From a virus: a stretch of DNA of 57,696 nucleotides. This document shows, piece after piece, positions 1 through 57,696 of this stretch. The position numbers and the translations under genes were made by a program. The notes under the pieces were generated by a model. That model worked only from the letters and a program-made list of their open reading frames with translations. It did not search any database and was not told where the DNA came from. Positions within the stretch are counted from its first letter, which is position 1, and every line of letters begins with the position of its first letter. The stretch covers positions 1 to 57,696 of the IMG/VR virus record IMGVR_UViG_3300043493_000066; one strand, written 5' to 3'.

Positions 1-127
1 TGGCTCCGATGATCCTGTCGAAGTAGGCCCCCTTGTTCGGCACAACCGATATGTCGTTGAGGAACACATGCCGGATCGTGCCTGCGTTGTTCTGCAGCAC
101 GAAGGCGAAGCATTGGAGTTTCTGCCC
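1..127. repeat. Terminal direct repeat, identical to 57570..57696 (circularisation overlap)
   Basis: Compared base by base: tggctccgatgatcctgtcg...cattggagtttctgccc is present at both window ends. It lies inside a CDS. Confidence 0.9.
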
Positions 128-214
128 GTCGATCGCGAACCCTCGCCCATAGTCACGAGATCGATGCTGGGTGCGATCCACGTTCCCAAAGCGGCGTACC
201 GCTGCCTGCGTCAT
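1..214 (-). CDS. N-terminal part of wrap-around tail-module paralog 2 (continues at 57696..57226; full CDS 185 aa)
   Basis: ATG at 214..212 overlaps the stop of the 211..780 gene (ATGA). It is in frame with ORF 57226..57669 across the 127-bp overlap. Hand translation gives MTQAAVRRFGNV..., parallel to the paralog 1 N-terminus. Confidence 0.7.
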   Translation of the reverse strand, partial: MTQAAVRRFGNVDRTQHRSRDYGRGFAIDGQKLQCFAFVLQNNAGTIRHVFLNDISVVPNKGAYFDRIIGA

Positions 215-780
215 ACGAGCGCCGCCATCACGCGAGTGATCAGCTTCTTGCCGCTCGGGATTCTCGTCGCGTCGATCGTCCACGACGAAGCCGATATTCC
301 GATGGTGTAGTAGATCTCCAGCCTCGTCCGCGTTGCGCCCTTGATGTTGTTGCCGGCGCCGAACCAAGCTATGGGCCGCGGTCGACTGGAGTTTCCGTCG
401 TAGTAGATCACCTGCGCGAACCCGATCAGCGCCGTGATGTCCTGATGCGCCGTGTTGAAGATGAAGCGCATCGTGTTGCCGGTGAGCAGGCCTCCACCGT
501 TCACGAAGTCGACCGACGCAGATACGGTCGGTGTGTTGGAGAACGATCCGTCCCAATTTCGCCCGAGGATCTTCTCGGCGTAGAGCGGCATGCGATCCGG
601 TGCGAATGGCGGCGTCGCATTGGGGTCGGCGGCGATCGTGTGCTGTATCGTCCCGCCGTTGTTTCTGACGACGAGCAGGAACGTCTGGAACTTCTGCCCG
701 TCGAAAAACAGGCCGTTGCGAAAATCGACGAGGCGCTCGAATCGCTGTACGTTCCCCCGACTGCGTGCGAGCGGTTGCAT
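211..780 (-). CDS. Tail-module paralog 1 (189 aa), hypothetical
   Basis: ORF track. Shares PTVSASVDFVxGGG and C-terminal motifs with paralog 2, and weaker C-terminal similarity with paralog 3. Has 4-nt start/stop overlaps on both sides. Confidence 0.7.
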   Translation of the reverse strand: MQPLARSRGNVQRFERLVDFRNGLFFDGQKFQTFLLVVRNNGGTIQHTIAADPNATPPFAPDRMPLYAEKILGRNWDGSFSNTPTVSASVDFVNGGGLLTGNTMRFIFNTAHQDITALIGFAQVIYYDGNSSRPRPIAWFGAGNNIKGATRTRLEIYYTIGISASSWTIDATRIPSGKKLITRVMAALV

Positions 781-1187
781 CAGTAGTCGCCGCCGCCCTC
801 CATGAAGCAGCCGAACGGCTCACCGATCTGAGTCGAGCACTTCAAGACCGAACTCGCCGAGAGCATGATGCCTGCCGGTGGATACCACTCTCCCTCTACA
901 GCTGGCGTGACACCGACTGCGGGCGTCACCGCAGGGACCACCATTTCCTTCAGCAGCTCGACGTTCCCGCTTCCCGCATCCTGTCGAAACAACCGGACGA
1001 AGCCTGCCGTCGTCGTGCCTTCTGCGGCCCAGCGCCAGCCGGGGAAGAACGCGCCTGCGGCCCCTGCGGTGAATAGCGTCCCGTAGGTTCCGGTCGCTCC
1101 GTCCCGATTCGTGTTCGCAGTCGAGACGCGCACCGATGGGCTGCGCGGCGTACCGATCATGATGGGGTCGTTGTTGGGTGTCGTCAT
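780..1187 (-). CDS. Hypothetical tail-module protein (135 aa)
   Basis: ORF track. Lies in the late operon and its stop overlaps the start of the 211..780 gene. Confidence 0.6.
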   Translation of the reverse strand: MTTPNNDPIMIGTPRSPSVRVSTANTNRDGATGTYGTLFTAGAAGAFFPGWRWAAEGTTTAGFVRLFRQDAGSGNVELLKEMVVPAVTPAVGVTPAVEGEWYPPAGIMLSASSVLKCSTQIGEPFGCFMEGGGDY

Positions 1188-1188
1188 G

Positions 1189-1533
1189 TCAGATGAACCT
1201 CTCGGAGATCAGAACCTTGCTCGGCTTCCTGAACGCGTCGCGCAGCGCCGGGTGATCGACCCAGAGCTTCTTCGCGCCGGCGGAGAAGCTGACGAACGCC
1301 CCAGCATTGCTGCTCGCGTGGCACTTGATCCGCAGCACCGAGTTCGAGCCAGTGTCGTACTCGCCCAGGCCGACCTCCCACTCGGCGCCGAGCGCCGCGG
1401 TGTAGTCGAAGCGATCGCCGTCGGCGTAGCCGGTGCCGAAGGCGATGTACCCTTCGTCCGCTCCGCCGCATACGAAGTCGCTCGTGCCAGTCGTGGTCGT
1501 CGACTCTCGAACTCGATCGAGCGGCTTGAACAT
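1189..1533 (-). CDS. Hypothetical tail-module protein (114 aa)
   Basis: ORF track. Its ATG at 1533 shares one nt with the upstream stop. Amino-acid composition is balanced. Confidence 0.6.
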   Translation of the reverse strand: MFKPLDRVRESTTTTGTSDFVCGGADEGYIAFGTGYADGDRFDYTAALGAEWEVGLGEYDTGSNSVLRIKCHASSNAGAFVSFSAGAKKLWVDHPALRDAFRKPSKVLISERFI

Positions 1534-2741
1534 CAGAAGTACGCAGGGAAGGCGAGCTTCGCCAGGGTCTCAGTGTTCGTCGTCGTGTTCCTGTTCGGGA
1601 TCACGCGCCGTTCCCAAAATGCGATTGCCTCGCCTGGTGATAGCGAGCCGAGGTCGAGCGCCGTGCCCACGTCTTCGGGCTCCGAGAACGTCACGCCGAC
1701 CGGAGCCGTGTTTTCGTTCGCGACGGTGACGGCCAATCCTCGAGACGCGGTGATCGTGCCGGTGGCAGGCGTCGCAGGGGCGCCAGCGACCGCGAACGTG
1801 AACATCGTCGAGCTCGTGACCGTGATCACCTGGGCCCCGTTGTAGGCCGCCTGCGCAGCGCCGGCGATCACTACGGTCTGCCCGGTTTCGTAGTTATGCG
1901 CCGCGCCCATCGTGACCGTGGCCACGGATCCGGATCGCGTGATCGAGGTCACCGATCGCGTCGAGCCGTCGCCGCGGCCGGCTGGATCGACGCCCACCGA
2001 GATCAGGCCTGGCTCAGGCTGCTCGACGATATAGGTCGCGACCGATAGGAACTTCTTGCCCCAGCGCGGCGTGCCTGTCGCCGGCGTCGCGGGTGCGCCG
2101 GTCACGGTGTACGTGAACTCGTCCGCGTCGATGACGGTGACCTCGAAGGTCCCGTTGTACTCAGGCTGAACGCAGCCGACGATCGTCGCCTCGTCGCCAG
2201 TCGTGAGACCATGCGCGGCCGTCGTCGTCGCATGCGCGGTCGAGCCCGAGCGCGTGATGCTCGTCACCGCAGCGACGAAGGTGTTCGCCATGTAGAAGCA
2301 CCTGTACTCGCTGTCACCGTCGAAGCTCTCCTGCTTCTGGACGTTGTCCCACTCCTCGTTCGCGATGTTTGCGATCGTCACGTTGTCCGACTTGTCGGTA
2401 CCGGCGAGGCTGCCGGCCACGACCGTGACGAGCAGCGCGCCCTGCTCGCCGAAGATCGCGTACTTGCCACTGACTGAGACGTTCACCGCAGCGCCTGGGT
2501 CTACGCCATTCGGCGTCCAGAGCAGGGTAAGGTCGGAGAAGTCGAACGCGAGGACGCCCACGCCTGTCGGGTTGCCGCCTGCGTAGTCGATCGTCACGCC
2601 GGTGATGTTCGACAGCGCGGTCGTCGACTGCGAGAGCACGCGCTCCGAGGACATGTCGCCGCCGAGCGATGCGCCTGGGGCCGCGTTCGCCGAGCCGCCA
2701 GATAGCCTGCGCTCCAGGTATGCGTTGCTGAGTGCGACCAT
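1533..2741 (-). CDS. Putative tail fibre protein (402 aa) with two ~65-aa internal repeats
   Basis: Start trimmed to ATG 2741 (MVALSNAYLE...), just after the stop of the 2744..5038 gene. The longer track ORF has an R-rich N-terminus that looks non-coding. Repeat VTSITRSGS...HGLxTGD...YNG...TFT..ATPATGT occurs twice. Confidence 0.65.
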   Translation of the reverse strand: MVALSNAYLERRLSGGSANAAPGASLGGDMSSERVLSQSTTALSNITGVTIDYAGGNPTGVGVLAFDFSDLTLLWTPNGVDPGAAVNVSVSGKYAIFGEQGALLVTVVAGSLAGTDKSDNVTIANIANEEWDNVQKQESFDGDSEYRCFYMANTFVAAVTSITRSGSTAHATTTAAHGLTTGDEATIVGCVQPEYNGTFEVTVIDADEFTYTVTGAPATPATGTPRWGKKFLSVATYIVEQPEPGLISVGVDPAGRGDGSTRSVTSITRSGSVATVTMGAAHNYETGQTVVIAGAAQAAYNGAQVITVTSSTMFTFAVAGAPATPATGTITASRGLAVTVANENTAPVGVTFSEPEDVGTALDLGSLSPGEAIAFWERRVIPNRNTTTNTETLAKLAFPAYF

Positions 2742-2743
2742 GA

Positions 2744-5038
2744 TCAGACCTGTCCTATGAAGGCGACCGGATCTCGTCCGGCCGGAAGCGCGGCGAATCC
2801 GCCGCTGAGTGAATAGGTGACGACGTGCTTGACGTTGTTCGCGATCTGGTTCGCCGGCGTCAGACCTGGATCCGGGTACTCGAGCCCGCCGCGCATGAAG
2901 AATAGCGAGGAGTCGGCGGTCTCCTTCACGTTGTACTGATAGATCGCGAACGGATCGAGGTCCGGCGTCGATCCGTCGACAAAGCTCCCCGAATAGCTGA
3001 TCCCTCCGGAGGCCCGCAGTGAGAAGGACATCGAGTTCGATGCGCCGCTCGTCGCTGTCACTGTATCCGTCGCCGGCGGAGCGTCGGCTGGGTAGCCGTT
3101 CCACTCCATCTCCCAGTTCGTGAACGCGCAAGCTGGGTGATCAGGAACAGCGACAGGGTGCCCGCCTTCACGGATCTTCGACCTGAAGTTCCCGCGATGG
3201 ACCCTCTGGCTGTTCGAGAAGGACGAGCGCGTGCGCTTCAGCCCGGCGACAGCTTCTCGATCCAGCGGGAGCAGGATCAGCGCCGATCCGCCGCCCATTG
3301 ATTCGTCTCGAGTGTCGAGTGCTTTAGTCAGGTCGCGCTGATACGCCTCGGATTTGAAAAGCGCGATGCACAGGTGCGCGGTGTCCCAGCTGCCGCCGCT
3401 GCAGACGTAGTACCGGTCACCGTAAGAATAGTCAGCATAGGGGATCCTGTAGTGATCGCTGGCATAGCTCGTCACCGACGTGAGCCGCCTTCTGCTGTAC
3501 GCCTCGACGCTCATATTGAACGGGCCGGTGAATCCCCAGCTCAGCGACGTGTAACCGCTGTACGAATGTCCGGAGCCGATCACCGTGGGCCGGTACCGCT
3601 TCGCGCACGGATGATCTGGATACCCAGACTGGAAACTCTGCGCGACCGGTTCAGTGTATTGGTAGTCACCTCCCCAAAAGTGGAACGACCCGGTGACTCC
3701 ATTCCACAATGCGACTTCGTAATAGTCGCGCAGCGCCTGGCTCAGCGGGTTGCTGTTCCCAGTGAATGCGATGTCCGGAGGATGTTGATCGAGTCGCTGA
3801 TCGAGCGGGATCTGCGTCGTCTGCATGCTCCACGTCGTGACGATCTTTTCCTCGCCGTCATAGAAGACGTGCACTGGCCCCGACATGTTTCGTATCGCGT
3901 CGATCGGCCGCACTCCCACCCAGCGCGTCGGCTGCTCGTCGCCTGGGACCCACATCGTGCCGAGGTCGTTCTTGCGAAAGATCACGCTGCCGGCCGATCC
4001 GATTGTGAGCGCCGCGGTGATCGTCGCGGTCGACAACGCGTTCGCGGCCTTCGGTGTTCCGCCAGCTGGGCTAGAGATCCCGTTCGCGACTGAGAACTTG
4101 AACGCGCCGGCGTCCGCTTCTCGAATGATGTGGGCGCCGTTGTAGCCGTCCGGCGTCGCGCCGCTGATGACCACAAGGTCGCCGTTATTGAATCCGTGGC
4201 CTGGCATTCCCACCGTCGCGACACCAGCGACCGCGGTGATGTAGTCGATCGCGGCTTCCTCGAATGCGACAGAGAATTCGAGATCGATCACCCTCGTCGC
4301 GTATCGATCTGGAAGTGTCAGCAGTCGCTGCACGACGTTCGACGCACTTCGCCCGCTCCAGGAGAAGGCCCAGCCCATACCGAGGTACCAGGGCGAGCCG
4401 TTCGCGTACGCCGGCGCGATCGCGGCCGCGGTCATAACCTGCAGCACCTTGCCGCCCTCGTTCTTGTTCACGAACGCCCAGGCGAGGTCGACGTCTTCGC
4501 CAGGCTGCGCGTAGTCCGAGAGCTGCGTCGCGCAGGTCATGCACTGCAGGCCCATGCCGATCGGCGCCGCGTACACGCCGGCGCTCGAGATCTCGATGAT
4601 CCAGAACCGCCGCTTCGCGAAGTTGACCGCCTCGTCGCCGGCGGTGGATCCGACCTGCCTCGGGTACGGGTACTCGAGGATGCCGTGCGTCTTCGGCCAG
4701 GTGTACTTGAAGCGACTCTCGAGGCCGCGAGAGTTCAGGCACTGCACGATGCGCCGCATCTGGCCGCTGTACCTGCTGCCCTGCTTCTGCAGCACGTTCG
4801 GCCTGGTGCGCAGCGACGTCGGGATCGCCACGCGCTTCGAGCGCACCGCCGGGTCTGGATCAGGCCGCGGGAAGCCTGCCGGCGGATCGATCGCCTCGAT
4901 CACGCCGTCGACGTAGTGCGCCCAGAATACCGGCGCCATAACCGGACCCGACGCAGCGAGCAGGAAGCCAGGGATCTCCTTGCCCTCGATCTCCCGGACC
5001 GGCGTGTCCCAGAGATAGTCGTGCGTCTCGGCGGCCAT
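2744..5038 (-). CDS. Large tail tip / hub-like structural protein (764 aa)
   Basis: Large ORF downstream of the tape measure. Contains one copy of the same ~65-aa HG..GD..YNG domain. Function is inferred from position only. Confidence 0.55.
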   Translation of the reverse strand: MAAETHDYLWDTPVREIEGKEIPGFLLAASGPVMAPVFWAHYVDGVIEAIDPPAGFPRPDPDPAVRSKRVAIPTSLRTRPNVLQKQGSRYSGQMRRIVQCLNSRGLESRFKYTWPKTHGILEYPYPRQVGSTAGDEAVNFAKRRFWIIEISSAGVYAAPIGMGLQCMTCATQLSDYAQPGEDVDLAWAFVNKNEGGKVLQVMTAAAIAPAYANGSPWYLGMGWAFSWSGRSASNVVQRLLTLPDRYATRVIDLEFSVAFEEAAIDYITAVAGVATVGMPGHGFNNGDLVVISGATPDGYNGAHIIREADAGAFKFSVANGISSPAGGTPKAANALSTATITAALTIGSAGSVIFRKNDLGTMWVPGDEQPTRWVGVRPIDAIRNMSGPVHVFYDGEEKIVTTWSMQTTQIPLDQRLDQHPPDIAFTGNSNPLSQALRDYYEVALWNGVTGSFHFWGGDYQYTEPVAQSFQSGYPDHPCAKRYRPTVIGSGHSYSGYTSLSWGFTGPFNMSVEAYSRRRLTSVTSYASDHYRIPYADYSYGDRYYVCSGGSWDTAHLCIALFKSEAYQRDLTKALDTRDESMGGGSALILLPLDREAVAGLKRTRSSFSNSQRVHRGNFRSKIREGGHPVAVPDHPACAFTNWEMEWNGYPADAPPATDTVTATSGASNSMSFSLRASGGISYSGSFVDGSTPDLDPFAIYQYNVKETADSSLFFMRGGLEYPDPGLTPANQIANNVKHVVTYSLSGGFAALPAGRDPVAFIGQV

Positions 5039-5042
5039 TCCT

Positions 5043-5948
5043 TTACAGGCCCTGGCCCAGGCCCTTTGACTTCACGAAGTCGCGCGCCCGCGCGATGATC
5101 TCCTTCGAGTACTTCTCTGGGTCGAGCGTCGCGATCTTTGTGGTGATCGTAGGCGCGTAGTTCGTATCGCCGACGTACGGCTCGAGGATATCGACGCTCG
5201 GCGTATAGACGAAGGTGTGCCCGTCGGTGTCGATGAAGCCGATCTCGTGCACTCTGTCGATCTCGCGGCTGCCGACCACGTCCAGCACGTACGACTTGCC
5301 TGGATAGGTGCCGACCTGCGGGTAGCCGGGAGACTTCTCGAACTGGCCGTCCGCGTTGATGACCTTCGGCGAGGTCCTGCGATAGAGCTCGATCAGTGCG
5401 AGGCCCTGCTCAAAGCTCGGCGGCGTGACCTGATAGACGATCAGCGTGCCCTGGTAGTAGGCCGCGATCACCCCGTAGGTGACCTTCGAGCCGCCCTGCG
5501 CCAGCGCCTCGACTTTTGGCTGATACGTGAGCATGCGCGCCGAAGACCGGTAGCCGGTGTACGCGACCGCCGCATGCGCGACGCTGCTCGAGAAGCGCAG
5601 CTGGAACGCGGCCGGGTCGTAGTAGGCGCCGACATTCCCGACCACGTTACCTTTCGAGTCGAACGCGAAGAGCGTCTCGAAGGTGGGTGCGGATCCGACC
5701 GGCGGCGCCGGCAGCGAAGCCGAATCGCCTGACACAGTGAGCACGCCGGCGGGCACGTCGAACGGCTTCGAGTTGCCGAGCCGCACGTCGCCGACGTTCG
5801 TCTTCACCGACGCGGGGACGTCGGGAATCAGCAGCAGGTGCACCAGCCCGTCCGAATAGAACCCGGGATCCGTCTGGATCTCGAGCGGGTGCTGGCCGCT
5901 CGCTGGCGCGAACGGTACGACGACCTGGCGCTGCAGCTCGCCGCCCAT
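5043..5948 (-). CDS. Hypothetical tail protein (301 aa)
   Basis: ORF track; lies in the tail module. Confidence 0.6.
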   Translation of the reverse strand: MGGELQRQVVVPFAPASGQHPLEIQTDPGFYSDGLVHLLLIPDVPASVKTNVGDVRLGNSKPFDVPAGVLTVSGDSASLPAPPVGSAPTFETLFAFDSKGNVVGNVGAYYDPAAFQLRFSSSVAHAAVAYTGYRSSARMLTYQPKVEALAQGGSKVTYGVIAAYYQGTLIVYQVTPPSFEQGLALIELYRRTSPKVINADGQFEKSPGYPQVGTYPGKSYVLDVVGSREIDRVHEIGFIDTDGHTFVYTPSVDILEPYVGDTNYAPTITTKIATLDPEKYSKEIIARARDFVKSKGLGQGL

Positions 5949-5952
5949 GTCT

Positions 5953-6951
5953 CTATCCGCTCGACTCGCCGTCGAGCACCGGCACGCATCGGTTCACGGC
6001 GAACGGCGCTGTCCCTGCCGGCACGATCCTCTTCATCCAGATCGCGACCGCGGCCGGGTGCGTCGTGAACTCGATCGTGTCGCCGGCGAGGAACGTCCCG
6101 CCGAAGCCGGCCGCCTGGAGCGTGAAGAACGGCGCGCTGAAGTCGGAATTGTTCGGCGCAGCTCCGGCGCCGATACTGCCCGCCCCTTGCGCGCCCGCGT
6201 TGGCGCCGACGATGTTGAACGCCGTCCCGCTCGTGAAGGTCAGGGTCCAGTCGTCCTCGACGCCGCCGACGTTGTGCGCGAGCAGGTTGTCAACGTCGAA
6301 CGTCCCGGCCGCGCTCGTCACGACCAGGTCCTCGGCCGTGGCCACGACGTCGTCGGCCGGCTCGTAGACGTTCATCACGCGCGAGTCCGACGCGGAGTAG
6401 CTGAACGCGAGCGCCGGCGTGATGGTAAGCGTCACCACGTCGCCGACAACGGACGGCGCGCCGTCGATCGTCACGTACTCCTCGTTCCCGGAGTCGTCGT
6501 CGACGTCGGCCATGTCGGTGATGCGGATCTTCTGGCCGTTCTGGAAAAACTGGGTCGCACCGTCTTCGACCAGGACGTCGATCTCCGTATCGGTCGCCGA
6601 TGCGTTCGCGTCGAGCTTGCCGCACCCGAGCTTCGTTTCCGAGCCGGTGATGTCGTCCTGGATGTTCGTTTGGTCGCCGATGAAGAGCGTCACGCGGTCA
6701 TCGCCTTCGGTGAACTGGTCGAGGAAAACCTTCGGCTCGGCGAGGGCCAGATCCGCTGCGTTCGCGTTCTTCGCGAAGATCTTGCGGTACTTGGTGCCGC
6801 CGGCGGTGCGTTCCGATTCACCGACCGATCGGAAGACGTTGTTCACGACATCGTCGGGGATCTCGGAGGCGGACATGCGGCCGCCGTTGCTGTCGGTGTC
6901 GGACACCGTTTCGCTTTTGTAGAACTTGAGCTCGCTCTGGACGATGGGCAT
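5953..6951 (-). CDS. Hypothetical tail protein (332 aa)
   Basis: ORF track; lies in the tail module. Acidic protein with balanced composition. Confidence 0.6.
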   Translation of the reverse strand: MPIVQSELKFYKSETVSDTDSNGGRMSASEIPDDVVNNVFRSVGESERTAGGTKYRKIFAKNANAADLALAEPKVFLDQFTEGDDRVTLFIGDQTNIQDDITGSETKLGCGKLDANASATDTEIDVLVEDGATQFFQNGQKIRITDMADVDDDSGNEEYVTIDGAPSVVGDVVTLTITPALAFSYSASDSRVMNVYEPADDVVATAEDLVVTSAAGTFDVDNLLAHNVGGVEDDWTLTFTSGTAFNIVGANAGAQGAGSIGAGAAPNNSDFSAPFFTLQAAGFGGTFLAGDTIEFTTHPAAVAIWMKRIVPAGTAPFAVNRCVPVLDGESSG

Positions 6952-6961
6952 GCGTGTCCCT

Positions 6962-7357
6962 CTACACCGTGAGCAGCCGGATTTGGCCGCGCATCAAATC
7001 GTTGGGGCCGTACGAACTCTTCGCGATGAGCGGCGTCATGCTCACGGCCGGAGGTTCGTCGTGCCGAAAGATGACCGTCAGCGGCCCGCCGTTGTATTCC
7101 AGGACGTACTGCGCACCGGGCACGCCGGCGCGCTCGAGCACCTCCTCGACGATCGACATCCTCAGCACGCCGATCAGGATCCCGTTCACCTCCCTGGCCG
7201 AGAGCGTGATCGGCTCGCCCTTCGAGAGCTGAGCGCTCGAGACGACGGTCACACCGCCCAGCGTGCGTCGCACGTTCTGCGCGACGGTCTGCGGCGAGAA
7301 TCGCTCCTCCCAGACCATCATCGGGTTCAGCGTGATGCCGTCGAGCTTGATCGTCAT
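6962..7357 (-). CDS. Small tail protein following the tape measure (131 aa)
   Basis: ORF track. Has a 4-nt overlap with the tape measure stop. Confidence 0.55.
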   Translation of the reverse strand: MTIKLDGITLNPMMVWEERFSPQTVAQNVRRTLGGVTVVSSAQLSKGEPITLSAREVNGILIGVLRMSIVEEVLERAGVPGAQYVLEYNGGPLTVIFRHDEPPAVSMTPLIAKSSYGPNDLMRGQIRLLTV

Positions 7358-9849
7358 GCGATCGCGGCGGCGTCGGCGTTGAGCGCGTTCACCAGGGCGC
7401 GCACCTGGTCACGCGGACCCATCAGTTGCGCAACCGGCCGGCCGTTGACCCGGATGTCGTGCATGACCATGTCCTGCCGCCCAGCGCCTTCGGGCCTGAC
7501 GATGCCGCCCTCGGCGAGCGCGCGCACTAAGGTCCCGCCCATGGCCGCGAACATCCGGCGCGTATCCGGAGCGCTGTAGACCTGTGCCGGCGACAGGAAC
7601 CGAACGAGCTCTGGCCCTTCTTCGCCTACCAGCGCCAGACCGCTCGCGCGGCCGCCGCGGGCGAATCCCGGCACACCGCCGCCGGCGATGTTCGGCTGCA
7701 GGTTGACCTTGAACTCCTCGCGCTCGATCGCGCTGCGGATGGAGCTGACCAGGCTGCTGAGGGAGGTTTGATCGGCGCGGATCTTGACGTCGGACAGCGC
7801 GTTGTCGCTGATCGACGCGAGCTCCTGCTTGAGGTTGGTCAGCTGCTCGGCGACAGCCTCCGATCCCTTCTTCGCGTCCTCGGCGATTGACTTGGCTGCC
7901 GTCTTTTGCGCGCCGAGCCCCTGCTCGAACAGCCGCTGGTTGTCCTCGAGGAAGTTCCTGCCGAGCGCCACGAAGCCGAGATCGCCGAGCTCCTTCGCCA
8001 GGCGCTGACCCTCGGAGAAGAACTCCCTCTGCTTCTCGATGTTGCCGGTCAGGACCGCGTTTCGAAGGTTCCCCTCGTTCTCGAGCGCACGGATCCGGAG
8101 CGAACCCGCCTTCTGCTCGTCGGTGAAGCCCGCCTCGTCGATCTGGCGGACGAGCTCTGCCGTGGACTTGCGCGAGTCGGCGAGCTGCTTGTCGAGCTGG
8201 AGGATCTGCGCCTGGTTCGTCTTGTAGACGTTGAGGTAATCGTTGTTCCTGGCGATCAGGTTGTCGTACAGGCGCTGACCGGACTGGATCAGCTCGACGT
8301 TGGCCTTCGTCCCCATGTCGCCCCGCGCGCGGGAGAGCTTCGACTCGGTCTCGAACGCGTTCTGGGCGGCCGCCACGCGGCGATCGATCGACTGGATCTC
8401 GGCGCGCTCGAGCTCGCGCTGGCTGGCCAGGAGGTTGCCCGTCGATGCGAGCCGTGCCTGGGTGGCAGCGAGATCCGCGGCGATGCCCTTCTCGATCGCG
8501 TTCTGCGAGGCCTTCGCGACCAGGTCGATCAGCTTGATCTGCTCGTTCGCGGCCTCGGCGCCGATGAACTCGAGCTTCGGCTTCTGCGTCTCCTGCTTCG
8601 CCTCCTCGCCGGCGCCCGCGACGATCGTCTTCGCCGTCGCCGTGCCGATCGACATGATCCGCTCCTGGAAGCGGTCTAGCTCCTTGCGCGCGCGATCGGC
8701 GTCCTCCTTTACCGCCTCGCTGATCGCGTTGAAGGTCTTGAAGTCCAATCTCTGCAGGGCTTGAAACTGAGCTGCAATGGCCCCGATCTCACGACCGACC
8801 CCGACGAACACGAAAACGACGTCGGAGCCGAGAACGGCGATCGTTTGGAAGACGTTGATGACGGCGCCCAGAGCGGCCTTCAGGACGTCGGAGGCGGACG
8901 CCGCGTGCTCCTGGTCCTTTGCCAGGTCTGCGATCGTTTGTTTAAACGCGTTGAGCTGTGGGAGGAGGTCGAGGGCGATGGCCTGCGCGTGCAGGCTGAT
9001 CTGGGCGGAGAGCTTCTTTTGCCGGTCGGAGTACTCGTCGGCGAGCTTGATCTGCTCGTCGGTCAGGATGCTCTGCAGGCCTACGCCGCTCGCGAGCTCC
9101 TTCAGGAACGGCAGCGCTTCGGCGCCGGATTTGCCGAGAAGGGCAGTGGCGACGGCGGACTTGTCTGCGCCCTCGGCGTATTGCTCGAGGGCCCTGGCGA
9201 TCGTGAGGAAGCGCTCGACGGGCGACTGCCGCTTCACCTCCTCGATGTTCAGCCCGAGCGTCGCGATCGCCGCGCCGGCTGCAGAGGATTCGTCGTCGAC
9301 CCCGGTCAGGTTCTTCGTCAGCTTGTTCGCCAGGGTGGCGAGCGTGTCCATGCTGATGTTGCCGACCGAAGCGGAGACGGCAAGCGATGCGACGTTCGAC
9401 GCGGTGTCGCCGATCTTCTCGGCCAGGTCCTGGAAGTTGCCGGCCTTGTGGATCAGCTGGTCGAACGCTGCCGCGGCCGCGATCGAGCCGGCGACGGCAA
9501 CGGTGCCGAGAAGCGCGAACCCTGTCCTCACCGACGCAAGAGCAGCGGCGTTCCGCTCGTGCGACTCGGTCAACCGCAGCGCGGTGTCCGCGGTCTTCAG
9601 CTGCTCGTTCGATGCGCCGCGCAGCGCGAGGCGATAGAGCTCGGTCTCGCGCGCCGACTTCCCGATCGTGGCGTTGTGCGCCTGCAGCCGCCCGATGTAC
9701 TGGTCGATCGAGCGCGACGCGGCCGTGCTGATGTCCTTCTGTCCCTCGCCGAGCGTGCGAATCGACTTCTTCGCGTCCTCGACGCCGGCGCGCAGTTTTC
9801 GAGAGTCGGCAACGAGCTCGATTACACCGCGGCCGATCACATCGCTCAT
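7354..9849 (-). CDS. Tail tape measure protein (831 aa)
   Basis: Long alpha-helical A/L/Q/E-rich ORF directly after the G/GT chaperone. Start set at ATG 9849 (MSDVIGRG...), which overlaps the stop of the T frame (ATGA). Confidence 0.85.
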   Translation of the reverse strand: MSDVIGRGVIELVADSRKLRAGVEDAKKSIRTLGEGQKDISTAASRSIDQYIGRLQAHNATIGKSARETELYRLALRGASNEQLKTADTALRLTESHERNAAALASVRTGFALLGTVAVAGSIAAAAAFDQLIHKAGNFQDLAEKIGDTASNVASLAVSASVGNISMDTLATLANKLTKNLTGVDDESSAAGAAIATLGLNIEEVKRQSPVERFLTIARALEQYAEGADKSAVATALLGKSGAEALPFLKELASGVGLQSILTDEQIKLADEYSDRQKKLSAQISLHAQAIALDLLPQLNAFKQTIADLAKDQEHAASASDVLKAALGAVINVFQTIAVLGSDVVFVFVGVGREIGAIAAQFQALQRLDFKTFNAISEAVKEDADRARKELDRFQERIMSIGTATAKTIVAGAGEEAKQETQKPKLEFIGAEAANEQIKLIDLVAKASQNAIEKGIAADLAATQARLASTGNLLASQRELERAEIQSIDRRVAAAQNAFETESKLSRARGDMGTKANVELIQSGQRLYDNLIARNNDYLNVYKTNQAQILQLDKQLADSRKSTAELVRQIDEAGFTDEQKAGSLRIRALENEGNLRNAVLTGNIEKQREFFSEGQRLAKELGDLGFVALGRNFLEDNQRLFEQGLGAQKTAAKSIAEDAKKGSEAVAEQLTNLKQELASISDNALSDVKIRADQTSLSSLVSSIRSAIEREEFKVNLQPNIAGGGVPGFARGGRASGLALVGEEGPELVRFLSPAQVYSAPDTRRMFAAMGGTLVRALAEGGIVRPEGAGRQDMVMHDIRVNGRPVAQLMGPRDQVRALVNALNADAAAIA

Positions 9850-10166
9850 TCTTGATTCCTCATGGTTTCGAGGGCAGCCCCTTCGAGAGTGCGGATTGAG
9901 TCGAAGACTTCGGCGCGCTCGCTTGCCGGTACGCCCACCAGGCGCATTACGGACTGGAGCACCGCGTAATCGAGACCCGTGCGACCAGCCATCGAGGTCC
10001 GCCACTGCGTGCTCATGGCGTTGAACACGCACACCGCCAGCCAGTTATCCGGCCAGACCTCGACTGGCGGTCCCTGCGCTTCCTCGAGCGTCAGCCCGAT
10101 GCGCTTCGCTTCCTCGGCGGTAGGCGGCACCGTATAGAGCGCAGCGCCTACCGCTTTCAGTTTTTT
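9846..10166 (-). CDS. Minus-1 frame extension of the tail assembly chaperone (gpT-like part of the G-T fusion)
   Basis: The -1 frame reads KKLKAVGAALYTVPP...WPDNWLAVCVF..QW..GLDY, which resembles DUF1799/gpT. It has no start codon of its own near the slippery site. Confidence 0.75.
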   Translation of the reverse strand, partial: KKLKAVGAALYTVPPTAEEAKRIGLTLEEAQGPPVEVWPDNWLAVCVFNAMSTQWRTSMAGRTGLDYAVLQSVMRLVGVPASERAEVFDSIRTLEGAALETMRNQE

Positions 10167-10471
10167 ACGCGCGCTCCGAGCAGCTCGTTGACGTAGGTCC
10201 GATACGTCGCGACCGCGGCGCCGCCGTAGATCTCGAGGAACAGCGTCACCGATTCCTTGGTGAACGGATCCTCGAGTTCCCACGCAGTGACCATCTCCAT
10301 GAACGATTCGGCGTCGGCCTTCTCGGAGCGGGACTTGATCCATGCATCCAGCTCCGACTTCGTCCGATGCTTGAACGTCATTTCGACGTCGACGGCAGTG
10401 CCCCCAGCTACCGGTACCGGCACCTTCCACTTGAAGCTGGGGTTCGCTTCTAGCTTGAGCTTGGTGGCCAT
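10157..10471 (-). CDS. Tail assembly chaperone (gpG-like, 104 aa)
   Basis: Lies between the tail tube and tape measure genes. Ends ...CGC GTA AAA AAC TGA, which includes the slippery heptamer. Confidence 0.8.
   Translation of the reverse strand: MATKLKLEANPSFKWKVPVPVAGGTAVDVEMTFKHRTKSELDAWIKSRSEKADAESFMEMVTAWELEDPFTKESVTLFLEIYGGAAVATYRTYVNELLGARVKN
10160..10166 (-). promoter_or_regulatory. Programmed -1 frameshift slippery heptamer A_AAA_AAC (G/GT)
   Basis: Minus strand reads GTA AAA AAC TGA. Slipping by -1 gives AAA AAA CTG AAA GCG, which is the 9846.. frame. Confidence 0.8.
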
Positions 10472-11223
10472 TACGCGGCGTACCGAACCGGCTCAGCGAG
10501 AAGCGACAGCGTCACCTCGACGGCCATGATCTGGTTCACCGTGAGGCTCGGCGTCTTGTTCAGCGAGACGTACGCGTTGTAGAGGATGATCGCGCCGCTC
10601 GGCAGCGTGATCCGCACGGCGCGCGGCAGCCGGTCATCGTTCGCCTCCGACGCCAGGATGTAGCCCTGGAGCGCCGGATCGTCAGCGATCTGGAAGGAGA
10701 GGCCCGCCGGCGACTTGAAGGTCGGGATCCGCTTCGCCGCATCCGCCTCGAGCAGCTGGTACTCGAGGAACTGCTGCTCGCCGCCGCTGGATGCGCTACT
10801 CAGGATCTGCGCGAGCTGCTGCCAGCCCGTGATCTCGCGGATCGTGCCAACACCTTCGCCGGCCGGATAGATGCTGGTCAGCGTCGTGTCGATGCCCTCG
10901 AGCGGTACGTCGTTCGTCGCGACCGTCCCGGCGCGCACGACCTTGTCGGTGAGACGCGACCATCCAGAGGTCACTTCGATGAACTCCCCGGTCGCGACTC
11001 CGTGCGCGGCTTCCAGAGTGGCGACGCCTGGGTCGGCGTTGGAGAGTGCCGTAATGTCCTTCGGAGAGCCGTAGCCAGATGCCAGCGCGACGAGCGAGCC
11101 GTTCGGCAGGCTGATCAGGTTGAGCATGAGGCCGACGCGCGACATGTACGCGACCAGCTGATCGTGGGCCATCTCCGCAACGAAGCGGAGGTACTGCTTG
11201 ATGCGCAGACAGAACGATTTCAT
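10471..11223 (-). CDS. Major tail tube protein (250 aa)
   Basis: Position is upstream of the chaperone. AAGGAG lies 8 nt before ATG 11223. The call rests on position and size. Confidence 0.65.
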   Translation of the reverse strand: MKSFCLRIKQYLRFVAEMAHDQLVAYMSRVGLMLNLISLPNGSLVALASGYGSPKDITALSNADPGVATLEAAHGVATGEFIEVTSGWSRLTDKVVRAGTVATNDVPLEGIDTTLTSIYPAGEGVGTIREITGWQQLAQILSSASSGGEQQFLEYQLLEADAAKRIPTFKSPAGLSFQIADDPALQGYILASEANDDRLPRAVRITLPSGAIILYNAYVSLNKTPSLTVNQIMAVEVTLSLLAEPVRYAA

Positions 11224-11253
11224 TTGCGAGACTCCTTCGTGGATGGGACAGGC

Positions 11254-11278
11254 ACAAAAAAGCCACCCGGAGGTGGCT
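11254..11278 (-). terminator. Rho-independent terminator-like hairpin (AGCCACC-tccg-GGTGGCT + T6)
   Basis: Minus strand reads agccacctccgggtggcttttttgt, between the DUF3168 gene and the tail tube gene. Confidence 0.6.
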
Positions 11279-11312
11279 GGGACTTTTGCCCCGCGAGGGG
11301 CGAACTGCTACT

Positions 11313-11666
11313 TCAACCGACGAACGAAAAATCCTGACGCGAGCCGTAGAGACCTGTTTCCTCGTCGTGCTGCGACACTGGCTCGCCTTCGACTGTTGTT
11401 TGAAGCGCGGTGACTGCGCGCAGGGCAGTTTCAGCCTGCTTCGACAGCGCCTTCGCCTTGATGCGGGTCTCTTCCCACACCGTGATCTGGAACCGCGGCA
11501 GTCCCTTGTCGGGCTGTGTGCCGTCGAGGAAATTGATCCCCGGCCCGCCGACCTGCTGGAAGGTGATGTACGGCGGCTTCGTTCCCACCGGCGCGTTGTC
11601 CGGATACACGCTGCTCTCCGCGACGAGCGTCTTCAGCGTGTCGAAGATCGACGACTCGATCGTCAC
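11313..11666 (-). CDS. Tail completion protein (DUF3168-like, 117 aa)
   Basis: Motif VYPDNAP..KPPYITFQQVGG, and position between the gp10-like gene and the tail tube gene. Confidence 0.65.
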   Translation of the reverse strand: MTIESSIFDTLKTLVAESSVYPDNAPVGTKPPYITFQQVGGPGINFLDGTQPDKGLPRFQITVWEETRIKAKALSKQAETALRAVTALQTTVEGEPVSQHDEETGLYGSRQDFSFVG

Positions 11667-12055
11667 GTTCTGAGGGTGTTCAGCTTCTCGGACATTCGTG
11701 CCAGGCCGTTGGCGACCGCCTCGTGGATCTTCCCGAAGGCCGGCCGCAGGAACGGATACGCCGGCGCGTTCGCTGTGCCGAACTCGATCAGGTGGCCGTG
11801 CGGCGCCTCCTTCCTGTTCCAGCTCACGCGGTACATCTTCGACGCGTCGTCCGAGCGCTCCGGCGAATAGACCCGGTAGATCGCCCTCTGGAGCAGGCCT
11901 GTCTTCTTATGCTTCTCGGCCTGCAGCCGCGCCTCGTCGTAGATCACGACGGCCATGCCGGCAGCGCCGACGCGCAGGACCTGCTGCTTGATCGCAGCTT
12001 CGTACTTGTCCAGCCCGGACAGGTCGCTGCTCAGCTTGGATCCGAACTCGATCAC
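11663..12055 (-). CDS. HK97 gp10-like head-tail joining protein (130 aa)
   Basis: GTG 12055 overlaps the upstream stop (GTGA). Motif GHLIEFGT..APAYPFLRPAF. The upstream extension in the track is R-rich. Confidence 0.7.
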   Translation of the reverse strand: MIEFGSKLSSDLSGLDKYEAAIKQQVLRVGAAGMAVVIYDEARLQAEKHKKTGLLQRAIYRVYSPERSDDASKMYRVSWNRKEAPHGHLIEFGTANAPAYPFLRPAFGKIHEAVANGLARMSEKLNTLRT

Positions 12056-12384
12056 GCGAGCCTCTTGCACATCAGCAGCAGCGGGCGGTGATCCTGGCCG
12101 AGCACGGCTTCGATGTTGTACGTCGCACCGTCGTGCACAACGCGCATCGCTGCCCGAACGCCTGGCCGGTAGTCGATGCCGATCCGCGTCAGCGCGGAAT
12201 TCTGGGTGGCGCCAGCCGCGACGTACTCCCGACCAGATACGTCCTCGATCCCAGCCCAGACGGTGGCGAAGTGGGTCCACCCCGGAACGAGCCCACCGAT
12301 CGCATCACGCGAGCTCGAGGGCGCCTCGATGCGGATCCGCTTGTCGCGGAGCTCGTACGCTGGCAGCTGCCTGGCCGCGATCAC
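12052..12384 (-). CDS. Head closure / head-tail adaptor protein (110 aa)
   Basis: Pattern LRDKRIRIE...G....W....VWA.IE..SG.E...I.YR.G......V..G..Y.I, as in the SPP1 gp16 / HK97 gp9-like family. Confidence 0.75.
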   Translation of the reverse strand: MIAARQLPAYELRDKRIRIEAPSSSRDAIGGLVPGWTHFATVWAGIEDVSGREYVAAGATQNSALTRIGIDYRPGVRAAMRVVHDGATYNIEAVLGQDHRPLLLMCKRLA

Positions 12385-13310
12385 ACGATGGCCCGGCGGC
12401 GATACGTGTCGAGCAGGCGATCGACGAACGGCAGCGCGATCGCGTTGCCCGCCATCAGCCCCTCAGGAGAGCGGTAGGCGGCCGCCACCTGGGCGCAGAT
12501 CCAGGTCCTGATCTCCGCCGGCACGCTCGAGCCGCCGGCGCCGTACCCGGCCGCAAAGCGGACGACGACCGCGCCCTCGACGCGCCTGGTCGACGGCCAG
12601 CTCTTCTCGAACGCCGGCCGCAGCCAGGCCGAGAGCAGCCGCTCCGGCTCGAGCACGTAGTCCGCGGAGTCCATCGTCTGCAGATCTCCGTCCTCGTCGA
12701 CGTACTTCACCGAGGTGATCGACGGCACCGGGAGCATGTCGATCTCGATCTCGCGGCAGAACGCGTCGAGCACGAGCTCCCAGGTCTGCGTGATCAGCGC
12801 CCGCCCGGTATCGCGCTCGGCGATGCGGCGGGCCGCGGTGATCAGCATCGCGAGCAGCGGGTCGCCCGCGGTGTTCGCGCTCGGCGCGCCGGCGCCGAGG
12901 CCCGAGTCCGCGACGTTGTCGGTGTAGACCGTCGTCGTGTTGTCGGCCAGCGTCGCGAGCAGTAGGAAGGTCGCGCCGCCGGCGGTCGTGCGATAGAGCT
13001 TCCGGCCGGTCACCAGCGCGCCGCCGATCGGGATCCCGGTGAGCTCGACCTTGCCGTTCACCGACTTGTTTGCCACGTTGACAGCGGCCGACACTGTGCC
13101 GGCTTGCGTCTCGCCGGCGGCCGTCGTGAAGGTGGCCAAGTACCGGTGCAGGCCGTTGTCCACGTTGCCGGCGATCGCGGGCGCGGCGAGCGCGGCCGTG
13201 AAGACGCCCGGCGCCGGCTCCTGGTTGCTCGAGTCGATCTTCGACCATGCCATGACCTCGGCCACGGTCACCGGTTCGGCAGCCGGTTCGGTGATGATCC
13301 TCAGCGTCAT
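12381..13310 (-). CDS. gp6-like head-tail connector protein with ~120-aa insertion (309 aa)
   Basis: N-terminus EPVTVAEVMAWSKID and the C-terminal part resemble the QLRG/gp6 connector family. The middle segment is extra. Confidence 0.65.
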   Translation of the reverse strand: MTLRIITEPAAEPVTVAEVMAWSKIDSSNQEPAPGVFTAALAAPAIAGNVDNGLHRYLATFTTAAGETQAGTVSAAVNVANKSVNGKVELTGIPIGGALVTGRKLYRTTAGGATFLLLATLADNTTTVYTDNVADSGLGAGAPSANTAGDPLLAMLITAARRIAERDTGRALITQTWELVLDAFCREIEIDMLPVPSITSVKYVDEDGDLQTMDSADYVLEPERLLSAWLRPAFEKSWPSTRRVEGAVVVRFAAGYGAGGSSVPAEIRTWICAQVAAAYRSPEGLMAGNAIALPFVDRLLDTYRRRAIV

Positions 13311-13906
13311 CAGGTCCTCTCGAACGCGAGCCAGGTGTTTGCGACGTGCACGATCGGCGCACCGCAGGCCGCGAGCTCGTCGAGCGTCTCGGAGACCTCG
13401 ACGGCCGCGAGGCCGTTGTCGTCGTGGAAGATGATGATCCCGCCCTTGCGCACGACCACTTTCGCCAGGTCGTAGTCGTTCAGCACGCCGGCGCGCGAGT
13501 GATCGGCGTCGATGAACGCGACGTCCGCGAGCGGCAGGTCATCGGGCGCCAGGTCGAACGCACCGCGCGGCCGCACGATCAGCTGGAAGCGCGGATCCGG
13601 CTTGGCGTACTTGCCGGGCTCCGCCGGCACTTCCTTCCTCTGGCACTCCCTGATCGTCACGTAGCCTGGCAGCACGTCGATTCCGACGTAGCGCTCGATC
13701 GACGGCACGTTGAGCAGCAGAGTCGCGGCCGCCCGGCCCTCGTTGCAGCCGAACTCGATCACCGTGCGCGGGTCGACGCTCGAGACCAGCGCGACCAGGC
13801 GATCGAGCTCGCCCGGGTTGAAGAACCGCGGCGGGAACTCCGGCAGCCTCGCAGCCGGCGCGTCCATCCTGATCGTCTGCCTGCTCGTTTTCGGTTGCGC
13901 TAGCAC
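13310..13906 (-). CDS. Class I SAM-dependent methyltransferase (CmcI/O-MT-like, 198 aa)
   Basis: Motif I VIEFGCNEGRAA, plus VAFIDADHS and GGIIIFHDD. GTG 13906 is preceded by AAGGGA. Confidence 0.7.
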   Translation of the reverse strand: MLAQPKTSRQTIRMDAPAARLPEFPPRFFNPGELDRLVALVSSVDPRTVIEFGCNEGRAAATLLLNVPSIERYVGIDVLPGYVTIRECQRKEVPAEPGKYAKPDPRFQLIVRPRGAFDLAPDDLPLADVAFIDADHSRAGVLNDYDLAKVVVRKGGIIIFHDDNGLAAVEVSETLDELAACGAPIVHVANTWLAFERT

Positions 13907-14856
13907 AGCATCCCTTTCACGGCTCCAATGACCCCCGCTTCATCCGGATAGGTCGGTCTCGAAAATGTTGGCTCCCACTCGGCCAGATCTGTGAACCGCA
14001 CGCTGGCCAGGCCGAACGGCTCGCAGGTCATCGCCCGCGAATCGATCGCCGCGATCGCGACGGCCGCGCCCACGCTCGCCGCGGGAATGGCCGCATGCAC
14101 TCGCAGCGTGAAAACCCGGCCGGCCCTGGCGAAGACTCTGAGCAGCGACGCCGGATCCGTGATGAGCTCAGGCGCGAACCCGTTTAAACGAGCCCAGTCG
14201 TAGTCGCCCCACGTCGGCGCGATCACGCGCAGCCGCCCCGCCATCCTTTCCGCGACGCGGTGCAGCGCGCCGGCGAACCACTCGTGTTCGCTTCGATGAA
14301 CGAGCAGCACGTCCCAGTCCGCTGTGCCGGCCGTCACGCAGTACTCCGGCGCCGCCCACCAGCTCGAGCACGGAAGCAGGATGGAGCTCACGCCCGCCTC
14401 TTCGTAGATCCGCTGCATCGTGCGATCGCGCGCGATGTGATGCGGGAACGACTTCGCCATCCTCAGATAGCGCCGGCGAAACGGCTCCGCCGCGATCGCC
14501 TCCGCCATCTCGTCAATGCTCGGCCACGGGTCGGCGTACGGATACGAAGATCCCGCCCACCCGTCGATCACCCGGACGCCTGCCGCGTGCAGGTTAAGCA
14601 GCCGCAACCAGATCCGGTTCTCCCAGAACTCGTCGCCCTTCGACATCGAGAAGCGAGGGTTGCCGCACAGCACGACGCGATCGCACGCGGCCGCGGCACG
14701 CCAGTCGTCCGGCCGGTCCTGCAGCATGGCGATGTTCACGAAGACCGCCTCGGGAACCGCGGCGCGCACCAGCCAGCGGATCCCCGCGGTGATCAGATGC
14801 CATCCAGGATTGCCCGTGCTACTTATTTCGACCGGCGTGATCAGGCCGACGCGCAC
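13900..14856 (-). CDS. Polysaccharide pyruvyl-transferase-like / glycosyltransferase-like protein (318 aa)
   Basis: GTG 14856 follows GAGGAGG. Has STGNPGWHLITAG near the N-terminus and VFTLRVHAAIPAASVGAAV near the C-terminus (PS_pyruv_trans-like). The upstream part of the track ORF is R-rich. Confidence 0.5.
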   Translation of the reverse strand: MRVGLITPVEISSTGNPGWHLITAGIRWLVRAAVPEAVFVNIAMLQDRPDDWRAAAACDRVVLCGNPRFSMSKGDEFWENRIWLRLLNLHAAGVRVIDGWAGSSYPYADPWPSIDEMAEAIAAEPFRRRYLRMAKSFPHHIARDRTMQRIYEEAGVSSILLPCSSWWAAPEYCVTAGTADWDVLLVHRSEHEWFAGALHRVAERMAGRLRVIAPTWGDYDWARLNGFAPELITDPASLLRVFARAGRVFTLRVHAAIPAASVGAAVAIAAIDSRAMTCEPFGLASVRFTDLAEWEPTFSRPTYPDEAGVIGAVKGMLC

Positions 14857-16408
14857 AAGCCTCCTCGATGAACGATTGAGCCCGCGCAATCGCGTGCGGC
14901 ATGTCGATCCGCTTGTCGCACGCGTGCGTGTGGCTCCAGCACGGGCACGGGCTGATCGGCTCGATCGGCAGCCACGGCGTGACCCGCGCGCCGGCGGAGA
15001 ACGACTTCGCATCCTCGTACCCGCCGAAGACCGTGATCGCCGGCGTGCCCACGGCCTGCGCCAGCAGGACCGCGAAGCCAGGCGCCGAGAACGCGAGCGC
15101 CGCTCGATCGAAGAGCCCGGTCAGCACCTCGAAGTCGAGCTCGCCGGCGTGATACTCGACGTCCGCCTCGAGCTGCGGCCCGACCGTCCATTCGACATCC
15201 GGCACCAGGTCAGCCACCGACACCAGGAAGAACCGGTCGCGGATCGCCTGCAGGATCTCGACGTACGCGTCTGGATCCGGGTTCCTGGTCGTCGCCCCGC
15301 CCCACTCCTTGCGCGCAACGAGCGGCCTGTAGACCAGGATCTGGCGCTTCGTACGGAAGAGCGCATCCGCCTTCTTGCGCCAGGCCTTCGGCACGGGCAT
15401 CCGGAAGTCGCCCACCGGCACACCGCACACCTCGGACATCGCGCCAAGCACCGAGCCGGTCGCCTTCACGCGCATCGGCGAGTAGCTCGGCCTGATCTCC
15501 GGCGTGCCCGCCGGCGCCTTGCCGCCGCGGTACAGCTCGGCCGATCGCGCCTCATTCTTCGCCTGCGTTCGCAGGTTCGACAACACGGGCAGCAGGTGCA
15601 GCTGCGGCATGTCGTGGTAGATCTGCGGCCAGGGCGTCTTCAGCCACACCTCGTGCCGGCGCATGAGCTCGCGCACGACCGAGCGCTGGTGCAGGTTGTC
15701 ACCCATGCCGGACATGCCGTGCAGCACCAGCGGCGCCTTGGCGGGTTTCAGCGCCCGCTCGAGCGGCAGCTGCTCGAAGCAGGTGATCGCCGTGCGGCGC
15801 GTCGCATTGACGACCTGCACGCCATTCGCGCGCAGATCCGCCCCGAGCTGCACCATCAGCCGCGTCCATTCCGGCAGCGTCCCGAGGTTCGGCAGCCCGC
15901 CCTCGTGATCGCCGTGGAAGTGGCTCTCGTTCTTCGGGCCGCGCTGCATGTCGTACCCGAGCAGGATGTCGCGCGCGCAGCCCCAGTGATACACCAGGCC
16001 GAGCGCCATGTAGCCGCTGTTCTTGCCGAAGTGCACGCGCCCTGGCTTCGTGCAAAGGCCGACACCATCGACTACGACTTCAACGAATTTCAGCTTCGCG
16101 CGAACGCGGGCAGATACGGGGCCCCATTGCGCGCCGAGCGCGCCGCCGATGTCAGCGGCCGCCCACAATTCGCCGGCGAACGTGTCGAGCGCCTCGTCGC
16201 CATAAACCGCCCACCAATGCGGATCAGCGGCGAAGAGCACATCAGCCCACAGCGCCTTCCTGAACGTCGTGCCTACGACGACTACGTGACGGTCTTGCGG
16301 CGCCTCGAGGGCCCACGCTCTGACGAGCTCGACGTCGCGGTCGGTGAGGCTTGGGCCACTTGCGATGCAGACGACAGTCGACCCAGCCCATCGTCCGGTG
16401 CTTTTCCC
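14819..16408 (-). CDS. Body (frame B) of a Maf/DUF115-like + GT9 heptosyltransferase-like fusion transferase, reached by -1 shift from 16599..16402
   Basis: VVCIASGPSL...VVVVGTTF...ADPHWW resembles the Maf/CstII type. LVLHGMSGMGDNL...AVLLAQAVGTPAITVFGG resembles GT9. Frame B has no plausible start, and GC3 is low upstream of the heptamer. Confidence 0.6.
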   Translation of the reverse strand, partial: GKSTGRWAGSTVVCIASGPSLTDRDVELVRAWALEAPQDRHVVVVGTTFRKALWADVLFAADPHWWAVYGDEALDTFAGELWAAADIGGALGAQWGPVSARVRAKLKFVEVVVDGVGLCTKPGRVHFGKNSGYMALGLVYHWGCARDILLGYDMQRGPKNESHFHGDHEGGLPNLGTLPEWTRLMVQLGADLRANGVQVVNATRRTAITCFEQLPLERALKPAKAPLVLHGMSGMGDNLHQRSVVRELMRRHEVWLKTPWPQIYHDMPQLHLLPVLSNLRTQAKNEARSAELYRGGKAPAGTPEIRPSYSPMRVKATGSVLGAMSEVCGVPVGDFRMPVPKAWRKKADALFRTKRQILVYRPLVARKEWGGATTRNPDPDAYVEILQAIRDRFFLVSVADLVPDVEWTVGPQLEADVEYHAGELDFEVLTGLFDRAALAFSAPGFAVLLAQAVGTPAITVFGGYEDAKSFSAGARVTPWLPIEPISPCPCWSHTHACDKRIDMPHAIARAQSFIEEACARRPDHAGRNK

Positions 16409-16599
16409 GCTTCTCCCACGATGGCCGCAGCTCCGGCCACGCGCAACACCTGGTCGACCCGGCGATTCACGACCCGGACCAGGCCCCGCTTCTCCAAGTC
16501 CGCCGCCGTCCTCTCGTCGATCATGACCGCGCGCCCCTGATGGGCGTCGATGCGATCGTGCAGGAAGCTCGTCAGCGGTACGCACTCAACTTGCATGAA
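16282..16599 (-). CDS. Frame A upstream ORF (105 aa if not shifted); its first 66 codons form the N-terminus of the fusion
   Basis: ATG 16599 follows GGAG. GC3 is high and composition natural up to the GGGAAAA site, and poorer after it. Confidence 0.55.
   Translation of the reverse strand, partial: FMQVECVPLTSFLHDRIDAHQGRAVMIDERTAADLEKRGLVRVVNRRVDQVLRVAGAAAIVGEAGKAPDDGLGRLSSASQVAQASPTATSSSSERGPSRRRKTVT
16402..16408 (-). promoter_or_regulatory. Candidate -1 frameshift heptamer G_GGA_AAA joining frames A and B
   Basis: Minus strand reads GCG GGA AAA GCA (frame A) and GGG AAA AGC ACC (frame B). Phasing was checked against both ORF coordinates. Confidence 0.5.
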
Positions 16600-16630
16600 T
16601 CGGCGCTCCAGTGATCGTTTAAACGCAGAG

Positions 16631-16660
16631 GCCCGGACGGTCAGCAACAACCGCCCGGGC
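16631..16660 (-). terminator. 10-bp stem-loop just downstream of the major capsid gene
   Basis: Minus strand reads GCCCGGGCGG-ttgttgctga-CCGTCCGGGC (one G:U pair). The following U-tract is weak, so it could be an attenuator or stabiliser rather than a full terminator. Confidence 0.45.
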
Positions 16661-16674
16661 TCCCGTCATGCGCT

Positions 16675-18000
16675 TTACGTCCACGGCAGGTTCGCGTTCT
16701 TGATGAACGCCTCCGGCCGATACACCGCCAGCGCGAGCCGCTCTTCCGCGCGGATCGTGATCATGTTGCGAACGAAGTCGTCCTCGTTCTGCGTCGCGAT
16801 CACGATGTTGACTTCCTCGCGGTCAAACAGCTGAGCGCCCATGCGGAACGCACCGACCAGGGCCGTATCGACGGTCATCGATTGCGTCGCCACGACCGGG
16901 CGGCCCCAGAGAGCGGGCTGAGCCAGGTTCTGCGGGTTCGCAAAGATGTACGCGCCGGTGTTGTCCTTCGTGAGCTCGATCGCCGCCCAGTCAGACGGGT
17001 GCAGCACGATTCCCGTCGACGGATACTGGGCGAGCTCCGCCTGCAGCAGCATCAGGCGCAGCGTGTCGATCTTCGTCGGCGACGGCACGGCGATCGGCGC
17101 GGAGTACGCCGTGGCCTGGGTGTAGATGCCGTTCAGGTTGTTGCCCGACCCCGAGCCCTTCAGCAGCTGCCCTTCCTCGATCAGCTTCACGCCGTAGCGC
17201 AGGCGGCCGTCGATGTTGGACTGCAGCTGGAGGAAGTCATCGAGGATCTGCTTCGACGCCTTGATGAAGTGCGCGATCGTCGAAACCGGCGACTGGACCC
17301 ATTCGTAGGTCAGCGACGATTCCGGCTTGCGCGCCGTGGCTTCCGACACTGGTGCCGCGTTGTTCGTGAAGCCCGTCTCACGAACGTACGAGATCATGTT
17401 CGAGGACGTGCGCCCCGGCATGATCAGGTCGCGTACCGTCAGGCGCTGCTGCGTGCCCGGGACCGGGGCTTGCTCATCCGGCCGGACGCCGACGGTAGTC
17501 GTGTCCGTGGTCGGCGTGCTGGTGAGCTCGGCCTTGAGCGTGTAGAGGAAGCCCGATTGCACCGAGCGCATCCCGCCTGCCTCGAGCCAGGCCTTGTACT
17601 CCGGCGACTCGACCATGCGCGCGCCGATGCTCTTGACGATTTGCTTCTCATCATCGGTGCGTTTGGCCAGTTTCCGCTCGGTCTCCTGCAGACGCGCCTG
17701 CAGCTCGCCCTGCTTGACGAGGATCTCGTCGACCTTCGGCTTCAGTTCCGCCGACATGTCGCCGGTCTTCTTCGCCTCGGCGAGCGCGCGTTCGCCCATC
17801 GCCTTCACTTCGCCGCTGATCTTCTCGAGCGCCTTCTTCGTCTCCTCGGCGATCTGCTTCAGATCCGGCGCGGTGTCGAGCATGATGCCGGCGACGGCGA
17901 CCGAGGGATCCAGAATGCCGAACGCGAGTGCGACGGCGAGCAATGCGGCGACGATCAGCCGCACACGATTTTCCTGCCACGACTGCCTGAAATAGTTCAT
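16675..18000 (-). CDS. Major capsid protein, HK97 family (441 aa)
   Basis: N-terminal coiled-coil delta-like region followed by an HK97-fold-like body (..ISYVRETGFTNNAAPV..KPES...TIAHFIKASKQILDD..). ATGA overlap with the protease stop. Confidence 0.9.
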   Translation of the reverse strand: MNYFRQSWQENRVRLIVAALLAVALAFGILDPSVAVAGIMLDTAPDLKQIAEETKKALEKISGEVKAMGERALAEAKKTGDMSAELKPKVDEILVKQGELQARLQETERKLAKRTDDEKQIVKSIGARMVESPEYKAWLEAGGMRSVQSGFLYTLKAELTSTPTTDTTTVGVRPDEQAPVPGTQQRLTVRDLIMPGRTSSNMISYVRETGFTNNAAPVSEATARKPESSLTYEWVQSPVSTIAHFIKASKQILDDFLQLQSNIDGRLRYGVKLIEEGQLLKGSGSGNNLNGIYTQATAYSAPIAVPSPTKIDTLRLMLLQAELAQYPSTGIVLHPSDWAAIELTKDNTGAYIFANPQNLAQPALWGRPVVATQSMTVDTALVGAFRMGAQLFDREEVNIVIATQNEDDFVRNMITIRAEERLALAVYRPEAFIKNANLPWT

Positions 18001-18902
18001 GTGGTTTCCTTGATTGAGAGGTTTTTGATGCTGTTCAGGTACTCACTTGCATCGGCAGCGCTCGGCGTGCCGCTGTCAACAGCGCTGGGCGTGCTGACGC
18101 CGGCAGCGCTGGGCGTGCCGGTTCCGACAGCGCTAGGCGTGCCGGCCTTCAATGCTTGAATTAGTGCGCGCCGCGCGCTTCGCGGCATGCCGTACTGGGC
18201 CATCACCATGTCGGGGCGCAGGGCGGCGAGGCGTTCGCGCTTGTAGCTGGCGTCCTTCTTGACCTCGTCCGCGGGCAACAGGCCGTCGGCGAAACCCTGC
18301 TCGACGGCCGCAGTGCCACCGATCCAGGTTTCCATATCCATCAGCTTCAGCGCGTCTTTCATGTCCATGCCGCTGCGCGCGGCGTAGATGTCCGCCATCG
18401 CAGCATCGAACGGCTCGAGCATGTCGGCGGTCTCGCGCAGGTCGTTCCGGTTTCCCATCGTGATGACCCACGTATCGTGAATCATGAGGAAACCGGCACG
18501 GGCGATCAGCACCTCATCGCCAGCCATCGCGACGATCGATGCCGCGGAGGCTGCCAGGCCCAACACCTTTACCGTCACTTTGCCCTGGTGTTCGCGCAGC
18601 AGGTTGTAGATAGCCATGCCTTCGAACAGATCGCCGCCAGGTGAATTGATATTTACGACGACGTCCTTGTCGGCGCCGATCGAGCGCAGCGCCGCAGCAA
18701 TACGCTTCGCCGTTACGCCTTCGCCGGTCCACGGATCCACGCCGATCGCATCCAGCACGGAGATCGTGCTCTCCTCCGAAGCGGCGGCCGCCATCAGATC
18801 AGGCGTCCAGCGCTCGAGCGCCTGCGGCACGACTTCCCACTGCAGGCCTTTAGGCTGCTCGACCTTCAACGCTTTCGGCATGGTTCGTTTGCTCATGGCC
18901 AC
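17997..18902 (-). CDS. Prohead maturation protease, ClpP/S49-like (301 aa)
   Basis: INSPGGDLFEGMAIYNLL...VLGLAASAASIVAMAGD. Lies between the portal and capsid genes. The C-terminus carries GTPSA repeats. Confidence 0.85.
   Translation of the reverse strand: MAMSKRTMPKALKVEQPKGLQWEVVPQALERWTPDLMAAAASEESTISVLDAIGVDPWTGEGVTAKRIAAALRSIGADKDVVVNINSPGGDLFEGMAIYNLLREHQGKVTVKVLGLAASAASIVAMAGDEVLIARAGFLMIHDTWVITMGNRNDLRETADMLEPFDAAMADIYAARSGMDMKDALKLMDMETWIGGTAAVEQGFADGLLPADEVKKDASYKRERLAALRPDMVMAQYGMPRSARRALIQALKAGTPSAVGTGTPSAAGVSTPSAVDSGTPSAADASEYLNSIKNLSIKETT
18055..18144. repeat. 4 x 24-nt tandem repeat encoding (G/S)TPSA(V/A)xx at the protease C-terminus
   Basis: (g/a)cagcgct(c/g/a)ggcgtgc(c/t)g occurs at 18055, 18079, 18103 and 18127. 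Confidence 0.8.
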
Positions 18903-20212
18903 TCCTTCACCGATTTATCAGCTGATACGGTTTCGATCCCGAGCCACGCCAGAAGCGCGTCTCGCGCACTACTGCCCGCCGCCGGCGCCTTGCCCAGCTG
19001 GTCGAGCGGCATCAGGTTCGACTGCACGGTCAGCACGTCACCGCCAGCCATCGGCGGGTCGTTCTCGAGCCTGCGGATCTCGTTGCGGGTCTTCCAACCG
19101 TTCTGCCCCGCCGATGCGTAGAAGGCAGCGCGCGCCGTTGAATCGCCGCGCAGCAGCCCTTCCATGTTGAACTCGGCGAAGAATGTCAGCCGCTCGACAG
19201 GCGTCAGCAGGTTCTTGCGTACCGCCTGCTCGATTCGTACGCACCATTTGCGCAGCGCGAACACTAGGAACCACAGCATCTTCTGCTCGAGCCCAGTGCC
19301 CCAGTTCGAATCCTTGCCACCGTGACCGACCATTGCCGGATCCAGACCGAACCATCTGCAGATCTCTTCGACGTTCCAGGATCGGCTGGCAAGGAGCTCA
19401 GCGTCGACCGGATTGAACTTCAACTTCTCGAAGCCCGTACCCTTTTCGAGCACGTACACACCGCCTTCCACCGCGACCTTCTTGACGTGCTCCCTGATCT
19501 GCTCGCGCTGCTCGTTTTTCAGCACCGAGGCGACGGTGATGATCCCGGGCGATCGCATGGCATCGCGGAACGTCTCGGCGCTTGCTCGGTCCGTCTCGAT
19601 CGACGTGCCGAGCACGTTCGTTCCGTATGCCACAGGGGATAGACCCAGCACGCCGTCAACGGAAAACGCCGGGATATGCATCATGTCCGCCTGGGCAATC
19701 ACGCGCTCACCACCACCTGCCGCTCGATAGCGGTACTCAACATTGCCATTCGCCAGCCGGCTGACAGTCACGCGCCAGGGCATGAGAAACCCAAGGGCTA
19801 CGACCGTTCGGCCGCTGCGGAAGATCTCGATGTAGGCGTTGCCCCAAAGCAGCATCGAGGCGACCACCGCCTCCCAGAACACAACCGCCGTCATATCGTC
19901 GTTGGGCTGGTTGTGCAGCAAGTCGTAGAGCGCATGGCTCGTAGCAACCGTCCGCGAGCCGTCGGCGTTGCGCTGATAGAAGCCGAGGGGCAACGTCGCC
20001 AGCGTCTCCGAGATCAGCCTGACACACGCCCAGACCGTCGCCAGCTGCAGCGCGCTGTCGACAGTGACTCGCTTCCCGAGAAAATTTCCACCGATGTTGT
20101 GGAACAGGTCACGCCAGAACCCGTGATCCTTCAGCGTGATCCCTTTGCCGAGCCAATCCTGGAGCGCGGCCTTCACCGCCAGTAGGTGCCGCCGGATGCC
20201 GATCTTCTCCAT
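18893..20212 (-). CDS. Portal protein, HK97 family (439 aa)
   Basis: ATVWACVRLISETLATLPLGFYQR motif, and position after TerL. Confidence 0.9.
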   Translation of the reverse strand: MEKIGIRRHLLAVKAALQDWLGKGITLKDHGFWRDLFHNIGGNFLGKRVTVDSALQLATVWACVRLISETLATLPLGFYQRNADGSRTVATSHALYDLLHNQPNDDMTAVVFWEAVVASMLLWGNAYIEIFRSGRTVVALGFLMPWRVTVSRLANGNVEYRYRAAGGGERVIAQADMMHIPAFSVDGVLGLSPVAYGTNVLGTSIETDRASAETFRDAMRSPGIITVASVLKNEQREQIREHVKKVAVEGGVYVLEKGTGFEKLKFNPVDAELLASRSWNVEEICRWFGLDPAMVGHGGKDSNWGTGLEQKMLWFLVFALRKWCVRIEQAVRKNLLTPVERLTFFAEFNMEGLLRGDSTARAAFYASAGQNGWKTRNEIRRLENDPPMAGGDVLTVQSNLMPLDQLGKAPAAGSSARDALLAWLGIETVSADKSVKEWP

Positions 20213-21885
20213 TACGCGATGATCGGGTCGAGCAGCGAATCGGCGAGCGTGCCCTGGGCCTCAGGGTTCAGCGACAGGAGCGCGATCGCGTTGAACAGCG
20301 CGAGCAACGGATCGATCTTCGCTGTCCCGGCGGCCTGTTTCGTGATGATCACGGCGTTCCCTCTCGGTTCGACCTTGGCGTTGCCACAGCACCAGTTCAT
20401 CAAAGGCTGCCCACCATGGATCAGCCCACCTTCCGCGAGCTTCCGCTCCGCGGTCTTGATCGCGCCGGTCATCTTCCAGCCCTGCGAGATCCCGACGACC
20501 TTCTCCTTCGGCACGCCGGCGGCTACGATCGCATCGAGAATCCCGCCGATCCCAGCCGGGTCGACACCGATCTTGTCGAGCTTCCCGGTGGCCTCGACCT
20601 GCGCGGCGATCGCGGCGACCTGGTCGACGTCGTCTCCGATCTTTTCCACGATCGTCAGATCACCATCCTTCTCGAAGTCGCGGAACCGTTCGGCCTCCGA
20701 CTTACGGCGCTCGAGCACCGACGGGTGCGCCCATGCGTGCGACCAGGAGACCCAGTTCCCGCTCTTGTGCTCGCGGCCTAGCACGTTCAGGCCGAGCAGG
20801 TCGTCGAGGCCTCCGCCGTCCACGCCGAGGTCGAACACCTCGCAGCGCTCGAGGAGCTGCTCGAGCGTGAACGCGGGCTCGGCCTGGCCTTCCCAGTAGT
20901 CGGCGCCGGCCCAGCGATCGGAGTGCAGCGCGAGCCCGATCTCGACGTTCAGATGCTGCGACGCCCAGGCGCGGAGCTCGCCCTCGCCGGTTGCTCGAGC
21001 GCTCTCGAACTCCTCTACCAGGCGGTCGATCGTCACCGAGCGGCCGGCGTTCGGCGTGACCATGTGCCAGTTCGCCGGGCTTCTCCAGGCTGCGGCCTCG
21101 GCCTGCATCTCCTGCGGGAACTCGTAGAGCACCGGCAGCATCGCACCGGTCCGCTTCCCGTCCCGGATCGCCCGCGCCTTCATGAGCTCGGCGCGAAACA
21201 CGCCCGCCGGCGCTTCCTCCGATTGCGTCGTGATGAACGCCATGAACGCCTCGGGGAACGGCAGCATGCCGCCCCGCAGCTGGCGGATCGCGCTCGCCGC
21301 CTTCGCCATCTTCGCGACGACGTGGAGCTCGTCGATCAGCACGCCGGCGCACTTCTGCCCGGTCAGCACCGCCGGGTCGAACGTCATGATCTGCAGCGCC
21401 GCACCGGTCTCCCGGTGGATGATCGTCTTCAGGTGCTCCCGGATGTGCAGCTTCTTGTGCAGCACATTGTCCAGCGCGATCGCGCCGGCGGCCGCGGCGA
21501 ACGCCAGCTCGGCGACGTCGTGCACCGGCGCCGTCATGATGAAGGGCGCGCTCGGCCGGCGGTTCAGGAGCAGCGCCGTCAGCATCAGCAGCGCGCCGTT
21601 CGTCGTCTTGCTCGACTTCTTCGGCACGAGCAGGAAGAGCTCGCGGATCGCCCGCATGAGCGAGGCCGGATCCAGCGACCCGAAGAGCGCCCGGACGATG
21701 TCGCGGAACCATTCGCCCGCGGCCTCGCCCATCGTCGGCGTTCCCGGTACGTCCGCCAGGCGCAGCTTGTTGAACACCGCGACCGCCCGGTTACCTTCCG
21801 CCGTGTTCAGCGGCAGGCTTGGGACGAGCGACCTGCCGGCCTTGAGGCGATCGCCCCAGTCCGGGCACGACAGATCCCAGCTCAT
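20212..21885 (-). CDS. terL: Terminase large subunit (557 aa)
   Basis: P-loop-like LLVPKKSSKTT, and size and position typical of the Terminase_1 family. Confidence 0.9.
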   Translation of the reverse strand: MSWDLSCPDWGDRLKAGRSLVPSLPLNTAEGNRAVAVFNKLRLADVPGTPTMGEAAGEWFRDIVRALFGSLDPASLMRAIRELFLLVPKKSSKTTNGALLMLTALLLNRRPSAPFIMTAPVHDVAELAFAAAAGAIALDNVLHKKLHIREHLKTIIHRETGAALQIMTFDPAVLTGQKCAGVLIDELHVVAKMAKAASAIRQLRGGMLPFPEAFMAFITTQSEEAPAGVFRAELMKARAIRDGKRTGAMLPVLYEFPQEMQAEAAAWRSPANWHMVTPNAGRSVTIDRLVEEFESARATGEGELRAWASQHLNVEIGLALHSDRWAGADYWEGQAEPAFTLEQLLERCEVFDLGVDGGGLDDLLGLNVLGREHKSGNWVSWSHAWAHPSVLERRKSEAERFRDFEKDGDLTIVEKIGDDVDQVAAIAAQVEATGKLDKIGVDPAGIGGILDAIVAAGVPKEKVVGISQGWKMTGAIKTAERKLAEGGLIHGGQPLMNWCCGNAKVEPRGNAVIITKQAAGTAKIDPLLALFNAIALLSLNPEAQGTLADSLLDPIIA

Positions 21886-22319
21886 TGCAGCCGGGTCGGC
21901 GGCTCGAGCAGCTCAGCCCAGTCCGTGTCCTTGTGCGCGGTCTTCGCGTCCGCATCGGCCTGGTCCTTCTTGCCGAGCTTCGGCTGGTCAGCAGCTGACG
22001 GCGGATCCGCCGGAACGGGCGGCGCCGGCGGGGCGGCCACCTGGGGACTCGCCGCCAGGTATGCCTTCGCCGCGCTCGAGCTCCCGCGCTTCGCTGCCTT
22101 GTGCAACCCCTTCAGCGCTTCCATGCGCCGGACGTTGGCGACGACCGACAGTTCCGCCTCGTAGTACTTCCACAGCGTGTCGACCGAGATCCCGAGCGCG
22201 ATCGCGATCTCCTCGTGGAGCATTCCGCCCCCGGCCGCTATCGAAACATCGGTCCGAAGCCGATCGGTAGGCCTGTGCGGCGGCCTTCCGCGGCCCCGTT
22301 TCGTCGATTTTTCCGGCAT
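21882..22319 (-). CDS. terS: Terminase small subunit (145 aa)
   Basis: Small HTH-containing protein (MLHEEIAIALGISVDTLWKYY) immediately upstream of terL, with an ATGA overlap. Confidence 0.65.
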   Translation of the reverse strand: MPEKSTKRGRGRPPHRPTDRLRTDVSIAAGGGMLHEEIAIALGISVDTLWKYYEAELSVVANVRRMEALKGLHKAAKRGSSSAAKAYLAASPQVAAPPAPPVPADPPSAADQPKLGKKDQADADAKTAHKDTDWAELLEPPTRLQ

Positions 22320-22355
22320 GAATCAGCTTCCGGATCGAGTTTTCGCCCGAGGACG

Positions 22356-22376
22356 AAAAAAAACCTCTCCGTGAGG
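22356..22376 (-). other. Short hairpin followed by a T8 tract in the HNH-terS intergenic region
   Basis: Minus strand reads CCTC-acgga-GAGG-TTTTTTTT. An A/T octamer is rare in this genome. It could be a weak terminator or part of the cos region. Confidence 0.35.
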
Positions 22377-22411
22377 GCGACCGCGGTGTCCGCTTCGACG
22401 CGCCTGAGCTT

Positions 22412-22738
22412 TCAACCCACCCTCCCCTGGCGTCGTGCGCGGTCCTCGTTCGTCTTCTCGAGGTGGCATGGATCGCACAGCAGCTCCTTGTTGTCGTCGG
22501 TGTCGGGCCCACCATCCTCGAGCGCGACGACGTGGTCGACCTGGGTGCCAAGGGTCACGAGGTTGCGCCTCGCGCAGCGCTGGCATAGGCCATGGTCTCG
22601 GGTCCGGATGCGCTCACGATCCACGACACCAGCGCGTCCGCGCTTGCGGTCCATGTGATGCGGCGCAACAGTGCGGGCATCCAGCATCGGCACGCGTGGT
22701 CCGAGCGTCTGCAGCTTCACTCGATCACCGGTAGCCAT
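22412..22738 (-). CDS. HNH endonuclease (108 aa), terminase-associated
   Basis: CQRC...VDHVVALEDGGPDTDDNKELLCDPCH. Lies upstream of terS, as in cos phages that need an HNH for packaging. Confidence 0.85.
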   Translation of the reverse strand: MATGDRVKLQTLGPRVPMLDARTVAPHHMDRKRGRAGVVDRERIRTRDHGLCQRCARRNLVTLGTQVDHVVALEDGGPDTDDNKELLCDPCHLEKTNEDRARRQGRVG

Positions 22739-22838
22739 CGCGCCTGTCCCGCTCGCGATCAGCCCTCGTGGCCAATACCTCCAGCACGATGATGTAGACG
22801 ATCACGGCAGCGACCACGATCAGCCCGACGATCTTCAA
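22725..22838 (-). CDS. Possible 37-aa transmembrane peptide (TTG start)
   Basis: Hand translation: LKIVGLIVVAAVIVYIIVLEVLATRADRERDRRDGYR. The TTG overlaps the upstream TGA. Short, with a non-ATG start. Confidence 0.3.
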   Translation of the reverse strand: MKIVGLIVVAAVIVYIIVLEVLATRADRERDRRDGYR

Positions 22839-23254
22839 TTCCAGAACTGCCAACGTGGCTTCGTAGGCGCGGGCGCCGTGGTTGGTGCAAGCGATGCAGG
22901 GATCGGCTTCTCGCCTACGCAGCCCTCGATCGTGGCCTCGAGCTTTGCCTCGTAGTCGATACGCTTGAGCCGATCGTGGTACAGCGATGCGACGAAGGTG
23001 TCAGCGCGCATCGCCTTCAGCTGGGCATCGGTCACCAGATCCGGCTTCGCCGGAACTTCCTTGCGCGTAAGGCACGGCGTACCGGTAGGGATCTGCACAG
23101 CATCGCCCGGGCGCGTGGCGACGTCAGCGCAACCAGCAAGCACCATCAGAGCAGCGAGCGCTACGGCGCACAACGCCGCACTCAGCGCCATTGCCCAGGC
23201 TTGGTCGCGCCGGTGTGCGTCCAGCAGCCACTGGATCCTGGTCGGCACGTTCAT
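22835..23254 (-). CDS. Outer-membrane lipoprotein, o-spanin-like (139 aa)
   Basis: Signal peptide with lipobox LAGC (..ALMVLAGCADV). Directly follows the i-spanin-like gene. The start could instead be the internal MALS. Confidence 0.6.
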   Translation of the reverse strand: MNVPTRIQWLLDAHRRDQAWAMALSAALCAVALAALMVLAGCADVATRPGDAVQIPTGTPCLTRKEVPAKPDLVTDAQLKAMRADTFVASLYHDRLKRIDYEAKLEATIEGCVGEKPIPASLAPTTAPAPTKPRWQFWN

Positions 23255-23622
23255 GGCTTGAGCCCCTTCCGCACTTCCTCGACGGCCTGGTCAGCAGGGC
23301 AAGGCCCGACCGCCTTGAAGTTCCGCTCGAGGTTCTCGGCCCGCGCGCGTTCGCCCGCCCGGTCAGCCTGCGCCTTGCCGGCGGCCGCGAGCGCTGCCTC
23401 CATCTTCCGCTGCGCTTCGTTGCGCTCACCTCGGAGTGCGTCGAGCGCCACGTTCTGCTGCCCGACTCGACCGTCGAGCGTCGCGTAGTCTGTCTTGCAG
23501 GTGGCGAGCTTCGCCTCGGCCTGCTGCGCCTTCTCGATCGCCGAGTTGTACTTGTGGAGCCCGCCGGCGACGAACGTCACGACGCCCAGCGCGAGCACGC
23601 CGATCGCGATGAGCTGGATCAT
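23251..23622 (-). CDS. i-spanin-like protein (123 aa)
   Basis: N-terminal TM segment MIQLIAIGVLALGVVTFVAGGL followed by coiled coil. Confidence 0.6.
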   Translation of the reverse strand: MIQLIAIGVLALGVVTFVAGGLHKYNSAIEKAQQAEAKLATCKTDYATLDGRVGQQNVALDALRGERNEAQRKMEAALAAAGKAQADRAGERARAENLERNFKAVGPCPADQAVEEVRKGLKP

Positions 23623-23906
23623 AGGAAGATCACCACGACGCCAGCAGTGAAGAACACGACGCCGGCGATGATCAGCACGATCCAGGCCGTGTGCGGCGAC
23701 TTCTTCAGCCGCTCGAGGCCACTCTGCACCGCGCTGATCGCCGAGTCGACCTTCTCCTCTTGCCGCTGCACGGGGTCGCGGGCCGCCGCTTCCGCCTGCT
23801 GCTTAGCGAGACGATCTGCCTCGTGGACGGCGTCCAGCTGCTTGCGCACCGCCTCGCGCGCGGCCGCCTCCGATTCTGCTAACGCGTCCTTTACCGGATC
23901 CGTCAT
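23619..23906 (-). CDS. Coiled-coil protein with C-terminal TM anchor (95 aa)
   Basis: ATG 23906 overlaps the upstream stop. The C-terminus is TAWIVLIIAGVVFFTAGVVVIFL. Confidence 0.5.
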   Translation of the reverse strand: MTDPVKDALAESEAAAREAVRKQLDAVHEADRLAKQQAEAAARDPVQRQEEKVDSAISAVQSGLERLKKSPHTAWIVLIIAGVVFFTAGVVVIFL

Positions 23907-24355
23907 AGGAGTTTTCCTTCCGCGTCGAACTTGCGTCCCTCGACGTCGTCGCCGATCACGCCGCTCTTCAGGTAGCCGTGATAGCGGCCCTCGTAGTTGA
24001 TCGATGGGTGCACAGTCAGCTGTGGCGGCGTGCCCGTCACCTTCCATCCGTCGTAGTAGCCGCGCGGCCGGTACGCATCGCCGCACTTGCACTCGCGCCG
24101 CTTCTTCTTGCACTTGGTGCAGTCGCTCGAGTAGCACTGCCCGTCGACCAGATAGTAGGTGCGCCCGGGCAGCATCATCACGACCGGCTGCCGGCCGGCG
24201 TTCTCAGCGAAGTACTGCGCCGTCAGATTCCGGTTCTTCAGCTCCTCGGGTGGCACGGTGAGGAACCACATGTCGCCGACCTGGCGCTTCGTGACGTCGA
24301 CATTGCCGTGCTCGTCGAGCTCCGGGCTCGCGATCAGGCGGCACGGCCAGCTCAC
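23903..24355 (-). CDS. DUF6527-like protein, paralog c (150 aa)
   Basis: GTGA overlap. Motif WKVTGTPPQLTVHPSINYEGRYHGYLKSGVI, plus a Cys cluster. Confidence 0.55.
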   Translation of the reverse strand: MSWPCRLIASPELDEHGNVDVTKRQVGDMWFLTVPPEELKNRNLTAQYFAENAGRQPVVMMLPGRTYYLVDGQCYSSDCTKCKKKRRECKCGDAYRPRGYYDGWKVTGTPPQLTVHPSINYEGRYHGYLKSGVIGDDVEGRKFDAEGKLL

Positions 24356-24522
24356 GCCACCGCGACCTTCGCGAACCGCGAATTCCTGACGAGCTCGATC
24401 GCGTCCGAGCAATCGATGCGACGCCGGTACGACTCGCCGCTGTTCGCGATGATCCGGCCGTTCGCTGCGCGCAAGCGCCAGCGCCACTCCTTCTTCCGAT
24501 TTCTGAACACTTCGAAGGTCAT
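24352..24522 (-). CDS. YegP/DUF1508-like small protein (56 aa)
   Basis: MTFEVFRNRKKEWRWRLRAANGRIIANSGESY... is the typical UPF0339 repeat. Confidence 0.65.
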   Translation of the reverse strand: MTFEVFRNRKKEWRWRLRAANGRIIANSGESYRRRIDCSDAIELVRNSRFAKVAVA

Positions 24523-24818
24523 ACCTGCCTCCAGATTCCCCGCTCGAGATAGCCGTGCCACTCCTTGCGCGCGCCGGTTTGCCGGTTGTGGCCGCCGATC
24601 AGGATCGACGGCTTCACGGTGATGGTTCCGTCCTCGTGCTCTTCCACCTCGTGGCCGCTGAGGTTTGCGCACATCCAGTCTTCCGGATCCGTACCAGCGG
24701 GGATGCCGTGCCAGCCGTGGAAGACTCCATCCTGGTCGAACCGGCCGTACTCGCCTGGGCGAAGCAAGTGCGGCTCGACGTCGCGGCGAACGCCAGGGAT
24801 CCTCAGACCTTGCGCCAC
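24519..24818 (-). CDS. DUF6527-like protein, paralog b (99 aa)
   Basis: GTG 24818 was chosen by alignment with paralog a. Motif HEDGTITVKPSILIGG...WHGYLERGIWRQV. Confidence 0.55.
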   Translation of the reverse strand: MAQGLRIPGVRRDVEPHLLRPGEYGRFDQDGVFHGWHGIPAGTDPEDWMCANLSGHEVEEHEDGTITVKPSILIGGHNRQTGARKEWHGYLERGIWRQV

Positions 24819-25117
24819 ACACCCTTCTCTAGGTAACCGTGCCAGCCGTCGCTTTCGCTGCCGGGCCCGGCCTTGTCGCCGATCGAGGCCATGATCGTCA
24901 GCGAGCCATCCGGCTCCTCGCGAAAGATGTGCGGCGGCGAGGTGACGTGATGCTCGCTGCGAGCTCGAGGTGGCGCATCGCGATCGCGCGCGTTCGGCTT
25001 CAGGAAGAACACCGCCCACTTGTCATCGGTGTACCCGAACACCGGCCCGCAGTAGTCGCCTGGCTCGAGCGGCGTCGGGTGCTCGCCGTCGACAACGGGC
25101 AGGCGCCGGCCCTTCAC
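24803..25117 (-). CDS. DUF6527-like protein, paralog a (104 aa)
   Basis: GTGA overlap at 25114-25117. Motif EPDGSLTIMASIGD...WHGYLEKGVWRKV. Confidence 0.55.
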   Translation of the reverse strand: MKGRRLPVVDGEHPTPLEPGDYCGPVFGYTDDKWAVFFLKPNARDRDAPPRARSEHHVTSPPHIFREEPDGSLTIMASIGDKAGPGSESDGWHGYLEKGVWRKV

Positions 25118-25299
25118 GCGATCCGCCGCCAGCGGCCGCCAGGCAGCTCGACCTCGACGACGATCGCCTTGCGAGCCCAGAACTCGATGCGCTCCCAGTT
25201 CGGCTCCGCATCGAAGAGGAAGCACAACCAGCCGAGCGTCCGAAAGTAGACGGGGAACCACCAGAGCATCCGCCCGCGCAGCGCACACCGCATCGCCAT
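25114..25299 (-). CDS. Small hydrophobic protein (61 aa)
   Basis: ATG 25299 shares one nt with the upstream TGA. Sequence MLWWFPVYFRTLGWLCFLF. Confidence 0.45.
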   Translation of the reverse strand: MAMRCALRGRMLWWFPVYFRTLGWLCFLFDAEPNWERIEFWARKAIVVEVELPGGRWRRIA

Positions 25300-25499
25300 C
25301 AGGGCTGCCGGCGCTCGCGCTCGATCTCGAGCTTGAAGTGGAACAGGTCGCCGCGGCTCGCCCCGCGCCGCTCGATCAGGTCCAGGGCGGCAGCGCGCAG
25401 CTGCTCGAGCGCCTGGTCGACCGCGCTCGCGTCTCCGTGCTCGGTGCGGCATTCGTCGGAGACGGTCATCTGCTTGACCGGTACGGTGACGGTGCTCAC
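25299..25499 (-). CDS. Hypothetical protein (66 aa)
   Basis: ORF track; compact spacing. Confidence 0.5.
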   Translation of the reverse strand: MSTVTVPVKQMTVSDECRTEHGDASAVDQALEQLRAAALDLIERRGASRGDLFHFKLEIERERRQP

Positions 25500-25645
25500 A
25501 TCTGGCTCCCTTCCCAGCAGTCAGCGATGTGCTGCAGCAGCGCCGCGAGCACCCAGACGGCGACGATCGCGATCGCGAGCAGCGGCCCGACGATCAGGCC
25601 GGCGATCGGCACCCATAGCGGCGGGCGCCGGCGGAGCTCCTCCAT
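25496..25645 (-). CDS. Single-TM small protein next to the endolysin (49 aa), holin/pinholin candidate
   Basis: MEELRRRPPLWVPIAGLIVGPLLAIAIVAVWVLAALL. The start overlaps the endolysin stop. Confidence 0.45.
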   Translation of the reverse strand: MEELRRRPPLWVPIAGLIVGPLLAIAIVAVWVLAALLQHIADCWEGSQM

Positions 25646-26262
25646 CAAAGCACCGCCAGGAACCGGTGGAAGTACGCCTCGCGCTCTCCGAGGCCGGTGA
25701 GGCCCCCGTTTAAACGACGTGTCTCGGCACGGATGTCCTCGTCGTCGTCCAGCGCATCCATGCCGTTCGCGCTCCAGTACCAGCACGACACCGCGGCGCC
25801 GATCGCGGGCTGGAGCATCAGATCGGGAGCGTCGTGCACGTAGTGCCCGGTTGCTTCCTGGGCGGCGAGGTAGTTCTTGGATCCGGTGAGCTGCACGGGC
25901 CCGCGGCCGCGGTACTTCCATCCGTCGCCCGAACCCTCGGGGCGGTTCCCCATGCGGCCGCCATAAACGAACTCGGCGAGCTTCTCGCCGTTCATCGCAT
26001 ACTCGTTCGCGTCGCGCTTGCCGTTGTACGGGACGCCGACGTAGAACCGGGTCGGCCACACGGCAACCAGGCGGCCCGACGAGTAGCCGAGGCGCTCCTC
26101 GAGCACGGTGAGCTCGCGGGATTCGGTCGCGACCATCGCGAGGAACGATGCCTCCTCGTTCTTCATGTCGATCGCGCGGCGCGGCATTTCGGCGAGCAAC
26201 GGCAGCAGCCACTCGATCGGCGCGCGCGTCATCACAGAGCGGATCCGCTCGAGCTTCGTCAC
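25645..26262 (-). CDS. Endolysin, glycoside hydrolase family 19-like (205 aa)
   Basis: EASFLAMVATES...YGGRMGNRPEGSGDGWKYRGRGPVQLTGSKNY. GTG 26262 has GAGGAG 6 nt upstream. Confidence 0.85.
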   Translation of the reverse strand: MTKLERIRSVMTRAPIEWLLPLLAEMPRRAIDMKNEEASFLAMVATESRELTVLEERLGYSSGRLVAVWPTRFYVGVPYNGKRDANEYAMNGEKLAEFVYGGRMGNRPEGSGDGWKYRGRGPVQLTGSKNYLAAQEATGHYVHDAPDLMLQPAIGAAVSCWYWSANGMDALDDDEDIRAETRRLNGGLTGLGEREAYFHRFLAVL

Positions 26263-26511
26263 CTGGCGCTCCTCGGGTTTGCTGCCGGCAGCAAAATCGG
26301 CCGGCGGGGAAAGGTTCTTGCCGGTTACAGCGTCCGGCGCCCTTGGGCGAGCTCGCAGGGCTGACTGCTGAATTGTCGTCGGCCGTCCCCTTCCAGTGGC
26401 AACCGACGTTTCAGCCCCAGGCGGCCGCCGCGAGCCGGCAACCCAACGATCTCAACTAGGAGGAGAAGAGCAAGCGCAAGCGAATGCCGGCGTGCAGCGA
26501 CTTCCCGGGAC

Positions 26512-26548
26512 GGAAAAAGAAAAGGGCCGGTCCATTTCTGGCCAGCCC
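26512..26548 (-). terminator. Rho-independent terminator in the late leader (GGGCTGG-loop-CCGGCCC + TTTTCTTTTT)
   Basis: Minus strand reads gggctggccagaaatggaccggcccttttctttttcc, about 45 nt downstream of the candidate late promoter. Confidence 0.6.
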
Positions 26549-26581
26549 TCCGTTTTCTCGGGGCGAACTGCCCCGGCGCGA

Positions 26582-26610
26582 ACCTTAGGACTTTCCTGAC
26601 GGCGTGTCAA
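26582..26610 (-). promoter_or_regulatory. Candidate late promoter TTGACA-N17-TAAGGT
   Basis: Minus strand reads tTTGACAcgccgtcaggaaagtccTAAGGT, immediately after the Q-like gene stop. Confidence 0.5.
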
Positions 26611-26622
26611 ATCCCGACCAAT

Positions 26623-27129
26623 TCACAAAGGTATTCCGCGGCGCTTCAAGACAGGGATCAGCGCCTGTTCGGCGCGATCCGCCAGGATGTCTGCCTGGAC
26701 GAGCGACAGGTGCTCGAGCTTCTTCATCCGGAACACGCGCACCGCGAATCCAGCGTCACGGCTCACGCCCTCGTTCAGGTAGCGCGCCCGCAGCGCCGCG
26801 CGCATCAGCTCGCCGTCCGGGAGCTCCATCAGGTCGTCGATCGAGGTGTCGATGATGTCGCGCGCCCAGCGATCGAGTCGCTCGTCGTAGTCCTGGCCGG
26901 TCGCATAGCCGTCGATCGTCCCGCGGATGCTGTCCAGGTACGGAACCCCCTCAGGCGCGCCGAGGTGCAGCCGGGTGGACATTTCATTGCGCGCCCACAT
27001 GACCAGGTATTCACGCAGGCGTTCGAGCTCGGCTTGCTCCTTTGTTCTCTCCGGCATGCCCTCCTCTGCCAGCCGGCGCAGGCGATCCCGCCCTTCGGCA
27101 CGCCGCTGCGTCATCGCCTCCTGTTCCAT
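26623..27129 (-). CDS. Putative late-gene regulator (antiterminator Q-like by position, 168 aa)
   Basis: Last gene of the early operon, followed by a promoter, short leader and terminator and then lysis genes. Sequence similarity to Q families is not established. Confidence 0.4.
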   Translation of the reverse strand: MEQEAMTQRRAEGRDRLRRLAEEGMPERTKEQAELERLREYLVMWARNEMSTRLHLGAPEGVPYLDSIRGTIDGYATGQDYDERLDRWARDIIDTSIDDLMELPDGELMRAALRARYLNEGVSRDAGFAVRVFRMKKLEHLSLVQADILADRAEQALIPVLKRRGIPL

Positions 27130-27160
27130 GTGGAACCTCGTTTCTTCTTATTCGAAGGCG

Positions 27161-27646
27161 CTACGGCCACGTCGCCGCTTCCTCGATCGCTGCGAAGATC
27201 GGCGCCGGCGGTGGAATGAACTCGTAGATCTCGATGATCAGCCCGCCCTTGCCCTGGGGCTCGCCGTACTCGATCGGCCCCTTGATTCTCTTGATCTGCG
27301 CGTCGTCGACGTAGGCGACGCCGTTCAGCGCATCGAATGTCACCTTCAGCGCGTTGTCGATGTTGATGACGACTCCGTTCTTCACCTCGACCATCACGCC
27401 GCTGCGCGGATCCTTGCGCTCGCGCGTCGCCGGCGGCACGAGCAGGATCGATCCGATCTCGACCGGCTTCGTCGACGGCTCCTTCAGGCCGGCTGCCCTC
27501 GCGGTCCAGCCGACGAGCGACTTGTAGGCGAGCGCCTCGTCCGAGACGGCGACGATCGCCGAATAGTGGTTCTGACCCTTGCGCCGTACAGCGAAGCTGC
27601 GCCAGTAGCGATTCGCGCTCACCGGGTATGGAAGGACGAGCTTCAT
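27161..27646 (-). CDS. rusA: RusA-family Holliday junction resolvase (161 aa)
   Basis: MKLVLPYPVSANRYWR... motif. Start set at ATG 27646. Confidence 0.85.
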   Translation of the reverse strand: MKLVLPYPVSANRYWRSFAVRRKGQNHYSAIVAVSDEALAYKSLVGWTARAAGLKEPSTKPVEIGSILLVPPATRERKDPRSGVMVEVKNGVVINIDNALKVTFDALNGVAYVDDAQIKRIKGPIEYGEPQGKGGLIIEIYEFIPPPAPIFAAIEEAATWP

Positions 27647-27795
27647 GCCGTGACGACCCAGGTGAAATCGCAAGCCACGCAGAACGCGCGCGCGCAGAAC
27701 AGATCCGGGAATTCATACTCGGCCGGCGGTTGCTTGCCAGCTGGAACGCGCACCAGGAAGGCGCCGCTCCTGCAGACGGTGATGAAGACCCTCAC
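27643..27795 (-). CDS. Possible 50-aa Cys-containing protein
   Basis: Hand translation: VRVFITVCRSG...FCARAFCVACDFTWVVTA. GTGA overlap with the ninB stop and ATGA overlap with the rusA start. Confidence 0.4.
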   Translation of the reverse strand: MRVFITVCRSGAFLVRVPAGKQPPAEYEFPDLFCARAFCVACDFTWVVTA

Positions 27796-28205
27796 GCCGC
27801 GTGCCTCTCTCGAGGATCGCTCAGCTGGATCCCGTGGTCGGCCGCCCAGGCCTCGATCTCGAGGCGGTACTCGTCGAACTGCGATGTGTCGAGCGTCGTC
27901 GTGGAGATCGGGCGGTTGAACACCTCGCCGTTCGGCAGCAGCACCTCTTCCTTGCCGATGAACTTCGCCTTGAAGTACTCGTGGTACGACTCGGCGGCGA
28001 AGCGCTTGCCCTCGACGGGCTGCGCGGAGATCTCGTGCAGGATCGCCCAGTAGCGCCGGTTCTGCTCGAGCGTGCGCGGCTTGCGGTACGGCCGCAGCAC
28101 GAGCTCCCAGTCGTCGCCCGCCTCGACCTGCACCATGCCGAGAATGGCGAGCGCGCGCTCCAGCTTCTCGCCGGAGTTGCCGATGTACCAGGAGCGCGCG
28201 TGCAT
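27792..28205 (-). CDS. ninB: NinB/Orf-family recombination mediator (137 aa)
   Basis: PRTLEQNRRYWAILHEIS motif. Confidence 0.75.
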   Translation of the reverse strand: MHARSWYIGNSGEKLERALAILGMVQVEAGDDWELVLRPYRKPRTLEQNRRYWAILHEISAQPVEGKRFAAESYHEYFKAKFIGKEEVLLPNGEVFNRPISTTTLDTSQFDEYRLEIEAWAADHGIQLSDPRERHAA

Positions 28206-28273
28206 CGCTCAGTGCTTCTGCGGAAAAGGCCAGCCGGCCGATGGATCGTAGGTCGTCATCACCCGCTGGCCCG

Positions 28274-28582
28274 CTACTCCCCCACTTCGTCGAACAGGAG
28301 CGCGAGCTGCGTGCACTCCCGCTTCTTCTCCTGGAAGTTCTCGCCGGCGCGCGCCACGACGAACCGGCGCACGACCGAGGCGAGCAGCCCCGAGTCCTCC
28401 GCCGTCTTCTTGATCGCGTTCGAGAAATCCTCCGAGGCCTCGTCGGCCTTGGTCTTCAGCCGCACGAGCTCGTCGATCCGCTCGTCGACGATTTGCGGCC
28501 GCTCGACCTGCTCCTGCTTGTCCGCGCCCTTACGCCCGCGCGGGGTCTTGTCGCTCTGCGTTCCTGGTGCCGTGCCACCCAT
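28274..28582 (-). CDS. Hypothetical protein (102 aa)
   Basis: ORF track. GAGGAGAA lies before the ATG. Confidence 0.6.
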   Translation of the reverse strand: MGGTAPGTQSDKTPRGRKGADKQEQVERPQIVDERIDELVRLKTKADEASEDFSNAIKKTAEDSGLLASVVRRFVVARAGENFQEKKRECTQLALLFDEVGE

Positions 28583-28612
28583 GATCGTTTCTCCTCGTTT
28601 AAACGCTGCTGT

Positions 28613-29131
28613 TTACGCTGCTGCCGTGGCCCACAACGGGACCGGGTTGGTGTGTCGATTGGGATCCGGTGAGTAACCGACCCGCACGATCACGCCCTCA
28701 CGCGCGGCGCGCTGGATAGGCGCCCCCCACGCTTTGGGATTCGATGGCTGCACGACGCCGGCGGCGATCGACGCCTGCACGATGTCGTGGCCGATGTACT
28801 GCTGCCCGCGATGCGCGATCGCGTAGCTCCTGATGAACTCGAACGCAGTGGTCGACCAGCCGGAGATCTCGCGATCGGCGCCGGCGGCCGCCTGGTCGAT
28901 GCCGGCCTGCGCCGCGCGCCTCGCGATCGCCGCGGCATTGAGCGAGACAAACTGCGTGGGGTTGAAGTCGCAGGCCTGCCGTTGCGAGTACAGCTTCCAC
29001 CGCGGACCGAAAGAGCAGCGGACGAACGAGCCGACGGTTATCGTGCCGTTCGCGCAGGATCCGCACGTCTGGGTCGAGCTCGCGGCCGCTGGCGCCGGCG
29101 TCTCATCTGAGAAGAGATCCCGCGCGCTCAC
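28613..29131 (-). CDS. Hypothetical protein (172 aa)
   Basis: ORF track. N-terminal Cys cluster CGSC...C...C. Confidence 0.6.
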   Translation of the reverse strand: MSARDLFSDETPAPAAASSTQTCGSCANGTITVGSFVRCSFGPRWKLYSQRQACDFNPTQFVSLNAAAIARRAAQAGIDQAAAGADREISGWSTTAFEFIRSYAIAHRGQQYIGHDIVQASIAAGVVQPSNPKAWGAPIQRAAREGVIVRVGYSPDPNRHTNPVPLWATAAA

Positions 29132-29724
29132 AGCGCCTTCTCGAGCAGCGGCATCGACTTGACTGCGATCGCGCGAAGGCGCTTGTCCATCGCATCGCCT
29201 TCGCGGTGATGCGGCAGCAATCGCTGCGCGGCGTCTGCGCTGATGCGCCCCTTCTCCGCGGCCTCGAGGATCGCGATCTCGCGCGCGTTCTTGTCCGTGC
29301 CCGGGCTGATCTCCCAGGTCACCGGTTCGCGCGCATCACGCGCCTGCTGCACCAGGATGCGATAGCGCTCGATGAACGCCATGCGGGCAGGAACCTCGTC
29401 GCCGTGCTCGAGCAACGCGCGCGCCGCGCCGTACGCCATGCGCATTTCAGGCGTCCAGAACGTCGTGGCGGCTTCGTCACGCGGGATCATCGACCAGGCT
29501 TCCTCGGGCCCGGGCCGGCCGTCGTCAATCCGCGAGAGCACGTCGGCGAGCGTGAGCCTGCTCTTCAGCTCGCGACAGCAACGCTTGAGCGCGCCGAGGA
29601 CCTGGTCCTCCGGATACGCGGCTAGATCTGCGAGCATCGCCTTGACGGCGCCGTCCGACAGCTGCGTGTTCGTGAGCTCGAGCGTGACGCCGATCGCCTT
29701 GATCAGGTTCGCGCTCGCCTTCAT
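29128..29724 (-). CDS. Replication-associated protein, possibly helicase-loader-like (198 aa)
   Basis: Weak resemblance to G39P-type loader proteins (AVKAMLADLAAYPEDQVLGALKRC), and position after the DUF1376 gene. Confidence 0.35.
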   Translation of the reverse strand: MKASANLIKAIGVTLELTNTQLSDGAVKAMLADLAAYPEDQVLGALKRCCRELKSRLTLADVLSRIDDGRPGPEEAWSMIPRDEAATTFWTPEMRMAYGAARALLEHGDEVPARMAFIERYRILVQQARDAREPVTWEISPGTDKNAREIAILEAAEKGRISADAAQRLLPHHREGDAMDKRLRAIAVKSMPLLEKAL

Positions 29725-29921
29725 GCCTCAACCTTCCGAAGCAGCAGCCCCTTCGAGTCCAGATCGCCGGCGGCCATCACCGCGGCCGTGTGGCACGCGC
29801 GAAAATATCCCGGGTCGACCAGGCCACCGGACGAGCTCGCGAGACGTTCGGCGCGCCGGCTCAGGTCCTGGAGCTGCTCGATCAGTTCCGTGAGCTCCGT
29901 TGCAACCGCGTTCCGGCTCAT
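29721..29921 (-). CDS. Hypothetical protein (66 aa)
   Basis: ORF track. Has 4-nt overlaps on both sides. Confidence 0.5.
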   Translation of the reverse strand: MSRNAVATELTELIEQLQDLSRRAERLASSSGGLVDPGYFRACHTAAVMAAGDLDSKGLLLRKVEA

Positions 29922-30829
29922 GCGGTCCGCCTCGACTCAGCCAGCAGCCGCTCGACCTGGTCACCGGTGGTTGCCGTGCGATCCGCCTGGCGGGCCGAGG
30001 TCTCGGTGACCTTGGACCCGGTCGCCCACTCGGTGCGCAGGCCCTCGGCGTCGCGCAGCAGCAGGTCGACGCAATGCCGGGCGGAGTTGTAGAGCTGCTT
30101 GTTGTGCCCGACGTAGAACGCGGCTACCGCCGGCGCCTCGTCGTGGGGAACCCGGCCGACGAAGTGGGCGAGCATCCCGTTGACCTTGGCATTCCGCAGC
30201 GGCTCCACGCCGTAGCGCTGACGGTAGGCGGCGCTGTAGGCCTGCCACGTTTCGGCCGCGGCCCGGCGCGCAGCGTCGGAAAGGGTTTGGGGTTTGCTTT
30301 TCTGTCCCTGTCCCTCTCCATATCCCTTTCCCTTTCCCTCTCCCTGTCCCTTGGAGCCTGTTACATCCGCCAGCAGTGCCTGTAACTGCTCCTGTAACAG
30401 CCTCCGTTCCTCGTCTGTGGTTGCCTTCTCGATCTTCTTGCGGATGGCGGCGACGCGCGCGGCATGCGTGCGTGCCCGTTGCTCGAGCTTTCCCTTCCAG
30501 GCCTCGATCGCCTTCTCCGCGACGACCGGGTGATACAGCCGCCCATCCGAGCAGCGCACCCAGCCGCGCAGCGCGTGGTCGCGCATCTTCGGCCAGCGCG
30601 TGCCGGCCTGCGACAGGTGGGCGAGCACGCGATCGTTGTCGGGCAGGCTTGCCGCCGGCACCTGGTGCCAGCTCTCGCACCAGAGCGCGAGCGCGGCGAG
30701 CTTCTCCTCGGGCTTGCCGAGCAGCCACGTCTCCGAGGTGAAGAGCCGCCGGAACTCGAGCGGGATGAAGCCGAAGTTGCGGAGATCGCACTCCGGCGGG
30801 ACGAGCGGGATCGGCAGAACTTCCGTCAT
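29918..30829 (-). CDS. DUF1376 (YdaU-like) replication-module protein (303 aa)
   Basis: Start MTEVLPIPL at ATG 30829 (ATGA overlap). FGFIPLEFRRLFTSETW...EEKLAALALWCESWHQVPAASLPDND. G/K/E/Q low-complexity linker. Confidence 0.7.
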   Translation of the reverse strand: MTEVLPIPLVPPECDLRNFGFIPLEFRRLFTSETWLLGKPEEKLAALALWCESWHQVPAASLPDNDRVLAHLSQAGTRWPKMRDHALRGWVRCSDGRLYHPVVAEKAIEAWKGKLEQRARTHAARVAAIRKKIEKATTDEERRLLQEQLQALLADVTGSKGQGEGKGKGYGEGQGQKSKPQTLSDAARRAAAETWQAYSAAYRQRYGVEPLRNAKVNGMLAHFVGRVPHDEAPAVAAFYVGHNKQLYNSARHCVDLLLRDAEGLRTEWATGSKVTETSARQADRTATTGDQVERLLAESRRTA

Positions 30830-32769
30830 GCGACCAACCTCAGCGGGGTTCGCTCTTCGTTCGCGGCCGGCCTCACGCGCTCGAGCAGCAACCACTCGGG
30901 CGGGACGGCTCGCAGGAATTTCGGTGCCTTCCAGTAGCGGCGCGCGCAGGCCTTCACCTGCCGCCGGCTGTAGCGAGCTCCCAGGTGCGAGCGCCGCAGA
31001 CGCAGCTCACCGCGGTGATGCCAGTTCTGGATCGTCGACGTCGAGACGCCGGCGAGCGCGGCCGCGGGCCCGAGGAAGATCCAGGCGTCGGTGAAGTTCT
31101 CGTGCTTGATCGGCTTACGCTTGACCCTACGCAGCCGCTCGAGCATCGGCGCCGTGATGTAGACGCGGCGTCCATCCCACTTCGCGCGCTGCACGCGGAT
31201 CGTGCCGTCCAGGATCCGCTCCTTGATCCAGGAGCGCGTCGTCCGAACGGCTGCAGCCGCTTCCTCGATCGTGTAGCCCTCGCGCGACTCGATGCGCTTG
31301 ATGACCGCGTTCACGGTGTCGAGCGGAATGCCGCTAGCCCCCCGCCAGTTCACGCCCTCGAGTAGCTTGCGAAATCTCGCCACAGTGACGCGCGCGCGCC
31401 GCGCGCCCTCCTGCAACGAGTAGCCGAGCTTCTGCCGCAGCATCGCCACCTGGTTGCGCAGGACGTACGTGATCCCGCGCATCGGCCCGTTCGTTCCGAG
31501 CTTCGAGCGCAGCGCGCCGTCCTTGATATACCCGAGCAGCTCGACGCGTTTGAACTCGTGCATTTGGCACGCGGCCGCCACCGACAGCCACGACTTCTGA
31601 TCGCCACCGCCTGGACACCGGCGCGCCTTCCAGCGTGTCGCATCGGTCCGCGTCACGTACCAGGTGACACCGACGCGCGTCGCCGGCAGCGTGCCGTTCA
31701 TGATGGCGAGCCGTACGCCGCCCCAGCTGCGGCTGCAGAGCTTCGCGACTTCCTTCATCGTGAGGCCCGGGCTCCACTTGCGCGTCAAGTGACGCTTCGC
31801 GCCGTGCGCGAGCGGCGGGTATCGCACCGCGTAGTCGTCGTACGTCCGCGGCGCTCCCTCCGGGCCCCAGATCTGCGCGCACGTCTTGCACGAGGTCGGA
31901 TGCCGGCGCTCCTCGAGCAGCTTCCAGGTCACCTGCAGATTGCCGGGCTCGGGCTTCCCCCACCAGGGCATCGGCTTGCCGAGGCGCCGATCGCGAACCA
32001 GCTGCGCCGCCACGGCTCGATCGACGTACCAGCTGCCGAACTTCGTATTTTTCGCACGCGTGCCGTACGGATTGCAGCGCAGTGCCGTCGGCATGTAGCC
32101 CATGCGCGCCCACTCCGAGAGCTTGTCGCTGCGGATCCCGAGCGGCTTCTTCAGCGTGCTCAGCTGGACGTAACCCTTCGGCGGGAAGACCCGCGACGCC
32201 TTCCACGCGCTCCATGCAGCGTGAGGGATGATCCACATCTTCCCGATGCGAAATGCACGGAGCTCGCGGCGCTCGATCGCCTGCCATGCGATCGCGTAGG
32301 AGCCGATCTCCCGGCCGGCCTTGGCGAGCGTGATTCCACCGCAGACATCGGAATGCAGGAGTCCTAGCTTGTGCTGCATCGCTATCAACACGCCCCAGCG
32401 CGTTCGCTTCGCGCGACGGTCGCCGGTCTTCTCGCGCAGCCGCTTCGTCAGGATCTTCGCGATCGCGTCCGTCGAAAAGCGGCCGACCAGCGTCGCAAGG
32501 AATGCGAGCTCCGGCGCCTGCCATTCGTAGCCGCTTGCGGTTCCTGACCTGCGCGGCAGCGGCCACTCGTCATCGCGCGGCGCTCGGCCCTGCCACAACG
32601 AGAAGAGCTCCGCGAAGTGCTTAATCTTCCCGAGCCTGGTGCATGCTCGCGTTCGGCGCACGCGATCGATCTCGTGGCTCGACTTACCGAGCACCGCGGC
32701 CAGGTCGTAGAGCCAGGCGCGCCAGCCGTGCGCGAGGACGAAACGCTCCCAGTCGAGCGAGCGGCTCAC
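30826..32769 (-). CDS. Protein built of ~6-7 tandem excisionase/MerR-type winged-HTH repeats (647 aa)
   Basis: GTG 32769 (GTGA overlap). Repeats such as LTMKEVAKLCSRSWGGVRLAIMNGTLPATRVGVTWYVTRTDATRWK recur along the protein. Confidence 0.6.
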   Translation of the reverse strand: MSRSLDWERFVLAHGWRAWLYDLAAVLGKSSHEIDRVRRTRACTRLGKIKHFAELFSLWQGRAPRDDEWPLPRRSGTASGYEWQAPELAFLATLVGRFSTDAIAKILTKRLREKTGDRRAKRTRWGVLIAMQHKLGLLHSDVCGGITLAKAGREIGSYAIAWQAIERRELRAFRIGKMWIIPHAAWSAWKASRVFPPKGYVQLSTLKKPLGIRSDKLSEWARMGYMPTALRCNPYGTRAKNTKFGSWYVDRAVAAQLVRDRRLGKPMPWWGKPEPGNLQVTWKLLEERRHPTSCKTCAQIWGPEGAPRTYDDYAVRYPPLAHGAKRHLTRKWSPGLTMKEVAKLCSRSWGGVRLAIMNGTLPATRVGVTWYVTRTDATRWKARRCPGGGDQKSWLSVAAACQMHEFKRVELLGYIKDGALRSKLGTNGPMRGITYVLRNQVAMLRQKLGYSLQEGARRARVTVARFRKLLEGVNWRGASGIPLDTVNAVIKRIESREGYTIEEAAAAVRTTRSWIKERILDGTIRVQRAKWDGRRVYITAPMLERLRRVKRKPIKHENFTDAWIFLGPAAALAGVSTSTIQNWHHRGELRLRRSHLGARYSRRQVKACARRYWKAPKFLRAVPPEWLLLERVRPAANEERTPLRLVA

Positions 32770-33152
32770 GGGACAACGATCCTCCGCTCCCACGGCGCCG
32801 GATCCGGCACGCCGTGCATCACGACGAACGCGTGGATCGCGCCCTCGGCATTGAGCGACGGCTGCAGCGCCCACACGCCAGGCGCGATGCGATCGGCGCC
32901 GAAGGCCTGCAGGCAGCCCTCTTCGTCCAGCCGCATGCGCTCCTCGATCGGGATCGGGAACGGTGCGAACTCAGGACCGAGGAGCAGCACGGTTACGCCG
33001 CCGGCGACGCCGCACACGAGCTCGTCCTCCCCGAGCGGCACCGCCGGGATCTCCTTCCAGCGGAAGAAGAGCTGGCAGATAGGCAGGCTCGGGTCACCAA
33101 ACTCTCGAGCGGCGTTTGCGCACCAGGCGGAGACCTGCGCGGCGGTCTTCAC
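32766..33152 (-). CDS. Distant DUF6527-like paralog d (128 aa)
   Basis: GTGA overlap. C-terminal LQPSLNAEGAIHAFVVMHGV parallels HPSINYEGRYHGYLKSGV. Confidence 0.45.
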   Translation of the reverse strand: MKTAAQVSAWCANAAREFGDPSLPICQLFFRWKEIPAVPLGEDELVCGVAGGVTVLLLGPEFAPFPIPIEERMRLDEEGCLQAFGADRIAPGVWALQPSLNAEGAIHAFVVMHGVPDPAPWERRIVVP

Positions 33153-34093
33153 GCGCGCGTCTCGAGCTCGTCCTGCAGCGCTCGCGCGCCGGAGAGCATC
33201 TGCTGCGACGAAAGGCCGGCGACGGCGCCGAGCAGTGCCACGACCGGATCGGTGAGCGCGCGCAGCCGCGGCGTCGGCGTCTCGCGCATCGCGCGGTCCC
33301 ACTGGCTGAAGCTCGTGGGCAGCTTCGGCTTGCTCGCCTTCGCCTTTGGCGCCACGCGTTTCAACTCCCGGGCCATAGGCATGCGCACCTTCTCGACGCC
33401 TCGGCGGCTGAAGCAGAAAAACTCGCCTGGCGCCAGCGCGGCCAGATCGTTGAACTCGATCCTCGAGGAGCGGAACTGCGGCGCGAGCGCGGCCCAGGCT
33501 GTCGGATCCTCCTGGCAGCCGATCAGCGACAGGTTCTTGTTCGCGAAGATCGATCGATGCAGCGAGCCGGTGAAGCGCGTCGCGGTCAGGAACAGATCCA
33601 GCGCGCGCTTGCGGCCGCGCTCGGCGAACTGGTTGACGATGTCGGCCGCCTCGCCGATGTCGCCCTTCCTCTTCTTCGGCGCGCTGAACACCTGGCCCTC
33701 GTCGATCATGACGAAGATCGGTTTGCGATGCCGGTCTGCGGCCTCGAGGATCGCGCGGCCGTACGGGATGAACTCGCCGGCATCCTCGGCCGACACGACC
33801 AGGAACGGCTTGTCGCGCTTCTGCAGGCGCTCGCGCAGCGCATCGACGCTGGCGACCGCGGGCCCGTACATCGACGCGATCTCGCCCTCGGGGTCGACCA
33901 GGACGCAGACCCAGCCCTGCTCCGCGAGCTGCTCGGCGATCAAGAGGCCCGCGTTCGTCTTGCCGATCCCGCTCGGGCCCACCGTGACGATCCGCAGGCC
34001 AGTCGTCGCGTACTCCGAAAGATCGATCGCCACGCTGCCCAGGTCGAGCACCGCGCCCAGGAGCACGTCCCGCTGGATGACGGCGCGCGTCAC
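33149..34093 (-). CDS. P-loop NTPase, HerA/FtsK-like (314 aa)
   Basis: Walker A VGPSGIGKTN and Walker B IFVMIDEGQ. Confidence 0.7.
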   Translation of the reverse strand: MTRAVIQRDVLLGAVLDLGSVAIDLSEYATTGLRIVTVGPSGIGKTNAGLLIAEQLAEQGWVCVLVDPEGEIASMYGPAVASVDALRERLQKRDKPFLVVSAEDAGEFIPYGRAILEAADRHRKPIFVMIDEGQVFSAPKKRKGDIGEAADIVNQFAERGRKRALDLFLTATRFTGSLHRSIFANKNLSLIGCQEDPTAWAALAPQFRSSRIEFNDLAALAPGEFFCFSRRGVEKVRMPMARELKRVAPKAKASKPKLPTSFSQWDRAMRETPTPRLRALTDPVVALLGAVAGLSSQQMLSGARALQDELETRA

Positions 34094-34488
34094 TCGTCGC
34101 TCTCCTTCGCGCGCAGCAGCACGTCGTGTAAACGCAGGACCTGCTGGGAGCTCAAGGAAAAGACGACCGCGAAGTCGTCGATCACCTGCTTCGTGATCGC
34201 CTCGAGCGTGCCCTTGCCCCGCGCGATCGCGACGAGCTTGCGCAGGCTCGACCAGTCATGACCGCCGGCCGGCATGACCTGCGAGTCGCCGATCTCCGAG
34301 TAGAGCTGCTCCATCGTGTGCGGTGTCTCTTCTGGCCCGAGGTCGGATGCCAGGCGCTCATTCAAGACGTCGAGCAGCTGCTGCGCCGGCATGTAGCCAT
34401 GCACCTTTCGGATCAGAGACTTCTCCGCCGGCGTGAACGCGCGCGGGACTTCGCGCAGCAGCCGGACGGTTCTGAGCGTCGCGTTCAC
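34090..34488 (-). CDS. Hypothetical protein (132 aa)
   Basis: ORF track. Has 4-nt overlaps on both sides. Confidence 0.6.
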   Translation of the reverse strand: MNATLRTVRLLREVPRAFTPAEKSLIRKVHGYMPAQQLLDVLNERLASDLGPEETPHTMEQLYSEIGDSQVMPAGGHDWSSLRKLVAIARGKGTLEAITKQVIDDFAVVFSLSSQQVLRLHDVLLRAKESDE

Positions 34489-36050
34489 TTGCTCTTCTTC
34501 TGCTTCGCGGCCGCGCGTGCCAGCGCCGCCGCCTTCTTCCGCTCTTGGATGATCAGCTCGCGCGTCTTGCCCTCGCTGATGCCGAAGAGCTTCAGGACGC
34601 CATCGCGGGAGTACGGGCTGACGGCGAAGATCAGGTGGAACGCGAAGAGAACGAGATCTCGCTCGCTCAGCTTCGCCACCTGCGCCGGCAGCTTGGAGCC
34701 GTAGCCGCGGCTCGAGAACGCGTTCTTCGGCCAGCCCCAGGCCTTCGCCACTGCGTCGTCATTGCGCAGGCTGCCGAGGTGCTCGTACATTTCCTTCACC
34801 AGGTCGACGAGCCACTTCCGGCTGAACTGCTTCGGCGCGTTCTTGTGGATCAGCTCCGCGAGCCGGTCGGTGAGCATTTCGTCGACGTCGGGGCCTTTCG
34901 GCGCTCTCGACTTGGCGGCCGCGCGCGCGCGAACGGTCGCGCCGGGCTGCTGCGACGCCTTCGCAACAGCCTGCTGCGTGGCGATCTCGTGGATCTTGCC
35001 GCTCTGCGGGTGCTGCACGAGCATCGGCTCGTAGTCGGCGCTGAGCAGATCCTTGACCTTGCAGTCGCGGCCGCTCGCATAGGTGGTGTCGTTCAGCGCG
35101 ACGTAACCGCCGGCGAGGCTCGTGCTGCCGTTCTTCCAATGCGGGAACACCTTCTTCGCCGCGTCGCCGTGCACGACCTTCTTGCCCTTCGCCTCGAGGC
35201 GCTTGCGATCGCCGGCGTAGTGCGCCTGGCGCTTGTCGTCGAAGCACTTCGGGTCAGTGCAGACGTCTCCACTCTTCACGTCGCCGAAGAGCTCGCGCTG
35301 GTTGCCGGTGCGCTTCGGACAGGCCTGGCAGGATCCGGCCTTCGGGAGGAGCGCCGCATCGTTGATGTCGAATGGCGCCTCCTTCAGCCGGAGCATGTAC
35401 TCGTTCTGGATGTGCTCGAGCGCCTCGCGGTACGACATCGGCCCTTCGTAGCCGTTGTCCTGCGTGATGTCCTTCAGCGCCTGGCGCTGCGTATCGTGGT
35501 GACCGATGCGCGCGACCAGGAGCGCGCGCGATGCATCGAGCGTGCCGGCGTAGAACGCCTTCCTCGCCTCCGGGCAGAGCGCGAGCAGCTTCGTGCGTTT
35601 AAACACGTAGCTGCGGCTGCGACCGACCATGTCCGCCACAGCGTCGGCCGAGATCTTCTTCAGCTTCATCAGCTCTTCGTAGCCCTCGGCCTCCTCGAGC
35701 TCGTGCAGGCCTTCGCGCTGCAGGTTCTCGATCAGCTGCACCTCGAGCACCTGCTCATCGGAGAGATCCGCGACGCTAGCCGGGATCTCGGCGAGGCCGG
35801 CGATCTTGGCCGCGAGCCATCGCCGTTCGCCGGCGACGAGTTCGTGGCGATCCGGTCCGCGCGGCCGCACGACGATCGGCTGGAGTACTCCGACCTGGCG
35901 GATGCTGGAGGCGAGCTCCTCGAGCAGCTTCTTGTCGAAGCGCTCGCGACGAAGCTCCTGGATGTGGGTCTTGCTGGGCGCGATCGCCGCGATCGCGATG
36001 AACTTGCTCACCGGCGCAGCGAGCGCCGCCATGCTTGCGGGTGCGTTCAT
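34485..36050 (-). CDS. ParB/Srx N-terminal domain protein (521 aa)
   Basis: GVLQPIVVRP....ELVAGERRWLAAKIAG..EIPA and LIENLQREGL. Central Cys cluster CQACPKRTGNQ...CTDPKC. Confidence 0.8.
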   Translation of the reverse strand: MNAPASMAALAAPVSKFIAIAAIAPSKTHIQELRRERFDKKLLEELASSIRQVGVLQPIVVRPRGPDRHELVAGERRWLAAKIAGLAEIPASVADLSDEQVLEVQLIENLQREGLHELEEAEGYEELMKLKKISADAVADMVGRSRSYVFKRTKLLALCPEARKAFYAGTLDASRALLVARIGHHDTQRQALKDITQDNGYEGPMSYREALEHIQNEYMLRLKEAPFDINDAALLPKAGSCQACPKRTGNQRELFGDVKSGDVCTDPKCFDDKRQAHYAGDRKRLEAKGKKVVHGDAAKKVFPHWKNGSTSLAGGYVALNDTTYASGRDCKVKDLLSADYEPMLVQHPQSGKIHEIATQQAVAKASQQPGATVRARAAAKSRAPKGPDVDEMLTDRLAELIHKNAPKQFSRKWLVDLVKEMYEHLGSLRNDDAVAKAWGWPKNAFSSRGYGSKLPAQVAKLSERDLVLFAFHLIFAVSPYSRDGVLKLFGISEGKTRELIIQERKKAAALARAAAKQKKSK

Positions 36051-36172
36051 ATCTCCTCGGAGTTGTGATCCGCCGCCGGCGCGGGCGCGGCAAAGCGATC
36101 ACCGCGGATAGCGTCAGGCTCGGCCGAAGCCCGGCCAGCGGCAGTCTTGAATTGGTTCAATGCCAGGTACAC
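36047..36172 (-). CDS. Possible 41-aa ORF (GTG start)
   Basis: Hand translation: VYLALNQFKTAAGRASAEPDAIRGDRF... Its stop overlaps the ParB-like ATG, and GGGAGGGG lies upstream. Confidence 0.25.
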   Translation of the reverse strand: MYLALNQFKTAAGRASAEPDAIRGDRFAAPAPAADHNSEEI

Positions 36173-36230
36173 GTACGCCGACCCCTCCCGATCCTGCGTT
36201 GCCCGCCGGCGCGATCGCGCGGCGGTATTG

Positions 36231-36662
36231 CTACGGTTTCGCTGTTACAAGCCCTTCGAGGTATTGCAACCGCTCTTCTGCCTTGTCGGCCCGCGCGCGC
36301 TCAATCAGCAGCTGCCGCTCGGCTTCCGAGAGCAATAAGTGCAGGCCTTTGCCGCGACGCCACGCCCACCAGGTCAGGACGATGTCGTTGCCGCAGAGCT
36401 CGCCCAGCTGCTCCAGCTTGTTCGTAGGGAAGTGGACCTCGCCCTTTCGCATGCGCGACCAGTGCGACGACTCGATCTTGAGCGACAGGTAGAGATCCTT
36501 CTCGTCCTGGCCGGAGACGTTGATCTGCAGGTTGATCGCATCGAGCAGCGTCTTGCACGCACGGATCACGTCGTCCGAGACCGGCTGCGGCCGCGGCGCC
36601 TTGATGAGCGGCAGTTCCCCCTGAGCAGCAACGGCATGCAAATTCTTTGCTTGTTGTTGCAT
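36231..36662 (-). CDS. CII-like regulatory protein (143 aa)
   Basis: SHWSRMRKGEVHFPTNKLEQLGELCGNDIVLTWWA resembles Phage_CP76/CII-type regulators. Position is downstream of the Cro-like gene. Confidence 0.4.
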   Translation of the reverse strand: MQQQAKNLHAVAAQGELPLIKAPRPQPVSDDVIRACKTLLDAINLQINVSGQDEKDLYLSLKIESSHWSRMRKGEVHFPTNKLEQLGELCGNDIVLTWWAWRRGKGLHLLLSEAERQLLIERARADKAEERLQYLEGLVTAKP

Positions 36663-36786
36663 GTGAACTCAGGGCAAAAAAAGGGAGACTGGCGCCATGC
36701 GCACGTTCGCAGTCGCCGATGGGCACGAAAGCCCCCGTGGGAGAATCGACGTCGCCAGACGACCAACCCTTTCCACGGAGGCTTTC

Positions 36787-37201
36787 ATGCACGTAATCAC
36801 GGACGCCGTCGACAACGGCGCCACAGTTCTGCTCGTTCTCCGCGACAACGACACCGGCAAGCTCTCGCAGTTCACGCTGGCATCGACGCACTTCGTCAAA
36901 GCCGCCCCGCGGCTCGCACAAATCGCCATTGCGATGCGACACAACAAGATGGTTGGCGGGGCCGAGCGGACCGGCGAGTACAGGGGCATCGCCGTCTGCG
37001 TTGCGGGCGCGATCAAAGTTGACCCCGACCTGCTGGTATCGCCGCCTGGAGGTTCGATTGACATTCGATCCAGGCCGGCCCGAGGAAGTCTGCTTTGCGC
37101 TCTCGCCCGACTTAGCGCGGCGGGTGGCGGAGGGCATTGCGTCCACTCTCCGGTCACTGGATCAACCCGGAACCACGCCTTCCGGTACTTCGGCGCATTG
37201 A
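36787..37201 (+). CDS. Opposite-strand gene with unresolved 3' end (possible +1 frame change near 37036-37060)
   Basis: GGAGG lies 5 nt before ATG 36787. Composition is natural and GC3 high to about 37035 (MHVITDAVDNGATVLLVLRDND...). After that the neighbouring frame looks coding (..RRLEVRLTFDPGRPEEVCFALSPDLARRV..) and stops at 37201. Confidence 0.35.
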
Positions 37202-37291
37202 TGCGTTCGACGGCGGCTAGTGCCAGGCCACACGGGACGCCGATCGCCGGAAGAGCGATCAGCCCCGGCAAGGCGAGGAACGTGCGGCGAT

Positions 37292-37486
37292 TCAAGCGGC
37301 CCTCGCTTCCTGTGAACGGAAGAACTCAGCGAGTTTCTCGATGTGGCTAACGCCAGGGTCTTCGATCTCCCTGCGCGCGATCTTCTCGACGGTGCGCTTC
37401 GCAACGCCGGATCCGTCGGCGACTTCTTGATAGGTCAGTGGAGTCGAAACGAGCTGCCGGATGACGTACTCGTGCATGGATTCCAT
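37292..37486 (-). CDS. Cro-like HTH regulator (64 aa)
   Basis: LTYQEVADGSGVAKRTVEKIARRE HTH. The start is set downstream of the -10 element, because the track start at 37507 lies inside the operator and upstream of the -10. Confidence 0.6.
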   Translation of the reverse strand: MESMHEYVIRQLVSTPLTYQEVADGSGVAKRTVEKIARREIEDPGVSHIEKLAEFFRSQEARAA

Positions 37487-37494
37487 GCTGAGAA

Positions 37495-37523
37495 ATCCTA
37501 GACCCATACTTGGGTTTCGTCAA
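37495..37523 (-). promoter_or_regulatory. PR-like early promoter TTGACG-N17-TAGGAT
   Basis: Minus strand reads TTGACGaaacccaagtatgggtcTAGGAT. ATG 37486 begins 9 nt after the -10, so the mRNA is near-leaderless. Confidence 0.5.
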
Positions 37524-37536
37524 CCCACTAATGGGT
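37502..37536. promoter_or_regulatory. Operator pair ACCCA-N4-TGGGT (37502-37515 and 37523-37536), centres 21 bp apart
   Basis: acccatacttgggt and (ca)acccactaatgggt(tg) lie between the divergent Cro-like and CI-like genes. Confidence 0.65.
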
Positions 37537-37562
37537 TGGGCGGCGATCTAGACTTTAACGTG

Positions 37563-37919
37563 ATGAAAGGACAAAAGAAAACGCCGAAGATTCCAGGCTT
37601 CATGCGCACGATCATGGCGCAGAATCTTCAGAAGCTTCTCGATCACCACTATCGCGCGTTGCCCAATATCACGAAGAAGCAGCATGCGCTCGCTAAGGAT
37701 TCGGGCGTCCGGTTCTCCACCATCCAGCGAGCGTGCAAGGCGGAGAATGGGCCGACGCTTGACACAATAGAGGCGATCGCCGCGGCCGTTGACCTATCCG
37801 CCTATCAGATCCTCATCCCATCGCTCGAGGTCGGCAACCCCCAAGTGGTCAAAGGCGCGACGAAGGAGGAAGAGCGGATGTACCGCAACTGGAAGCGAAT
37901 GAAGGTGACGACGGAGTAG
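37563..37919 (+). CDS. CI-like XRE-family repressor without peptidase domain (118 aa)
   Basis: HTH KQHALAKDSGVRFSTIQRACKAENGPTLDTIEAIA. Divergent from the Cro-like gene. The start choice at ATG 37563 is tentative. Confidence 0.65.
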   Translation: MKGQKKTPKIPGFMRTIMAQNLQKLLDHHYRALPNITKKQHALAKDSGVRFSTIQRACKAENGPTLDTIEAIAAAVDLSAYQILIPSLEVGNPQVVKGATKEEERMYRNWKRMKVTTE

Positions 37920-37922
37920 GCC

Positions 37923-38195
37923 TTGGGCCACCTGATATTCATCGTCTTGCACCTCATCGCCGTAGCGTTCGGAGCGGTGTTGCTGGTGATCACCATCCCG
38001 CTGCACCTGATCTATGGCGCGGCATCTGGCAAGAAGCAACCCGACGAAGCCGACGAGCTCCAGCGCGGCTTCCTGCGCAAGTGCCCGCAGTGCGCCGAGG
38101 CGGTCAAACGCGAGGCCCTGAAGTGCAAGCACTGCGGCGCCCAGCTGCCAGCGCTGCGCCAGCTGAACGCCTGGGAGAAGATCTTCGGTGAGTAG
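37923..38195 (+). CDS. Membrane protein with C-terminal zinc ribbon (90 aa)
   Basis: TM segment LIFIVLHLIAVAFGAVLLVITIPL, then CPQC...CKHC. TTG start. Lies directly downstream of the CI-like gene. Confidence 0.55.
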   Translation: MGHLIFIVLHLIAVAFGAVLLVITIPLHLIYGAASGKKQPDEADELQRGFLRKCPQCAEAVKREALKCKHCGAQLPALRQLNAWEKIFGE

Positions 38196-38469
38196 AGCGC
38201 TGGCGGCCCTGCTCGGGCTGCTCGCGCTCACGATCGACGCCGGCGCCGCGCAGCGTAGCAGTAAGGCGCGGATCGAGTTCCTCCGCAGCAACCCCTGCCC
38301 TTCAACTGACAAGACCCGCGGGCCCTGCCCTGGCTATGTGATCGACCACGTCCGTCCCCTGTGTGCTGGTGGTGAGGATCGGCCAGCCAACATGCAATGG
38401 CAGACGATCGCGGCCGCGAAGGAAAAGGACCGCGCCGAGCGGGAAAGTTGTAGAACTAGGCGGCAATAG
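38188..38469 (+). CDS. Secreted small HNH/His-Me finger-like protein (93 aa)
   Basis: Signal peptide MSRALAALLGLLALTIDAGAA, and GYVIDHVRPLCAGGEDRPANMQWQT. Confidence 0.6.
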   Translation: MSRALAALLGLLALTIDAGAAQRSSKARIEFLRSNPCPSTDKTRGPCPGYVIDHVRPLCAGGEDRPANMQWQTIAAAKEKDRAERESCRTRRQ

Positions 38470-38545
38470 CTGCTGGGCACACGGTTATAGAACCGAGTTA
38501 TCCACCGATAGGAATCCGCCAGTGAAACAATAGCTTCCTGCCTCA

Positions 38546-38580
38546 ACCCATCTTTGGGTTGACAAGACCCATTATTGGGT
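38546..38580. promoter_or_regulatory. Second operator pair ACCCA-N4-TGGGT (38546-38559 and 38567-38580), centres 21 bp apart
   Basis: (ca)acccatctttgggt(tg) and acccattattgggt have the same architecture as the 37502-37536 pair. Confidence 0.65.
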
Positions 38581-38587
38581 TTACGCT
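38559..38587 (+). promoter_or_regulatory. PL-like early promoter TTGACA-N17-TACGCT
   Basis: TTGACAagacccattattgggttTACGCT has an operator inside the spacer. It lies upstream of the plus-strand early operon. Confidence 0.5.
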
Positions 38588-38622
38588 TTTTGCCGTCTCT
38601 GGAATAACGGCAGGAGGCGAGT

Positions 38623-38913
38623 GTGGAGCAAGGCAAGCATCCCAACGACAGACCGCGCGGCACCTTCGAGGTCAATCTCGTGCCGGCCGGGAAGTCGACC
38701 ATCGTCGTCGACGGCTTCGAGATCTCGGGCATCTGTACCGGTATCTCGATCAAGCATCAGTGTGGCGCATCGATCCCGGTCATGCAGCTCGAGCTCATCG
38801 CTGCACACCGGCTCGCCGGCAAAGGCGAAGCGGAGATCGAAGTCTTCCTGCAGGAGTGCCCTGACTCAGTAGCGCGAGCGCTCCTCGCGTCGCTGCAGCA
38901 GAGGTTCGCATGA
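38623..38913 (+). CDS. Hypothetical early protein (96 aa)
   Basis: ORF track. GTG start after GGAGG. Confidence 0.6.
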   Translation: MEQGKHPNDRPRGTFEVNLVPAGKSTIVVDGFEISGICTGISIKHQCGASIPVMQLELIAAHRLAGKGEAEIEVFLQECPDSVARALLASLQQRFA

Positions 38914-39110
38914 GCGCCGGCCGCGAGTTCTTCGGTCCGACCATCCAAGTCGGCCCCGGCGACATCGGCGAGCCGTATCCAGATGACGACGAGGGATGCC
39001 CGGAATGCGGCGCCGATCTCGAGTTCGCCGGTGCCCTGCTTTCCTGCTCCGTTTGCGACTGGGACGCGAGCTGCGAATGCACGGTCGAGGAAGAACTGGC
39101 CTTCCGATGA
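38910..39110 (+). CDS. Small zinc-ribbon protein (66 aa)
   Basis: CPECG...CSVCDW..C.C. Confidence 0.55.
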   Translation: MSAGREFFGPTIQVGPGDIGEPYPDDDEGCPECGADLEFAGALLSCSVCDWDASCECTVEEELAFR

Positions 39111-39265
39111 CAACCCTGCCGAACGACTACGCGAGCAAAGAATGGCTGCGGCCAGTTCGTCCGCCCCTGCGCAGACGCATGTTCAACGCTGCTGTGCGCG
39201 TCGGGATCTTCGTGACGCTCTTCGTGGCTGGGTTCCTGATGATGCACCCGAAGCTCCTGCCGTGA
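39107..39265 (+). CDS. Small TM protein (52 aa)
   Basis: ATGA overlap. Sequence VRVGIFVTLFVAGFLMM. Confidence 0.45.
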   Translation: MTTLPNDYASKEWLRPVRPPLRRRMFNAAVRVGIFVTLFVAGFLMMHPKLLP

Positions 39266-39402
39266 GCGACGACGAAGTGATCCAGCGCACTCGGGAATGG
39301 ATAGCCGAGAACAGAGCGCGGCCGCGGCAGGAGTTCGTCGCCGCGGTCCTCGTCATTGTCGGCCTGGCGATCACCGTCGGGCTTTTCCTGGTGTTCCGAT
39401 GA
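39262..39402 (+). CDS. Small TM protein (46 aa)
   Basis: GTGA overlap. Sequence FVAAVLVIVGLAITVGLFLVF. Confidence 0.45.
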   Translation: MSDDEVIQRTREWIAENRARPRQEFVAAVLVIVGLAITVGLFLVFR

Positions 39403-39578
39403 GGCTGCCGCGTTCCATCCTGGATCGGGCGTTCGAATACACGCCGAGCGCGAAGACCGATCTCAAGCGCACGTTTAAACGCATTCGCCGCGAGCATCTC
39501 GAGGACCAGCAGCGCGACGCGGCGAACGCGCAGGAAGCGCAGGACAAGGTCAAGCAACTCAAGGGGACGAAGACGTGA
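39399..39578 (+). CDS. Small basic protein (59 aa)
   Basis: ATGA overlap. Sequence MRLPRSILDRAFEYTPSAKTDLKRTFKRIRRE. Confidence 0.5.
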   Translation: MRLPRSILDRAFEYTPSAKTDLKRTFKRIRREHLEDQQRDAANAQEAQDKVKQLKGTKT

Positions 39579-40462
39579 TCACCGAAGACCAGAGGAAGAT
39601 CCGACACACCGGCATCTTCAGCTCCGATGTGCCGCGGATCATGGCCGGAGACGGCGTGCGGGTCGCCCTCGAGAAGATGGGCGAGCTCCAACGCGAGAAC
39701 CTGGACGACGTGCTCGAGGTCGAGATCGGCAACCTGGTCGAGCCGCGGATCCTCGATGCTTACGAAGCGAGCCTCGGCAGCCTGGCCGTGCGTTCACCGG
39801 ACACGCTGCGACACGCCGAGCACAAGTGGCTCGGTGCCCACATCGACGGCATCGGCTCGAACCTGATCGTCGAAGCGAAGTCGGTCGGCTGGTATCGGCG
39901 CCGCGACTGGGGCGAGCCAGGCACCGACGAAGTTCCGGATCGCGTGCTGTGGCAGGTGCAGGAGCAGCTCGCGGTCTCGAGGATGCCGCTCGGCCACGTT
40001 CCCGTCTGCTTCATCGATGAGAAGTCGCTGAAGGAATTGCTGACGGGGAAGCTGCCGCCGATCGAGGTGTACGTCATCCCGGCCGATCGGGATCTCGAGG
40101 CCTACATCGTCGAGCGCTGCGGCAAGGTGTGGCAGCACGTCGAAGCGCGCACGCTGCCGGATCCCGAGAAGCCGCTCGATGCCAGGCTGCTCTATCGGAA
40201 GGACACCGGCGCGATCGTGGAAGCCGACGACGCGATCGTCGCGCTTCATGCGCAGCTGCTCGCCGAGCAAGCCGCCGAGAAACGAAGCAAGGCTCAGGTG
40301 GACGAGCTGAAGGCGCAGCTGCAGGCGTTCATGAAGGACGCGAGCGAGCTCCGCCACCAGGGCCGCACGCTCGCGACGTGGAAGCTCACCAAGCCGAGCG
40401 CTGGATACACGGTCGGGCCAAAGCCCGGCTATCGCAAGCTGTTGACCAAGGAGATCGCATGA
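39575..40462 (+). CDS. YqaJ-like exonuclease (295 aa)
   Basis: N-terminus RKIRHTGIFSSDVPRIM and HIDGIG...VEAKS resemble the lambda Exo/YqaJ fold (PD-(D/E)XK). Confidence 0.65.
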   Translation: MITEDQRKIRHTGIFSSDVPRIMAGDGVRVALEKMGELQRENLDDVLEVEIGNLVEPRILDAYEASLGSLAVRSPDTLRHAEHKWLGAHIDGIGSNLIVEAKSVGWYRRRDWGEPGTDEVPDRVLWQVQEQLAVSRMPLGHVPVCFIDEKSLKELLTGKLPPIEVYVIPADRDLEAYIVERCGKVWQHVEARTLPDPEKPLDARLLYRKDTGAIVEADDAIVALHAQLLAEQAAEKRSKAQVDELKAQLQAFMKDASELRHQGRTLATWKLTKPSAGYTVGPKPGYRKLLTKEIA

Positions 40463-41613
40463 ACACCGCAGTTCAAGCACTGAAGGATAACGTCGCCGAG
40501 CGCAAGGACTTCGGCGGGTCGATGCCCGTCGCTATCGCCTCGAACCCGCTCGCGACCGCGCGCGAGGCCGAAGCCAAGGCCGCAGTCGAAGCTCGCTACA
40601 TCATGGCCATGCGCCGGCCGCGGAACTGGGACGAGGTGCGCCAGAAGATCCTGAAGGAGTGCCGGCGCCCCGCGTTCGCGAAGGACAAGAGCACGCTGTA
40701 CCGCAAGCCAGTCGGCAACGGCGTCGAGGGCCTCGGGATCCGCTTCGCCGAAATGGCGCTGCGCTGCCTGACCAACGTCATGACCGAGACGCCGGTCATC
40801 TACGAAGACGACATGCGCCGCGTGATCCGCGTCATCGTCACCAACCTCGAGGACAACCAGACGGAGTTCGCCGACGTGACCGTGTCGAAGACCGTCGAGC
40901 GCTCGAAGCCGATGGATGACGGGACGTACATCAGCGTCCGCATGAACAGCTACAACAAGCCGGTCTACACCGTGCCGGCAACCGACGAGGACCTGCTCAA
41001 CAAGGAATGGGCGCTCGTCTCGAAGATGCGCCGCAACTGCGGGCTGCGTCACATCCCGGGCGACATCCAGGCCGAGGCCGAGGCGATCATCCGCTCGGTG
41101 CGCCTGGACGAGGCGGCGCGCGATCCGGACGCGGAGCGCCGGGAAATCGCCGACGGATTCGCCAAGCTGAACGTGCCGGTCGACGAGCTGACCGAGTACG
41201 TCGGCCACGATCTCGCGACGTGCTCGCCGAAGGAGCTCGCGGATCTGCGCACGGTCTGGGGTTCTGTGCGAGACGGCGAGGCGACCTGGGCGTCGCTGCT
41301 CGAGCACAGCCGCGCCGCGCGCGCCGCGGAACGGGCGAACGCCGGCCAGGCAGGAGACAAGACGAAGGCCCGAGGCGTCGCCGCTGTCAAGGACAGGGCG
41401 AAGAAAGCGGCCGAACCGAAGGACGGCAAGAAAGACAAGATCACCGGCACGGTCGAGCAACGCGACGCGTTCATCGCGAAGTTCGCCCAGTGCCAGGACA
41501 CCGAGATCCTGAGCGTCGTCATGGACGAGACGCGCCTGATCTCGTGGACGGCGCCGGACGAGGCGACGATCAAGGCCGCCTACCAGAAGCGGCTCGGCGA
41601 GCTCGGGGGCTGA
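40459..41613 (+). CDS. Putative single-strand annealing protein partner of the exonuclease (384 aa)
   Basis: Position is immediately after the YqaJ-like gene (ATGA overlap). The family was not recognised with certainty. Confidence 0.4.
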   Translation: MNTAVQALKDNVAERKDFGGSMPVAIASNPLATAREAEAKAAVEARYIMAMRRPRNWDEVRQKILKECRRPAFAKDKSTLYRKPVGNGVEGLGIRFAEMALRCLTNVMTETPVIYEDDMRRVIRVIVTNLEDNQTEFADVTVSKTVERSKPMDDGTYISVRMNSYNKPVYTVPATDEDLLNKEWALVSKMRRNCGLRHIPGDIQAEAEAIIRSVRLDEAARDPDAERREIADGFAKLNVPVDELTEYVGHDLATCSPKELADLRTVWGSVRDGEATWASLLEHSRAARAAERANAGQAGDKTKARGVAAVKDRAKKAAEPKDGKKDKITGTVEQRDAFIAKFAQCQDTEILSVVMDETRLISWTAPDEATIKAAYQKRLGELGG

Positions 41614-41615
41614 TC

Positions 41616-41765
41616 GTGAGCTACGACACCAGGTGCGACGAGCTCGCGCGGGTTTTCCTGCGCGATGCGAAGCGGGACACCGACGAAGCGATCGTCGCCC
41701 AGCTCGCGCAGCGGATCCAGGACTCGATCGAAGACTTCCTCAACGAGCAGAACATCGCGGCGTGA
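41616..41765 (+). CDS. Small protein (49 aa)
   Basis: GTG start 3 nt after the upstream stop, in frame with the tail of track ORF 41007..41765. Confidence 0.4.
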   Translation: MSYDTRCDELARVFLRDAKRDTDEAIVAQLAQRIQDSIEDFLNEQNIAA

Positions 41766-42025
41766 CGGCAGGCGTCTACACGACCATGCGCGCGCCGCAG
41801 CGCGGCATCAGCCACTGGCACGGCACCGTGAAGGTCCAGCGGAGCATCACGCCACCTGGCCAGGTGCTCATCTACAACGAGCGGCGATCGCTGATGTACC
41901 AGCAGGCGATGCCCCGGGCGCTGGAGCGGATGTTCTTTCCGGACGAGCTGAAGTTCTACGCGGACGCCACTTTCAGGAATGGCGTGCTGAAGATCAACGC
42001 GCGCCGCGAGCCGGAGGCCTGGTGA
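41762..42025 (+). CDS. Hypothetical protein (87 aa)
   Basis: GTGA overlap. Composition is natural from VTAGVYTTMRAP... Confidence 0.5.
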   Translation: MTAGVYTTMRAPQRGISHWHGTVKVQRSITPPGQVLIYNERRSLMYQQAMPRALERMFFPDELKFYADATFRNGVLKINARREPEAW

Positions 42026-42594
42026 CCGACCTCACGATCCGTCGCGAGGCGACGGTCTCGCTCAACGGCACGCTGCGCTGGACGCTCTCGCGCAGCTGGG
42101 GCCCAGGCAGGACCGTGTGCTACATCGGGCACAACCCGTCGACCGCCGGAAAGGACGTAGAGGATCCGACCACGCTCGCCTGGCAGCACTTCGCGCGCGT
42201 CAACGGATTCGATCAGTACGTCGCCGTCAATCTCTATCCGTTCCGATCGTCCGATCCAGAGGCATGCCGCAAGTGGGCCGCCTGGATGGACTGCGGGCCC
42301 GACTGGTACGTGCGCGACACGATCCACGAGAACTGGCGCATTGTGGTCGAGCAGGCGAAGCTCGCGGCCGCAGTGGTCGCATGCTGGGGCGCGCTCGTCC
42401 GAGATCAGATCCTGGTCGACCACTTGGTCGAGGAGATCCAGTCGGGCGTCGCGCCGTATCCCGACATCCTGTGCTTGGGTAAGACAGGCTCTGGGGATCC
42501 GAAGCACCCAATGGCGCGCGGCAAGTACCGCGTCCCACGCGATCAGCGCTTCATTGTCTGGAGGCTGTCGCACAACGCGGTAGCGGCAGCGTAG
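42022..42594 (+). CDS. DUF1643-like protein (190 aa)
   Basis: VCYIGHNPSTAGKDVEDPTT...VAVNLYPFRSSDP pattern. Confidence 0.6.
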   Translation: MTDLTIRREATVSLNGTLRWTLSRSWGPGRTVCYIGHNPSTAGKDVEDPTTLAWQHFARVNGFDQYVAVNLYPFRSSDPEACRKWAAWMDCGPDWYVRDTIHENWRIVVEQAKLAAAVVACWGALVRDQILVDHLVEEIQSGVAPYPDILCLGKTGSGDPKHPMARGKYRVPRDQRFIVWRLSHNAVAAA

Positions 42595-42603
42595 GAGGAG
42601 AAC

Positions 42604-42762
42604 GTGAGAACGATCGACCTGTGGTTCGTTTGTCTGCAAGTCTGGCTCGCAATATGGTGGCTCAAGACGTCGGGCCCCTGGTGGATCCCGGCGATCGCGA
42701 TCGCGTTCCTGATTTCCGGGATGCTCTACATCTGGTCGAAGCGCCGGAACAGCATCAAGTGA
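42604..42762 (+). CDS. Small 2-TM protein (52 aa)
   Basis: AGGAGGAG lies before GTG 42604. Hand translation: VRTIDLWFVCLQVWLAIWWLKTSGPWWIPAIAIAFLISGMLYIW... Confidence 0.5.
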   Translation: MRTIDLWFVCLQVWLAIWWLKTSGPWWIPAIAIAFLISGMLYIWSKRRNSIK

Positions 42763-43013
42763 AGCCGATCGAGTTCGAGGGGCAGACGCTGCTGCTCGGC
42801 CCGCCGCCTGGTACGCCGCGCGGCGAGTGCGGATCGCTTCCCGTCCAGGTCAACGCGGGCGGCACATTCAAGCAGACGTACACCTCGTTCTGGAAGCCGT
42901 CCGACGAAGACCTCGAGCTGCTCCGCCGCGGCGCGCACGTCCGCCTGGACGTTCACGGCGGCGCGCATCCGCCGGTCTGGGTGTCGATCGAGAAGTGCGT
43001 CGAGCTGCCGTGA
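42759..43013 (+). CDS. Hypothetical protein (84 aa)
   Basis: GTGA overlap; tail of track ORF 42621..43013. Confidence 0.5.
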   Translation: MKPIEFEGQTLLLGPPPGTPRGECGSLPVQVNAGGTFKQTYTSFWKPSDEDLELLRRGAHVRLDVHGGAHPPVWVSIEKCVELP

Positions 43014-43249
43014 CGTCCGCAAGAGAGAACCCGAAGCGCTGCTTGGCCGAGTTCGCCGATGCGCTCGAGCGCTTCGCGGAGTTGCTGAAAGCAGGGCCAA
43101 GCAATGGATACAAGGTGCGCAGGATCGAGCTCTCGGTGTGGGACCAGGACGACGCCGGCGGCGAGGTAGTAGACGAAGTTGAATTCGAGGAAGGCGACGC
43201 CGAACTCCTCTCGAGCACTGCGCGACGAGCTTCGGAGCTGGCCATCTGA
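43010..43249 (+). CDS. Hypothetical acidic protein (79 aa)
   Basis: GTGA overlap. Confidence 0.5.
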   Translation: MTSARENPKRCLAEFADALERFAELLKAGPSNGYKVRRIELSVWDQDDAGGEVVDEVEFEEGDAELLSSTARRASELAI

Positions 43250-43422
43250 TGGCTGCACTGCAAGAAGCGCTGAACAAGATCTCCTCGGCGAGCAACCTCG
43301 AGGAACTCAAAGCCTGCGAGGCGCAATGCCGCGCTCTGCCCGAAGATGAAAAATCAATCGCGCGCTGGTCGTATGCGTACGCGCGCGAGCAGCTGACCGG
43401 GAGCGCCTTAGCAAGTGGCTGA
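43249..43422 (+). CDS. Hypothetical protein (57 aa)
   Basis: Hand translation: MAALQEALNKISSASNLEELKACEAQCRALPEDEK... The ATG shares one nt with the upstream TGA. Confidence 0.45.
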   Translation: MAALQEALNKISSASNLEELKACEAQCRALPEDEKSIARWSYAYAREQLTGSALASG

Positions 43423-44314
43423 GACGACCGGCATCGCCTGGTGCGACTCCACGTTCAACCCGTGGATCGGCTGCACGAAGATCTCGCCAGGCTGCGATCA
43501 CTGCTACGCCGAGGCGCTCGACAAGCGCATGCGGTACGGCGGCGCGGTGCATTGGGGCGCCGGCACGCCGCGCATGCGCACGAGCTCGTCTACCTGGAAA
43601 GCGCCGCTCGCCTGGAATCGCAAGCAGCAGCAGAAGGTCGACGAGTGGAGCATGGGCGGACGAGACATCTATCCGCCGCGGCCGCACCTGGTCTTCTGCG
43701 CTTCGCTCGCCGACGTCTTCGACAACGAGGTGCCGGAGGCGTGGCGCGATGATCTGTTCACTCTGATCGAAGCCACGCCGCACCTGACTTGGCTGTTGCT
43801 GACGAAACGTATCGGCAACGCATCGAAGATGATCGTCACCTATAACCACCCTCGGCCCCAACACAACGTCTGGCTCGGCGCATCGATCGTCAACCAGGAG
43901 GAGGCCGATCGCGACATTCCGAAGCTGCTCGCGACGCCGGCGGCAAAGCGGTTCATCAGCTACGAACCCGCGCTCGGGCCTGTGGATTTTAGTAGGGTCG
44001 CTGCCGATGACTTCAACTACACCGACGCCCTCGCGCCTCGTTTCCTTCCTCCGCTCGACTGGATCATCGTCGGCGGAGAATCGTCTCAGGGCGGCGCTAA
44101 GGCGCGGCCGTTCGACAGGCAGTGGGCGTACGACACGATCGCGCAATGCAAGGCCGCCGGCGTCGCCTGCTTCGTCAAGCAGCTTGGATCCAATGTCATC
44201 GCGCGCAATGACGAGCATGGATGCGATCTGTCGGCGCCGCGCTTTCTCGATCGAGCCGGCGCCGAGCCGCGCGAATGGCCCGAAGATCTGCGCGTGCAGG
44301 AGTTCCCGACGTGA
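43415..44314 (+). CDS. Phage Gp37/Gp68 family (DUF5131) protein (299 aa)
   Basis: TGIAWCDSTFNPWIGCTKISPGCDHCYA is the signature N-terminus. Confidence 0.75.
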   Translation: MAETTGIAWCDSTFNPWIGCTKISPGCDHCYAEALDKRMRYGGAVHWGAGTPRMRTSSSTWKAPLAWNRKQQQKVDEWSMGGRDIYPPRPHLVFCASLADVFDNEVPEAWRDDLFTLIEATPHLTWLLLTKRIGNASKMIVTYNHPRPQHNVWLGASIVNQEEADRDIPKLLATPAAKRFISYEPALGPVDFSRVAADDFNYTDALAPRFLPPLDWIIVGGESSQGGAKARPFDRQWAYDTIAQCKAAGVACFVKQLGSNVIARNDEHGCDLSAPRFLDRAGAEPREWPEDLRVQEFPT

Positions 44315-44622
44315 GAGCCACCGCATCGGAGTCGCGCTACCTCGGCCGCGTTGTCCTGCTCTCCTGCGTGCTGTGCGCGTTTCTCGGCATGCAGCAGGAC
44401 GGCCGCACCTTCCCTCATCACATCAAGGAAGGAACCGGGATCGGCGAGCGATCGCAGCACTGGCTCACCGTCGCGCTTTGCTATGAACACCACCAGGGCG
44501 CGAGCGGGATCCACGGCCTGGGCACGAAAGGCTTCTACACGCGCTATCAGCTCGACGAGCTCGACCTGCTGGCGCTGACGATCAAGGCCATGCACGTCCA
44601 GGAGCTGCTGAGAGCGGCATGA
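44311..44622 (+). CDS. Ref-like HNH nuclease (103 aa)
   Basis: CVLC...FPHHIKEGTGIGERS.HWLTVALCYEHHQG..GIH resembles the P1 Ref family. GTGA overlap. Confidence 0.5.
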   Translation: MRATASESRYLGRVVLLSCVLCAFLGMQQDGRTFPHHIKEGTGIGERSQHWLTVALCYEHHQGASGIHGLGTKGFYTRYQLDELDLLALTIKAMHVQELLRAA

Positions 44623-45115
44623 TGACATTGTGGAGATCGAGCATTGCCTCTACTAGTTCACCTGTTGAAGAGCGAAAGCGATCGGCCAGACGCTCGATCG
44701 GCGACGCGTCGATAGTTCTCAGCTTGGGCCTCAATTCGCCTTTGGCAGTAACCCGAAAATGTCCTCGAACGGCTTTGTCGCTACCGATCCAGACACCGTG
44801 GATGAAGTCATTTCGATCGTCATACATCGAATGGCATCCCTTCAGGATCTCGATGAATCTCTCGCCCACCGCCTTGTCCTTCGGGACGACCGCGTGATGA
44901 ACAAGCGCTTGGGCGAGGTGGACCTTGTTTCTAAACTGCAGGTCGGCAGTGACGATCTGTGTGACACCGGTATCGCGACTGATCAAGACCCAGCAGAGCC
45001 AGTCGATCTGAGACTCGAGCAGCGAGGACTCAGCGACCAATCGACCAAGCGCCATCAGAAACCTGTCGGAATGCGGGCTTGCCTCATCCAACGGCCCCTG
45101 AACTCTAATCGCCAT
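44582..45115 (-). CDS. HEPN-like protein (177 aa), reverse-oriented gene in a lower-GC segment
   Basis: GGAGGTGA lies before ATG 45115. Has an Rx4H motif (RNDFIH) preceded by a helical LESQIDWL...LQFRNKVHLAQAL pattern, as in AbiU2/MAE_28990-type HEPN domains. Local GC is visibly lower than the flanks. Confidence 0.5.
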   Translation of the reverse strand: MAIRVQGPLDEASPHSDRFLMALGRLVAESSLLESQIDWLCWVLISRDTGVTQIVTADLQFRNKVHLAQALVHHAVVPKDKAVGERFIEILKGCHSMYDDRNDFIHGVWIGSDKAVRGHFRVTAKGELRPKLRTIDASPIERLADRFRSSTGELVEAMLDLHNVIMPLSAAPGRAWP

Positions 45116-45143
45116 TTCTCACCTCCGATGGATTCAGCCTAGC

Positions 45144-45740
45144 ATGACCGAGCACCCGATCATCTTCAGCTGCCAGATGGTGCGCGCGATCCTCGATGGC
45201 CGGAAGACGCAGACGCGGCGGCTGGTCAAGCCGCAGCCGTTAAGTCCAGAGGTCGCGCCACATTGCGAGAACGGCTGGTGGATGTGGCGCGTCTGGACAC
45301 CCGATAGCGCCAAGCACGGCTTCCCGAGCGTGCGCACAGGGGATCGACGCTGTCCGTACGGCGTCGCTCGCGACCGGCTGTGGGGGCGCGAAACGTTCAC
45401 CACGAATGGACCAGGGAAGATCGACTATCGCGCTGATGGCGAACCCGCTTGCGCGTATCGCATTCGCTGGATGCCGGCGATCCACATGCCGCGCTGGGCA
45501 TGCCGGTTGCTGCTCGATGTAGTCAGCGTTCGCGTCGAGCGCCTGCAGGAGATCAGCGGCACGGACGCGCGCGCCGAAGGCATTGACGAGGAGGACTACC
45601 CGCCGCCTCCGGACGATCAGGAGTACCGCTTCGACTACCGCGCTGGATACGCGCAGCTTTGGGACTCGCTTAACGCCAAGCGCGCGCCGTGGTCGTCGAA
45701 TCCGTGGGTGTGGGTGGTCGAATTCAACAGGGCTGCATGA
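45144..45740 (+). CDS. ASCH/PUA-like domain protein (198 aa)
   Basis: HPIIFSCQMVRAILDGRKTQTRRLVKPQP N-terminus. Confidence 0.5.
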   Translation: MTEHPIIFSCQMVRAILDGRKTQTRRLVKPQPLSPEVAPHCENGWWMWRVWTPDSAKHGFPSVRTGDRRCPYGVARDRLWGRETFTTNGPGKIDYRADGEPACAYRIRWMPAIHMPRWACRLLLDVVSVRVERLQEISGTDARAEGIDEEDYPPPPDDQEYRFDYRAGYAQLWDSLNAKRAPWSSNPWVWVVEFNRAA

Positions 45741-47476
45741 CGAAGCCGATCATCCCCGACGCCGCGCTGAAGCAGCACCTGATCGCGCTGGGCAAGACCG
45801 GCGCCGGCAAGTCGTCGGTGCTCCGGCTCCTGGTCGAGCGCATGCTCGACGATCGCTGCCCGGTCTGCATCCTCGACCCGAAGGGTGACTGGTGGGGGCT
45901 GAAGTCTTCCGCCCGCGGCGATCGCGCCGGCTACCCGGTCGTCATCTTCGGCGGCGAGCATGGGGACGTGCCGCTCAACGCGCACGCCGGCGCGCACGTC
46001 GCCGAGCTCGTCGCAACCGGTAACCGACCCTGCATCATCGACCTGGGCGGCTGGCTTGTAAGCGATCGCACCAGGTTCTTCATCGACTTCGCGTCGACGC
46101 TCTTTCGCCACTCGCGCGGGCCACGCTGGCTCGTGATCGACGAGGTGCACAACTTCGCGCCGCAGGGCAAGGTCCTGGATCCAGACGCCGGCAAGATGCT
46201 GCACTGGGCGAACCGCCTGGCGTCCGAAGGCCGCGGCAAGGGCATCACGCTGCTCGCTGCTTCGCAGCGGCCGCAGAAGGTGCACAAGGACTTCGTCACG
46301 AGCTGCGAGACGCTCATAGCGATGCGCGTGATCCATCCGCTCGATCGCGGCGCGATCAAGGATTGGATTGACGGCTGCCCGGACGCATCGAAGGGGCGCG
46401 AGGTGCTCGAGCAGCTCGCCTCGATGCCGCGCGGCGAGGGCTGGGTCTGGTCGCCGGAGATCGGCTTCGGGCCAGTGCGGATCGCGTTCCCGCTGTTCAA
46501 GACGTACGACTCGTTCGCGGCGCCGACTGGTGAAGGCACTGAGAAGCTGAAGGGCTGGGCCGAGGTCGACCTGGATGACGTCAAGTCCAAGCTCGCGACC
46601 GTCGTCCAGGAGGCCGAGGCGAACGACCCGAAGCGGCTGCGCGCCGAGATCTCGAGGCTCAATGCGCAGGCGCATCGGCTTACGAAGGATCAGCCAGGTG
46701 GCGCGACGCCGGCGCAGCTGAACGCGGAATACACCCGCGGCCGCGAGGAGGGATTCGACGCCGGCCGGCAAGAGGCGGCGAGGATCCTGCGCGAGATCGC
46801 AACCGAGGCGAAGAGCAAGATCCACGTCGCGCTCGGACAATTGAACATAGCCGCCGGGCACGTCGATTCGCTCGCGGAGGTCTCGGAGCGAACGTATGCC
46901 AAACGTAAGTCAATTGACATACACCTGACACACAAACGCCGGCAAGACCTTGATTCAGCGGTGCCTCATAAAGCCCAGCAGAGGGCCTCTGCAGGCCAGG
47001 CAGCCGCGTCGCCAGAGCTCGGCACCGGCGGCCTGCGGCGAATGATGATCGCCCTCGCTCAACGTCCTCAGGGGCTCACCAGGCGATCGCTGGGCGTGCG
47101 CGCCGGCATGTCGAGCCAGAGCGGCACCTTCGCCACCTACCTCGCCAAGGGCCGCACACTGGGATGGCTGAATGGCGACGCCAACGCGATCCGCGTCACC
47201 GACGCAGGCCTCGAGGCGCTCGGTTCCTACGAACCACTGCCGACAGGTTCGGCGCTGCGCGCCTACTGGATCGGCGAGTTCGGGGGCGGAGCTGCTCGGC
47301 TCCTCGAGGCGATCGCGGCCGCGTACCCGGACGGCATCACGCGCGACCAGGCTGGCGATGCGGCTCAACTCTCACCGCAGAGCGGGACCTTCGCGACCTA
47401 TCTGTCTAAGCTGCGCGCGCTCGAGCTCATCAGCGGCAGCGGCACGCTGCGCGCGAGCGACGAGCTGTTCGACTGA
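45737..47476 (+). CDS. HerA/FtsK/TraG-like ATPase with two C-terminal winged-helix repeats (579 aa)
   Basis: Walker A GKTGAGKSS, Walker B WLVIDEVHNF, and LLAASQRPQ. Duplicated C-terminal ..SQSGTFATYL(A/S)K.. motif. Confidence 0.65.
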   Translation: MTKPIIPDAALKQHLIALGKTGAGKSSVLRLLVERMLDDRCPVCILDPKGDWWGLKSSARGDRAGYPVVIFGGEHGDVPLNAHAGAHVAELVATGNRPCIIDLGGWLVSDRTRFFIDFASTLFRHSRGPRWLVIDEVHNFAPQGKVLDPDAGKMLHWANRLASEGRGKGITLLAASQRPQKVHKDFVTSCETLIAMRVIHPLDRGAIKDWIDGCPDASKGREVLEQLASMPRGEGWVWSPEIGFGPVRIAFPLFKTYDSFAAPTGEGTEKLKGWAEVDLDDVKSKLATVVQEAEANDPKRLRAEISRLNAQAHRLTKDQPGGATPAQLNAEYTRGREEGFDAGRQEAARILREIATEAKSKIHVALGQLNIAAGHVDSLAEVSERTYAKRKSIDIHLTHKRRQDLDSAVPHKAQQRASAGQAAASPELGTGGLRRMMIALAQRPQGLTRRSLGVRAGMSSQSGTFATYLAKGRTLGWLNGDANAIRVTDAGLEALGSYEPLPTGSALRAYWIGEFGGGAARLLEAIAAAYPDGITRDQAGDAAQLSPQSGTFATYLSKLRALELISGSGTLRASDELFD

Positions 47477-47757
47477 TGCCCTGCATCCACTTCAAGCTCG
47501 GCGGCCGCGTTGCGCACATGAGCGTCGCCGGCGACTTTAAGCCTGGCGATCAGGCGCCGACTGGTTACCTCGACTGGCAGGAGTGGGCCGCGATTCAGCA
47601 CAAGGCCGGCATGCGCCAGGAGGAGTGCGGCCGGTGCGGTCGATGGAAGTATCCACAGCAGCTGAGCGACCAGCGTATCGACACGCCGGCGCGCACGCGA
47701 AGCGGACTCGGCATGACGTTGACGAGCGCGGTCTGCCTGGAGTGTGCCGGTGGCTAA
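47476..47757 (+). CDS. Hypothetical Cys-containing protein (93 aa)
   Basis: ORF track. CGRCGRW....CLEC. Confidence 0.55.
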   Translation: MPCIHFKLGGRVAHMSVAGDFKPGDQAPTGYLDWQEWAAIQHKAGMRQEECGRCGRWKYPQQLSDQRIDTPARTRSGLGMTLTSAVCLECAGG

Positions 47758-48049
47758 TACAGCACCGCCGTATCTGACGGACGAGGAGATCGAGTTCATC
47801 ACGCGGCCGCGCACGCAAGGCGCGGCGCGCCTTCGCTACTTTCGCGACGTGCTGAAGGTACGGGCGGAGCCACGGCCGAACGGGCAGCCGCTCGTCTGGC
47901 GGTCGGACTTCGAGACAACCCGCCGACGCGAGCAGGATGCAGCCAATGACGGCCGTACGCCATCCAGAGATTGGTCTGCGTTCGAGAAAAAGGTACGCTA
48001 TGAGGACGGTGGGGAGAAAACGGAAAGACGGCAACCCGCTCGGGCTTGA
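47744..48049 (+). CDS. DUF4224-like protein, excisionase candidate (101 aa)
   Basis: YLTDEEIEFITRPRTQGAARLRYFRDVLKV...NGQPLVWRSDF. Lies directly upstream of the integrase. Confidence 0.55.
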   Translation: MPVANTAPPYLTDEEIEFITRPRTQGAARLRYFRDVLKVRAEPRPNGQPLVWRSDFETTRRREQDAANDGRTPSRDWSAFEKKVRYEDGGEKTERRQPARA

Positions 48050-49094
48050 GCGGCGGGTCGAGTTCCATCACGGTCAGTTCCGGTATCTGCACCGGGACGG
48101 TCGGAAGGAATCGCTCGGTGCGGATCTGAAGCGCGCGAACCAGCGCGCCAGGCTGTACAACGATCCTCGAGAGGACTACGGGACGGTCGGCTACTACCTC
48201 GAGCTGTTCCTCGCGGACGCGCGCGCTGGGCGACTGCCCGCCGGCAGGAAGCTCTCGGAGCGCACGATCGCGGACTACGACTCGGAGACGGCGAACATCA
48301 AGATCTCGCCGATCGGCAAGCTGCTTCCGACCGAGATCGTGCTCGAGCCCAACCTGCTGTCCGAGTACCGCGATCGGCGTGTCAGCGACGAAGGCAAAGG
48401 CCAGGTGCAGGCGAACCACGGCCTCGCGCTCCTGTCGTCGATGTTCTCCTGGCTGATCGAGAAGGGGCACTGCCCGGGCCTGCTGGTGAACCCGGTCAAG
48501 GCCATCAAGCGATTCGCGCGCCGGCCGAAGGATCGTTACGTCGAGGACCACGAATACCAGCCGGCCTACGTCGAGGCGATCGCGAGCGTGAGGATGGCGA
48601 TGGCGCTCGTCTACAGCACGCTGCAGCGCCCGTCCGACGTGCTGGGCCTGCCGCCCTCGCCCGCGCGCGCGAAGACCGTAGCGGGCAAGCAGAAGCGGAT
48701 CCTGCCGGTGCGGCAGTCGAAGACGGGTCGCACCGTCGACATCGAAGTTACGCCCGAGCTCGAGCAGATGCTCGGCATGCTCGCGCCTGCGCCGGAAGAG
48801 AAGGTGGTGAAGCTGCCGACGGCGCTCGTCCACGGCCGCGGCGGCAAGCCGTACACCGAGGACGGCATGGCAGCGATGCTGCGCCGCTACTGCATCAAGG
48901 CGAAGGTGCGCCCGTTCGGGTTGATGGACGTGCGCGCGAAGGGCGCGACCGACATGTACCTGCGCGGCGTGCCGCTCGAGCAGATCCAGATGCTCATGGG
49001 ACACAAGTCGGTGCAGACCACGGAGATCTACATCAAGCGGCTACTCGGCACGATCTCGACGGTCGCTCCGAACAGCGTTGCGGTGGGGAATTGA
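48000..49094 (+). CDS. int: Tyrosine integrase (364 aa; alternative start 47937)
   Basis: C-terminal catalytic region ..RAKGATDMY..GVPLEQIQMLMGHKSVQTTEIYIKR. Adjacent to attP. Confidence 0.9.
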   Translation: MRTVGRKRKDGNPLGLERRVEFHHGQFRYLHRDGRKESLGADLKRANQRARLYNDPREDYGTVGYYLELFLADARAGRLPAGRKLSERTIADYDSETANIKISPIGKLLPTEIVLEPNLLSEYRDRRVSDEGKGQVQANHGLALLSSMFSWLIEKGHCPGLLVNPVKAIKRFARRPKDRYVEDHEYQPAYVEAIASVRMAMALVYSTLQRPSDVLGLPPSPARAKTVAGKQKRILPVRQSKTGRTVDIEVTPELEQMLGMLAPAPEEKVVKLPTALVHGRGGKPYTEDGMAAMLRRYCIKAKVRPFGLMDVRAKGATDMYLRGVPLEQIQMLMGHKSVQTTEIYIKRLLGTISTVAPNSVAVGN

Positions 49095-49319
49095 TGCTGC
49101 AAGTTGTTGAACGTGCGTCTCTTGACACGCGGGAATCAGCGCAGATTTATTCCCCGCTCTATACAGAGAATCCCCGCTGCACCGGCACGTTATACAGATT
49201 TCGAACTTGGACTGTTAATCCGCAGGTCCCAGGTTCGAGCCCTGGTCGGGGAGCCAATAATCAATCGCTTAGCGCAGCGCGCAGTTTCGCATTTCGCAGA
49301 ATTTTCCCCAGTGGGGAAT
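49085..49319. repeat. GGGGAAT / ATTCCCC repeats flanking the attP core (candidate integrase arm-type sites)
   Basis: ggggaat at 49085 and 49313, gggaat at 49131, attcccc at 49149, aatcccc at 49169. Palindrome ttccccaGtggggaa at 49304-49318. tccccgct and tatacaga each occur twice. Confidence 0.45.
49209..49256 (+). other. attP core: 3' ~48 nt of a tRNA-Asn(GTT) gene including CCA
   Basis: ggactGTTaatccgcaggtcccaggttcgagccctggtcggggagcca closely matches the anticodon loop, T-arm and acceptor 3' strand of bacterial tRNA-Asn. No matching 5' half lies upstream. Confidence 0.7.
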
Positions 49320-49326
49320 ATCGGGG

Positions 49327-49524
49327 ATGAAGCTCTTCAAGATCCAGGTGCAGTTCACGTATCGGCGCGCCGGCCGCACCGGCGCCGAGGTGATCGTGCA
49401 TGCGCGCTCGAGCGCGGCCGCGGAGAAGCTCGTGCAGAGGAAGTTCCCGAAGTGCGAGATCAGCAAGGCGCTCGACCTCGGCCCGACGCCGAAGCACTTC
49501 GTGATCGCCGACCTGCTGGACTAG
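49327..49524 (+). CDS. Hypothetical small protein (65 aa)
   Basis: Very high GC3 and natural composition. Converges on the Mom-like gene, with stops sharing CTAG. Confidence 0.6.
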   Translation: MKLFKIQVQFTYRRAGRTGAEVIVHARSSAAAEKLVQRKFPKCEISKALDLGPTPKHFVIADLLD

Positions 49525-50318
49525 TTCGCCTTAGGGTACGGCAGATTAGTCCACGCCGGCCGCCGGCGCTGATCGCCGAGCCACCAGGTGTACGTGTGGT
49601 TCCCAGGATGGCGCACTGCCTGGAATCCGCCCTCCTCCAGCGCGCGCGCCACGTAGCCGTGTCCCGTCTCGAGCGGCCGCCGATCGGGCGCACCCAGAGC
49701 TCGCAGCTGGTCGTAGGCATACCCTGCCCCGCTCTCGTCGTTTCTCAGCTTCGACATCGCGCGGCCGTCGACCACGCGGCCGTCTCGAGAGAGGACCATC
49801 AGCTGCGCGCGTGAGCGGCCGCGGTAGGACGCGTTCAGCGCCTGGTACACGGTGCCGACGTGACCGCGTTTGACCACGCGGCCGTCCGCGTCGATGCGCT
49901 CGAGCGGATCCGAATAGGACAGCACGCCGTCGATGCTCTTCCGCGGCCGCAGCAGGCGGAAGGCGCGCGCAACGAACCACGACTCCGCGTTCGCGGCGAC
50001 TTGATCGAGCAGCACGAGACGCGCGAGCACGGCGCCGGCGTTCGGCTCGAGCCCCTCGAAGTACTTCGGCACGATCGCCTGATGCACGGGCCCGGCGAAG
50101 ATTGCAACGCCCACAAGCTCGTCGCGCTCGAACCTGCCCTTCACGAATAAGCCGGCGCTGAATCGCGCGGCCGGGAACGTGCCGGCATAGTGATGGCGAA
50201 CGGTGAAGGCCTTCGCGATATCCCGGCCGATCTCGTCGACCGCCGCGCGACTGGTGTCGAAGACCTCGCCTGCAGGCCGGTAGCGCGGCCGGCGATCGCG
50301 CCAGCGTTGGCAGATCAT
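49521..50318 (-). CDS. Mom-like / GNAT-fold putative DNA-modification protein (265 aa)
   Basis: VRHHYAGTFP...LVGVAIFAGP...LARLVLLDQVAANAESWF...GVLSYSDP...GHVGTVYQALNASYRG pattern, recalled from Mom-family methylcarbamoylation proteins. Not verified by a search. Confidence 0.45.
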   Translation of the reverse strand: MICQRWRDRRPRYRPAGEVFDTSRAAVDEIGRDIAKAFTVRHHYAGTFPAARFSAGLFVKGRFERDELVGVAIFAGPVHQAIVPKYFEGLEPNAGAVLARLVLLDQVAANAESWFVARAFRLLRPRKSIDGVLSYSDPLERIDADGRVVKRGHVGTVYQALNASYRGRSRAQLMVLSRDGRVVDGRAMSKLRNDESGAGYAYDQLRALGAPDRRPLETGHGYVARALEEGGFQAVRHPGNHTYTWWLGDQRRRPAWTNLPYPKAN

Positions 50319-50494
50319 CGCGCGGCCCCTTTCTGCTCGGCGAGCATCAGCTTTTCCAGCCGCCTAAATTCCGCGCATGCGGCGCGGTAGTCCGCCTTTG
50401 CCCACTTGGTCCGCCCTGCCCTGCGCATCAGACGGTTTCCCGCATCGCGCCCGGCCGCAAAGATCACCGGATAGGTAAGTTGCCGCGCTTGCAT
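50315..50494 (-). CDS. Small ORF translationally coupled to the Mom-like gene (59 aa)
   Basis: AGGAGAAG lies before ATG 50494. Its stop overlaps the Mom-like ATG (ATGA). Hand translation: MQARQLTYPVIFAAGRDAGNRLMRRAGRTKWAKADYRAACAEFRRLEKLMLAEQKGAAR. Confidence 0.5.
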   Translation of the reverse strand: MQARQLTYPVIFAAGRDAGNRLMRRAGRTKWAKADYRAACAEFRRLEKLMLAEQKGAAR

Positions 50495-50535
50495 TCGCTT
50501 CTCCTTTGGCCCCTGAATCCCCCGAGGCGCGGGGC

Positions 50536-50604
50536 TGGAGCTAGAGGGACTCGAACCCTCGGGGAACTGGATCTAGAGCCCGTCCCCGGCACCTGCCTAG
50601 CCCC
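50536..50604 (-). ncRNA. tRNA-Ala-acceptor minigene 1 (69 nt), non-canonical core, loop CUCUAGA
   Basis: GGGGCTA...GAGGG-TTCGAGT-CCCTC-TAGCTCC-A. The acceptor has G3:U70 and A73. There is no normal D-arm. A long interrupted hairpin is capped by a 7-nt loop. Confidence 0.5.
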
Positions 50605-50616
50605 GTGTTTGGGGTG

Positions 50617-50683
50617 TGGAGCTAGAGGGACTTGAACCCTCGAGGTTTGGTTTTTAAGACCTACCTCACGACCTGTTAGCCCC
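50617..50683 (-). ncRNA. tRNA-Ala-acceptor minigene 2 (67 nt), non-canonical core, loop CUUAAAA
   Basis: GGGGCTA...GAGGG-TTCAAGT-CCCTC-TAGCTCC-A. Same acceptor and T stem as minigene 1. Lies about 19 nt downstream of the predicted transcription start. Confidence 0.5.
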
Positions 50684-50709
50684 TTCGGTACTGCCTTGCT
50701 ACGGTTCTA

Positions 50710-50738
50710 ACTATACACATGCGATGTGCGTACGTCAA
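50710..50738 (-). promoter_or_regulatory. Promoter TTGACG-N17-TATAGT with CACAT-N3-ATGTG in the spacer
   Basis: Minus strand reads TTGACGtacgCACATcgcATGTGTATAGT. Confidence 0.6.
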
Positions 50739-50807
50739 GCACTATTTACGGCCTCCAGGCACCGTTCTACATAGCGGAATACCTGTAAATTACCCTTTCG
50801 CAGGTAC

Positions 50808-50836
50808 TTGACACATGCACATGATATGTGTATCGT
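50808..50836 (+). promoter_or_regulatory. Promoter TTGACA-N17-TATCGT with CACAT-N3-ATGTG in the spacer
   Basis: Plus strand reads TTGACAcatgCACATgatATGTGTATCGT. Confidence 0.6.
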
Positions 50837-50898
50837 GTGACCCGTAGCTTGAAGCTACACCCGCGCCTCGGGGGTCAGGGGCCAGGAAAGGCAAGCAG

Positions 50899-51582
50899 AT
50901 GAAAACCTTCACACACGAGCAGTACATCCAGGCAGTCCGCGACATCGCAGTGCAGCGCCTGAGCGCCGAAGAGCGCGCGGCCGCGCTTGACGCGAAGCTC
51001 GTCTACGGCGCCGGCTCGAAGCACACCCGCGGCGTGACGTACTTCGGCTGCTGGAAGAACGGCCACGATCACGCCTTCGCCGAGATCTGCGCGTTCGGCG
51101 AGGATTCCCCGATTCAGGTCGCGGGCACGACGCTGCACGAGCTGGGCCACGTTCTGGCCGGGCTTGGCAAAGGTCACGGCAAGGGCTGGCTGGCCGCGTG
51201 CAAGCGCCTCGGCCTCAACTACGTCCGCGCCGCCGGCACGCAGTACTCGCTCGCCTGCTTCGCAGCCGACATCCGCGAGGCGATCGCCGCGCTGCCCTCC
51301 CCGACCGATGGCCAGCCGCAACCCTTCGGCGGCTTCGGCCCGAACGGCATGCCGATGCAGCTGAAGATCCGCCCCTGCGGCGCCGGCCTCGGCACCAAGG
51401 GCGGCAAGTCGCGCGGCGCCGGTTCGGGCTCGCGCCTTCGCAAGTTCGTTTGCGATTGCGGCGTGATCGCCCGCGTGGCGCGCGACGAGTTCCGCGCCAA
51501 GTGCGACGACTGCGGCTCTTCGTTTAAACGCGTGGACCCGAAGCAGCCCGAGGTCTCGCAGACGGTGCATGACCGAGTCTGA
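50899..51582 (+). CDS. SprT-like HExxH zinc metallopeptidase with C-terminal zinc ribbon (227 aa)
   Basis: TTLHELGHVLAG, and KFVCDCGVIARVARDEFRAKCDDCGSSF. Confidence 0.6.
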   Translation: MKTFTHEQYIQAVRDIAVQRLSAEERAAALDAKLVYGAGSKHTRGVTYFGCWKNGHDHAFAEICAFGEDSPIQVAGTTLHELGHVLAGLGKGHGKGWLAACKRLGLNYVRAAGTQYSLACFAADIREAIAALPSPTDGQPQPFGGFGPNGMPMQLKIRPCGAGLGTKGGKSRGAGSGSRLRKFVCDCGVIARVARDEFRAKCDDCGSSFKRVDPKQPEVSQTVHDRV

Positions 51583-51655
51583 AAAACCCGAAGCGGCCGG
51601 CGGATCCCGGCCGCACCCGGCGCCTCGCGGGGATCAGGGGCAAGGAGCAGAGCAA

Positions 51656-51901
51656 ATGGATGTCGGATCGAAAGTCTGGATTCACGCGATGGGCAGCTAC
51701 TACGCCGGCGAGATCGTTCAGAAGACCGCGCAGCGCGTGCGCGTGCAGTACACGAGCGGCGCCGGCAAGACGCGCGACAAGTGGGCCACGCTTGACCTGG
51801 CCAGCGGCAAGTACATCAACAACCGCGGCGAGGCTGCCTATCCCTTGATGGATGGCGCAGAGCCGCGGCCGCGCGGTGCGCGCGCGCAGAGGTCGCAGTG
51901 A
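51656..51901 (+). CDS. Small Tudor/SH3-like protein (81 aa)
   Basis: AAGGAG lies before ATG 51656. Sequence VWIHAMGSYYAGEIVQKTAQRVRVQYTSG. Confidence 0.5.
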   Translation: MDVGSKVWIHAMGSYYAGEIVQKTAQRVRVQYTSGAGKTRDKWATLDLASGKYINNRGEAAYPLMDGAEPRPRGARAQRSQ

Positions 51902-52224
51902 CCGCTCTCACCACCTGGGCGCGATGGATCGAGGCCTGCGTCAACTGCGGCGGATCGACGAACGGGATCCGCGACGCCGGCGGCACCTGGTACTACATCG
52001 ACCCGACGCCGCGCCAGCTGCAGAACGGCGCGATCGTCGGCCGCTTGCATATGCACAAGCTCGGGCACGGCATGGTCGACCTGGGCGCCTTCAAGATCGC
52101 GGCGGACGGCCGCGTGCTGCAGATCCCGGAGGAGGTTGCGGCCCTCTTCCCCGGCCGCGAGCCGGCGCCGCAGCTCGAGCAGCAGCCCGAGATTTCTCAA
52201 CCAATGACCGAGGAGACATCATGA
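51898..52224 (+). CDS. Hypothetical protein (108 aa)
   Basis: GTGA overlap; ORF track. Confidence 0.55.
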   Translation: MTALTTWARWIEACVNCGGSTNGIRDAGGTWYYIDPTPRQLQNGAIVGRLHMHKLGHGMVDLGAFKIAADGRVLQIPEEVAALFPGREPAPQLEQQPEISQPMTEETS

Positions 52225-52547
52225 AAGCCAGTGCTACACTCGCCGGCGTGGCAAACCACCCGAACCGCAGCAAGCAGAACGTGCGCGCCGGCGCCAACCC
52301 ATCGGCGACCGAGATCTCGCGCGCTCGAGCCGACTCCGGCCTCACGCAGCAGGAGTTCGGCGAGCTCGTCTACAAGGGATACCGGACGGTTCAGGAGTGG
52401 GAAGGCGGCACGAATCGCATGCCGCCCGATACGTGGGAGCTCATCCAGATCAAGCTGGCCGCGATGCGCCAGGTGAAGCGCGGCGAAGTCGCGCCTGGTG
52501 ACCTCCGTCGGCTCGGCATCGTCCTGCCCGAACCGAAGCAAACCTAG
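52221..52547 (+). CDS. XRE-family HTH protein (108 aa)
   Basis: ATGA overlap. Sequence GLTQQEFGELVYKGYRTVQEWEGGTNRMP. Confidence 0.65.
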   Translation: MKASATLAGVANHPNRSKQNVRAGANPSATEISRARADSGLTQQEFGELVYKGYRTVQEWEGGTNRMPPDTWELIQIKLAAMRQVKRGEVAPGDLRRLGIVLPEPKQT

Positions 52548-52551
52548 AAAC

Positions 52552-52594
52552 GGAAAAACGCCCGAGATCCCGTTACGGCGGGACCTCGAGCGCG
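52552..52594 (-). terminator. Strong rho-independent terminator ending the late operon
   Basis: Minus strand reads CGCGCTCGAGGTCCCG-ccgtaa-CGGGATCTCGGGCG followed by TTTTTCCGTTTC. It also lies right after the convergent XRE gene. Confidence 0.65.
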
Positions 52595-52719
52595 GGTCGC
52601 AGGTTATTGCCGGTGCTGCTGTTGTTATTCGCCTTTCTAGCTACCTTCTTCTTCGAGGATTTCTTCCGCCCCTAGCCGCTTCCGCGGTTCGGTGCGTTGC
52701 CTTTTTTCTTCGTTGCCAT
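52573..52719 (-). CDS. Lysine-rich mini-ORF interrupted by an in-frame TAG (15 aa, or 48 aa if read through)
   Basis: AGGAG lies 9 nt before ATG 52719. Hand translation: MATKKKGNAPNRGSG-TAG-GRKKSSKKKVARKANNNSSTGNNLRPALEVPP-TAA. It may be merely a purine-rich non-coding tract. Confidence 0.25.
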
Positions 52720-52792
52720 CAAGCGATCTCCTGTAGTGAGTCCCCGGACTTTGGAAAGTGGCGGCCGGGTTTCGCCGAACGCGGTCAGGGCT

Positions 52793-53131
52793 TTACTTCT
52801 GGATCTCCATTCCGCCGCCTGGTCCGTGGAAGCGACGATCGCGCATGCCGGCCATGTATCGGCCCTGGCGCGCTTTATAGAAGCGATACCAATGACGAGC
52901 GAAGAACACGGCTACCGCGATCCACATCGCTACGCCCTGCGCTGAGATCTTGTAATCGGCCATGGTGATCGCGGAGTCGAGCGCTTCAGGAAACCTGGAT
53001 ACCGCGACAATCGACAGGACGGCCAGCGCGATCCGCCCGATCAATCCGTCCTCGTACTCTGGATGCAGCACGAGCGCCGTGCATACGATCGCCACGATCG
53101 CAGAAGTCGTGCAGATGATGATTGCGTTCAC
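52793..53131 (-). CDS. 3-TM membrane protein (112 aa), holin-like
   Basis: IIICTTSAIVAIVCTALVL, IGRIALAVLSIVAV and VAMWIAVAVFFA. Last full-length gene of the late operon; only the doubtful 52573..52719 mini-ORF lies downstream. Confidence 0.5.
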   Translation of the reverse strand: MNAIIICTTSAIVAIVCTALVLHPEYEDGLIGRIALAVLSIVAVSRFPEALDSAITMADYKISAQGVAMWIAVAVFFARHWYRFYKARQGRYMAGMRDRRFHGPGGGMEIQK

Positions 53132-53535
53132 TGGATTCCCCCCGGTGGTGGTGGTGATGGTGGTGGTGGTGTTCCGTTGCCGTTGCGGCCGCGAACGACG
53201 TTGATCATCCTGAATAGAAACTCTACCCAGACCGTGTCCCGTACGATCTGCCAGAGTTTCGCCGCGATCGCGAGCCCGAAGAGGCCGAGCATCAAAGCTA
53301 GTCCGACCTCAAGGCTCGGCTTTTGTTCGAAGAAGATGATCATCGGAGCGGAGAGCCAGGCGCCGAGCGCAGTGCCGCTGATGAACGTCGTCCAGCGCTC
53401 CCAGCCGGTGACGCCTTCGAAGAAGCGCAGGCTGATGAACGCGCCGACGGCCGCGGCGAGCACGTTCTTCAGCGAGAGCCCCATCGCCATCAGTATGGCT
53501 TCGATGGAAAGTGGTTCCAACATCCCCCCGATCAC
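53128..53535 (-). CDS. Multi-TM membrane protein (135 aa), holin-like
   Basis: Several hydrophobic segments and a Pro-rich tail PPPPSPPPP. Confidence 0.5.
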   Translation of the reverse strand: MIGGMLEPLSIEAILMAMGLSLKNVLAAAVGAFISLRFFEGVTGWERWTTFISGTALGAWLSAPMIIFFEQKPSLEVGLALMLGLFGLAIAAKLWQIVRDTVWVEFLFRMINVVRGRNGNGTPPPPSPPPPGGIQ

Positions 53536-53765
53536 AGTCGATAGACCGGAACTGATTCCGATGCGCGCACCCGGCCCTGGATCGCGCCGTCTTTCACGAA
53601 CACCTCGTCGCCCACTGAGAGCGCCAGAGCTCCGGTGCGCGTTGCCCGCTCGATTCCGGCCGGACCGCGGACCATCGCGCCCGAGTCGTCGATCGCCGTG
53701 ATCTTCCCGATGAAGGCGCCCGGCTTGCCGACCAGCTGCTCGCGCAGCTCGAGGAAGGGGTTCAC
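53532..53765 (-). CDS. Hypothetical protein (77 aa)
   Basis: ORF track; 4-nt overlaps. Confidence 0.55.
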   Translation of the reverse strand: MNPFLELREQLVGKPGAFIGKITAIDDSGAMVRGPAGIERATRTGALALSVGDEVFVKDGAIQGRVRASESVPVYRL

Positions 53766-54067
53766 TCGATCACCTTGCGCCGCAGCTGCAGCGTCGTAGT
53801 GACGGCGCCGTTGCTCCCGCGGTGCGTGATGCCGACCAGCTTGCCGGTCCAGGTGCCGCGGCGCGAATCCTGGAAGCGCACCGTGTTCCCGAGCCGCAGA
53901 CCTATCCGGAACAGGCAGTCGACCTGCACCGGCTGCAGCAGCTGCGCCTGGTCGTTGAGCTCCTTGCGGCCGCGCGCGATCGCAACCGGCAGGGATCCGA
54001 TCAGCGGGTCGACGACGTCCTGGCCAGCGCGATCGCCGGCGTCCCGGATGACGACGATGTCAATCAC
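53762..54067 (-). CDS. Hypothetical protein (101 aa)
   Basis: GTG 54067 has AGGAG 8 nt upstream. Confidence 0.5.
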   Translation of the reverse strand: MIDIVVIRDAGDRAGQDVVDPLIGSLPVAIARGRKELNDQAQLLQPVQVDCLFRIGLRLGNTVRFQDSRRGTWTGKLVGITHRGSNGAVTTTLQLRRKVIE

Positions 54068-54254
54068 TTCGCGGCTCCTGACCGATCGATTTGCTAACCC
54101 AGCCAAGCGGCGGCCCATTCACCCAGCCAGCCGTGGCGAGCCATTGCTCCCATGTGATCAGATCGCTGAAGAGAGCAACCGTCGCGACCCAGTTCACGAA
54201 TACCAGCACGAGGAGCCCGCAGATCGCGACGTAGTTCCATTTGCCTATGGTCAT
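54060..54254 (-). CDS. Small TM protein (64 aa)
   Basis: ATGA overlap. Sequence WNYVAICGLLVLVFVNWVATVALF. Confidence 0.5.
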   Translation of the reverse strand: MTIGKWNYVAICGLLVLVFVNWVATVALFSDLITWEQWLATAGWVNGPPLGWVSKSIGQEPRSD

Positions 54255-56167
54255 GTTTGCGTTCCGTCGACGACGACGAGCACGTCGTAGGTGTCTTCGC
54301 CCGCGAGCTGCGCCGGGATCCCGGACAGGCGCCGCGCTTCGAAGGTTGTGTCGTAGGTCACCATCAGCATCGCGACGCCGGCGGCCGGCACGCGGACCGT
54401 GATCTCGTTCGCGAGCTCGGGCGTGCCGAGATCTCGGCCGAGCCACTTCCAGCTCGTGAGCGCGGCCGTTGGATAGCGCAGCGTCGCCTCGTCGGAGCCC
54501 GCGAACTGCAGCGTCTCCTCGACTTCCATCGTGCCGCCGGCGAGCTGCGAGATATTGCCGGCGCTCGGCGTGACCGCCTGGACCTCGACATCGTCGGACT
54601 TGAAGATCAGCAGCGCCGGCTGATCGCCAGGCAGGAACTGCGTGCGGCCCTTGTTGTAGCCGTCCTCGCGCGAATCGATCTCTGCGCTCATCATCCCGCT
54701 CGAGGTGTCGATCACGTCGAGGATCCGGATCCGGTTCGCCAGGCGCGCCGGCGTCGTCTGCTCGGAGATCCTGAACGCGTCGCGCGAATCGTCGAACAGG
54801 TGGTCGGGTTCGGCGTCCTCGAGATCCGGCACCGAGACCGGCCAGGCATGGCGGATGTAAAGCGCCCCATCCGGCTCCGACTCGAGGAGGCAGCCAGGCG
54901 CCCGCGCCACGTCGGCCGCGATCTCGATCGGCGTCTGCCCGTCAGCCGCGAGGCGGTTGCCGGCGATCGACCAGTCGAGCACGCGGAGATCGACCACGCT
55001 GCCCCCAAATAGCTCCTCGAGAAGGTCCGAGACCAGGACCGCGGTCGACCAGGTCTTCGTCACCTTGTCCGCGCGCGGGTCGCCATACGCTGCTGAGGGG
55101 CTGATCCCCGAGACGACCGCCTGGATCTGCGCCGGGCCCGAGCGATCGAGCTGCGGCTCCTGGCGGATGAAGTCGAACTCCTCGCCCGCGATCGTGATCG
55201 TGAACGGCTCGTCGGGCCCGAAGAGGCCTAGGTCGTCCGGGTTCGGCAGCGTCACCTGGCACGTCCAGGCGAACTGCCCTTCGTCGATGTTGATCTCGAA
55301 GTCGTTGATGACGATGGTCCGGCCGCGAACCTCGAGGGTCGTCGCGCCGGTGTCGACGATGACTGACCCATCCAGGATCGACCAGCGTGCGTTCAGGCCA
55401 GCGCGCAGCCGGTCGAACGTCTCGATGGCGTAGCGCACGGCGCACTGTGCAGCGACGCGCGTGGTCATGGCGTAGCGCACGCGCAGGCCATTTCTCACCG
55501 GCGTAGCGCCGAGCTGATAGCGCACGGCGAGACCCCGCCGGGTCTGATTGGACCAGCGAACAGAGAGGCCGCGCGCTACCACGTAGTTGAAGAACCAGCG
55601 CTCTTCGAATGTAAGGATGTAAAGCGCCGGGACATGCGTCTCCCAGCTCTCGTCGGCGACCAGGTACGCGAGCTCGATGCCTCGCGTGACCCATTGCTCC
55701 CAGTCGTCCAGGGTCCGCAGGACAGGCGCCGCCGTGACCCAGAGCTCGTCGAACAGGGTGATGTTGCCAGGTGCGCCTTCGGTCTCCCACCTGTCCCAGG
55801 CCGGCAGCTCCGCGATCGTGATGCCGCGGACCGCGAAGCGAGTGTCGGCAGGAGTCTCCTGGACCTCCGGCACGATCGTCGACCAGACCTCGTCGAACAC
55901 GAGCTCGCCGCTGATCCCGATCGTGATCCAGCGCTCGAGGAAGTCCAGCGTCGCGAAGGTGCTCCCGGAGGTGCGCCAGCGTTCAGTACTTTCACCTGTA
56001 TCGCTGCTGATGCCGGCGGTGTCCCATAGCTCCCAGGCCGGAGTCTCGCCAGCGCCGACGCCTCGAGTCGACCAGCGCTCGTTCGCCCACAGATACGGCG
56101 GGTCCGGGACCGCGACCCTGAAGAGCGAGGAGTACGGGCTGCCGGATATAGGGCCATGTCCATACAT
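54251..56167 (-). CDS. Tail fibre / host-recognition candidate with W-rich N-terminal repeats (638 aa)
   Basis: About 10 copies of (E/D)xW.T.G in the first 200 aa, then 5 copies of GLxVR(Y/W). Confidence 0.55.
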   Translation of the reverse strand: MYGHGPISGSPYSSLFRVAVPDPPYLWANERWSTRGVGAGETPAWELWDTAGISSDTGESTERWRTSGSTFATLDFLERWITIGISGELVFDEVWSTIVPEVQETPADTRFAVRGITIAELPAWDRWETEGAPGNITLFDELWVTAAPVLRTLDDWEQWVTRGIELAYLVADESWETHVPALYILTFEERWFFNYVVARGLSVRWSNQTRRGLAVRYQLGATPVRNGLRVRYAMTTRVAAQCAVRYAIETFDRLRAGLNARWSILDGSVIVDTGATTLEVRGRTIVINDFEINIDEGQFAWTCQVTLPNPDDLGLFGPDEPFTITIAGEEFDFIRQEPQLDRSGPAQIQAVVSGISPSAAYGDPRADKVTKTWSTAVLVSDLLEELFGGSVVDLRVLDWSIAGNRLAADGQTPIEIAADVARAPGCLLESEPDGALYIRHAWPVSVPDLEDAEPDHLFDDSRDAFRISEQTTPARLANRIRILDVIDTSSGMMSAEIDSREDGYNKGRTQFLPGDQPALLIFKSDDVEVQAVTPSAGNISQLAGGTMEVEETLQFAGSDEATLRYPTAALTSWKWLGRDLGTPELANEITVRVPAAGVAMLMVTYDTTFEARRLSGIPAQLAGEDTYDVLVVVDGTQT

Positions 56168-56171
56168 CGCA

Positions 56172-56606
56172 TCACGCGGCCGCCGGCAGCGCCTCCGGCC
56201 AGGTTGCGCCGCAGATCGAGCAGCGACGATGGACGTGCGCGATCGTGCTCGGCGGTGTCGCGGGCCCAGCTGCGAGTGTCGCGGCTTCGTCGAGAATCGT
56301 CTCGGGACGTTCGTACGGCTCCTGCACTTCCTTCGGCGGCTGAGGCACGCCGTCGAGATCCGGCTGCTCCTGTAGCACCGGGCGCGTGTCCTGCTGCATC
56401 ACCACGTTTGTGATCGGTCGATACACCTTCCCGCCTGCGTGATACAGCTCGCGAGGCCAGGCAGCTAGCTCGGCTGGATCTGCTGCATCGACGCAGCGCA
56501 GCGGCACGTCCTCGGCCTTCGCCGTGCAGGCCGTCACCGAGTGGTTCCCCTTCGGCGGCAGGAGTCCGCACGTCGGGCAAGTGTTGTCTAGAGCGAAGGT
56601 TCTCAT
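56172..56606 (-). CDS. Cys-containing hypothetical protein (144 aa)
   Basis: AGGTGA lies before ATG 56606. CPTC...CSIC. Confidence 0.5.
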   Translation of the reverse strand: MRTFALDNTCPTCGLLPPKGNHSVTACTAKAEDVPLRCVDAADPAELAAWPRELYHAGGKVYRPITNVVMQQDTRPVLQEQPDLDGVPQPPKEVQEPYERPETILDEAATLAAGPATPPSTIAHVHRRCSICGATWPEALPAAA

Positions 56607-56614
56607 GGGGTCAC

Positions 56615-57229
56615 CTATGCGAGGAAGCCGAAGAATCGAATGTGCAGCCGTCGAGTGGATGGGAGTAGCACCGTGTTGATCGTCTGAGCCGCTCCGGTCA
56701 TGTCGTTCGTGACTACGAACTCCGGCCGCCTCCGCACGACGCCGTTCACGTTTCGACGATCGTGCTTCAGGTAGACGTTCGTGGTCAGGATCGCTCCATC
56801 TTGAAGCTCCTGCGTCAAGATGCCGAACAGTTTGCCCTCGGGCTGGTCCTCTGTGTTCAGGACGTAGCTCCCCGTCGCGCCCCATATCCCGCCGACTCCG
56901 CTGAAGCCTTGCGTGGCCGATAGATTCGTGACCATGTTGATCAGACCCGAGTGTCCCGGATGCCCGTTGACGCGGCTCGCGTAGGCACCCACCAAATTCC
57001 CCGCAGAGTCACCGAGCAAGCGGTGCTGCAACGTCCCCGCCGTGTTGACGATCCCGATCGTAAAATCCTGGAGCAGCATGCCGTCGAGCGCCATGGAAGG
57101 AACCCCCGGCACGACCGGCGATTTCGGCGCGTTGGTCAGGTTCTCGGCCGGCCTGCTCGTGATCTGGCCTCGAGCATCGAAGCCTCGACTTAGTCGCAGT
57201 ACGTTCGCGAGGCACAGGTCGTGTCTCAT
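56615..57229 (-). CDS. Tail-module paralog 3 (204 aa)
   Basis: ATG 57229 overlaps the stop of paralog 2 (ATGA). The C-terminal part parallels paralogs 1 and 2. Confidence 0.6.
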   Translation of the reverse strand: MRHDLCLANVLRLSRGFDARGQITSRPAENLTNAPKSPVVPGVPSMALDGMLLQDFTIGIVNTAGTLQHRLLGDSAGNLVGAYASRVNGHPGHSGLINMVTNLSATQGFSGVGGIWGATGSYVLNTEDQPEGKLFGILTQELQDGAILTTNVYLKHDRRNVNGVVRRRPEFVVTNDMTGAAQTINTVLLPSTRRLHIRFFGFLA

Positions 57230-57696
57230 TGGAGCGCGACTATGACGCGCACGGAGAGTACCTGCCCCGAGGGTAGATTCGTGGTGTTGATGTTCCACGC
57301 GGCCCCGGACAAGTCATTCATGAACTGTATGTCGAGACGCCGGCGCGTGATCCCGTTCACATTGCGCGACACGAACGAGAGCATCGGTCGCGGCCGCACT
57401 ACGTTCCCGCTGTAGAACTCCAGCATCGACATTTCGATCATCGAGGCGTGATTCTGTTCTTCGGTGTTGAAGTAGAAGTGATCCAGCGCGCCGCTCACGA
57501 TGCCGCCGCCGCCCACGAAGTCCACCGACGCCGAGACCGTCGGCGTGTTGACGTAGTTTGAGTCGGGCCTGGCTCCGATGATCCTGTCGAAGTAGGCCCC
57601 CTTGTTCGGCACAACCGATATGTCGTTGAGGAACACATGCCGGATCGTGCCTGCGTTGTTCTGCAGCACGAAGGCGAAGCATTGGAGTTTCTGCCC
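57226..57696 (-). CDS. Tail-module paralog 2, C-terminal part (wraps to 214..128)
   Basis: The track ORF 57226..57669 is truncated by the window end. The frame continues through the terminal repeat to ATG 214. Confidence 0.7.
   Translation of the reverse strand, partial: GQKLQCFAFVLQNNAGTIRHVFLNDISVVPNKGAYFDRIIGARPDSNYVNTPTVSASVDFVGGGGIVSGALDHFYFNTEEQNHASMIEMSMLEFYSGNVVRPRPMLSFVSRNVNGITRRRLDIQFMNDLSGAAWNINTTNLPSGQVLSVRVIVALQ
57570..57696. repeat. Terminal direct repeat, identical to 1..127
   Basis: Exact 127-nt identity with the window start. Confidence 0.9.

Follow-up and report, generated by a model that had tools for sequence, protein, structure and literature searches.

A very rare 8-base palindrome, GTTTAAAC, has been written eight times, mostly by silent codon changes, into the phage genome analysed here (IMG/VR record IMGVR_UViG_3300043493_000066, 57,696 nucleotides, referred to below as the window), and the same palindrome recurs in unrelated phages sharing one uncharacterised SprT-like zinc-ribbon protein. 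It thus looks like an undescribed system consisting of a protein and its DNA site, although the binding of the one to the other is inferred, and the reading, while the best available, remains tentative and somewhat short of even odds.

The palindrome is located at exactly 8940, 14182, 16617, 25708, 28597, 35597, 39473 and 51522, i.e. eight times against 0.08 expected from dinucleotide shuffles, none of 100 shuffles having reached eight. All eight TTTAAA present in the window, whose GC content is 65.5%, lie inside these sites, and six of the sites extend to CGTTTAAACG, which is the most over-represented 10-mer under both order-1 and order-3 Markov models. The Markov expectations for the 8-mer are 0.057 (order 1), 0.013 (order 2) and 0.15 (order 3); orders 4–5 yield 1.3–5.7, but it should be pointed out here that those models are fitted largely to the sites themselves. 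One-mismatch variants are not enriched in the window, and the flanks of the sites are unrelated, so that this is not a repeat family. The same sites are carried by Logan contigs assembled independently from one sample (SRR35197312). The observation made in the sequence-only reading has therefore been confirmed.

Concerning the individual sites, six of them are found in coding regions. The site 8940–8947 (TTGTTTAAACGC) is positioned within the tape-measure gene (7354–10032, minus strand), with the codons GCG TTT AAA CAA (A-F-K-Q). The site 14182–14189, of the form CGTTTAAACG, belongs to the minus-strand ORF 13900–15012 (CGT TTA AAC; R-L-N), in a segment of ~960 bp absent from the closest relatives, the loci L001 and L002. 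The site 25708–25715 (CGTTTAAACG) lies in the GH19 endolysin gene (25645–26262, minus strand; CGT TTA AAC GGG; R-L-N-G), 63 nt before the stop. The site 35597–35604 (GTTTAAAC) occupies the HTH-coding part of the ParB-like gene (34485–36050, minus strand; GTG TTT AAA CGC; V-F-K-R), whereas 39473–39480 (CGTTTAAACG) is in a small plus-strand ORF of 59 aa (39399–39578; T-F-K-R), for which the strand call is less certain, the alternative minus-strand ORF reading R-L-N. The site 51522–51529 (CGTTTAAACG) is located in the gene 50899–51582 (TCG TTT AAA CGC; S-F-K-R), immediately after the last zinc-ribbon Cys; it is conserved at the same codons in the homologues from the loci L267, L268, L269 and L273, and is positionally equivalent to a site (GTT TAA AC) spanning the terminal valine and stop codons (V-stop) of the marine homologues. 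The remaining two sites, both CGTTTAAACG, are intergenic. The one at 16617–16624 lies 6 nt after the hairpin following the capsid gene and 8 nt before the GGAG of the next minus-strand gene; L001 and L002 have no site here and carry an extra gene for 214 aa. The one at 28597–28604 lies directly 5' of the Shine-Dalgarno sequence of the gene 28274–28582 (minus strand: AGC GTTTAAAC GAGGAG N9 ATG), the same arrangement being found at position 6437 of the locus L042.

The interpretation offered in the sequence-only reading is only partly supported. Its inference that selection acts on the DNA itself, and not on the protein, holds: of 24 places where the proteins allow the motif to be encoded synonymously, 6 carry it, against 0.04 expected in a codon-aware null, and three of the genome's 13 TTA codons lie in the sites. 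In the ParB-like gene, the conserved V-F-K-R is encoded by GTG TTT AAA CGN in the window and in the loci L042 and L045, but by GTS TTC AAG CGC in four other close homologues (L040, L041, L250 and L251). The candidate readers it proposed, on the other hand, are not supported. The ParB-like protein is a genuine ParB/Noc-type protein, but the four homologues just mentioned, with nearly identical HTH regions, sit on 48.5 kb with zero sites, four more distant homologue loci (L034–L037) have none either, neither ParA nor a canonical parS is present, and the motif-rich phages have no ParB homologue. Homologues of the multi-HTH protein occur in the motif-less loci L040, L041, L254, L257 and L270. As for a modification or nicking motif, no DNA methyltransferase or restriction enzyme is recognisable in the phage, only a Mom-family protein and a small HNH being present, although modification as such may still occur, and a host nucleoid-protein site, the host being unidentified, stays conjectural. 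That reading also did not notice that one of the sites lies in the gene (50899–51582) of the protein family co-occurring with the motif elsewhere.

Outside the window, 39 viral loci of 35–65% GC are motif-rich, containing 399 sites against about 7 expected (about 59-fold), while one-mismatch variants are only 1.6-fold enriched and there is no consensus beyond a weak C...G flank. By contrast, 1.3 Mb of bacterial chromosomal loci (80 loci) holds 4 sites against 12 expected, and 37 relatives fetched by capsid or ParB similarity show no enrichment of GTTTAAAC, all those of at least 60% GC having zero or one copy. The one protein family shared between the window and the motif-rich loci is phrog_6361; no other window protein has a homologue there. 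The product of 50899–51582 (plus strand; 227 aa) hits this PHROG at E = 2e-11, and the family most shared among the motif-rich loci hits it at E = 3e-44 and 7e-13. The window protein combines an SprT-like HExxH zincin domain (HELGH...GH), a disordered Gly/Arg-rich linker (GGKSRGAGSGSRLRK) and a C-terminal 4-Cys zinc ribbon, and its gene is the first one of a small operon next to the Mom-family gene and attP. The invariant residues of the family are HExxH..GH, the basic linker and four Cys, the ribbon being kept also in those marine members that have lost HExxH. Fold and profile matches point to SprT-like proteins, albeit weakly, since the window protein scores below the SprT-like threshold of Pfam (13.1 against 25.6 bits) and the best PDB fold match has E = 0.17.

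A hidden Markov model of the family hits 21 loci, all with sites, and 0 of 207 loci that are not motif-enriched, but since these loci were chosen by motif, the test is biased; moreover, the marine motif-rich loci are related to each other and do not represent independent counts. A further 32 motif-enriched fragments show no family gene, which, as they are short, is uninformative either way. Loci were therefore also fetched by the protein alone. Of these, L262 has 17 sites, L265 has 8 and L266 has 5, with GTTTAAAC as the top palindrome in each. The close homologues of the window gene 50899–51582 contain 8 sites against 0.34 expected in 106 kb, 7 of them inside the family gene, and the only GenBank phage with a homologue (MW202512, a complete genome) has 9 sites against 0.56 expected, one of them lying 12 nt upstream of its sprT-like gene. 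Overall, 10 of 14 loci carry sites, 13 of these sites lying in or adjacent to the family gene, including the window's own site 51522. Five of the 14 loci are significantly enriched also elsewhere, against 1 of 49 controls (Fisher p = 0.0015), and on an any-site test the ratio is 9 of 13 against 1 of 37 (p = 3e-6). With the exception of L267, L270 and L272, these loci share with the window nothing else or only one or two genes. It should be noted that four of the 14 (L263, L264, L270 and L272) have no site, L270 and L272 being relatives of the window phage, and that in five loci the only sites lie inside the family gene, so that shared descent of that gene sequence could explain part of the association. 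The positions in or beside the family gene are stereotyped: at the stop codon (V-stop) in 13 marine loci, 37–65 nt upstream of the start, and at codon ~20 and codon ~208 in the high-GC clade.

Based on the above results, the eight palindromes are most likely the cognate double-stranded DNA sites of the phrog_6361 member that the phage itself encodes at 50899–51582. What the analysis has demonstrated is that the sites are exact and far above chance, that in coding regions they were created by synonymous codon choice, that they are present or absent per genome among relatives, that the same 8-mer is enriched in otherwise unrelated phages carrying this family, and that the family's own gene almost always carries a site at or near its 3' end and often a second one near its 5' end. 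Everything concerning binding and function, however, is inferred from correlation only: the protein would bind the palindrome, probably as a dimer, with the ribbon and the basic linker reading the G/C-flanked AT core; the sites in or next to its own gene would serve autoregulation; and the extra ones, spread over all transcription units, would tether the protein along the phage DNA. By analogy with the DNA-dependent SprT-type proteases SPRTN and ArdC, the tethered protease would then act on proteins bound to or moving along that DNA, in a role that could be counter-defence or regulatory. Against this view, SprT-type proteases are not known to be sequence-specific, no site or near-site lies in the 400-bp region upstream of the window's own gene, and the benefit to a phage of eight sites rather than one or two is left unexplained.

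Among the alternatives, a host-driven iterated palindrome—i.e. a genome signature of the host, created or maintained by a host methyltransferase, a repair bias or a nucleoid protein, towards which the temperate phage would have drifted, its motif-less relatives infecting other hosts—is unlikely but the least so. The motif is an exact 8-bp palindrome, independent of position, in and between ORFs and made through synonymous codons, which are the properties described for HIP1 (Elhai 2015, PMC4390886; Xu et al. 2018, PMC5861425); it is all-or-none among close relatives, and the phage is temperate, having an integrase and a tRNA-Asn-derived attP core, and lacks a cognate methyltransferase. The co-occurrence with a phage-encoded family across 35–67% GC and across unrelated phage backbones is, however, hard to reconcile with one host signature; in several phages the only sites are inside that gene, the bacterial chromosomal loci show depletion instead of enrichment, and in the marine phages the sites are dense in the early region but absent from the terminase and structural region, a pattern that is not genome-wide amelioration. 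Less likely still, the palindrome might mark the ends of a mobile cassette with the SprT-like gene and other module junctions, used by some site-specific nuclease or recombinase, the dispersed copies being exchange points that promote mosaicism. The family gene is indeed bracketed by two sites in many loci, site 16617 lies in an indel junction relative to L001/L002 and site 14182 in a segment they lack, the Shine-Dalgarno-adjacent site is found between different flanking genes in the window and in L042, and in about 9% of the strand-wise tests (74 of 798) in the marine loci the TAA of the motif closes a long open frame. Nevertheless, six of the eight sites lie inside conserved coding sequence and were made by point substitutions, the homology with L042 ends about 70 bp from site 28597 and not at it, the two sites of the high-GC clade are inside the ORF instead of flanking it, and no conserved nuclease or recombinase partner has been found.

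The ParB/KorB-type reading, with the ParB-like CTPase/HTH protein loading at the eight palindromes, one of them in its own gene, for partition, condensation or global repression in the manner of the KorB operators on RK2 or the dispersed centromeres of N15, is doubtful. The protein does have ParB_N and HTH_ParB with hits to the Noc, PRTRC ParB and parB_part models, one residue after the recognition helix (DAS-R/K-ALL) is R in the three motif-bearing ParBs and K in four motif-less ones, and both MW202512 and L268 encode a ParB. In addition to the motif-less homologues given above, however, P0052, which carries R at that position, is also motif-less, L042 and L045 share the same ParB segment and are not independent, the adjacent ATPase has a classical Walker A motif, the half-site spacing is 6 bp shorter than in parS or NBS, and in L268 the ParB gene has no site, both being in the SprT-like gene. 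Of about the same low likelihood are stoperator-like sites of the immunity repressor or of another small HTH regulator, such as the weakly HTH/repressor-like protein at 52221–52547, encoded in the same operon as the SprT-like gene next to attP and int; the SprT-like protein would then be an ImmA-like partner, and the sites, which are spread through all transcription units and mostly within genes, would block transcription through lytic genes in the lysogen. No site lies in the divergent switch region at 36.66–37.46 kb, however, a perfect palindrome cannot be oriented with transcription, no HTH partner is conserved with the family across clades, and the marine motif-rich contigs encode lytic-type replication genes and a sigma factor, with no repressor or integrase seen in the proteins scanned. 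Chance, compositional or assembly artefact, for which only the order 4–5 models speak, has been refuted by the shuffles, the Markov orders 1–3, the codon-aware null, the independent assembly and the conservation of the sites in other samples.

With regard to known systems, HIP1 and the alternate highly iterated palindromes of cyanobacteria (PMC4390886, PMC5861425) are likewise exact 8-bp palindromes, 15–300-fold over-represented in and between ORFs, conserved, without gene-level positional logic and accommodated by codon choice, but they are GC-rich chromosomal signatures tied to cognate orphan methyltransferases, whereas the present motif is AT-rich in a GC-rich phage encoding no recognisable methyltransferase, tracks a phage SprT-like protein across unrelated phages and has a low density in the window (1 per 7 kb). 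The stoperators of cluster A mycobacteriophages (L5 gp71) and the conserved inverted repeats of Streptomyces phage phiC31 also represent many copies of one short site for a phage-encoded protein spread across the genome, including inside genes; stoperators are, however, asymmetric 13-mers oriented with transcription and read by an HTH repressor that also binds the switch-region operator, while here the site is a perfect palindrome, is missing from the switch region and is associated with a protein that is not an HTH repressor. The KorB operators on RK2 and the centromere repeats of prophage N15 share the dispersal of about 4–12 palindromic sites over a replicon of 45–60 kb encoding a ParB-family protein, but in the present data set the ParB family does not co-vary with the motif, there is no ParA and an integrase is present. 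The DNA-dependent SprT-type metalloproteases, human SPRTN (PDB 6mdw) and plasmid ArdC (PMC7213743), the latter being an anti-restriction factor of a mobile element, join a zincin HExxH protease domain to a zinc-binding or DNA-binding module, but they bind single-stranded DNA or DNA junctions without known sequence specificity, no cognate site family has been described for them, and the membership of the window protein in this superfamily rests on weak scores. Finally, in Chi-rich lambdoid phages (PMC12315714), an exact host-specific 8-mer is over-represented in temperate phage genomes irrespective of coding context; Chi is, however, asymmetric, orientation-dependent, G-rich and abundant in the host chromosome, whereas GTTTAAAC is a palindrome depleted in the bacterial loci sampled.

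The observation on which the sequence-only reading rested, eight copies of an AT-rich palindrome in a high-GC genome, is confirmed in full, since GTTTAAAC occurs in the window exactly eight times and at exactly the positions claimed. Dinucleotide-preserving shuffles expect 0.08 copies, none of 100 shuffles having more than one, and every TTTAAA in the 57,696-bp window lies inside one of these sites, six of which extend to CGTTTAAACG. With the window being of 65.5% GC, Markov models of order 1–3 expect 0.013–0.15 copies, and CGTTTAAACG is the most over-represented 10-mer of the whole window under orders 1 and 3, whereas orders 4–5 give higher expectations only because their sub-word counts come from the sites themselves. 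The flanks of the eight sites are unrelated, so this is not a dispersed repeat. Two contigs assembled independently from the sample SRR35197312 carry the same sites, one of them running across the end-to-start junction of the window, so that the sequence is a circular or circularly permuted phage genome. It should be pointed out here that, under a first-order model, hexamers containing CCWGG (ACCAGG with 83 against 16 expected, ACCTGG with 74 against 16) are also strongly over-represented, as are the GC-rich palindromes CGCCGGCG, GCGGCCGC, GCGATCGC and GCTCGAGC; the latter are shared by relatives and therefore probably reflect general high-GC coding biases.

The genome is that of a temperate tailed phage. 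A long minus-strand transcription unit runs from about 36.6 kb down through position 1 and wraps to about 52.8 kb, covering ParB-like, replication, GH19 endolysin, HNH, terminase, portal, protease, capsid, a glycosyl/methyl-transferase cluster, tail and tape-measure genes. A plus-strand unit (37.5–49.1 kb) holds recombination genes and a tyrosine integrase, and a small accessory region (49.3–52.5 kb) lies next to an attP-like core. This core, at 49203–49256 and just downstream of the integrase (47937–49094), reads as the 3′ half (anticodon loop GUU to CCA) of a tRNA-Asn gene and is 90–95% identical over 42–51 bp to sequences in many Mycobacterium and Gordonia phages, most of them annotated under immunity-repressor genes; the Logan assembly breaks exactly here (about 49238–49355), which may mean that both integrated and free forms were present in the sample. 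Next to attP, at 49521–50318 on the minus strand, a Mom-family DNA-modification protein is encoded (PF25680, E = 8e-21; phrog_1384), so that this phage may modify adenines in its DNA. Two tandem tRNA-like elements (50533–50604 and 50614–50683, minus strand) occupy the 400-bp gap between the Mom operon and the SprT-like gene; they include a ~28-bp direct repeat resembling a T-arm plus acceptor end and match the two ends of the tmRNA model at 28–30 bits (threshold 47), while ARAGORN calls no tRNA in the window. The cluster directly after the capsid gene (13310–16585, minus strand) holds sialyltransferase-like, pyruvyl-transferase-like and SAM O-methyltransferase genes, suggesting virion glycosylation, and the window has there a ~960-bp extra segment (13900–14889) relative to the relatives L001 and L002, which instead carry an extra 214-aa gene between the capsid and the cluster.

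Concerning the sites themselves, four are read as F-K-(R/Q) and lie in the tape-measure gene, in ParB, in a 59-aa ORF and in the gene 50899–51582, two are read as R-L-N, in ORF 13900–15012 and in the endolysin, and two are intergenic, both just upstream of a Shine-Dalgarno sequence, one of these following the hairpin after the capsid gene. Given the encoded proteins and the codon usage of the genome, there are 24 places where the motif could be encoded synonymously, of which 0.04 are expected to be realised and six are; three of only 13 TTA codons in the genome lie in sites. In ParB the conserved V-F-K-R of the HTH is encoded as GTG TTT AAA CGN in the window, in locus L042 (68% identical protein) and in locus L045, but as GTS TTC AAG CGC in the loci L040, L041, L250 and L251 (66–74% identical), the difference being purely synonymous, although L042 and L045 share the same central ParB segment and thus count as one lineage. 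One-mismatch variants are not enriched in the window (three sites, at the expected level). A start-associated or translation signal was also considered, but 2 of 8 sites being intergenic against 8% non-coding DNA gives only p = 0.13. The central inference of the sequence-only reading, that selection acts on the DNA itself, is therefore supported.

The interpretation as a whole is supported only in part, because the readers proposed for the sites, the ParB-like or the multi-HTH protein, do not hold. The ParB-like protein is a real ParB/Noc-type protein with an N-terminal CTPase domain and a sequence-specific HTH (PF02195 at E = 4e-26, PF17762 at E = 3e-13, TIGR00180 at 125.8 bits against a cut-off of 58). 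However, homologues with almost identical HTH regions lie on four contigs totalling 48.5 kb with no site at all, and four more distant homologue loci also have none. There is no ParA, the only nearby ATPase (33149–34093) having the classical Walker A motif GPSGIGKT instead of a deviant one, with weak HerA/AAA hits; no canonical parS is present within 3 mismatches; and the only residue segregating with the motif, R/K in DAS-x-ALL, is also R in a motif-less homologue. A scan of isolate genomes for prophage relatives returned only distant chromosomal ParBs. The multi-HTH protein occurs in many motif-less relatives. It belongs to a conserved replication-type module (window 30826–36050, as well as the loci L040, L041, L254, L257 and L270), arranged as (ParB), ~132 aa, a 314-aa P-loop ATPase, (128 aa), a ~640-aa protein with several excisionase-type HTHs, and DUF1376 or DnaB; ParB is optional in it, some ParB homologues carry a C-terminal SWIB/MDM2 domain (PF02201), and in L257 a DGR-type reverse transcriptase plus bAvd sits just upstream of the module.

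A 128-aa ORF at 32769–33152, 87% identical between the two motif-bearing contigs, shared only by them and absent from L040 and L041, was rejected as well, since seven contigs with homologues (96 kb) have no site. As for a modification or nicking motif, no DNA methyltransferase or restriction enzyme is recognisable in any called gene of the phage, only the Mom-family protein and a sugar-type SAM methyltransferase being present. The small HNH protein (38188–38469, plus strand; 93 aa) shows an unusual combination of a hydrophobic, signal-peptide-like N-terminus and an HNH motif (IDHVRPLCAGGEDRPANM); it weakly matches HNH ORFs in three marine loci, with which only the generic HNH motif is shared. 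The closest relatives by capsid (87% amino-acid identity, 81–92% nucleotide identity) have no site, and no other enriched rare palindrome was found in the relatives examined, i.e. L001–L008, L034–L037, L263 and L264. No canonical parS and no operators in the switch region were found.

IMG/VR was scanned for the motif in two specific contexts, and 39 of the returned loci, spanning 35–65% GC, carry GTTTAAAC at extreme density, for example 29 copies in 13.3 kb and 8 in 4.1 kb at 62% GC. Pooled, these loci hold 399 perfect sites against about 7 expected, whereas one-mismatch variants are only 1.6-fold enriched and there is no consensus beyond a weak C...G flank. The sites lie in and between genes and are no closer to start codons than random positions are (16.4% against 16.6%); they are dense in the early/replication region and absent from the terminase and structural part, and they include triple intergenic clusters about 46 bp apart. 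A group of uncultured, mostly marine-type phage contigs (among the IMG/VR loci L136–L241, e.g. L154, L181, L194, L146/L230 and L216) carries the motif about every 400 bp in the early region and encodes a T7-gp4-type primase-helicase, amidoligase, glutamine amidotransferase, AAA_5 ATPase, CobT-like VWA protein and a sigma factor; in the high-GC members the motif sits at the centre of 10-nt-arm hairpins (GGAGGGCACC GTTTAAAC GGTGCCCTCC). No cultured relative of this group is closer than 33–49% identity, and Streptomyces phage Immanuel3 has 0 sites. For comparison, 1.3 Mb of bacterial chromosomal loci contains 4 copies against 12 expected. Literature searches for enrichment of GTTTAAAC, or of PmeI sites, in phages found no description of it.

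No protein of the window has a BLAST or phmmer homologue in these motif-rich loci apart from a generic HNH motif, and they lack ParB; at the profile level, however, there is one link. The gene 50899–51582, which itself contains the site 51522, matches phrog_6361 at E = 2e-11, and the protein family most widely shared among the motif-rich loci matches the same PHROG at E = 3e-44 and 7e-13. A family HMM hits 21 loci, all with sites, and none of 207 loci that are not motif-enriched. Since those loci were chosen by motif, the test was repeated on loci fetched by protein alone. With the family alignment, L262 has 17 sites (p = 1e-27), L265 has 8 and L266 has 5, each with GTTTAAAC as the top palindrome, L261 has one site, inside the gene, and L263 and L264 have none. 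With the window protein, seven loci of 63–70% GC (106 kb) have 8 sites against 0.34 expected, 7 of the 8 lying inside the roughly 680-bp family gene. The only GenBank phage with a homologue (MW202512, complete, 44.4 kb) has 9 sites against 0.56 expected, one of them 12 nt upstream of its ‘sprT-like’ gene; this phage (MW202512.1, our locus L274) is also annotated, at 11150–11572, with a PacI-like beta-beta-alpha-metal HNH restriction endonuclease fold—PacI cutting an 8-bp AT-rich palindrome—but this has no similarity to the HNH of the window. Overall, 10 of 14 protein-ascertained loci carry sites, and 13 sites lie in or next to the gene; five loci are also significantly enriched elsewhere, against 1 of 49 control phage loci (Fisher p = 0.0015), and on an any-site test it is 9 of 13 against 1 of 37 (p = 3e-6). 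Most of these loci share no other gene with the window.

The positions within the family gene are stereotyped. In 13 marine loci the gene ends with V-stop, which reads GTT TAA AC, and many have a second site 37–65 nt upstream of the start. In the high-GC clade the sites sit at codons ~20 (R-L-N) and ~208 (F-K-R), right after the last zinc-ribbon cysteine; the site 51522 of the window is the latter and it is conserved in the homologous loci L267, L268, L269 and L273. F-K-(R/Q) is the commonest ending after the invariant Phe in 32 homologues, although the Lys itself is not conserved, which fits a constraint acting on the DNA.

The family has more than 500 homologues and no Pfam assignment in the precomputed tables. 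Its invariant features are HExxH...GH, a basic Gly/Ser/Arg-rich linker (GGKSRGxGSGSRLRK) and four cysteines, with H80, E81, H84, G92 and H93 being invariant in the 32 homologues, although some marine members have lost HExxH and keep the ribbon. Against the SprT-like profile PF10263 the window protein scores 13.1 bits, below the gathering threshold of 25.6, the member in L265 scores 33.8 bits (E = 3e-8) and thus passes it, and other members score 13–20 bits. The AF2 model (pLDDT 84) has a zincin-type alpha/beta domain, a disordered linker and a small ribbon. Its best PDB match is the SprT domain of human SPRTN (6mdw), a weak one at E = 0.17 and TM 0.30–0.36; DNA-binding ribbons such as the Mcm10 C-terminal domain also appear among the matches, and BFVD matches are SprT-like phage proteins with E = 2e-4 to 1e-2. 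A sequence search against the PDB found nothing below E = 0.4, and no partner gene next to the family is conserved across clades.

Based on the above results, the finding is real and better than the sequence-only reading had supposed, although for a different reason, the likely partner being neither ParB nor the multi-HTH protein but the small SprT-like zinc-ribbon protein encoded at 50899–51582. What the analysis establishes is that a rare exact palindrome is under DNA-level selection in this phage, that it is all-or-none among relatives, and that the same palindrome tracks one phage protein family across unrelated phages and marks that family's own gene. What is inferred, on the other hand, is that the family protein binds the palindrome, that the sites in its own gene are autoregulatory, and that the dispersed sites tether a DNA-dependent protease along the genome. 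Four family-bearing loci have no site, two of them being relatives of this phage; in five loci the sites are only inside the gene, so that descent may explain part of the signal; the marine loci are related to each other; and there is no site upstream of the window's own gene. The reading that the sites are the cognate sites of this protein is thus the one we prefer, yet only tentatively and at somewhat less than even likelihood, and any specific function is much less certain still.

Of the alternatives, each appears less likely than this reading. A host-driven signature of the HIP type remains possible although unlikely; the exact palindrome is strongly over-represented both within and between ORFs, as such a signature would require; no DNA methyltransferase family is found in any called gene of the phage, a result that leaves out the enzymes of the host. 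Cassette or recombination sites are somewhat less likely again, and ParB, for the reasons already discussed, is doubtful to a still greater degree, as is a stoperator-type HTH regulator, since no site lies in the switch region at 36.66–37.46 kb. Chance is all but excluded. At the more speculative end, and unlikely on present evidence although not excluded by it, GTTTAAAC could be the address of a sequence-specific, DNA-anchored SprT-like protease, in which case a widespread but undescribed phage family would use a zinc ribbon and a basic linker to dock on an 8-bp palindrome and would autoregulate through sites in its own gene. In some phages it would be distributed along the genome by dozens of selected sites, so that it could proteolyse host proteins that bind or translocate on phage DNA, such as restriction enzymes, silencers or SMC-type defences; if so, this would be the first sequence-addressed protease on DNA.

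To our knowledge, and within the searchable literature, the pairing of motif and protein is undescribed, and it turns a statistical oddity into a testable pair of one protein and one site. If the protein binds the motif, a large family of ‘hypothetical proteins’ would gain a function, a new type of dispersed-site system in phages would be added, and a DNA-tethered protease with a counter-defence or regulatory role could be revealed. From the practical point of view, GTTTAAAC is the PmeI site, so that phages of these groups will be cut many times by a nominally rare cutter, and motif density could serve as a marker for this system in viromes.

With regard to known systems, the ParB-parS and KorB-type partition or operator systems share with this phage a genuine ParB protein, but here neither a cognate ParA nor co-occurrence of the site with the ParB is found. 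Stoperator-type repressor sites are asymmetric, oriented with transcription and present at the lysogeny switch operator, whereas the motif is a perfect palindrome with no site in that region. In type II restriction-modification of the PmeI type the same element encodes the restriction enzyme and/or the methyltransferase and the sites are normally avoided, while in this phage no such genes are found—the small HNH showing only the generic motif—and the sites are enriched. Chi-type recombination hotspots are asymmetric, orientation-dependent and frequent in the host chromosome, whereas the motif is a palindrome that is depleted in the 1.3 Mb of bacterial loci, a sample leaving out the actual host. 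The nearest described phenomenon is the HIP1 palindrome of cyanobacteria, and over-represented exact palindromes such as HIP1 have stayed unexplained for decades, partly because no reader protein is known; here one 8-mer is tied, across unrelated phages and a 30-point GC range, to a single small phage protein family with a predicted SprT-like protease domain and a DNA-binding-type zinc ribbon, the family's own gene carrying the site at a fixed place.

Follow-up and report, generated by a model that had tools for sequence, protein, structure and literature searches.

A putative glycosylation cassette with a proposed -1 frameshift between the capsid and connector genes of a temperate phage

A stretch of viral DNA of 57,696 nucleotides (IMG/VR record IMGVR_UViG_3300043493_000066, hereafter the window) carries an island of four tightly coupled ORFs on its minus strand, inserted between the capsid and connector genes of a temperate phage. 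The ORFs encode a small post-capsid protein, a two-domain enzyme (P1), a pyruvyl-transferase-family protein (P2) and a SAM methyltransferase (P3), and we propose that P1 is translated from the small ORF by a programmed -1 frameshift. The cassette is widespread but unstudied, and no paper on it or on its frameshift was found in the literature searched. Glycosylation of a virion protein is, judging from the sequence, a reasonable hypothesis for its function.

The genes on the minus strand are arranged in the order TerL (20212-21885), portal (18893-20212), ClpP-type protease (17997-18902), major capsid protein (MCP; 16675-18000), island and head-tail connector (12381-13310). The MCP gene, which forms the upstream flank, encodes a protein of the HK97 type with an N-terminal delta domain (PF05065, Phage_capsid, E 8e-52; phrog_10, E 3e-71). 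The downstream flank is the connector gene (TIGR02215, E 5e-28; phrog_442, E 6.5e-28), in which the gp6-like part corresponds to residues 148-309 and is preceded by an additional N-terminal domain. A sequence-only reading of the same DNA had placed an island of three genes between capsid and connector; the gene order agrees with this position, but the number of ORFs is four since the one at 16282-16596 had been missed. In the cassette-free relatives phi1026b, vB_PstS-pAN and vB_MseS-P1 the MCP gene is followed by a small gene and then the connector gene, and compared with these phages the island is therefore a genuine insertion.

The genes for P1 and P2 overlap by 38 nt, those for P2 and P3 by 7 nt and those for P3 and the connector by 1 nt (TGATG), and translation of all island products is coupled to that of the capsid and connector genes, which confirms the tight coupling claimed in the sequence-only reading. 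The GC content is 0.678 as compared to 0.652 for the remainder of the late operon, and the GC3 values of 0.84-0.91 fall within the range of the neighbouring genes (0.79-0.94). A sequence scan identified neither sigma-70-like promoters nor intrinsic terminators within the island. Given that the genes overlap and have no internal promoter or terminator, it is plausible that they are co-expressed with the virion genes, as had been suggested. Inspection of the sequence ahead of the island revealed a hairpin, GCCCGGGCGG-N10-CCGTCCGGGC, at 16631-16660 on the minus strand, 15 nt past the capsid stop codon, which is possibly an attenuator or an RNA-stability element and was not scored as a terminator by the scan.

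Profile and fold searches support the domain assignments of the island enzymes. The motifs VVCIASGPSL and ADPHWW, previously taken as signs of a Maf/CstII-like transferase, are located in a 588-aa ORF at 14819-16585. The corresponding domain (15731-16390, minus strand) was classified with PHROG 4603, Foldseek and BFVD as an MptE-like/Maf_flag10 (DUF115, PF01973) nucleotide-binding domain with the conserved elements GPSL, NSG, LLGYD and HxHGDH. PHROG 4603, 'alpha-2,3-sialyltransferase', covered residues 74-280 (E 3e-35) and PF01973 matched 18 of 42 homologs, while the window protein had no Pfam match at E <= 0.1. Using the AF2 model of P1 (pLDDT 92), the best Foldseek match of the N-terminal half to a solved structure was the MptE-like archaeal HPPK 8sd5 (E 6.6e-5, prob 1.0), and viral 'MptE-like' proteins in BFVD were matched down to E 1e-13; CstII and Maf were absent among the 50 best PDB fold matches. 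The closest fold is that of the MptE pyrophosphokinase, and the term 'sialyltransferase-like' therefore derives only from the PHROG label and the membership in PF01973. With this caveat, profile and fold evidence support the earlier assignment as Maf/DUF115-like.

The C-terminal half of P1 (14861-15730, minus strand) is a GT-B domain of the GT9 heptosyltransferase-like type according to Foldseek, PHROG 6804 (residues 287-561, E 3e-38) and its motifs, in agreement with the sequence-only reading. The Foldseek matches included WaaF (1psw, E 1e-7), TibC (4rap, 2e-7), the GT9 protein 3tov (3e-7) and WaaC (2h1f, 2e-5), with E-values for GT9 proteins overall ranging from 1e-7 to 4e-5, and hhalign aligned the domain to the C-lobe of WaaF (E 0.003). 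The N-terminal motif is GMSGMGDNLHQR with an invariant Asp at codon 15698-15700, and the catalytic-type motif S-x-MGD-x-LH parallels SSMGDVLH in WaaC. The domain shares with WaaC, WaaF and the BAHT-family protein TibC the GT-B fold, the S-x-MGD-x-LH motif and a C-lobe motif, whereas the identity is only about 12% and the window protein has no Pfam GT9 match. Where TibC has an N-terminal beta-barrel the window enzyme has the MptE-like domain, and the four-Cys iron finger (C339/342/358/370), the Cys-coordinated metal site in the C-lobe of TibC, is replaced by CxCxxHxHxC (14918-14947), a putative metal-binding motif located C-terminally in the domain.

P2 (13900-14856, minus strand; 318 aa) belongs to the polysaccharide pyruvyl-transferase family. 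A start at 15012 was replaced by GTG 14856, which is preceded by a GAGGAGG Shine-Dalgarno sequence. The score to PF04230 (PS_pyruv_trans) was 24 bits, just under the cutoff of 25.3, and 30 of 36 homologs matched this family (best 1.9e-12), which upholds the earlier pyruvyl-transferase call. P2 is an optional member of the cassette, present among the viral loci only in the window (WIN) and in L011, L022, L027 and L031. P3 (13310-13906, minus strand) is a class I SAM-dependent methyltransferase, as already recognised from its sequence, with a match to Methyltransf_24 (PF13578, E 4.8e-11; 43.9 bits, cutoff 26.3) and weaker O-methyltransferase-like matches. A homolog of P3 (46-94% identity) is located directly downstream of the enzyme in about 30 of the 37 viral loci, and homologs of 640-660 aa are three-domain fusions of the enzyme with a Methyltransf_24 domain. 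The methyltransferase homolog in L087 also matches TylF.

The small ORF (16282-16596, minus strand; frame 0, 104 aa) starts at ATG 16596 with GGAG upstream, and its tail overlaps the start of the P1 enzyme frame. Its product consists of an N-terminal beta/alpha domain of about 44 aa, a disordered linker and a tail that is S/T/P-rich and then basic; the AF2 model has pLDDT values of 83-93 at residues 1-44, and residues 48-61 of the linker are predicted to be disordered. The same layout was observed in 26 database proteins of about 100 aa, and orf6.5 of phage D3 is a homolog. Comparisons with the post-capsid proteins of cassette-free phages yielded an E-value of 1.6e-5 for a set of five sequences and an hhalign probability of 6%, suggestive of a weak homology.

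The conserved N-terminus of P1 sits in the -1 frame relative to the small ORF. No ATG, GTG or TTG is present in the enzyme frame between GTG 16585 and the conserved RWAGSTVVCIASGPSL, and the P1 enzyme lacks a start codon from which it could be translated by itself. In the region ahead of the slip site the GC contents by codon position are 0.76/0.41/0.84 in the small-ORF frame versus 0.84/0.77/0.42 in the enzyme frame, which shows that frame 0 is the coding frame, and codons 1-61 of the 588-aa ORF were rejected as coding for the same reason. We propose that the shift occurs at the slippery heptamer G_GGA_AAA (16402-16408, minus strand), an X_XXY_YYZ sequence in register with the small-ORF frame; this heptamer pattern occurs only twice in the window, both strands counted. 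The predicted trans-frame product of 592 aa (14819-16596, minus strand) is read in frame 0 from 16596 to 16402 and then in the -1 frame from 16402 to 14819, with VGEAGK followed by STGRWAGSTVVCIASGPSL at the junction, and contains in order the small domain, the linker, the MptE/Maf-like domain and the GT9-like domain. The slip site falls in the predicted disordered linker between the small domain and the enzyme. A candidate stimulatory hairpin (16368-16397, minus strand; 10-bp stem, 10-nt loop) is located 4 nt past the heptamer in an RNAalifold consensus of 8 loci, in which covariation did not support it (-0.17), and folding of the single sequence gave no greater stability than that of shuffles (z = +1.25). 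The same phage has a classical A_AAA_AAC shift in the tail chaperone gene.

It is also conceivable that no programmed shift takes place and that the small ORF and the enzyme are separate overlapping genes, the latter initiated at GTG 16585 or internally, for example at the V of VLFAADP, in line with what gene callers predict, although we consider this quite unlikely. The database annotations start most homologs at an internal V or M, but such a start would leave out both the first beta-strand and GPSL, the invariant motif for nucleotide binding. GTG 16585 is present, but a start there yields 61 residues of non-coding composition. Among the loci surveyed, 31 have no start codon within 30 codons of the ASGPS motif, a count that includes D3 despite a GTG 20 codons upstream of the motif that could allow independent initiation, and all 31 have a long ORF in the frame from which a -1 shift would start. 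The small-domain HMM matched 23 loci (E < 1e-3), in each case in this source frame, with no matches in the +1 or enzyme frame of the loci scanned. In four loci (L008, L009, L043 and L044) the enzyme frame contains a stop 12-27 codons ahead of the motif and no start codon thereafter, which also speaks against independent initiation. The lack of significant RNA structure downstream of the heptamer is in line with separate genes, as is the absence of a strict heptamer from 12 frameshift-type loci, most of which have C_CCT or C_CCC in common; in L043 and L044 the possible shift window is only about 7 codons and contains one of these. Strict in-register X_XXY_YYZ heptamers were identified in 19 loci (GGGAAAA/C, CCCAAAG, CCCTTTA/C, AAAGGGC, AAAAAAC and GGGCCCT). 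In L003/4, L005, L006, L007, L012, L047 and L048 the heptamer is identical to that of the window and located exactly 45 nt ahead of the ASGPS motif, and the fixed distance, despite variation in the codons around it, argues for a shift. So does the in-frame fusion of the small domain to the enzyme in two relatives (P0025 and P0047, from loci L086 and L087), which have the architecture of the 592-aa product and a cassette at the same post-capsid place.

The sequence-only reading had called for a survey of synteny in related phages. The core trio (MptE-like, GT9-like and SAM methyltransferase) is present in over 70 loci of phages and prophages from Proteobacteria, usually right after the capsid gene, and directly after it wherever the flanks of a viral locus hold a recognisable capsid gene. 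The trio co-occurs in D3, PAJU2, the jumbo phage Eowyn, 37 IMG/VR loci and 40 GTDB loci, and the hosts are Gram-negative throughout. In Eowyn its neighbours are hypothetical genes, none of those nearby being annotated as a head gene, and in about 25 loci the enzyme has its own ATG and no small domain, so that tethering is not obligatory. The sequence-only reading had missed the small ORF, the proposed -1 frameshift and the spread of the cassette to D3, PAJU2, jumbo phages and many prophages.

The uncharacterised genes of D3 (orf6.5/orf7/orf12/orf13) and PAJU2 (gp10/gp11/gp12) include MptE-like and GT9-like homologs that are 31-35% identical to the window enzyme, and in both phages a SAM methyltransferase gene follows in the head-tail joining module, as in the window. 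D3 also has the small ORF and the -1 arrangement, with the heptamer C_CCA_AAG, whereas PAJU2 lacks the small ORF and has an ATG of its own. Unlike in the window, the two enzyme domains are encoded by separate genes, with connector genes and a KilA-N gene between them in D3, the methyltransferase is of the Methyltransf_23 type with no detectable similarity to the Methyltransf_24 protein of the window, and there is no pyruvyl-transferase gene. PAJU2 ORF010, the MptE-like protein, was labelled 'structural protein' by the depositors.

We tentatively suggest, at somewhat less than even chances, that the cassette is expressed late and directed to the head, and that it glycosylates a virion protein with sugars taken from nucleotide sugars of the host. 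Most ribosomes starting at ATG 16596 would complete the small protein while a fraction would slip into the -1 frame and produce the fusion that links the small domain physically to the enzyme, a logic of short and long products that would be similar to that of lambda gpG/gpGT. Since the small domain resembles the post-capsid proteins of cassette-free relatives, we propose that it brings the enzyme to a head-associated target. Nucleotide sugars of the host would be the donors for sugar transfer by the enzyme; the Maf-like domain may use a CMP-ulosonic acid, for example CMP-Kdo, and the GT9-like domain ADP-heptose. O-methylation of the glycan would follow, and in this phage pyruvylation as well. 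No sugar-nucleotide synthesis genes were found among the phage genes examined. The hypothesis is strengthened by the conserved post-capsid placement and by the frameshift or in-frame fusion to the small post-capsid protein. As for the acceptor, the capsid proteins of cassette-bearing phages have no S/T-rich extension in common when compared with one cassette-free relative. The GTPSA repeat at 18055-18144, put forward in the sequence-only reading, is an unlikely acceptor since it forms a linker within the C-terminal tail of the prohead protease, which in HK97-type assembly is not known to remain in the mature head, and since the same G-T-P-x-A-A repeats are also present in the cassette-free phage vB_PstS-pAN.

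The cassette could instead alter glycans of the host envelope (LPS core or O-antigen, capsule, or flagellin, pilin or another surface protein), possibly to stop progeny from re-adsorbing to debris or to exclude other phages. The LPS-core enzymes WaaC and WaaF are equally good fold matches for the GT9-like half, PF04230 (CsaB-like) pyruvyl transferases and sugar O-methyltransferases typically act on polysaccharides, flagellin is the substrate of Maf enzymes, and both the exclusively Gram-negative host range and the jumbo phage trio away from head genes would fit. We nevertheless regard an envelope target as unlikely. The genes lie within a late structural operon, where stops and starts overlap and no promoter was found, and they are therefore expected to be silent in lysogens and switched on minutes before lysis, too late for remodelling of the outer membrane. 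An envelope target also offers no obvious role for the post-capsid placement or the fusion to the small protein, and an informal look at the predicted models gave no indication of a membrane span or secretion signal. Very unlikely, in our view, is a substrate that is neither protein nor envelope, as in a small-molecule or DNA-modification pathway in which the MptE-like domain would be a pyrophosphokinase or nucleotidyl-utilising enzyme and the GT-B domain and methyltransferase would finish the product. The match to the archaeal HPPK MptE, after which PF01973 is named in Pfam, points in this direction, but this family includes proven protein glycosyltransferases and the partners are of the sugar type (GT9, pyruvyl transferase and a TylF/CmcI-like O-methyltransferase). 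Likewise, DNA glycosylation and hypermodification are known in phages and a Mom-like DNA-modification gene is located elsewhere in the window, but no hydroxymethyl-pyrimidine or other base-modification genes adjoin the cassette, and such genes usually reside in early or replication modules rather than between capsid and connector.

Virion glycosylation by the cassette would have parallels in several known systems. TibC is a protein heptosyltransferase with a GT9-type fold (PMC4358343). Maf enzymes, the flagellin nonulosonic-acid transferases, O-glycosylate Ser/Thr residues of proteins in the cytoplasm and some take CMP-Kdo as donor (bioRxiv 10.1101/2020.06.03.131540); Maf of M. magneticum (5mu5) shares PF01973 and an N-terminal GPSL-type nucleotide-binding fold with the window enzyme, which lacks the flanking flagellin-binding domains and is fused to a GT9-like domain instead. 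Mycobacteriophages provide an established case of capsid glycosylation encoded by the phage (Freeman 2023, cited in PMC11256854 and PMC12582341); in Che8 and further cluster F1 phages, phage glycosyltransferases are proposed or have been shown to attach glycans to capsid proteins in the cytoplasm (PMC11256854). Their hosts are Actinobacteria, the glycosyltransferase genes are found towards the 3' end of the genome rather than beside the capsid gene, and an MptE-like/GT9 fusion, a pyruvyl transferase or a frameshift is not reported for them. Chloroviruses and giant viruses also have a cytoplasmic machinery of their own for capsid-protein glycosylation (PMC5852040), and Mimiviridae and Pyramimonas virus proteins are structural matches to the MptE-like domain, but these are eukaryotic viruses with other glycosyltransferase families and N-linked glycans, and the evidence for homology is the shared fold only.

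The proposed shift resembles that of lambda gpG/gpGT in having two overlapping ORFs, an X_XXY_YYZ heptamer and a short abundant product that shares its N-terminal domain with a rarer long fusion. The lambda heptamer is G_GGA_AAG. The window shift differs in its location after the capsid gene and in that it leads to an enzyme rather than a chaperone.

All genes in this region lie on the minus strand and follow the order usual for an HK97-like temperate siphophage, with genes for the large terminase (20212-21885), the portal (18893-20212), a ClpP-type prohead protease (17997-18902) and the major capsid protein (16675-18000; PF05065, E 8e-52), followed by the island, the head-tail connector (12381-13310; TIGR02215, E 5e-28) and, beyond it, head-closure and tail genes, the tail chaperone and the tape measure. 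Since a tyrosine integrase, a ParB-like protein, a YqaJ exonuclease and an endolysin are also present, the window represents a temperate phage or prophage. Its nearest relatives are soil-type IMG/VR contigs with protein identities of 83-89%; no close host genome was found in GTDB and no tRNA genes in the window. A sequence-only reading of this DNA had placed three genes between the capsid and connector genes. Transferase-type genes are indeed located there, but the number of ORFs is four. The tight coupling that it described is seen as overlaps of 38, 7 and 1 nt at the junctions, and the GC content of the island resembles that of the late operon (0.678 versus 0.652), as does GC3. A sequence scan identified no promoter-like or terminator-like site inside the island. 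A GC-rich hairpin with 10-bp arms, one mismatch and a 10-nt loop (16631-16660, minus strand) lies 15 nt past the capsid stop and is followed by CTCTGCGTTT; the scan made no terminator call here, and because of the hairpin the island might be expressed less than the capsid gene.

The largest of the four ORFs (14819-16585, minus strand, 588 aa) encodes an enzyme that is conserved from about residue 62 onwards. Its frame opens past a TGA codon (16586-16588), and there is no ATG, GTG or TTG in this frame between the GTG at 16585 and the conserved segment RWAGSTVVCIASGPSL. The upstream part overlaps a small ORF (16282-16596, minus strand) of 104 aa from its ATG, and upstream of 16408 the GC contents of the three codon positions had a coding-type profile in the frame of the small ORF (0.76/0.41/0.84), against a non-coding one in that of the enzyme (0.84/0.77/0.42). 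A slippery heptamer, G_GGA_AAA, is located at 16402-16408 (minus strand) in register with the small ORF; with both strands counted, the whole window has just two occurrences of this pattern. A -1 slip at this site would read ...VGEAGK|STGRWAGSTVVCIASGPSL and falls in a linker for which AF2 predicts disorder; the linker connects a confidently modelled domain of 44 residues to the domain that starts the conserved part of the enzyme. Judged from these sequence features, the enzyme is predicted to be made by programmed -1 frameshifting from the small ORF.

We scored the junction at 62 related loci from phage records, IMG/VR and GTDB. Half of these (31) lacked any start codon up to a distance of 30 codons from the conserved nucleotide-binding motif ASGPS, a set in which phage D3 was counted despite a GTG 20 codons upstream of the motif, and all 31 had a long ORF in the frame from which a -1 shift would proceed. 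With the small-domain profile, matches at E < 1e-3 were obtained for 23 loci, each time in the frame from which a -1 slip would lead into the enzyme. Strict in-register X_XXY_YYZ heptamers were present at 19 loci, 21-63 nt from the ASGPS motif; in nine of these the heptamer was GGGAAAA at a distance of exactly 45 nt, while others contained GGGAAAC, CCCAAAG (phage D3), CCCTTTA/C, AAAGGGC, AAAAAAC or GGGCCCT. The other 12 start-less loci mostly had C_CCT or C_CCC in common, and at two of them (L043 and L044) the shift is confined by an in-frame stop to only about 7 codons, an interval that contains C_CCT. Two database proteins, P0025 and P0047, carry the small domain fused in frame to the enzyme and are encoded directly 3' of the capsid gene. 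About 25 loci, including that of PAJU2, lack the small ORF and have an ATG 11-17 codons before the ASGPS motif. A candidate stimulator is a conserved 10-bp consensus hairpin located 4 nt past the heptamer, which shows neither covariation nor excess stability. As in frameshifts of the gpG/gpGT type, a start-less ORF in the -1 frame overlaps the upstream ORF, and an in-register heptamer in the overlap is kept in relatives. Two other origins of the frame change were rejected: a sequencing error, since it recurs in about 30 independent assemblies, and transcriptional slippage, since the A-run has only four bases.

The predicted frameshift is overlooked in public annotations, where most database homologs begin at an internal Val or Met. 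The RefSeq entry for orf7 of D3 (5088-5546 in locus L001) begins at the non-start codon ATC (Ile) and thereby omits about 30 conserved N-terminal residues, among them the GPSL motif, and orf6.5 is entered as a hypothetical protein in its own right. The window also contains the classical -1 frameshift site of the tail-assembly chaperone, A_AAA_AAC (10160-10166, minus strand), just before the stop of a 104-aa ORF (10157-10471), from which the -1 frame runs on as KKLKAVGAALYTVPP into a 194-aa ORF (9846-10430).

The N-terminal domain of the small ORF corresponds to PHROGs 7993 and 2616, both annotated as of unknown function. Its relatives in a library of 1.8 billion proteins were proteins of about 100 aa with the same design, a 1035-aa repeat protein being dismissed as a false positive of that search, and neither a one-hit profile search nor the full-library search recovered informative fusions of the domain to other proteins. 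Relatives without the cassette have a gene for 70-120 aa at the same place 3' of the capsid gene, such as phi1026b gp6, vB_PstS-pAN gp06 and vB_MseS-P1 gp35, the products of which have an N-terminal pattern similar to that of the small ORF and a basic low-complexity tail. Profile similarities were weak: gp35 of vB_MseS-P1 gave a weak match to DUF7302, the small domain matched DUF7302 and 'FI'-like post-capsid proteins at Pfam E-values of 6e-4 and 0.04 with an hhalign probability of 6%, and the small-domain HMM matched the cassette-free post-capsid proteins at E 1.6e-5 in a five-sequence set. In position and design, however, they correspond to the small ORF, and small phage proteins of 60-85 aa were among the structural matches to the domain. 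We infer that the frame-0 product may retain the ancestral post-capsid function, and that the same domain may serve as a tether in the frameshift product. The frame-0 tail (16282-16401, minus strand) overprints the conserved N-terminus of the enzyme, with SSASQVAQA over VVCIASGPS, and then becomes S/T/P-rich and finally K/R-rich in every lineage; the same region in D3 is 4984-5115 of L001. The tail resembles the basic tails of small post-capsid proteins in cassette-free phages, and the region may be dual coding.

The enzyme consists of two domains, of which residues 74-280 matched PHROG 4603 (E 3e-35) and residues 287-561 PHROG 6804 (E 3e-38). In Pfam, the window protein had no match at E <= 0.1 to either PF01973 (MptE-like, formerly Maf_flag10/DUF115) or PF01075 (GT9), and among 42 homologs 18 matched PF01973 (best E 8.9e-5; the Eowyn homolog scored 30.1 bits at a cutoff of 34.6) and 8 matched PF01075 (best E 0.003). 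An hhalign comparison with WaaF residues 176-289 gave E 0.003 at a probability of 10%. Profile searches of PDB sequences, both for the enzyme and for the pyruvyl-transferase protein, yielded nothing meaningful, and for the enzyme only fold comparison succeeded. In an AF2 model built on the 42 homologs (pLDDT 92.3), the C-terminal half adopts a GT-B fold with WaaC and WaaF as nearest neighbours in Foldseek (1psw, WaaF, E 1.1e-7; 3tov, E 3.2e-7; 2h1f, WaaC, E 2.1e-5; all with probability 1.0), and the protein heptosyltransferase TibC (4rap) also matched this fold in Foldseek at E 2e-7. A separate model of the N-terminal domain (pLDDT 86) matched the MptE-type pyrophosphokinase HPPK of M. jannaschii in Foldseek (8sd5; E 6.6e-5, probability 1.0, TM 0.46-0.55), and in a viral structure library it had numerous matches named 'MptE-like', from uncultured phages and from giant viruses, down to E 1e-13. 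The two domain assignments of the sequence-only reading are largely supported by PHROG profiles and Foldseek. For the second domain the GT9 heptosyltransferase-like assignment agrees with the fold matches at E 1e-7 to 2e-5 and a shared Gly-Asp motif, and for the first domain, read as Maf/CstII-like, the MptE match supports the fold of the MptE/Maf family, with neither CstII nor Maf itself among the 50 best PDB matches. No match to the GT42 sialyltransferase CstII (1ro7) was found, either among these 50 fold matches or in the profile search of PDB sequences; the word 'sialyltransferase' for this enzyme stems only from the label of PHROG 4603.

The Gly-Asp motif of the GT9-like domain, GMSGMGDNLHQR, parallels KTSSMGDVLHTL of WaaC, where the counterpart reads SSMGDVLHTL. 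Its residues G, M, G, D and H do not vary across 11-42 homologs, and the Asp, invariant in the family, is presumably the counterpart of D13 of WaaC, the proposed catalytic residue. A CxCxxHxHxC motif is conserved close to the C-terminus. Compared with the Maf flagellin glycosyltransferases, the C-terminal domain of Maf is replaced by the GT9-like domain; the catalytic residues of M. magneticum Maf include the acidic E324 and D415 and a Ser (bioRxiv 10.1101/2020.06.03.131540), and Maf has substrate-binding domains on the flanks. The BAHT family (TibC/AAH) is characterized by an N-terminal beta-barrel, a thumb formed by a beta-hairpin, and an iron finger with four Cys (PMC4358343). It has the fold of the catalytic domain in common with the window enzyme (4rap, E 2e-7), whereas the latter has an MptE-like N-terminus and a CxCxxHxHxC motif with other spacing than the four-Cys finger.

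The next gene starts at a GTG (14856) preceded by a GAGGAGG Shine-Dalgarno sequence and encodes a protein of 318 aa, the same length as its homologs. The sequence-only reading of this gene as pyruvyl-transferase-like is consistent with PF04230, which matched 30 of the 36 homologs (best E 1.9e-12) and the window protein just below the cutoff (24.0 bits at a cutoff of 25.3). This gene is optional, being present at 5 of the 38 viral loci and absent from every isolated phage in the collection searched. The methyltransferase (13310-13906, minus strand), the class I SAM identity of which was confirmed, matched PF13578 (Methyltransf_24) well above the cutoff (43.9 versus 26.3 bits; E 4.8e-11, profile positions 1-104 of 105), with weaker matches to O-methyltransferases and rhamnosyl-O-methyltransferases. 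The nearest relatives (83-89% identity; coordinates are those of locus L004) do not have the pyruvyl-transferase gene. In its place, about 4.2 kb with five ORFs without Pfam match (8356-12558) separate the methyltransferase from the connector, and a further ORF of 214 aa (5264-5908) follows the capsid gene, ahead of the small ORF.

Genes for the enzyme were identified by tblastn in 57 phage records, including D3-like Pseudomonas phages, PAJU2 and jumbo phages of Enterobacter and Klebsiella/Serratia, with jumbo phages of Caulobacter and Brevundimonas having only the N-terminal domain, as well as in 37 IMG/VR loci and 40 GTDB genomes, mostly of Alpha-, Beta- and Gammaproteobacteria. A SAM methyltransferase gene almost always comes next, a Methyltransf_24 protein (46-94% identity) in the window lineage and an unrelated Methyltransf_23 protein in D3, PAJU2 and Eowyn, and in homologs of 640-660 aa the enzyme and the methyltransferase are fused. 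The island proposed by the first reading recurs in related phages as an enzyme and methyltransferase set, and its pyruvyl transferase at the 5 of 38 viral loci. The genes already appear in phage records, in part with labels such as 'alpha-2,3-sialyltransferase', 'glycosyltransferase family 9' and 'methyltransferase'. The searchable literature yielded no study on the function of this cassette or on D3 orf7/orf12/orf13, and no mention of a frameshift at this position.

How might such a cassette act? The products would be made late, alongside the head proteins, and the enzyme would transfer sugars probably drawn from host pools, because no genes for sugar-nucleotide synthesis or other sugar-related functions were identified among 20 further window proteins scanned. 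The glycan would then be methylated and pyruvylated, and the target would be a virion protein, reached via the small domain. Maf proteins (PF01973) attach nonulosonic acids, and even Kdo, to Ser/Thr by O-glycosylation (bioRxiv 10.1101/2020.06.03.131540), the GT9-like TibC heptosylates a protein (PMC4358343), and mycobacteriophage capsids are glycosylated by phage enzymes according to Freeman 2023, as cited in PMC11256854 and PMC12582341. The depositors of PAJU2 gave its MptE-like protein the label 'structural protein'. In a Kdo-type version, an ulosonic acid such as Kdo would be placed on Ser/Thr and extended with heptose from the universal host pools of CMP-Kdo and ADP-heptose; that the order would be Kdo and then heptose, as in the inner core of LPS, is attractive but purely speculative. 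It is possible, though we give it a low probability, that many temperate phages of Proteobacteria, including the classical P. aeruginosa phage D3, have a head protein with a methylated Kdo-heptose-like glycan, which in the window phage would be pyruvylated, and that the bifunctional enzyme reaches the assembling head by -1 frameshift fusion to a small capsid-associated protein.

Modification of the host envelope rather than the virion agrees with the usual substrates of these enzyme families and is at odds with the presumably late-only expression and the head-linked genetics, which makes it an unlikely explanation. A role of the MptE-like domain unrelated to glycans, although in agreement with its best PDB match, does not fit the partner enzymes, and we regard it as highly improbable. 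Nearly as improbable is the alternative that no frameshift takes place and that the small ORF and the enzyme are separate overlapping genes, which is contradicted by the loci without any available start codon. If virion glycosylation is the function, the acceptor is probably not the GTPSA repeat (18055-18144, minus strand) suggested earlier. This repeat belongs to a linker of the G-T-P-x-A-A type within the C-terminal tail of the prohead protease, is also present in the cassette-free vB_PstS-pAN, and similar repeats were found at the same place in all relatives (L003-L071, L084). Among the capsid proteins compared, no S/T-rich C-terminal extension common to the cassette-bearing phages was found, and a T-rich stretch near the N-arm, TSTPTTDTTTVG, was confined to the window lineage.

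To our knowledge, glycosylation of virions by phage enzymes has been shown experimentally only in a few mycobacteriophages so far, where capsid glycans shield the particles from antibodies, a property of relevance to phage therapy. If the proposal is true, virion glycosylation would extend to a large set of phages and prophages of Gram-negative bacteria, spanning Pseudomonas, Achromobacter, Enterobacter, Citrobacter, Bradyrhizobium, Caulobacter and others, and would represent the first described system of this kind in Gram-negative phages. The cassette enzymes are unrelated to those of the mycobacteriophages, and D3 and PAJU2 are tractable models. The conserved frameshift, for its part, would correct the truncated enzyme ORFs and the separate 'orf6.5' of the public annotations. 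It would also be a case of recoding beyond the tail-chaperone gene and, if true, the second conserved frameshift in the morphogenesis operon of tailed phages. Fusion by frameshifting suggests a general way in which phages could fix an enzyme to an assembly intermediate in a set ratio.

Other features of the window were also noted. The connector is 309 aa long with a gp6-like part limited to residues 148-309, and residues of about 50-147 form an extra G/T/A-rich domain that matched phrog_511 ('internal virion protein') and phrog_17680. Just past the tyrosine integrase, a Mom-like DNA-modification protein (phrog_1384, E 9e-25) is encoded near the probable prophage end (49521-50318, minus strand, and 47937-49094, plus strand, for the two genes). 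The early region contains a gene for a DUF5131 protein of the phage Gp37/Gp68 type (43415-44314, plus strand; E 6e-72).

Follow-up and report, generated by a model that had tools for sequence, protein, structure and literature searches.

Gene C and its neighbours in the phage window

The window, a 57,696-nucleotide stretch of viral DNA, carries on its minus strand a short row of genes that ends with the gene under study, which we designate gene C. Listed in gene order, the row consists of the following features.

34090..34488, minus strand: gene A, 132 aa, the first gene of the cassette
33149..34093, minus strand: gene B, a predicted 314-aa P-loop ATPase of the FtsK/HerA type, obligate partner of C on its upstream side
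32766..33152, minus strand: a 128-aa insert between B and C, the optional fourth gene
30826..32769, minus strand: gene C, 647 aa, delineated by its ORF, HTH_17 and TIGR01764 matches above cut-off, homologues, an AlphaFold2 model and charge

Gene C begins with a GTG codon at position 32769, giving a product of 647 aa. An alternative start at 32874 could produce a 682-aa form, and the shorter form is favoured because homologues begin ~7 residues before a conserved DW motif. The product has a pI of 11.07 and a net charge of +73, each of its modules is net positive (+5 to +11), and the median pI across the family is 10.7. Homologues (448, about 640 aa) share 52 to 65% identity, and gene C is a real, conserved protein. 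It has no match in the PDB, whether searched as a single sequence or as a profile. A tblastn search of 50,697 GenBank phage records returned none that carries the cassette to which gene C belongs, and the cassette has therefore probably escaped experimental attention; a full-text literature search on tandem HTH_17 domains with FtsK/HerA likewise found no description of it.

Tandem winged-helix modules in gene C

The protein divides into ten modules (S1 to S10), followed by a poorly conserved tail (30829-30909).

32350..32769, minus strand: S1 (residues 1-62) and S2 (63-140), two modules of unassigned type at the N-terminus, modelled as helical by AlphaFold2; no Pfam match
32182..32349, minus strand: S3 (141-196), canonical HTH_17-type winged helix-turn-helix; hhalign 97% to S6
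31972..32181, minus strand: S4 (197-266), assigned as a winged helix from the predicted fold only; its wing loop is long
31771..31971, minus strand: S5 (267-333), helical module with four helices (AlphaFold2), no Pfam match
31606..31770, minus strand: S6 (334-388), best HTH_17/excisionase match; E 1.5e-4 in the segment scan
31423..31605, minus strand: S7 (389-449), winged helix by predicted fold only; hhalign to S6 just 21%
31279..31422, minus strand: S8 (450-497), helix-turn-helix with a degenerate wing; hhalign 86% to S9, 53% to S6
31102..31278, minus strand: S9 (498-556), canonical HTH_17-type winged helix-turn-helix; hhalign 96% to S6, HTH_17 E 4e-3
30910..31101, minus strand: S10 (557-620), MerR/HTH_17-type winged helix-turn-helix

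Comparison of the whole protein with Pfam HTH_17 (PF12728) gives 39.8 bits against a cut-off of 27 (E 5.5e-10) over four stretches, the best of them at residues 336-383, and the excisionase family TIGR01764 ('excise') gives 38.4 bits against a cut-off of 28.8, with S6 matched at 336-382. When the protein was scanned segment by segment, HTH_17 or MerR matches were obtained at residues 141-196, 334-388, 498-556 and 557-620, and these segments (S3, S6, S9 and S10) are the four examples that had been quoted in the initial annotation. Taken singly, modules score 22.4, 17.7, 16.9 and 13.4 bits against HTH_17, all under the gathering score. S10 also matches MerR (E 3.7e-5), MerR_1 (above cut-off) and HTH_17 (E 8e-3), and S8 gives hints of HTH_3 and SelB-wing_1. 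Profile-profile comparison within the protein links S3 to S6, S6 to S9 and S8 to S9 at the hhalign values listed above, and an iterated HMM seeded on S6 recruited S3, S9 and S10 in all 56 homologues, S10 by iteration 6. The same HMM recruited S8 weakly (17 of 56) and never recruited S4 or S7 in these homologues. To judge from their sequences, S3, S6, S9 and S10 are homologous excisionase/MerR-type winged helix-turn-helix units. Neither hhalign nor the iterated HMM nor Pfam assigned S4 and S7 to HTH_17 by sequence, and their placement is based on AlphaFold2 topology.

The AlphaFold2 model (pLDDT 85.1) displays a beta-alpha-alpha-beta-beta-alpha topology seven times, in S3, S4, S6, S7, S8 (with its degenerate wing), S9 and S10; its pTM of 0.52 means that the spatial arrangement of the modules is not reliable. 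S7, for example, is modelled with strands at 394-396, 422-424 and 434-437 and helices at 397-404, 408-416 and 438-448. The model thus points to S4, S7 and S8 as further winged-helix units of the same topology, which would bring the total to about seven. Foldseek searches with this predicted structure matched 4j2n (Pukovnik Xis), 6amk (BldC) and 5i44 (RacA) with prob 1.00 and TMt 0.66-0.73, superposing at about 1.6-2.0 A rmsd over about 47 residues, although the search does not tell which module was matched. Gene C modules were also paired with viral excisionase, PrtN and MerR-like HTH proteins. All such matches are per domain, and Foldseek returned no full-length structural analogue. Beyond these, the search turned up only loose resemblances to UFL1, TFIIH and other proteins with several winged helices.

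Gene C is thus a single chain with about seven Xis/BldC-type winged helix-turn-helix modules, a new arrangement of a known domain type. The ORF, the profile matches, the internal homology and the AlphaFold2 model agree on the 647-aa multi-HTH protein described in the initial annotation, and its array of DNA-binding-type modules in one chain is borne out as a covalent array of Xis/MerR-type winged helices. The count of 'at least six' HTH_17 segments stands at the level of fold, where there are seven; at the level of sequence there are four. The description of the protein as composed 'almost entirely' of such repeats was slightly overstated, as about 207 of its 647 residues (S1, S2 and S5) form other helical modules.

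The module boundaries are mirrored in natural variants. Among relatives of gene C, some are missing S6-S8, S6-S7, S6 or S9 and others have S9 or S4-S5 in duplicate, with breakpoints at the same boundaries in each case, and one relative (P0222) carries the S4-S5 unit three times. S1 and S2 are kept in nearly all variants, short ones included; between S2 and the N-terminal part of gene A there is a weak resemblance (hhalign 29%). Conservation is highest in S4, S5 and S8, above all in S4 (0.78; 0.89 for its second helix, KLSEfARm), and the least conserved helices are the second helices of S3, S6, S9 and S10 (0.56-0.59). S5 is rich in Cys and His, with invariant columns at H290, C294, C297 and H327 together with a GAKRHLTR motif, and may bind metal.

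The canonical modules share both fold and sequence family with the Xis/BldC/RacA class. Members of this class are single domains of 50-100 aa that form non-covalent oligomers, whereas gene C holds about seven copies plus three other modules in 647 aa. BldC binds DNA as filament-like, head-to-tail rows of single-domain copies (PMC5859096), and copies of RdfS likewise line up head to tail on DNA (PMC11963761), an arrangement that the covalent array of gene C would mimic. With every module net positive, it is plausible that gene C reads or wraps a long stretch of DNA. Two more specific assignments were considered and rejected. As a recombination directionality factor gene C would be anomalous in having 647 aa and about ten modules, and, unlike Xis, it is tied to an ATPase and does not lie beside an integrase or att site (the integrase of the window, at 47856-49094 on the plus strand, is 15 kb away). 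As a classical MerR regulator it would be expected to contain, after an N-terminal winged helix, a long dimerisation coiled coil and an effector-binding domain, neither of which appears in the model, where the longest helix has 16 residues; MerR and MerR_1 match just the HTH part of S10.

A conserved three-gene cassette on mobile elements

The initial annotation had set gene C among its replication neighbours. Its conserved partners are instead the two genes upstream, which encode an FtsK/HerA-like ATPase and a small protein. Gene B lies upstream of C in essentially every locus for which sequence is available, with 57-90% identity, and in about 50 loci B is immediately preceded by gene A, whose C-terminal 115 aa are conserved (44-78% identity). 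Of the genome, plasmid and metagenome loci, about 33 of 35 preserve the order A-B-C, as do 17 of 19 viral contigs; the flanks are unrelated from locus to locus. The genes are linked by 4-nt start/stop overlaps that couple them translationally. Together, A, B and C make up a conserved cassette, so far unnamed, of which copies are found in phages, plasmids and integrative elements.

Gene B contains a Walker A motif (GPSGIGKT), a Walker B motif (IFVMIDEGQ) and a basic segment (ERGRKRALDL). Foldseek searches with its model, which is of only moderate confidence (pLDDT 68), place TcpA, STIV2 B204, EssC and HerA at the top (E 1e-6 to 3e-5), with RecA, RadA, KaiC and DnaB folds scoring 10-100 times more weakly. 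It aligns with the window's own DUF87 protein (23% over 233 aa, motifs included) and with the PADLOC profile mad8 (E 8e-12, over 29-296 of 314 positions). No direct match to Pfam FtsK or DUF87 was obtained, and a profile search of the PDB gave P-loop noise only, MinD and ParA being insignificant (E 0.7-0.9). With its FtsK/HerA motifs and modelled RecA-like core, gene B is predicted to encode an ATPase of this type. A JGI name likewise reads 'HerA-like ATPase'.

Gene A has no Pfam, PHROG or PDB match; elsewhere it is 173-190 aa long, and in two loci (L001 and L002) its longer N-terminus bears CxxC pairs. The optional fourth gene is joined to both B and C by GTGA overlaps, has homologues at the same position in four other loci (L029, L039, L041 and L049) and matches no family or PDB entry. 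A 178-aa ORF at 32766-33302 was rejected as the inserted gene because it is too long, the real form being the 128-aa one that starts at a GTG at 33152.

[quoted passage not shown] Its neighbours include orphan methyltransferases, ArdC, Mom, PLD nucleases, PAPS reductase, DUF5131, ParB-like proteins and conjugative primases. Since it sits among genes for anti-restriction and establishment, the cassette may serve a new function in conflict or in the establishment of mobile elements. An integrase is found beside it only occasionally in other loci, where the flanks vary. In the window, a ParB_N-domain gene lies directly upstream with a GTGA overlap, the cassette is chained by translation to replication and recombination genes, and gene C falls within an early operon downstream of operator-like palindromes.

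A proposed motor-associated DNA reader and the alternatives

We tentatively favour, with somewhat less than even confidence, the view that gene C serves a mobile A-B-C cassette, one that contains a motor ATPase, as the subunit that recognises and wraps DNA. The canonical modules S3, S6, S9 and S10, perhaps with S7 and S8, would line up next to one another along some 70-100 bp of DNA, so that the array would be a covalently linked counterpart of the head-to-tail filaments of BldC, Xis and RdfS. Its variable recognition helices could fit an element-specific target or could read DNA shape, and the conserved S4-S5(-S8) core, together with the N-terminal modules, may hold the partners A and B. With variable canonical modules on the DNA and a conserved core holding A and B, gene C would mark a site and load or anchor the ATPase ring of B there. 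Gene order is the observation from which we infer the functional tie between C and B. In this phage, expression of the cassette comes from the early leftward operon. Its purpose might be to help incoming element DNA establish itself or to protect that DNA, to process DNA together with ParB-like and modification genes, or to exclude rivals.

FtsK gamma, a winged helix, reads KOPS; Streptomyces TraB reads clt repeats; and the small terminase ring offers many HTH domains to the packaging ATPase (the phage's own terminase is at 20212-21912). In these systems a ring ATPase of the FtsK/HerA or terminase type is steered to DNA by several winged-helix or HTH units, which recognise short motifs that are repeated or skewed, and the same logic is proposed here for B and C. 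There the reading is done by part of the motor itself or by a homo-oligomeric ring, whereas gene C would be a separate, monomeric chain of diverged modules. A wider formulation, possible but distinctly more doubtful, is that A-B-C represents an undescribed class of three-component DNA motor, in which a C 'filament' of about seven diverged modules reads or wraps element-specific DNA and loads a minimal FtsK/HerA-type ring ATPase, and which is exchanged among phages, plasmids and ICEs for establishment or the exclusion of rivals. Irrespective of role, the finding defines an unnamed three-gene cassette with a minimal FtsK/HerA-like ATPase on phages, conjugative plasmids and ICEs. Gene C hard-wires about seven Xis/BldC-type units, and its variants add or drop them, so that it would be a tractable model for arrays of weak readers on long DNA and could serve as a modular DNA-binding scaffold.

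Alternatively, gene C might act by itself, regulating early genes of mobile elements through transcription or DNA architecture as a 'polymerised' BldC, Xis or TraN, with the ATPase doing a separate job. TraN has two excisionase-like HTH units in one chain. TraN of pIP501 (PDB 4p0z/4pm3) is a structural match to the gene C model (prob 0.69-0.75, TMt about 0.35) and is, like gene C, encoded on a mobile element, where it acts as a monomeric DNA-binding regulator (PMC10877727); it differs in having two units and not seven, in its length of 120 aa, in its occurrence in Firmicutes and in lacking both an ATPase partner and any sequence relationship. That the characterised proteins with this domain are all regulatory or architectural (BldC, PMC5859096; RdfS, PMC11963761; TraN, PMC10877727), that the structural matches of gene C are Xis, BldC, RacA, TraN and other HTH proteins, and that the gene lies in an early operon beyond operator-like palindromes are all consistent with such a role. 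Nevertheless, we consider it unlikely: the A-B-C order and its overlapping codons are kept across about 50 loci with unrelated flanks, the cassette adjoins no fixed target operon or promoter in the loci compared, and so conserved an ATPase would be a surprising companion for a plain regulator.

A second alternative holds that the cassette is defence or counter-defence cargo, in which C would sense DNA, coat it or shield it and the HerA-like ATPase would serve as effector or remodeller. Besides the Mad8 match of B, the last module of C (S10) matches the small HTH protein Mad1 (E 8e-4); Mad6-8 are mandatory components of the MADS system (bioRxiv 10.1101/2023.03.30.534895). Neighbours such as ArdC, Mom and orphan methyltransferases are typical of anti-restriction and leading-region cargo, and the cassette moves between unrelated elements. 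The Mad8 match, however, mainly identifies the class of ATPase, since PADLOC profiles were built from remote PDB homologues. MADS has eight genes against three here, and the cassette has no methyltransferase, specificity subunit, kinase, Mad6 or Mad7. With only a Mad8-like B and a weak Mad1 match on C, and no PADLOC match for A, most of C, the ParB-like protein or the inserted ORF, membership in MADS was rejected. No nuclease, toxin or methylase is present inside the cassette, and its translational coupling in this phage is to genes of replication and recombination. We consider a defence role rather improbable.

The ParB_N gene upstream of the cassette raises the prospect of a non-canonical partition or DNA-positioning system, with C as centromere binder, B as motor and a ParB-like protein in some elements. 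A ParB_N gene also occurs close to the cassette on a B. cenocepacia plasmid and in 5 of 14 viral loci, and RacA, one of the structural matches of gene C, anchors chromosomes. The ParB_N gene is nevertheless absent from most loci, and the carriers of the cassette include integrating prophages, for which partition is unnecessary; this phage has its own integrase. The Walker A motif of B is the classical GxxGxGKT and not the deviant ParA motif KGGxxK[ST], its fold is HerA/FtsK-like, and no centromere-like repeats were found in the window or in 33 other loci. ParABS membership was rejected on these grounds, and we regard a partition role as quite unlikely.

Multi-winged-helix initiators exist, such as the iteron-binding RepA/Rep_3, lambda O and Vibrio RctB, which contain tandem winged helices; RctB is similar to gene C in overall size, and gene C lies in a phage replication region here. 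In the window its stop codon overlaps the start of a DUF1376 gene (ATGA) whose product itself bears phage replication, primosomal and O-like signatures, and on the strength of this slot the initial annotation had proposed an iteron-binding initiator working with the DUF1376 protein at the phage origin. This linkage is confined to the window: a DUF1376 gene follows C in none of the other loci (0 of 36 genome, plasmid and metagenome loci and 0 of 19 viral contigs), and the cassette is also carried by plasmids and ICEs that have replicons of their own. Gene C has no Rep, O-family or RctB match in Pfam, PHROG, NCBIfam or the PDB. The search for iterons in gene C and its flanks, by repeat finder, TRF and k-mer clustering over the whole window, found no cluster in 26000-40000 or near gene C, and in the loci searched there was neither an iteron array nor a conserved motif upstream of gene A that could represent its DNA target. 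That gene C is such an initiator is accordingly very improbable.

The suggested link between gene C and CGTTTAAACG also fell away. This sequence is over-represented in the phage, yet 618 kb around 38 genome, plasmid and metagenome loci contain zero copies (the 19 viral loci lay outside the scan), and it was rejected as the cassette's site for this reason. Repeats in the 33 other cassette loci form no recurrent cluster beside the cassette; isolated clusters occur 3-6 kb from it in L028/L029 and L037 only.

Reading frame and repeat architecture of gene C

Gene C, which encodes the multi-winged-helix protein, is a genuine gene, and its coordinates of 30826-32769 on the minus strand are correct. 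The longest minus-strand ORF at this location spans 30826-32874 and specifies 682 aa, with the 647-aa form starting at a GTG at 32769. This shorter form is accepted because homologues begin a few residues ahead of a conserved DW motif (residues 6-7), and because the GTG overlaps the stop codon of the preceding ORF as GTGA. Codon-position GC content follows a coding pattern, with a GC3 of 0.83. Database searches returned 448 relatives at E ≤ 1e-3, the best 120 of which are approximately 625-690 aa long and share 52-65% identity over 94-100% of length, the exception being one 570-aa entry with 77% coverage. An exhaustive profile search gave 272 clusters at 50% identity, roughly 40 of them full length and the remainder mostly fragments. 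The protein is present in none of the GenBank phage records.

The initial annotation described this protein as an array of tandem excisionase/MerR-type winged-HTH repeats, and the claim is confirmed, four modules being recognizable from the sequence and seven from the predicted fold. Against the whole protein, Pfam HTH_17 scores 39.8 bits over four stretches (E 5.5e-10; cut-off 27) and the TIGR01764 model "excisionase family DNA-binding" scores 38.4 bits (cut-off 28.8), and the PHROGs matches are to excisionase and MerR-like families. The four peptides originally quoted correspond to modules S3, S6, S9 and S10, which are the segments matching HTH_17 or MerR. Domain parsing and AlphaFold modeling, proposed at that time as a check, recovered the repeated HTH_17 units but assigned S1, S2 and S5 to other types.

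Modules of the gene C protein, with boundaries taken from the AlphaFold2 model
S1, residues 1-62: helical, three or four helices, not a winged helix
S2, residues 63-140: helical, three or four helices, not a winged helix
S3, residues 141-196: winged helix, HTH_17 or MerR match in segment scan
S4, residues 197-266: winged helix with a long wing loop, by AlphaFold2 topology
S5, residues 267-333: four helices; invariant H290, C294, C297 and H327; motif GAKRHLTR; possible metal binding
S6, residues 334-388: winged helix, HTH_17 or MerR match in segment scan
S7, residues 389-449: winged helix, by AlphaFold2 topology
S8, residues 450-497: winged helix with a degenerate wing, by AlphaFold2 topology
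S9, residues 498-556: winged helix, HTH_17 or MerR match in segment scan
S10, residues 557-620, followed by a tail: winged helix, HTH_17 or MerR match in segment scan

Profile-profile comparison of sub-alignments links these modules to one another in register (S3-S6, 97%; S6-S9, 96%; S8-S9, 86%; S6-S10, 65%; S3-S9, 58%). When an iterated HMM seeded with S6 was run on 56 aligned homologues, the first round recruited S3 and S9 in all 56, and S10 had joined in all 56 by the sixth; S8 was marginal (17 of 56, E 1e-3 to 0.1), and S4 and S7 were never recruited. In the AlphaFold2 model, built from the 56-sequence alignment (mean pLDDT 85.1), the strand-helix-helix-strand-strand-helix order of the excisionase/MerR winged helix occurs seven times, in S3, S4, S6, S7, S8, S9 and S10. 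Foldseek found no full-length structural analogue in the PDB. Individual domains match Pukovnik Xis (4j2n), BldC (6amk/6ama) and RacA (5i44) with probabilities of about 1.0 and rmsd values of 1.6-2.0 Å, Pukovnik being a mycobacteriophage. Weaker matches are to MerR regulators and to TraN (4p0z), which reportedly has two units. In a structural search of a viral library, the matches were excisionases, PrtN, HTH proteins of MerR-like type and a small number of phage proteins with several HTHs.

The product of gene C is therefore a single, very basic chain carrying about seven Xis/BldC-type modules. Its pI is 11.07 (125 K+R versus 52 D+E; family median pI 10.7), and the net charge is positive in every module, from +5 to +11. 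The array evolves by modules, and natural relatives identify these as evolutionary units. In relatives of about 475 aa, S1-S5 are fused directly to S9-S10 with the loss of S6-S8, and others are missing S6-S7, S6 alone or S9 alone. The relative P0170 consists of S1-S2, S9, S9 and S10, and P0222 carries S4-S5 in three copies; in these two and in P0150, P0140, P0131 and P0136, whole modules have been lost, doubled or tripled at the boundaries of the model. These six provide a naturally occurring set of arrays that vary in length, some of which could be artefacts of metagenome assembly. More distant proteins of 600-660 aa have only S1-S3 in common with gene C and bear stronger HTH_17 repeats of their own. 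Across family members, conservation is highest in modules S4, S5 and S8. Among helices it is lowest in the second ("recognition") helices of S3, S6, S9 and S10 (0.56-0.59), and the S4 second helix hardly varies. This pattern might reflect variable DNA readers mounted on a conserved partner-binding core.

The early operon and the partner ATPase

The window represents a tailed temperate phage or prophage; besides the features listed here, it encodes a portal protein, a major head protein and a tape measure protein.

Features of the window
20212-21912: large terminase
27792-28205: NinB
29918-30829, minus strand: DUF1376 protein, downstream of gene C
32766-33152, minus strand: 128-aa ORF between genes B and C, with a GTGA overlap at each end
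33149-34093, minus strand: gene B, 314-aa ATPase
34090-34488, minus strand: gene A, small protein
34485-36050, minus strand: ParB-like protein, 521 aa, scoring best with PRTRC-system ParB and Noc models
43412-44314 and 44212-44622: DUF5131 (Gp37/Gp68) and RecA-dependent-nuclease-like genes
45674-47476, plus strand: second HerA-type ATPase, 600 aa, matching Pfam DUF87/HerA and phrog_2666 (E 7e-19)
47856-49094: integrase
49521-50363, minus strand: Mom-family protein

Gene C sits in a long leftward early operon whose order along transcription is a 145-aa ORF, the ParB-like gene, A, B, the 128-aa ORF, C, DUF1376, several small ORFs and NinB; five successive junctions are 4-nt GTGA or ATGA overlaps. 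Upstream of this operon, small divergent genes (~37805-38195) are flanked by operator-like palindromes of the form ACCCA-N4-TGGGT. Four exact copies are arranged as two pairs with a 21-bp spacing (37502-37536 and 38546-38580), where 0.46 are expected by chance with one mismatch allowed. The region is probably a phage repressor/Cro switch (immunity region) controlling the early operon that includes gene C.

Gene B can be assigned with moderate confidence, from its sequence and predicted structure, as a minimal FtsK/HerA-type ATPase. It carries a Walker A motif (GPSGIGKT) and a Walker B motif (IFVMIDEGQ) followed by ERGRKRALDL. Its profile matches are diverse: only a weak AAA_22 in Pfam, a PHROGs family labelled terminase large subunit (E 2e-5), Mad8 in PADLOC (E 8e-12) and, below threshold, the CedD DNA-translocating ATPase in NCBIfam. 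One JGI record names a homologue "HerA-like ATPase", and a PDB profile search yielded only P-loop noise. For the AlphaFold2 model (pLDDT 68), the best structural matches are the FtsK-like coupling protein TcpA, the packaging ATPase STIV2 B204, EssC/EccC and HerA (E 1e-6 to 3e-5), with RecA, RadA, KaiC and DnaB folds matching ten- to a hundred-fold worse. An alignment of 233 residues that takes in the motifs also connects gene B to the second ATPase of the window, which is a distant paralogue. This second gene adjoins the integrase on its upstream side and is preceded by the DUF5131 and RecA-dependent-nuclease-like genes.

A conserved cassette in mobile elements

Gene C is obligately linked, and translationally coupled, to the conserved FtsK/HerA-like ATPase and the small protein. 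We compared 38 loci from genomes, plasmids and metagenomes with 19 from IMG/VR viral contigs. A homologue of B (57-90% identity) precedes C in essentially every locus with upstream sequence, a homologue of A precedes B, and the A-B-C order and tight spacing are constant. The exceptions are contig ends, an element truncated beside an integrase (L005/L006) and one locus in which A was not detected (L054). The 128-aa ORF is an optional insert, with homologues (34-68% identity) between B and C in L029, L039, L041 and L049 and absent from most cassettes; it has no match in PADLOC, NCBIfam or the PDB. Gene A encodes 132 aa in the window versus 173-190 aa elsewhere. The longer form in L001 (8489-9061) and L002 (8500-9063) begins with a possible zinc ribbon made up of two CxxC pairs, and the first conserved segment of A bears a weak, in-register likeness to S2 of gene C (hhalign 29%).

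The cassette occurs in mobile elements of three kinds. Among its carriers are an IncP-type plasmid of 397 kb from Azospira, a plasmid from Variovorax, one from B. cenocepacia whose backbone is of the ICE type (ParB, PFL_4669, DUF3158, ssb, PcfJ and topoisomerase) and a contig from Chromobacterium that bears genes for relaxase, KorA and TelA. Carrier plasmids include Azospira pAZI09 and B. cenocepacia pTY921B. The hosts are chiefly Burkholderiales and other Betaproteobacteria, and some belong to the Gamma- and Alphaproteobacteria.

The modules of gene C belong to the HTH_17/excisionase winged-helix class. The whole protein is no excisionase, given how large it is and that no integrase adjoins it; nor is it a classical MerR regulator, as both a coiled coil and an effector domain are missing. 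MADS and ParABS were likewise rejected as identities for the cassette. Among the structural matches, TraN is the closest described multi-copy case (PMC10877727). Full-text search retrieved no description of the A-B-C cassette, and gene C represents an unusual architecture within a previously unrecognized conserved cassette.

Possible role and candidate DNA sites

We tentatively favor, at somewhat short of even odds, a role in which the gene C array binds DNA and recruits the products of A and B, loading or anchoring an ATPase ring. The logic would be comparable to that of FtsK gamma/KOPS, TraB/clt and small-terminase/large-terminase pairs. By analogy with the head-to-tail filament of BldC (PMC5859096) and the helical polymer of RdfS (PMC11963761), the protein may lie along or wrap approximately 70-100 bp of DNA like a covalent head-to-tail filament. 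Its variable helices would provide specificity or shape readout, the conserved S4-S5 core and the N-terminus would recruit A and B, and the ring might thereby be placed at a defined position.

That gene C is a stand-alone regulator or architectural factor seems unlikely. We likewise give a low probability to the cassette being a defence or counter-defence module, a proposal whose implied role overlaps with that of ATPase-ring loading. Functions in establishment or conflict are suggested by the genes that flank the cassette. The gene after C varies (methyltransferase, AAA protein, Xre/ParS-C protein, aminotransferase or ICE PFL_4669 protein), and flanking ORFs in genomes include N6 methylases, Toprim/DUF3991 primases, DUF7694, PLD nucleases and PAPS reductases. 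Viral contigs add integrases, reverse transcriptases, DUF5131, ArdC, Mom, DnaB, RdgC and YqaJ, and the genes seen repeatedly close to the cassette in other elements are those for ParB_N, Mom, ArdC, DUF5131, PAPS reductase and orphan methylases. ParB_N is found in 5 of 14 viral loci, and the ParB of the window has homologues in only two viral loci (L046 and L056). A partition-like system is doubtful. The origin-initiator function first suggested by the position of gene C next to DUF1376 is highly improbable, since the protein matches no Rep, O or RctB profile and has neither iterons nor conserved replicon linkage, and the DUF1376 protein was found in none of the 38 + 19 loci.

No iterons or tandem repeats lie within or beside the cassette, no recurrent repeat cluster adjoins it in the 33 other loci scanned, and the regions upstream of gene A share no motif. 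The palindrome CGTTTAAACG, put forward earlier as a candidate target, has six exact copies in the window, and nine with one mismatch allowed versus about 0.6 expected by chance.

Copies of CGTTTAAACG in the window
Exact: 14181, 16616, 25707, 28596, 39472, 51521
One mismatch: 8939, 34125, 35596

All eight occurrences of TTTAAA in the 57.7-kb window fall inside GTTTAAAC. By coordinates, several copies of CGTTTAAACG coincide with gene boundaries or lie close to them; one falls between an ORF end at 28582 and an ORF start at 28613, and another precedes the ORF at 39479 by 7 nt. The palindrome belongs to the phage and not to the cassette, because it has zero copies in 618 kb of the 38 cassette-bearing loci from genomes, plasmids and metagenomes.

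Other repeats were also observed. A CTGTCC hexamer repeat (8.3 copies, 30302-30351) within the DUF1376 gene encodes a Gly-rich GxGxG linker, which separates the DUF1376 N-terminal domain from a C-terminal part matching O-like initiator families (phrog_391 and phrog_11527); it could be a linker only, or origin-like repeats within an initiator gene as in lambda O. Within the window, TRF scored highest for a 24-bp tandem repeat at 18056-18145 (3.8 copies, 80% matches), which is part of an ORF (17997-18914) situated between the genes for the major head and portal proteins. Three of the loci scanned, unlike the rest, have short repeats densely clustered downstream of the cassette, at a distance of 3-6 kb: L028 (15009-15298), L029 (15680-15920) and L037 (12842-13005). 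L028 and L029 contain 6-7 repeats of the ATCCACGG type, and the B. cenocepacia plasmid has 6 copies of GTCCGGACA, located between its DUF3158 and ssb genes.
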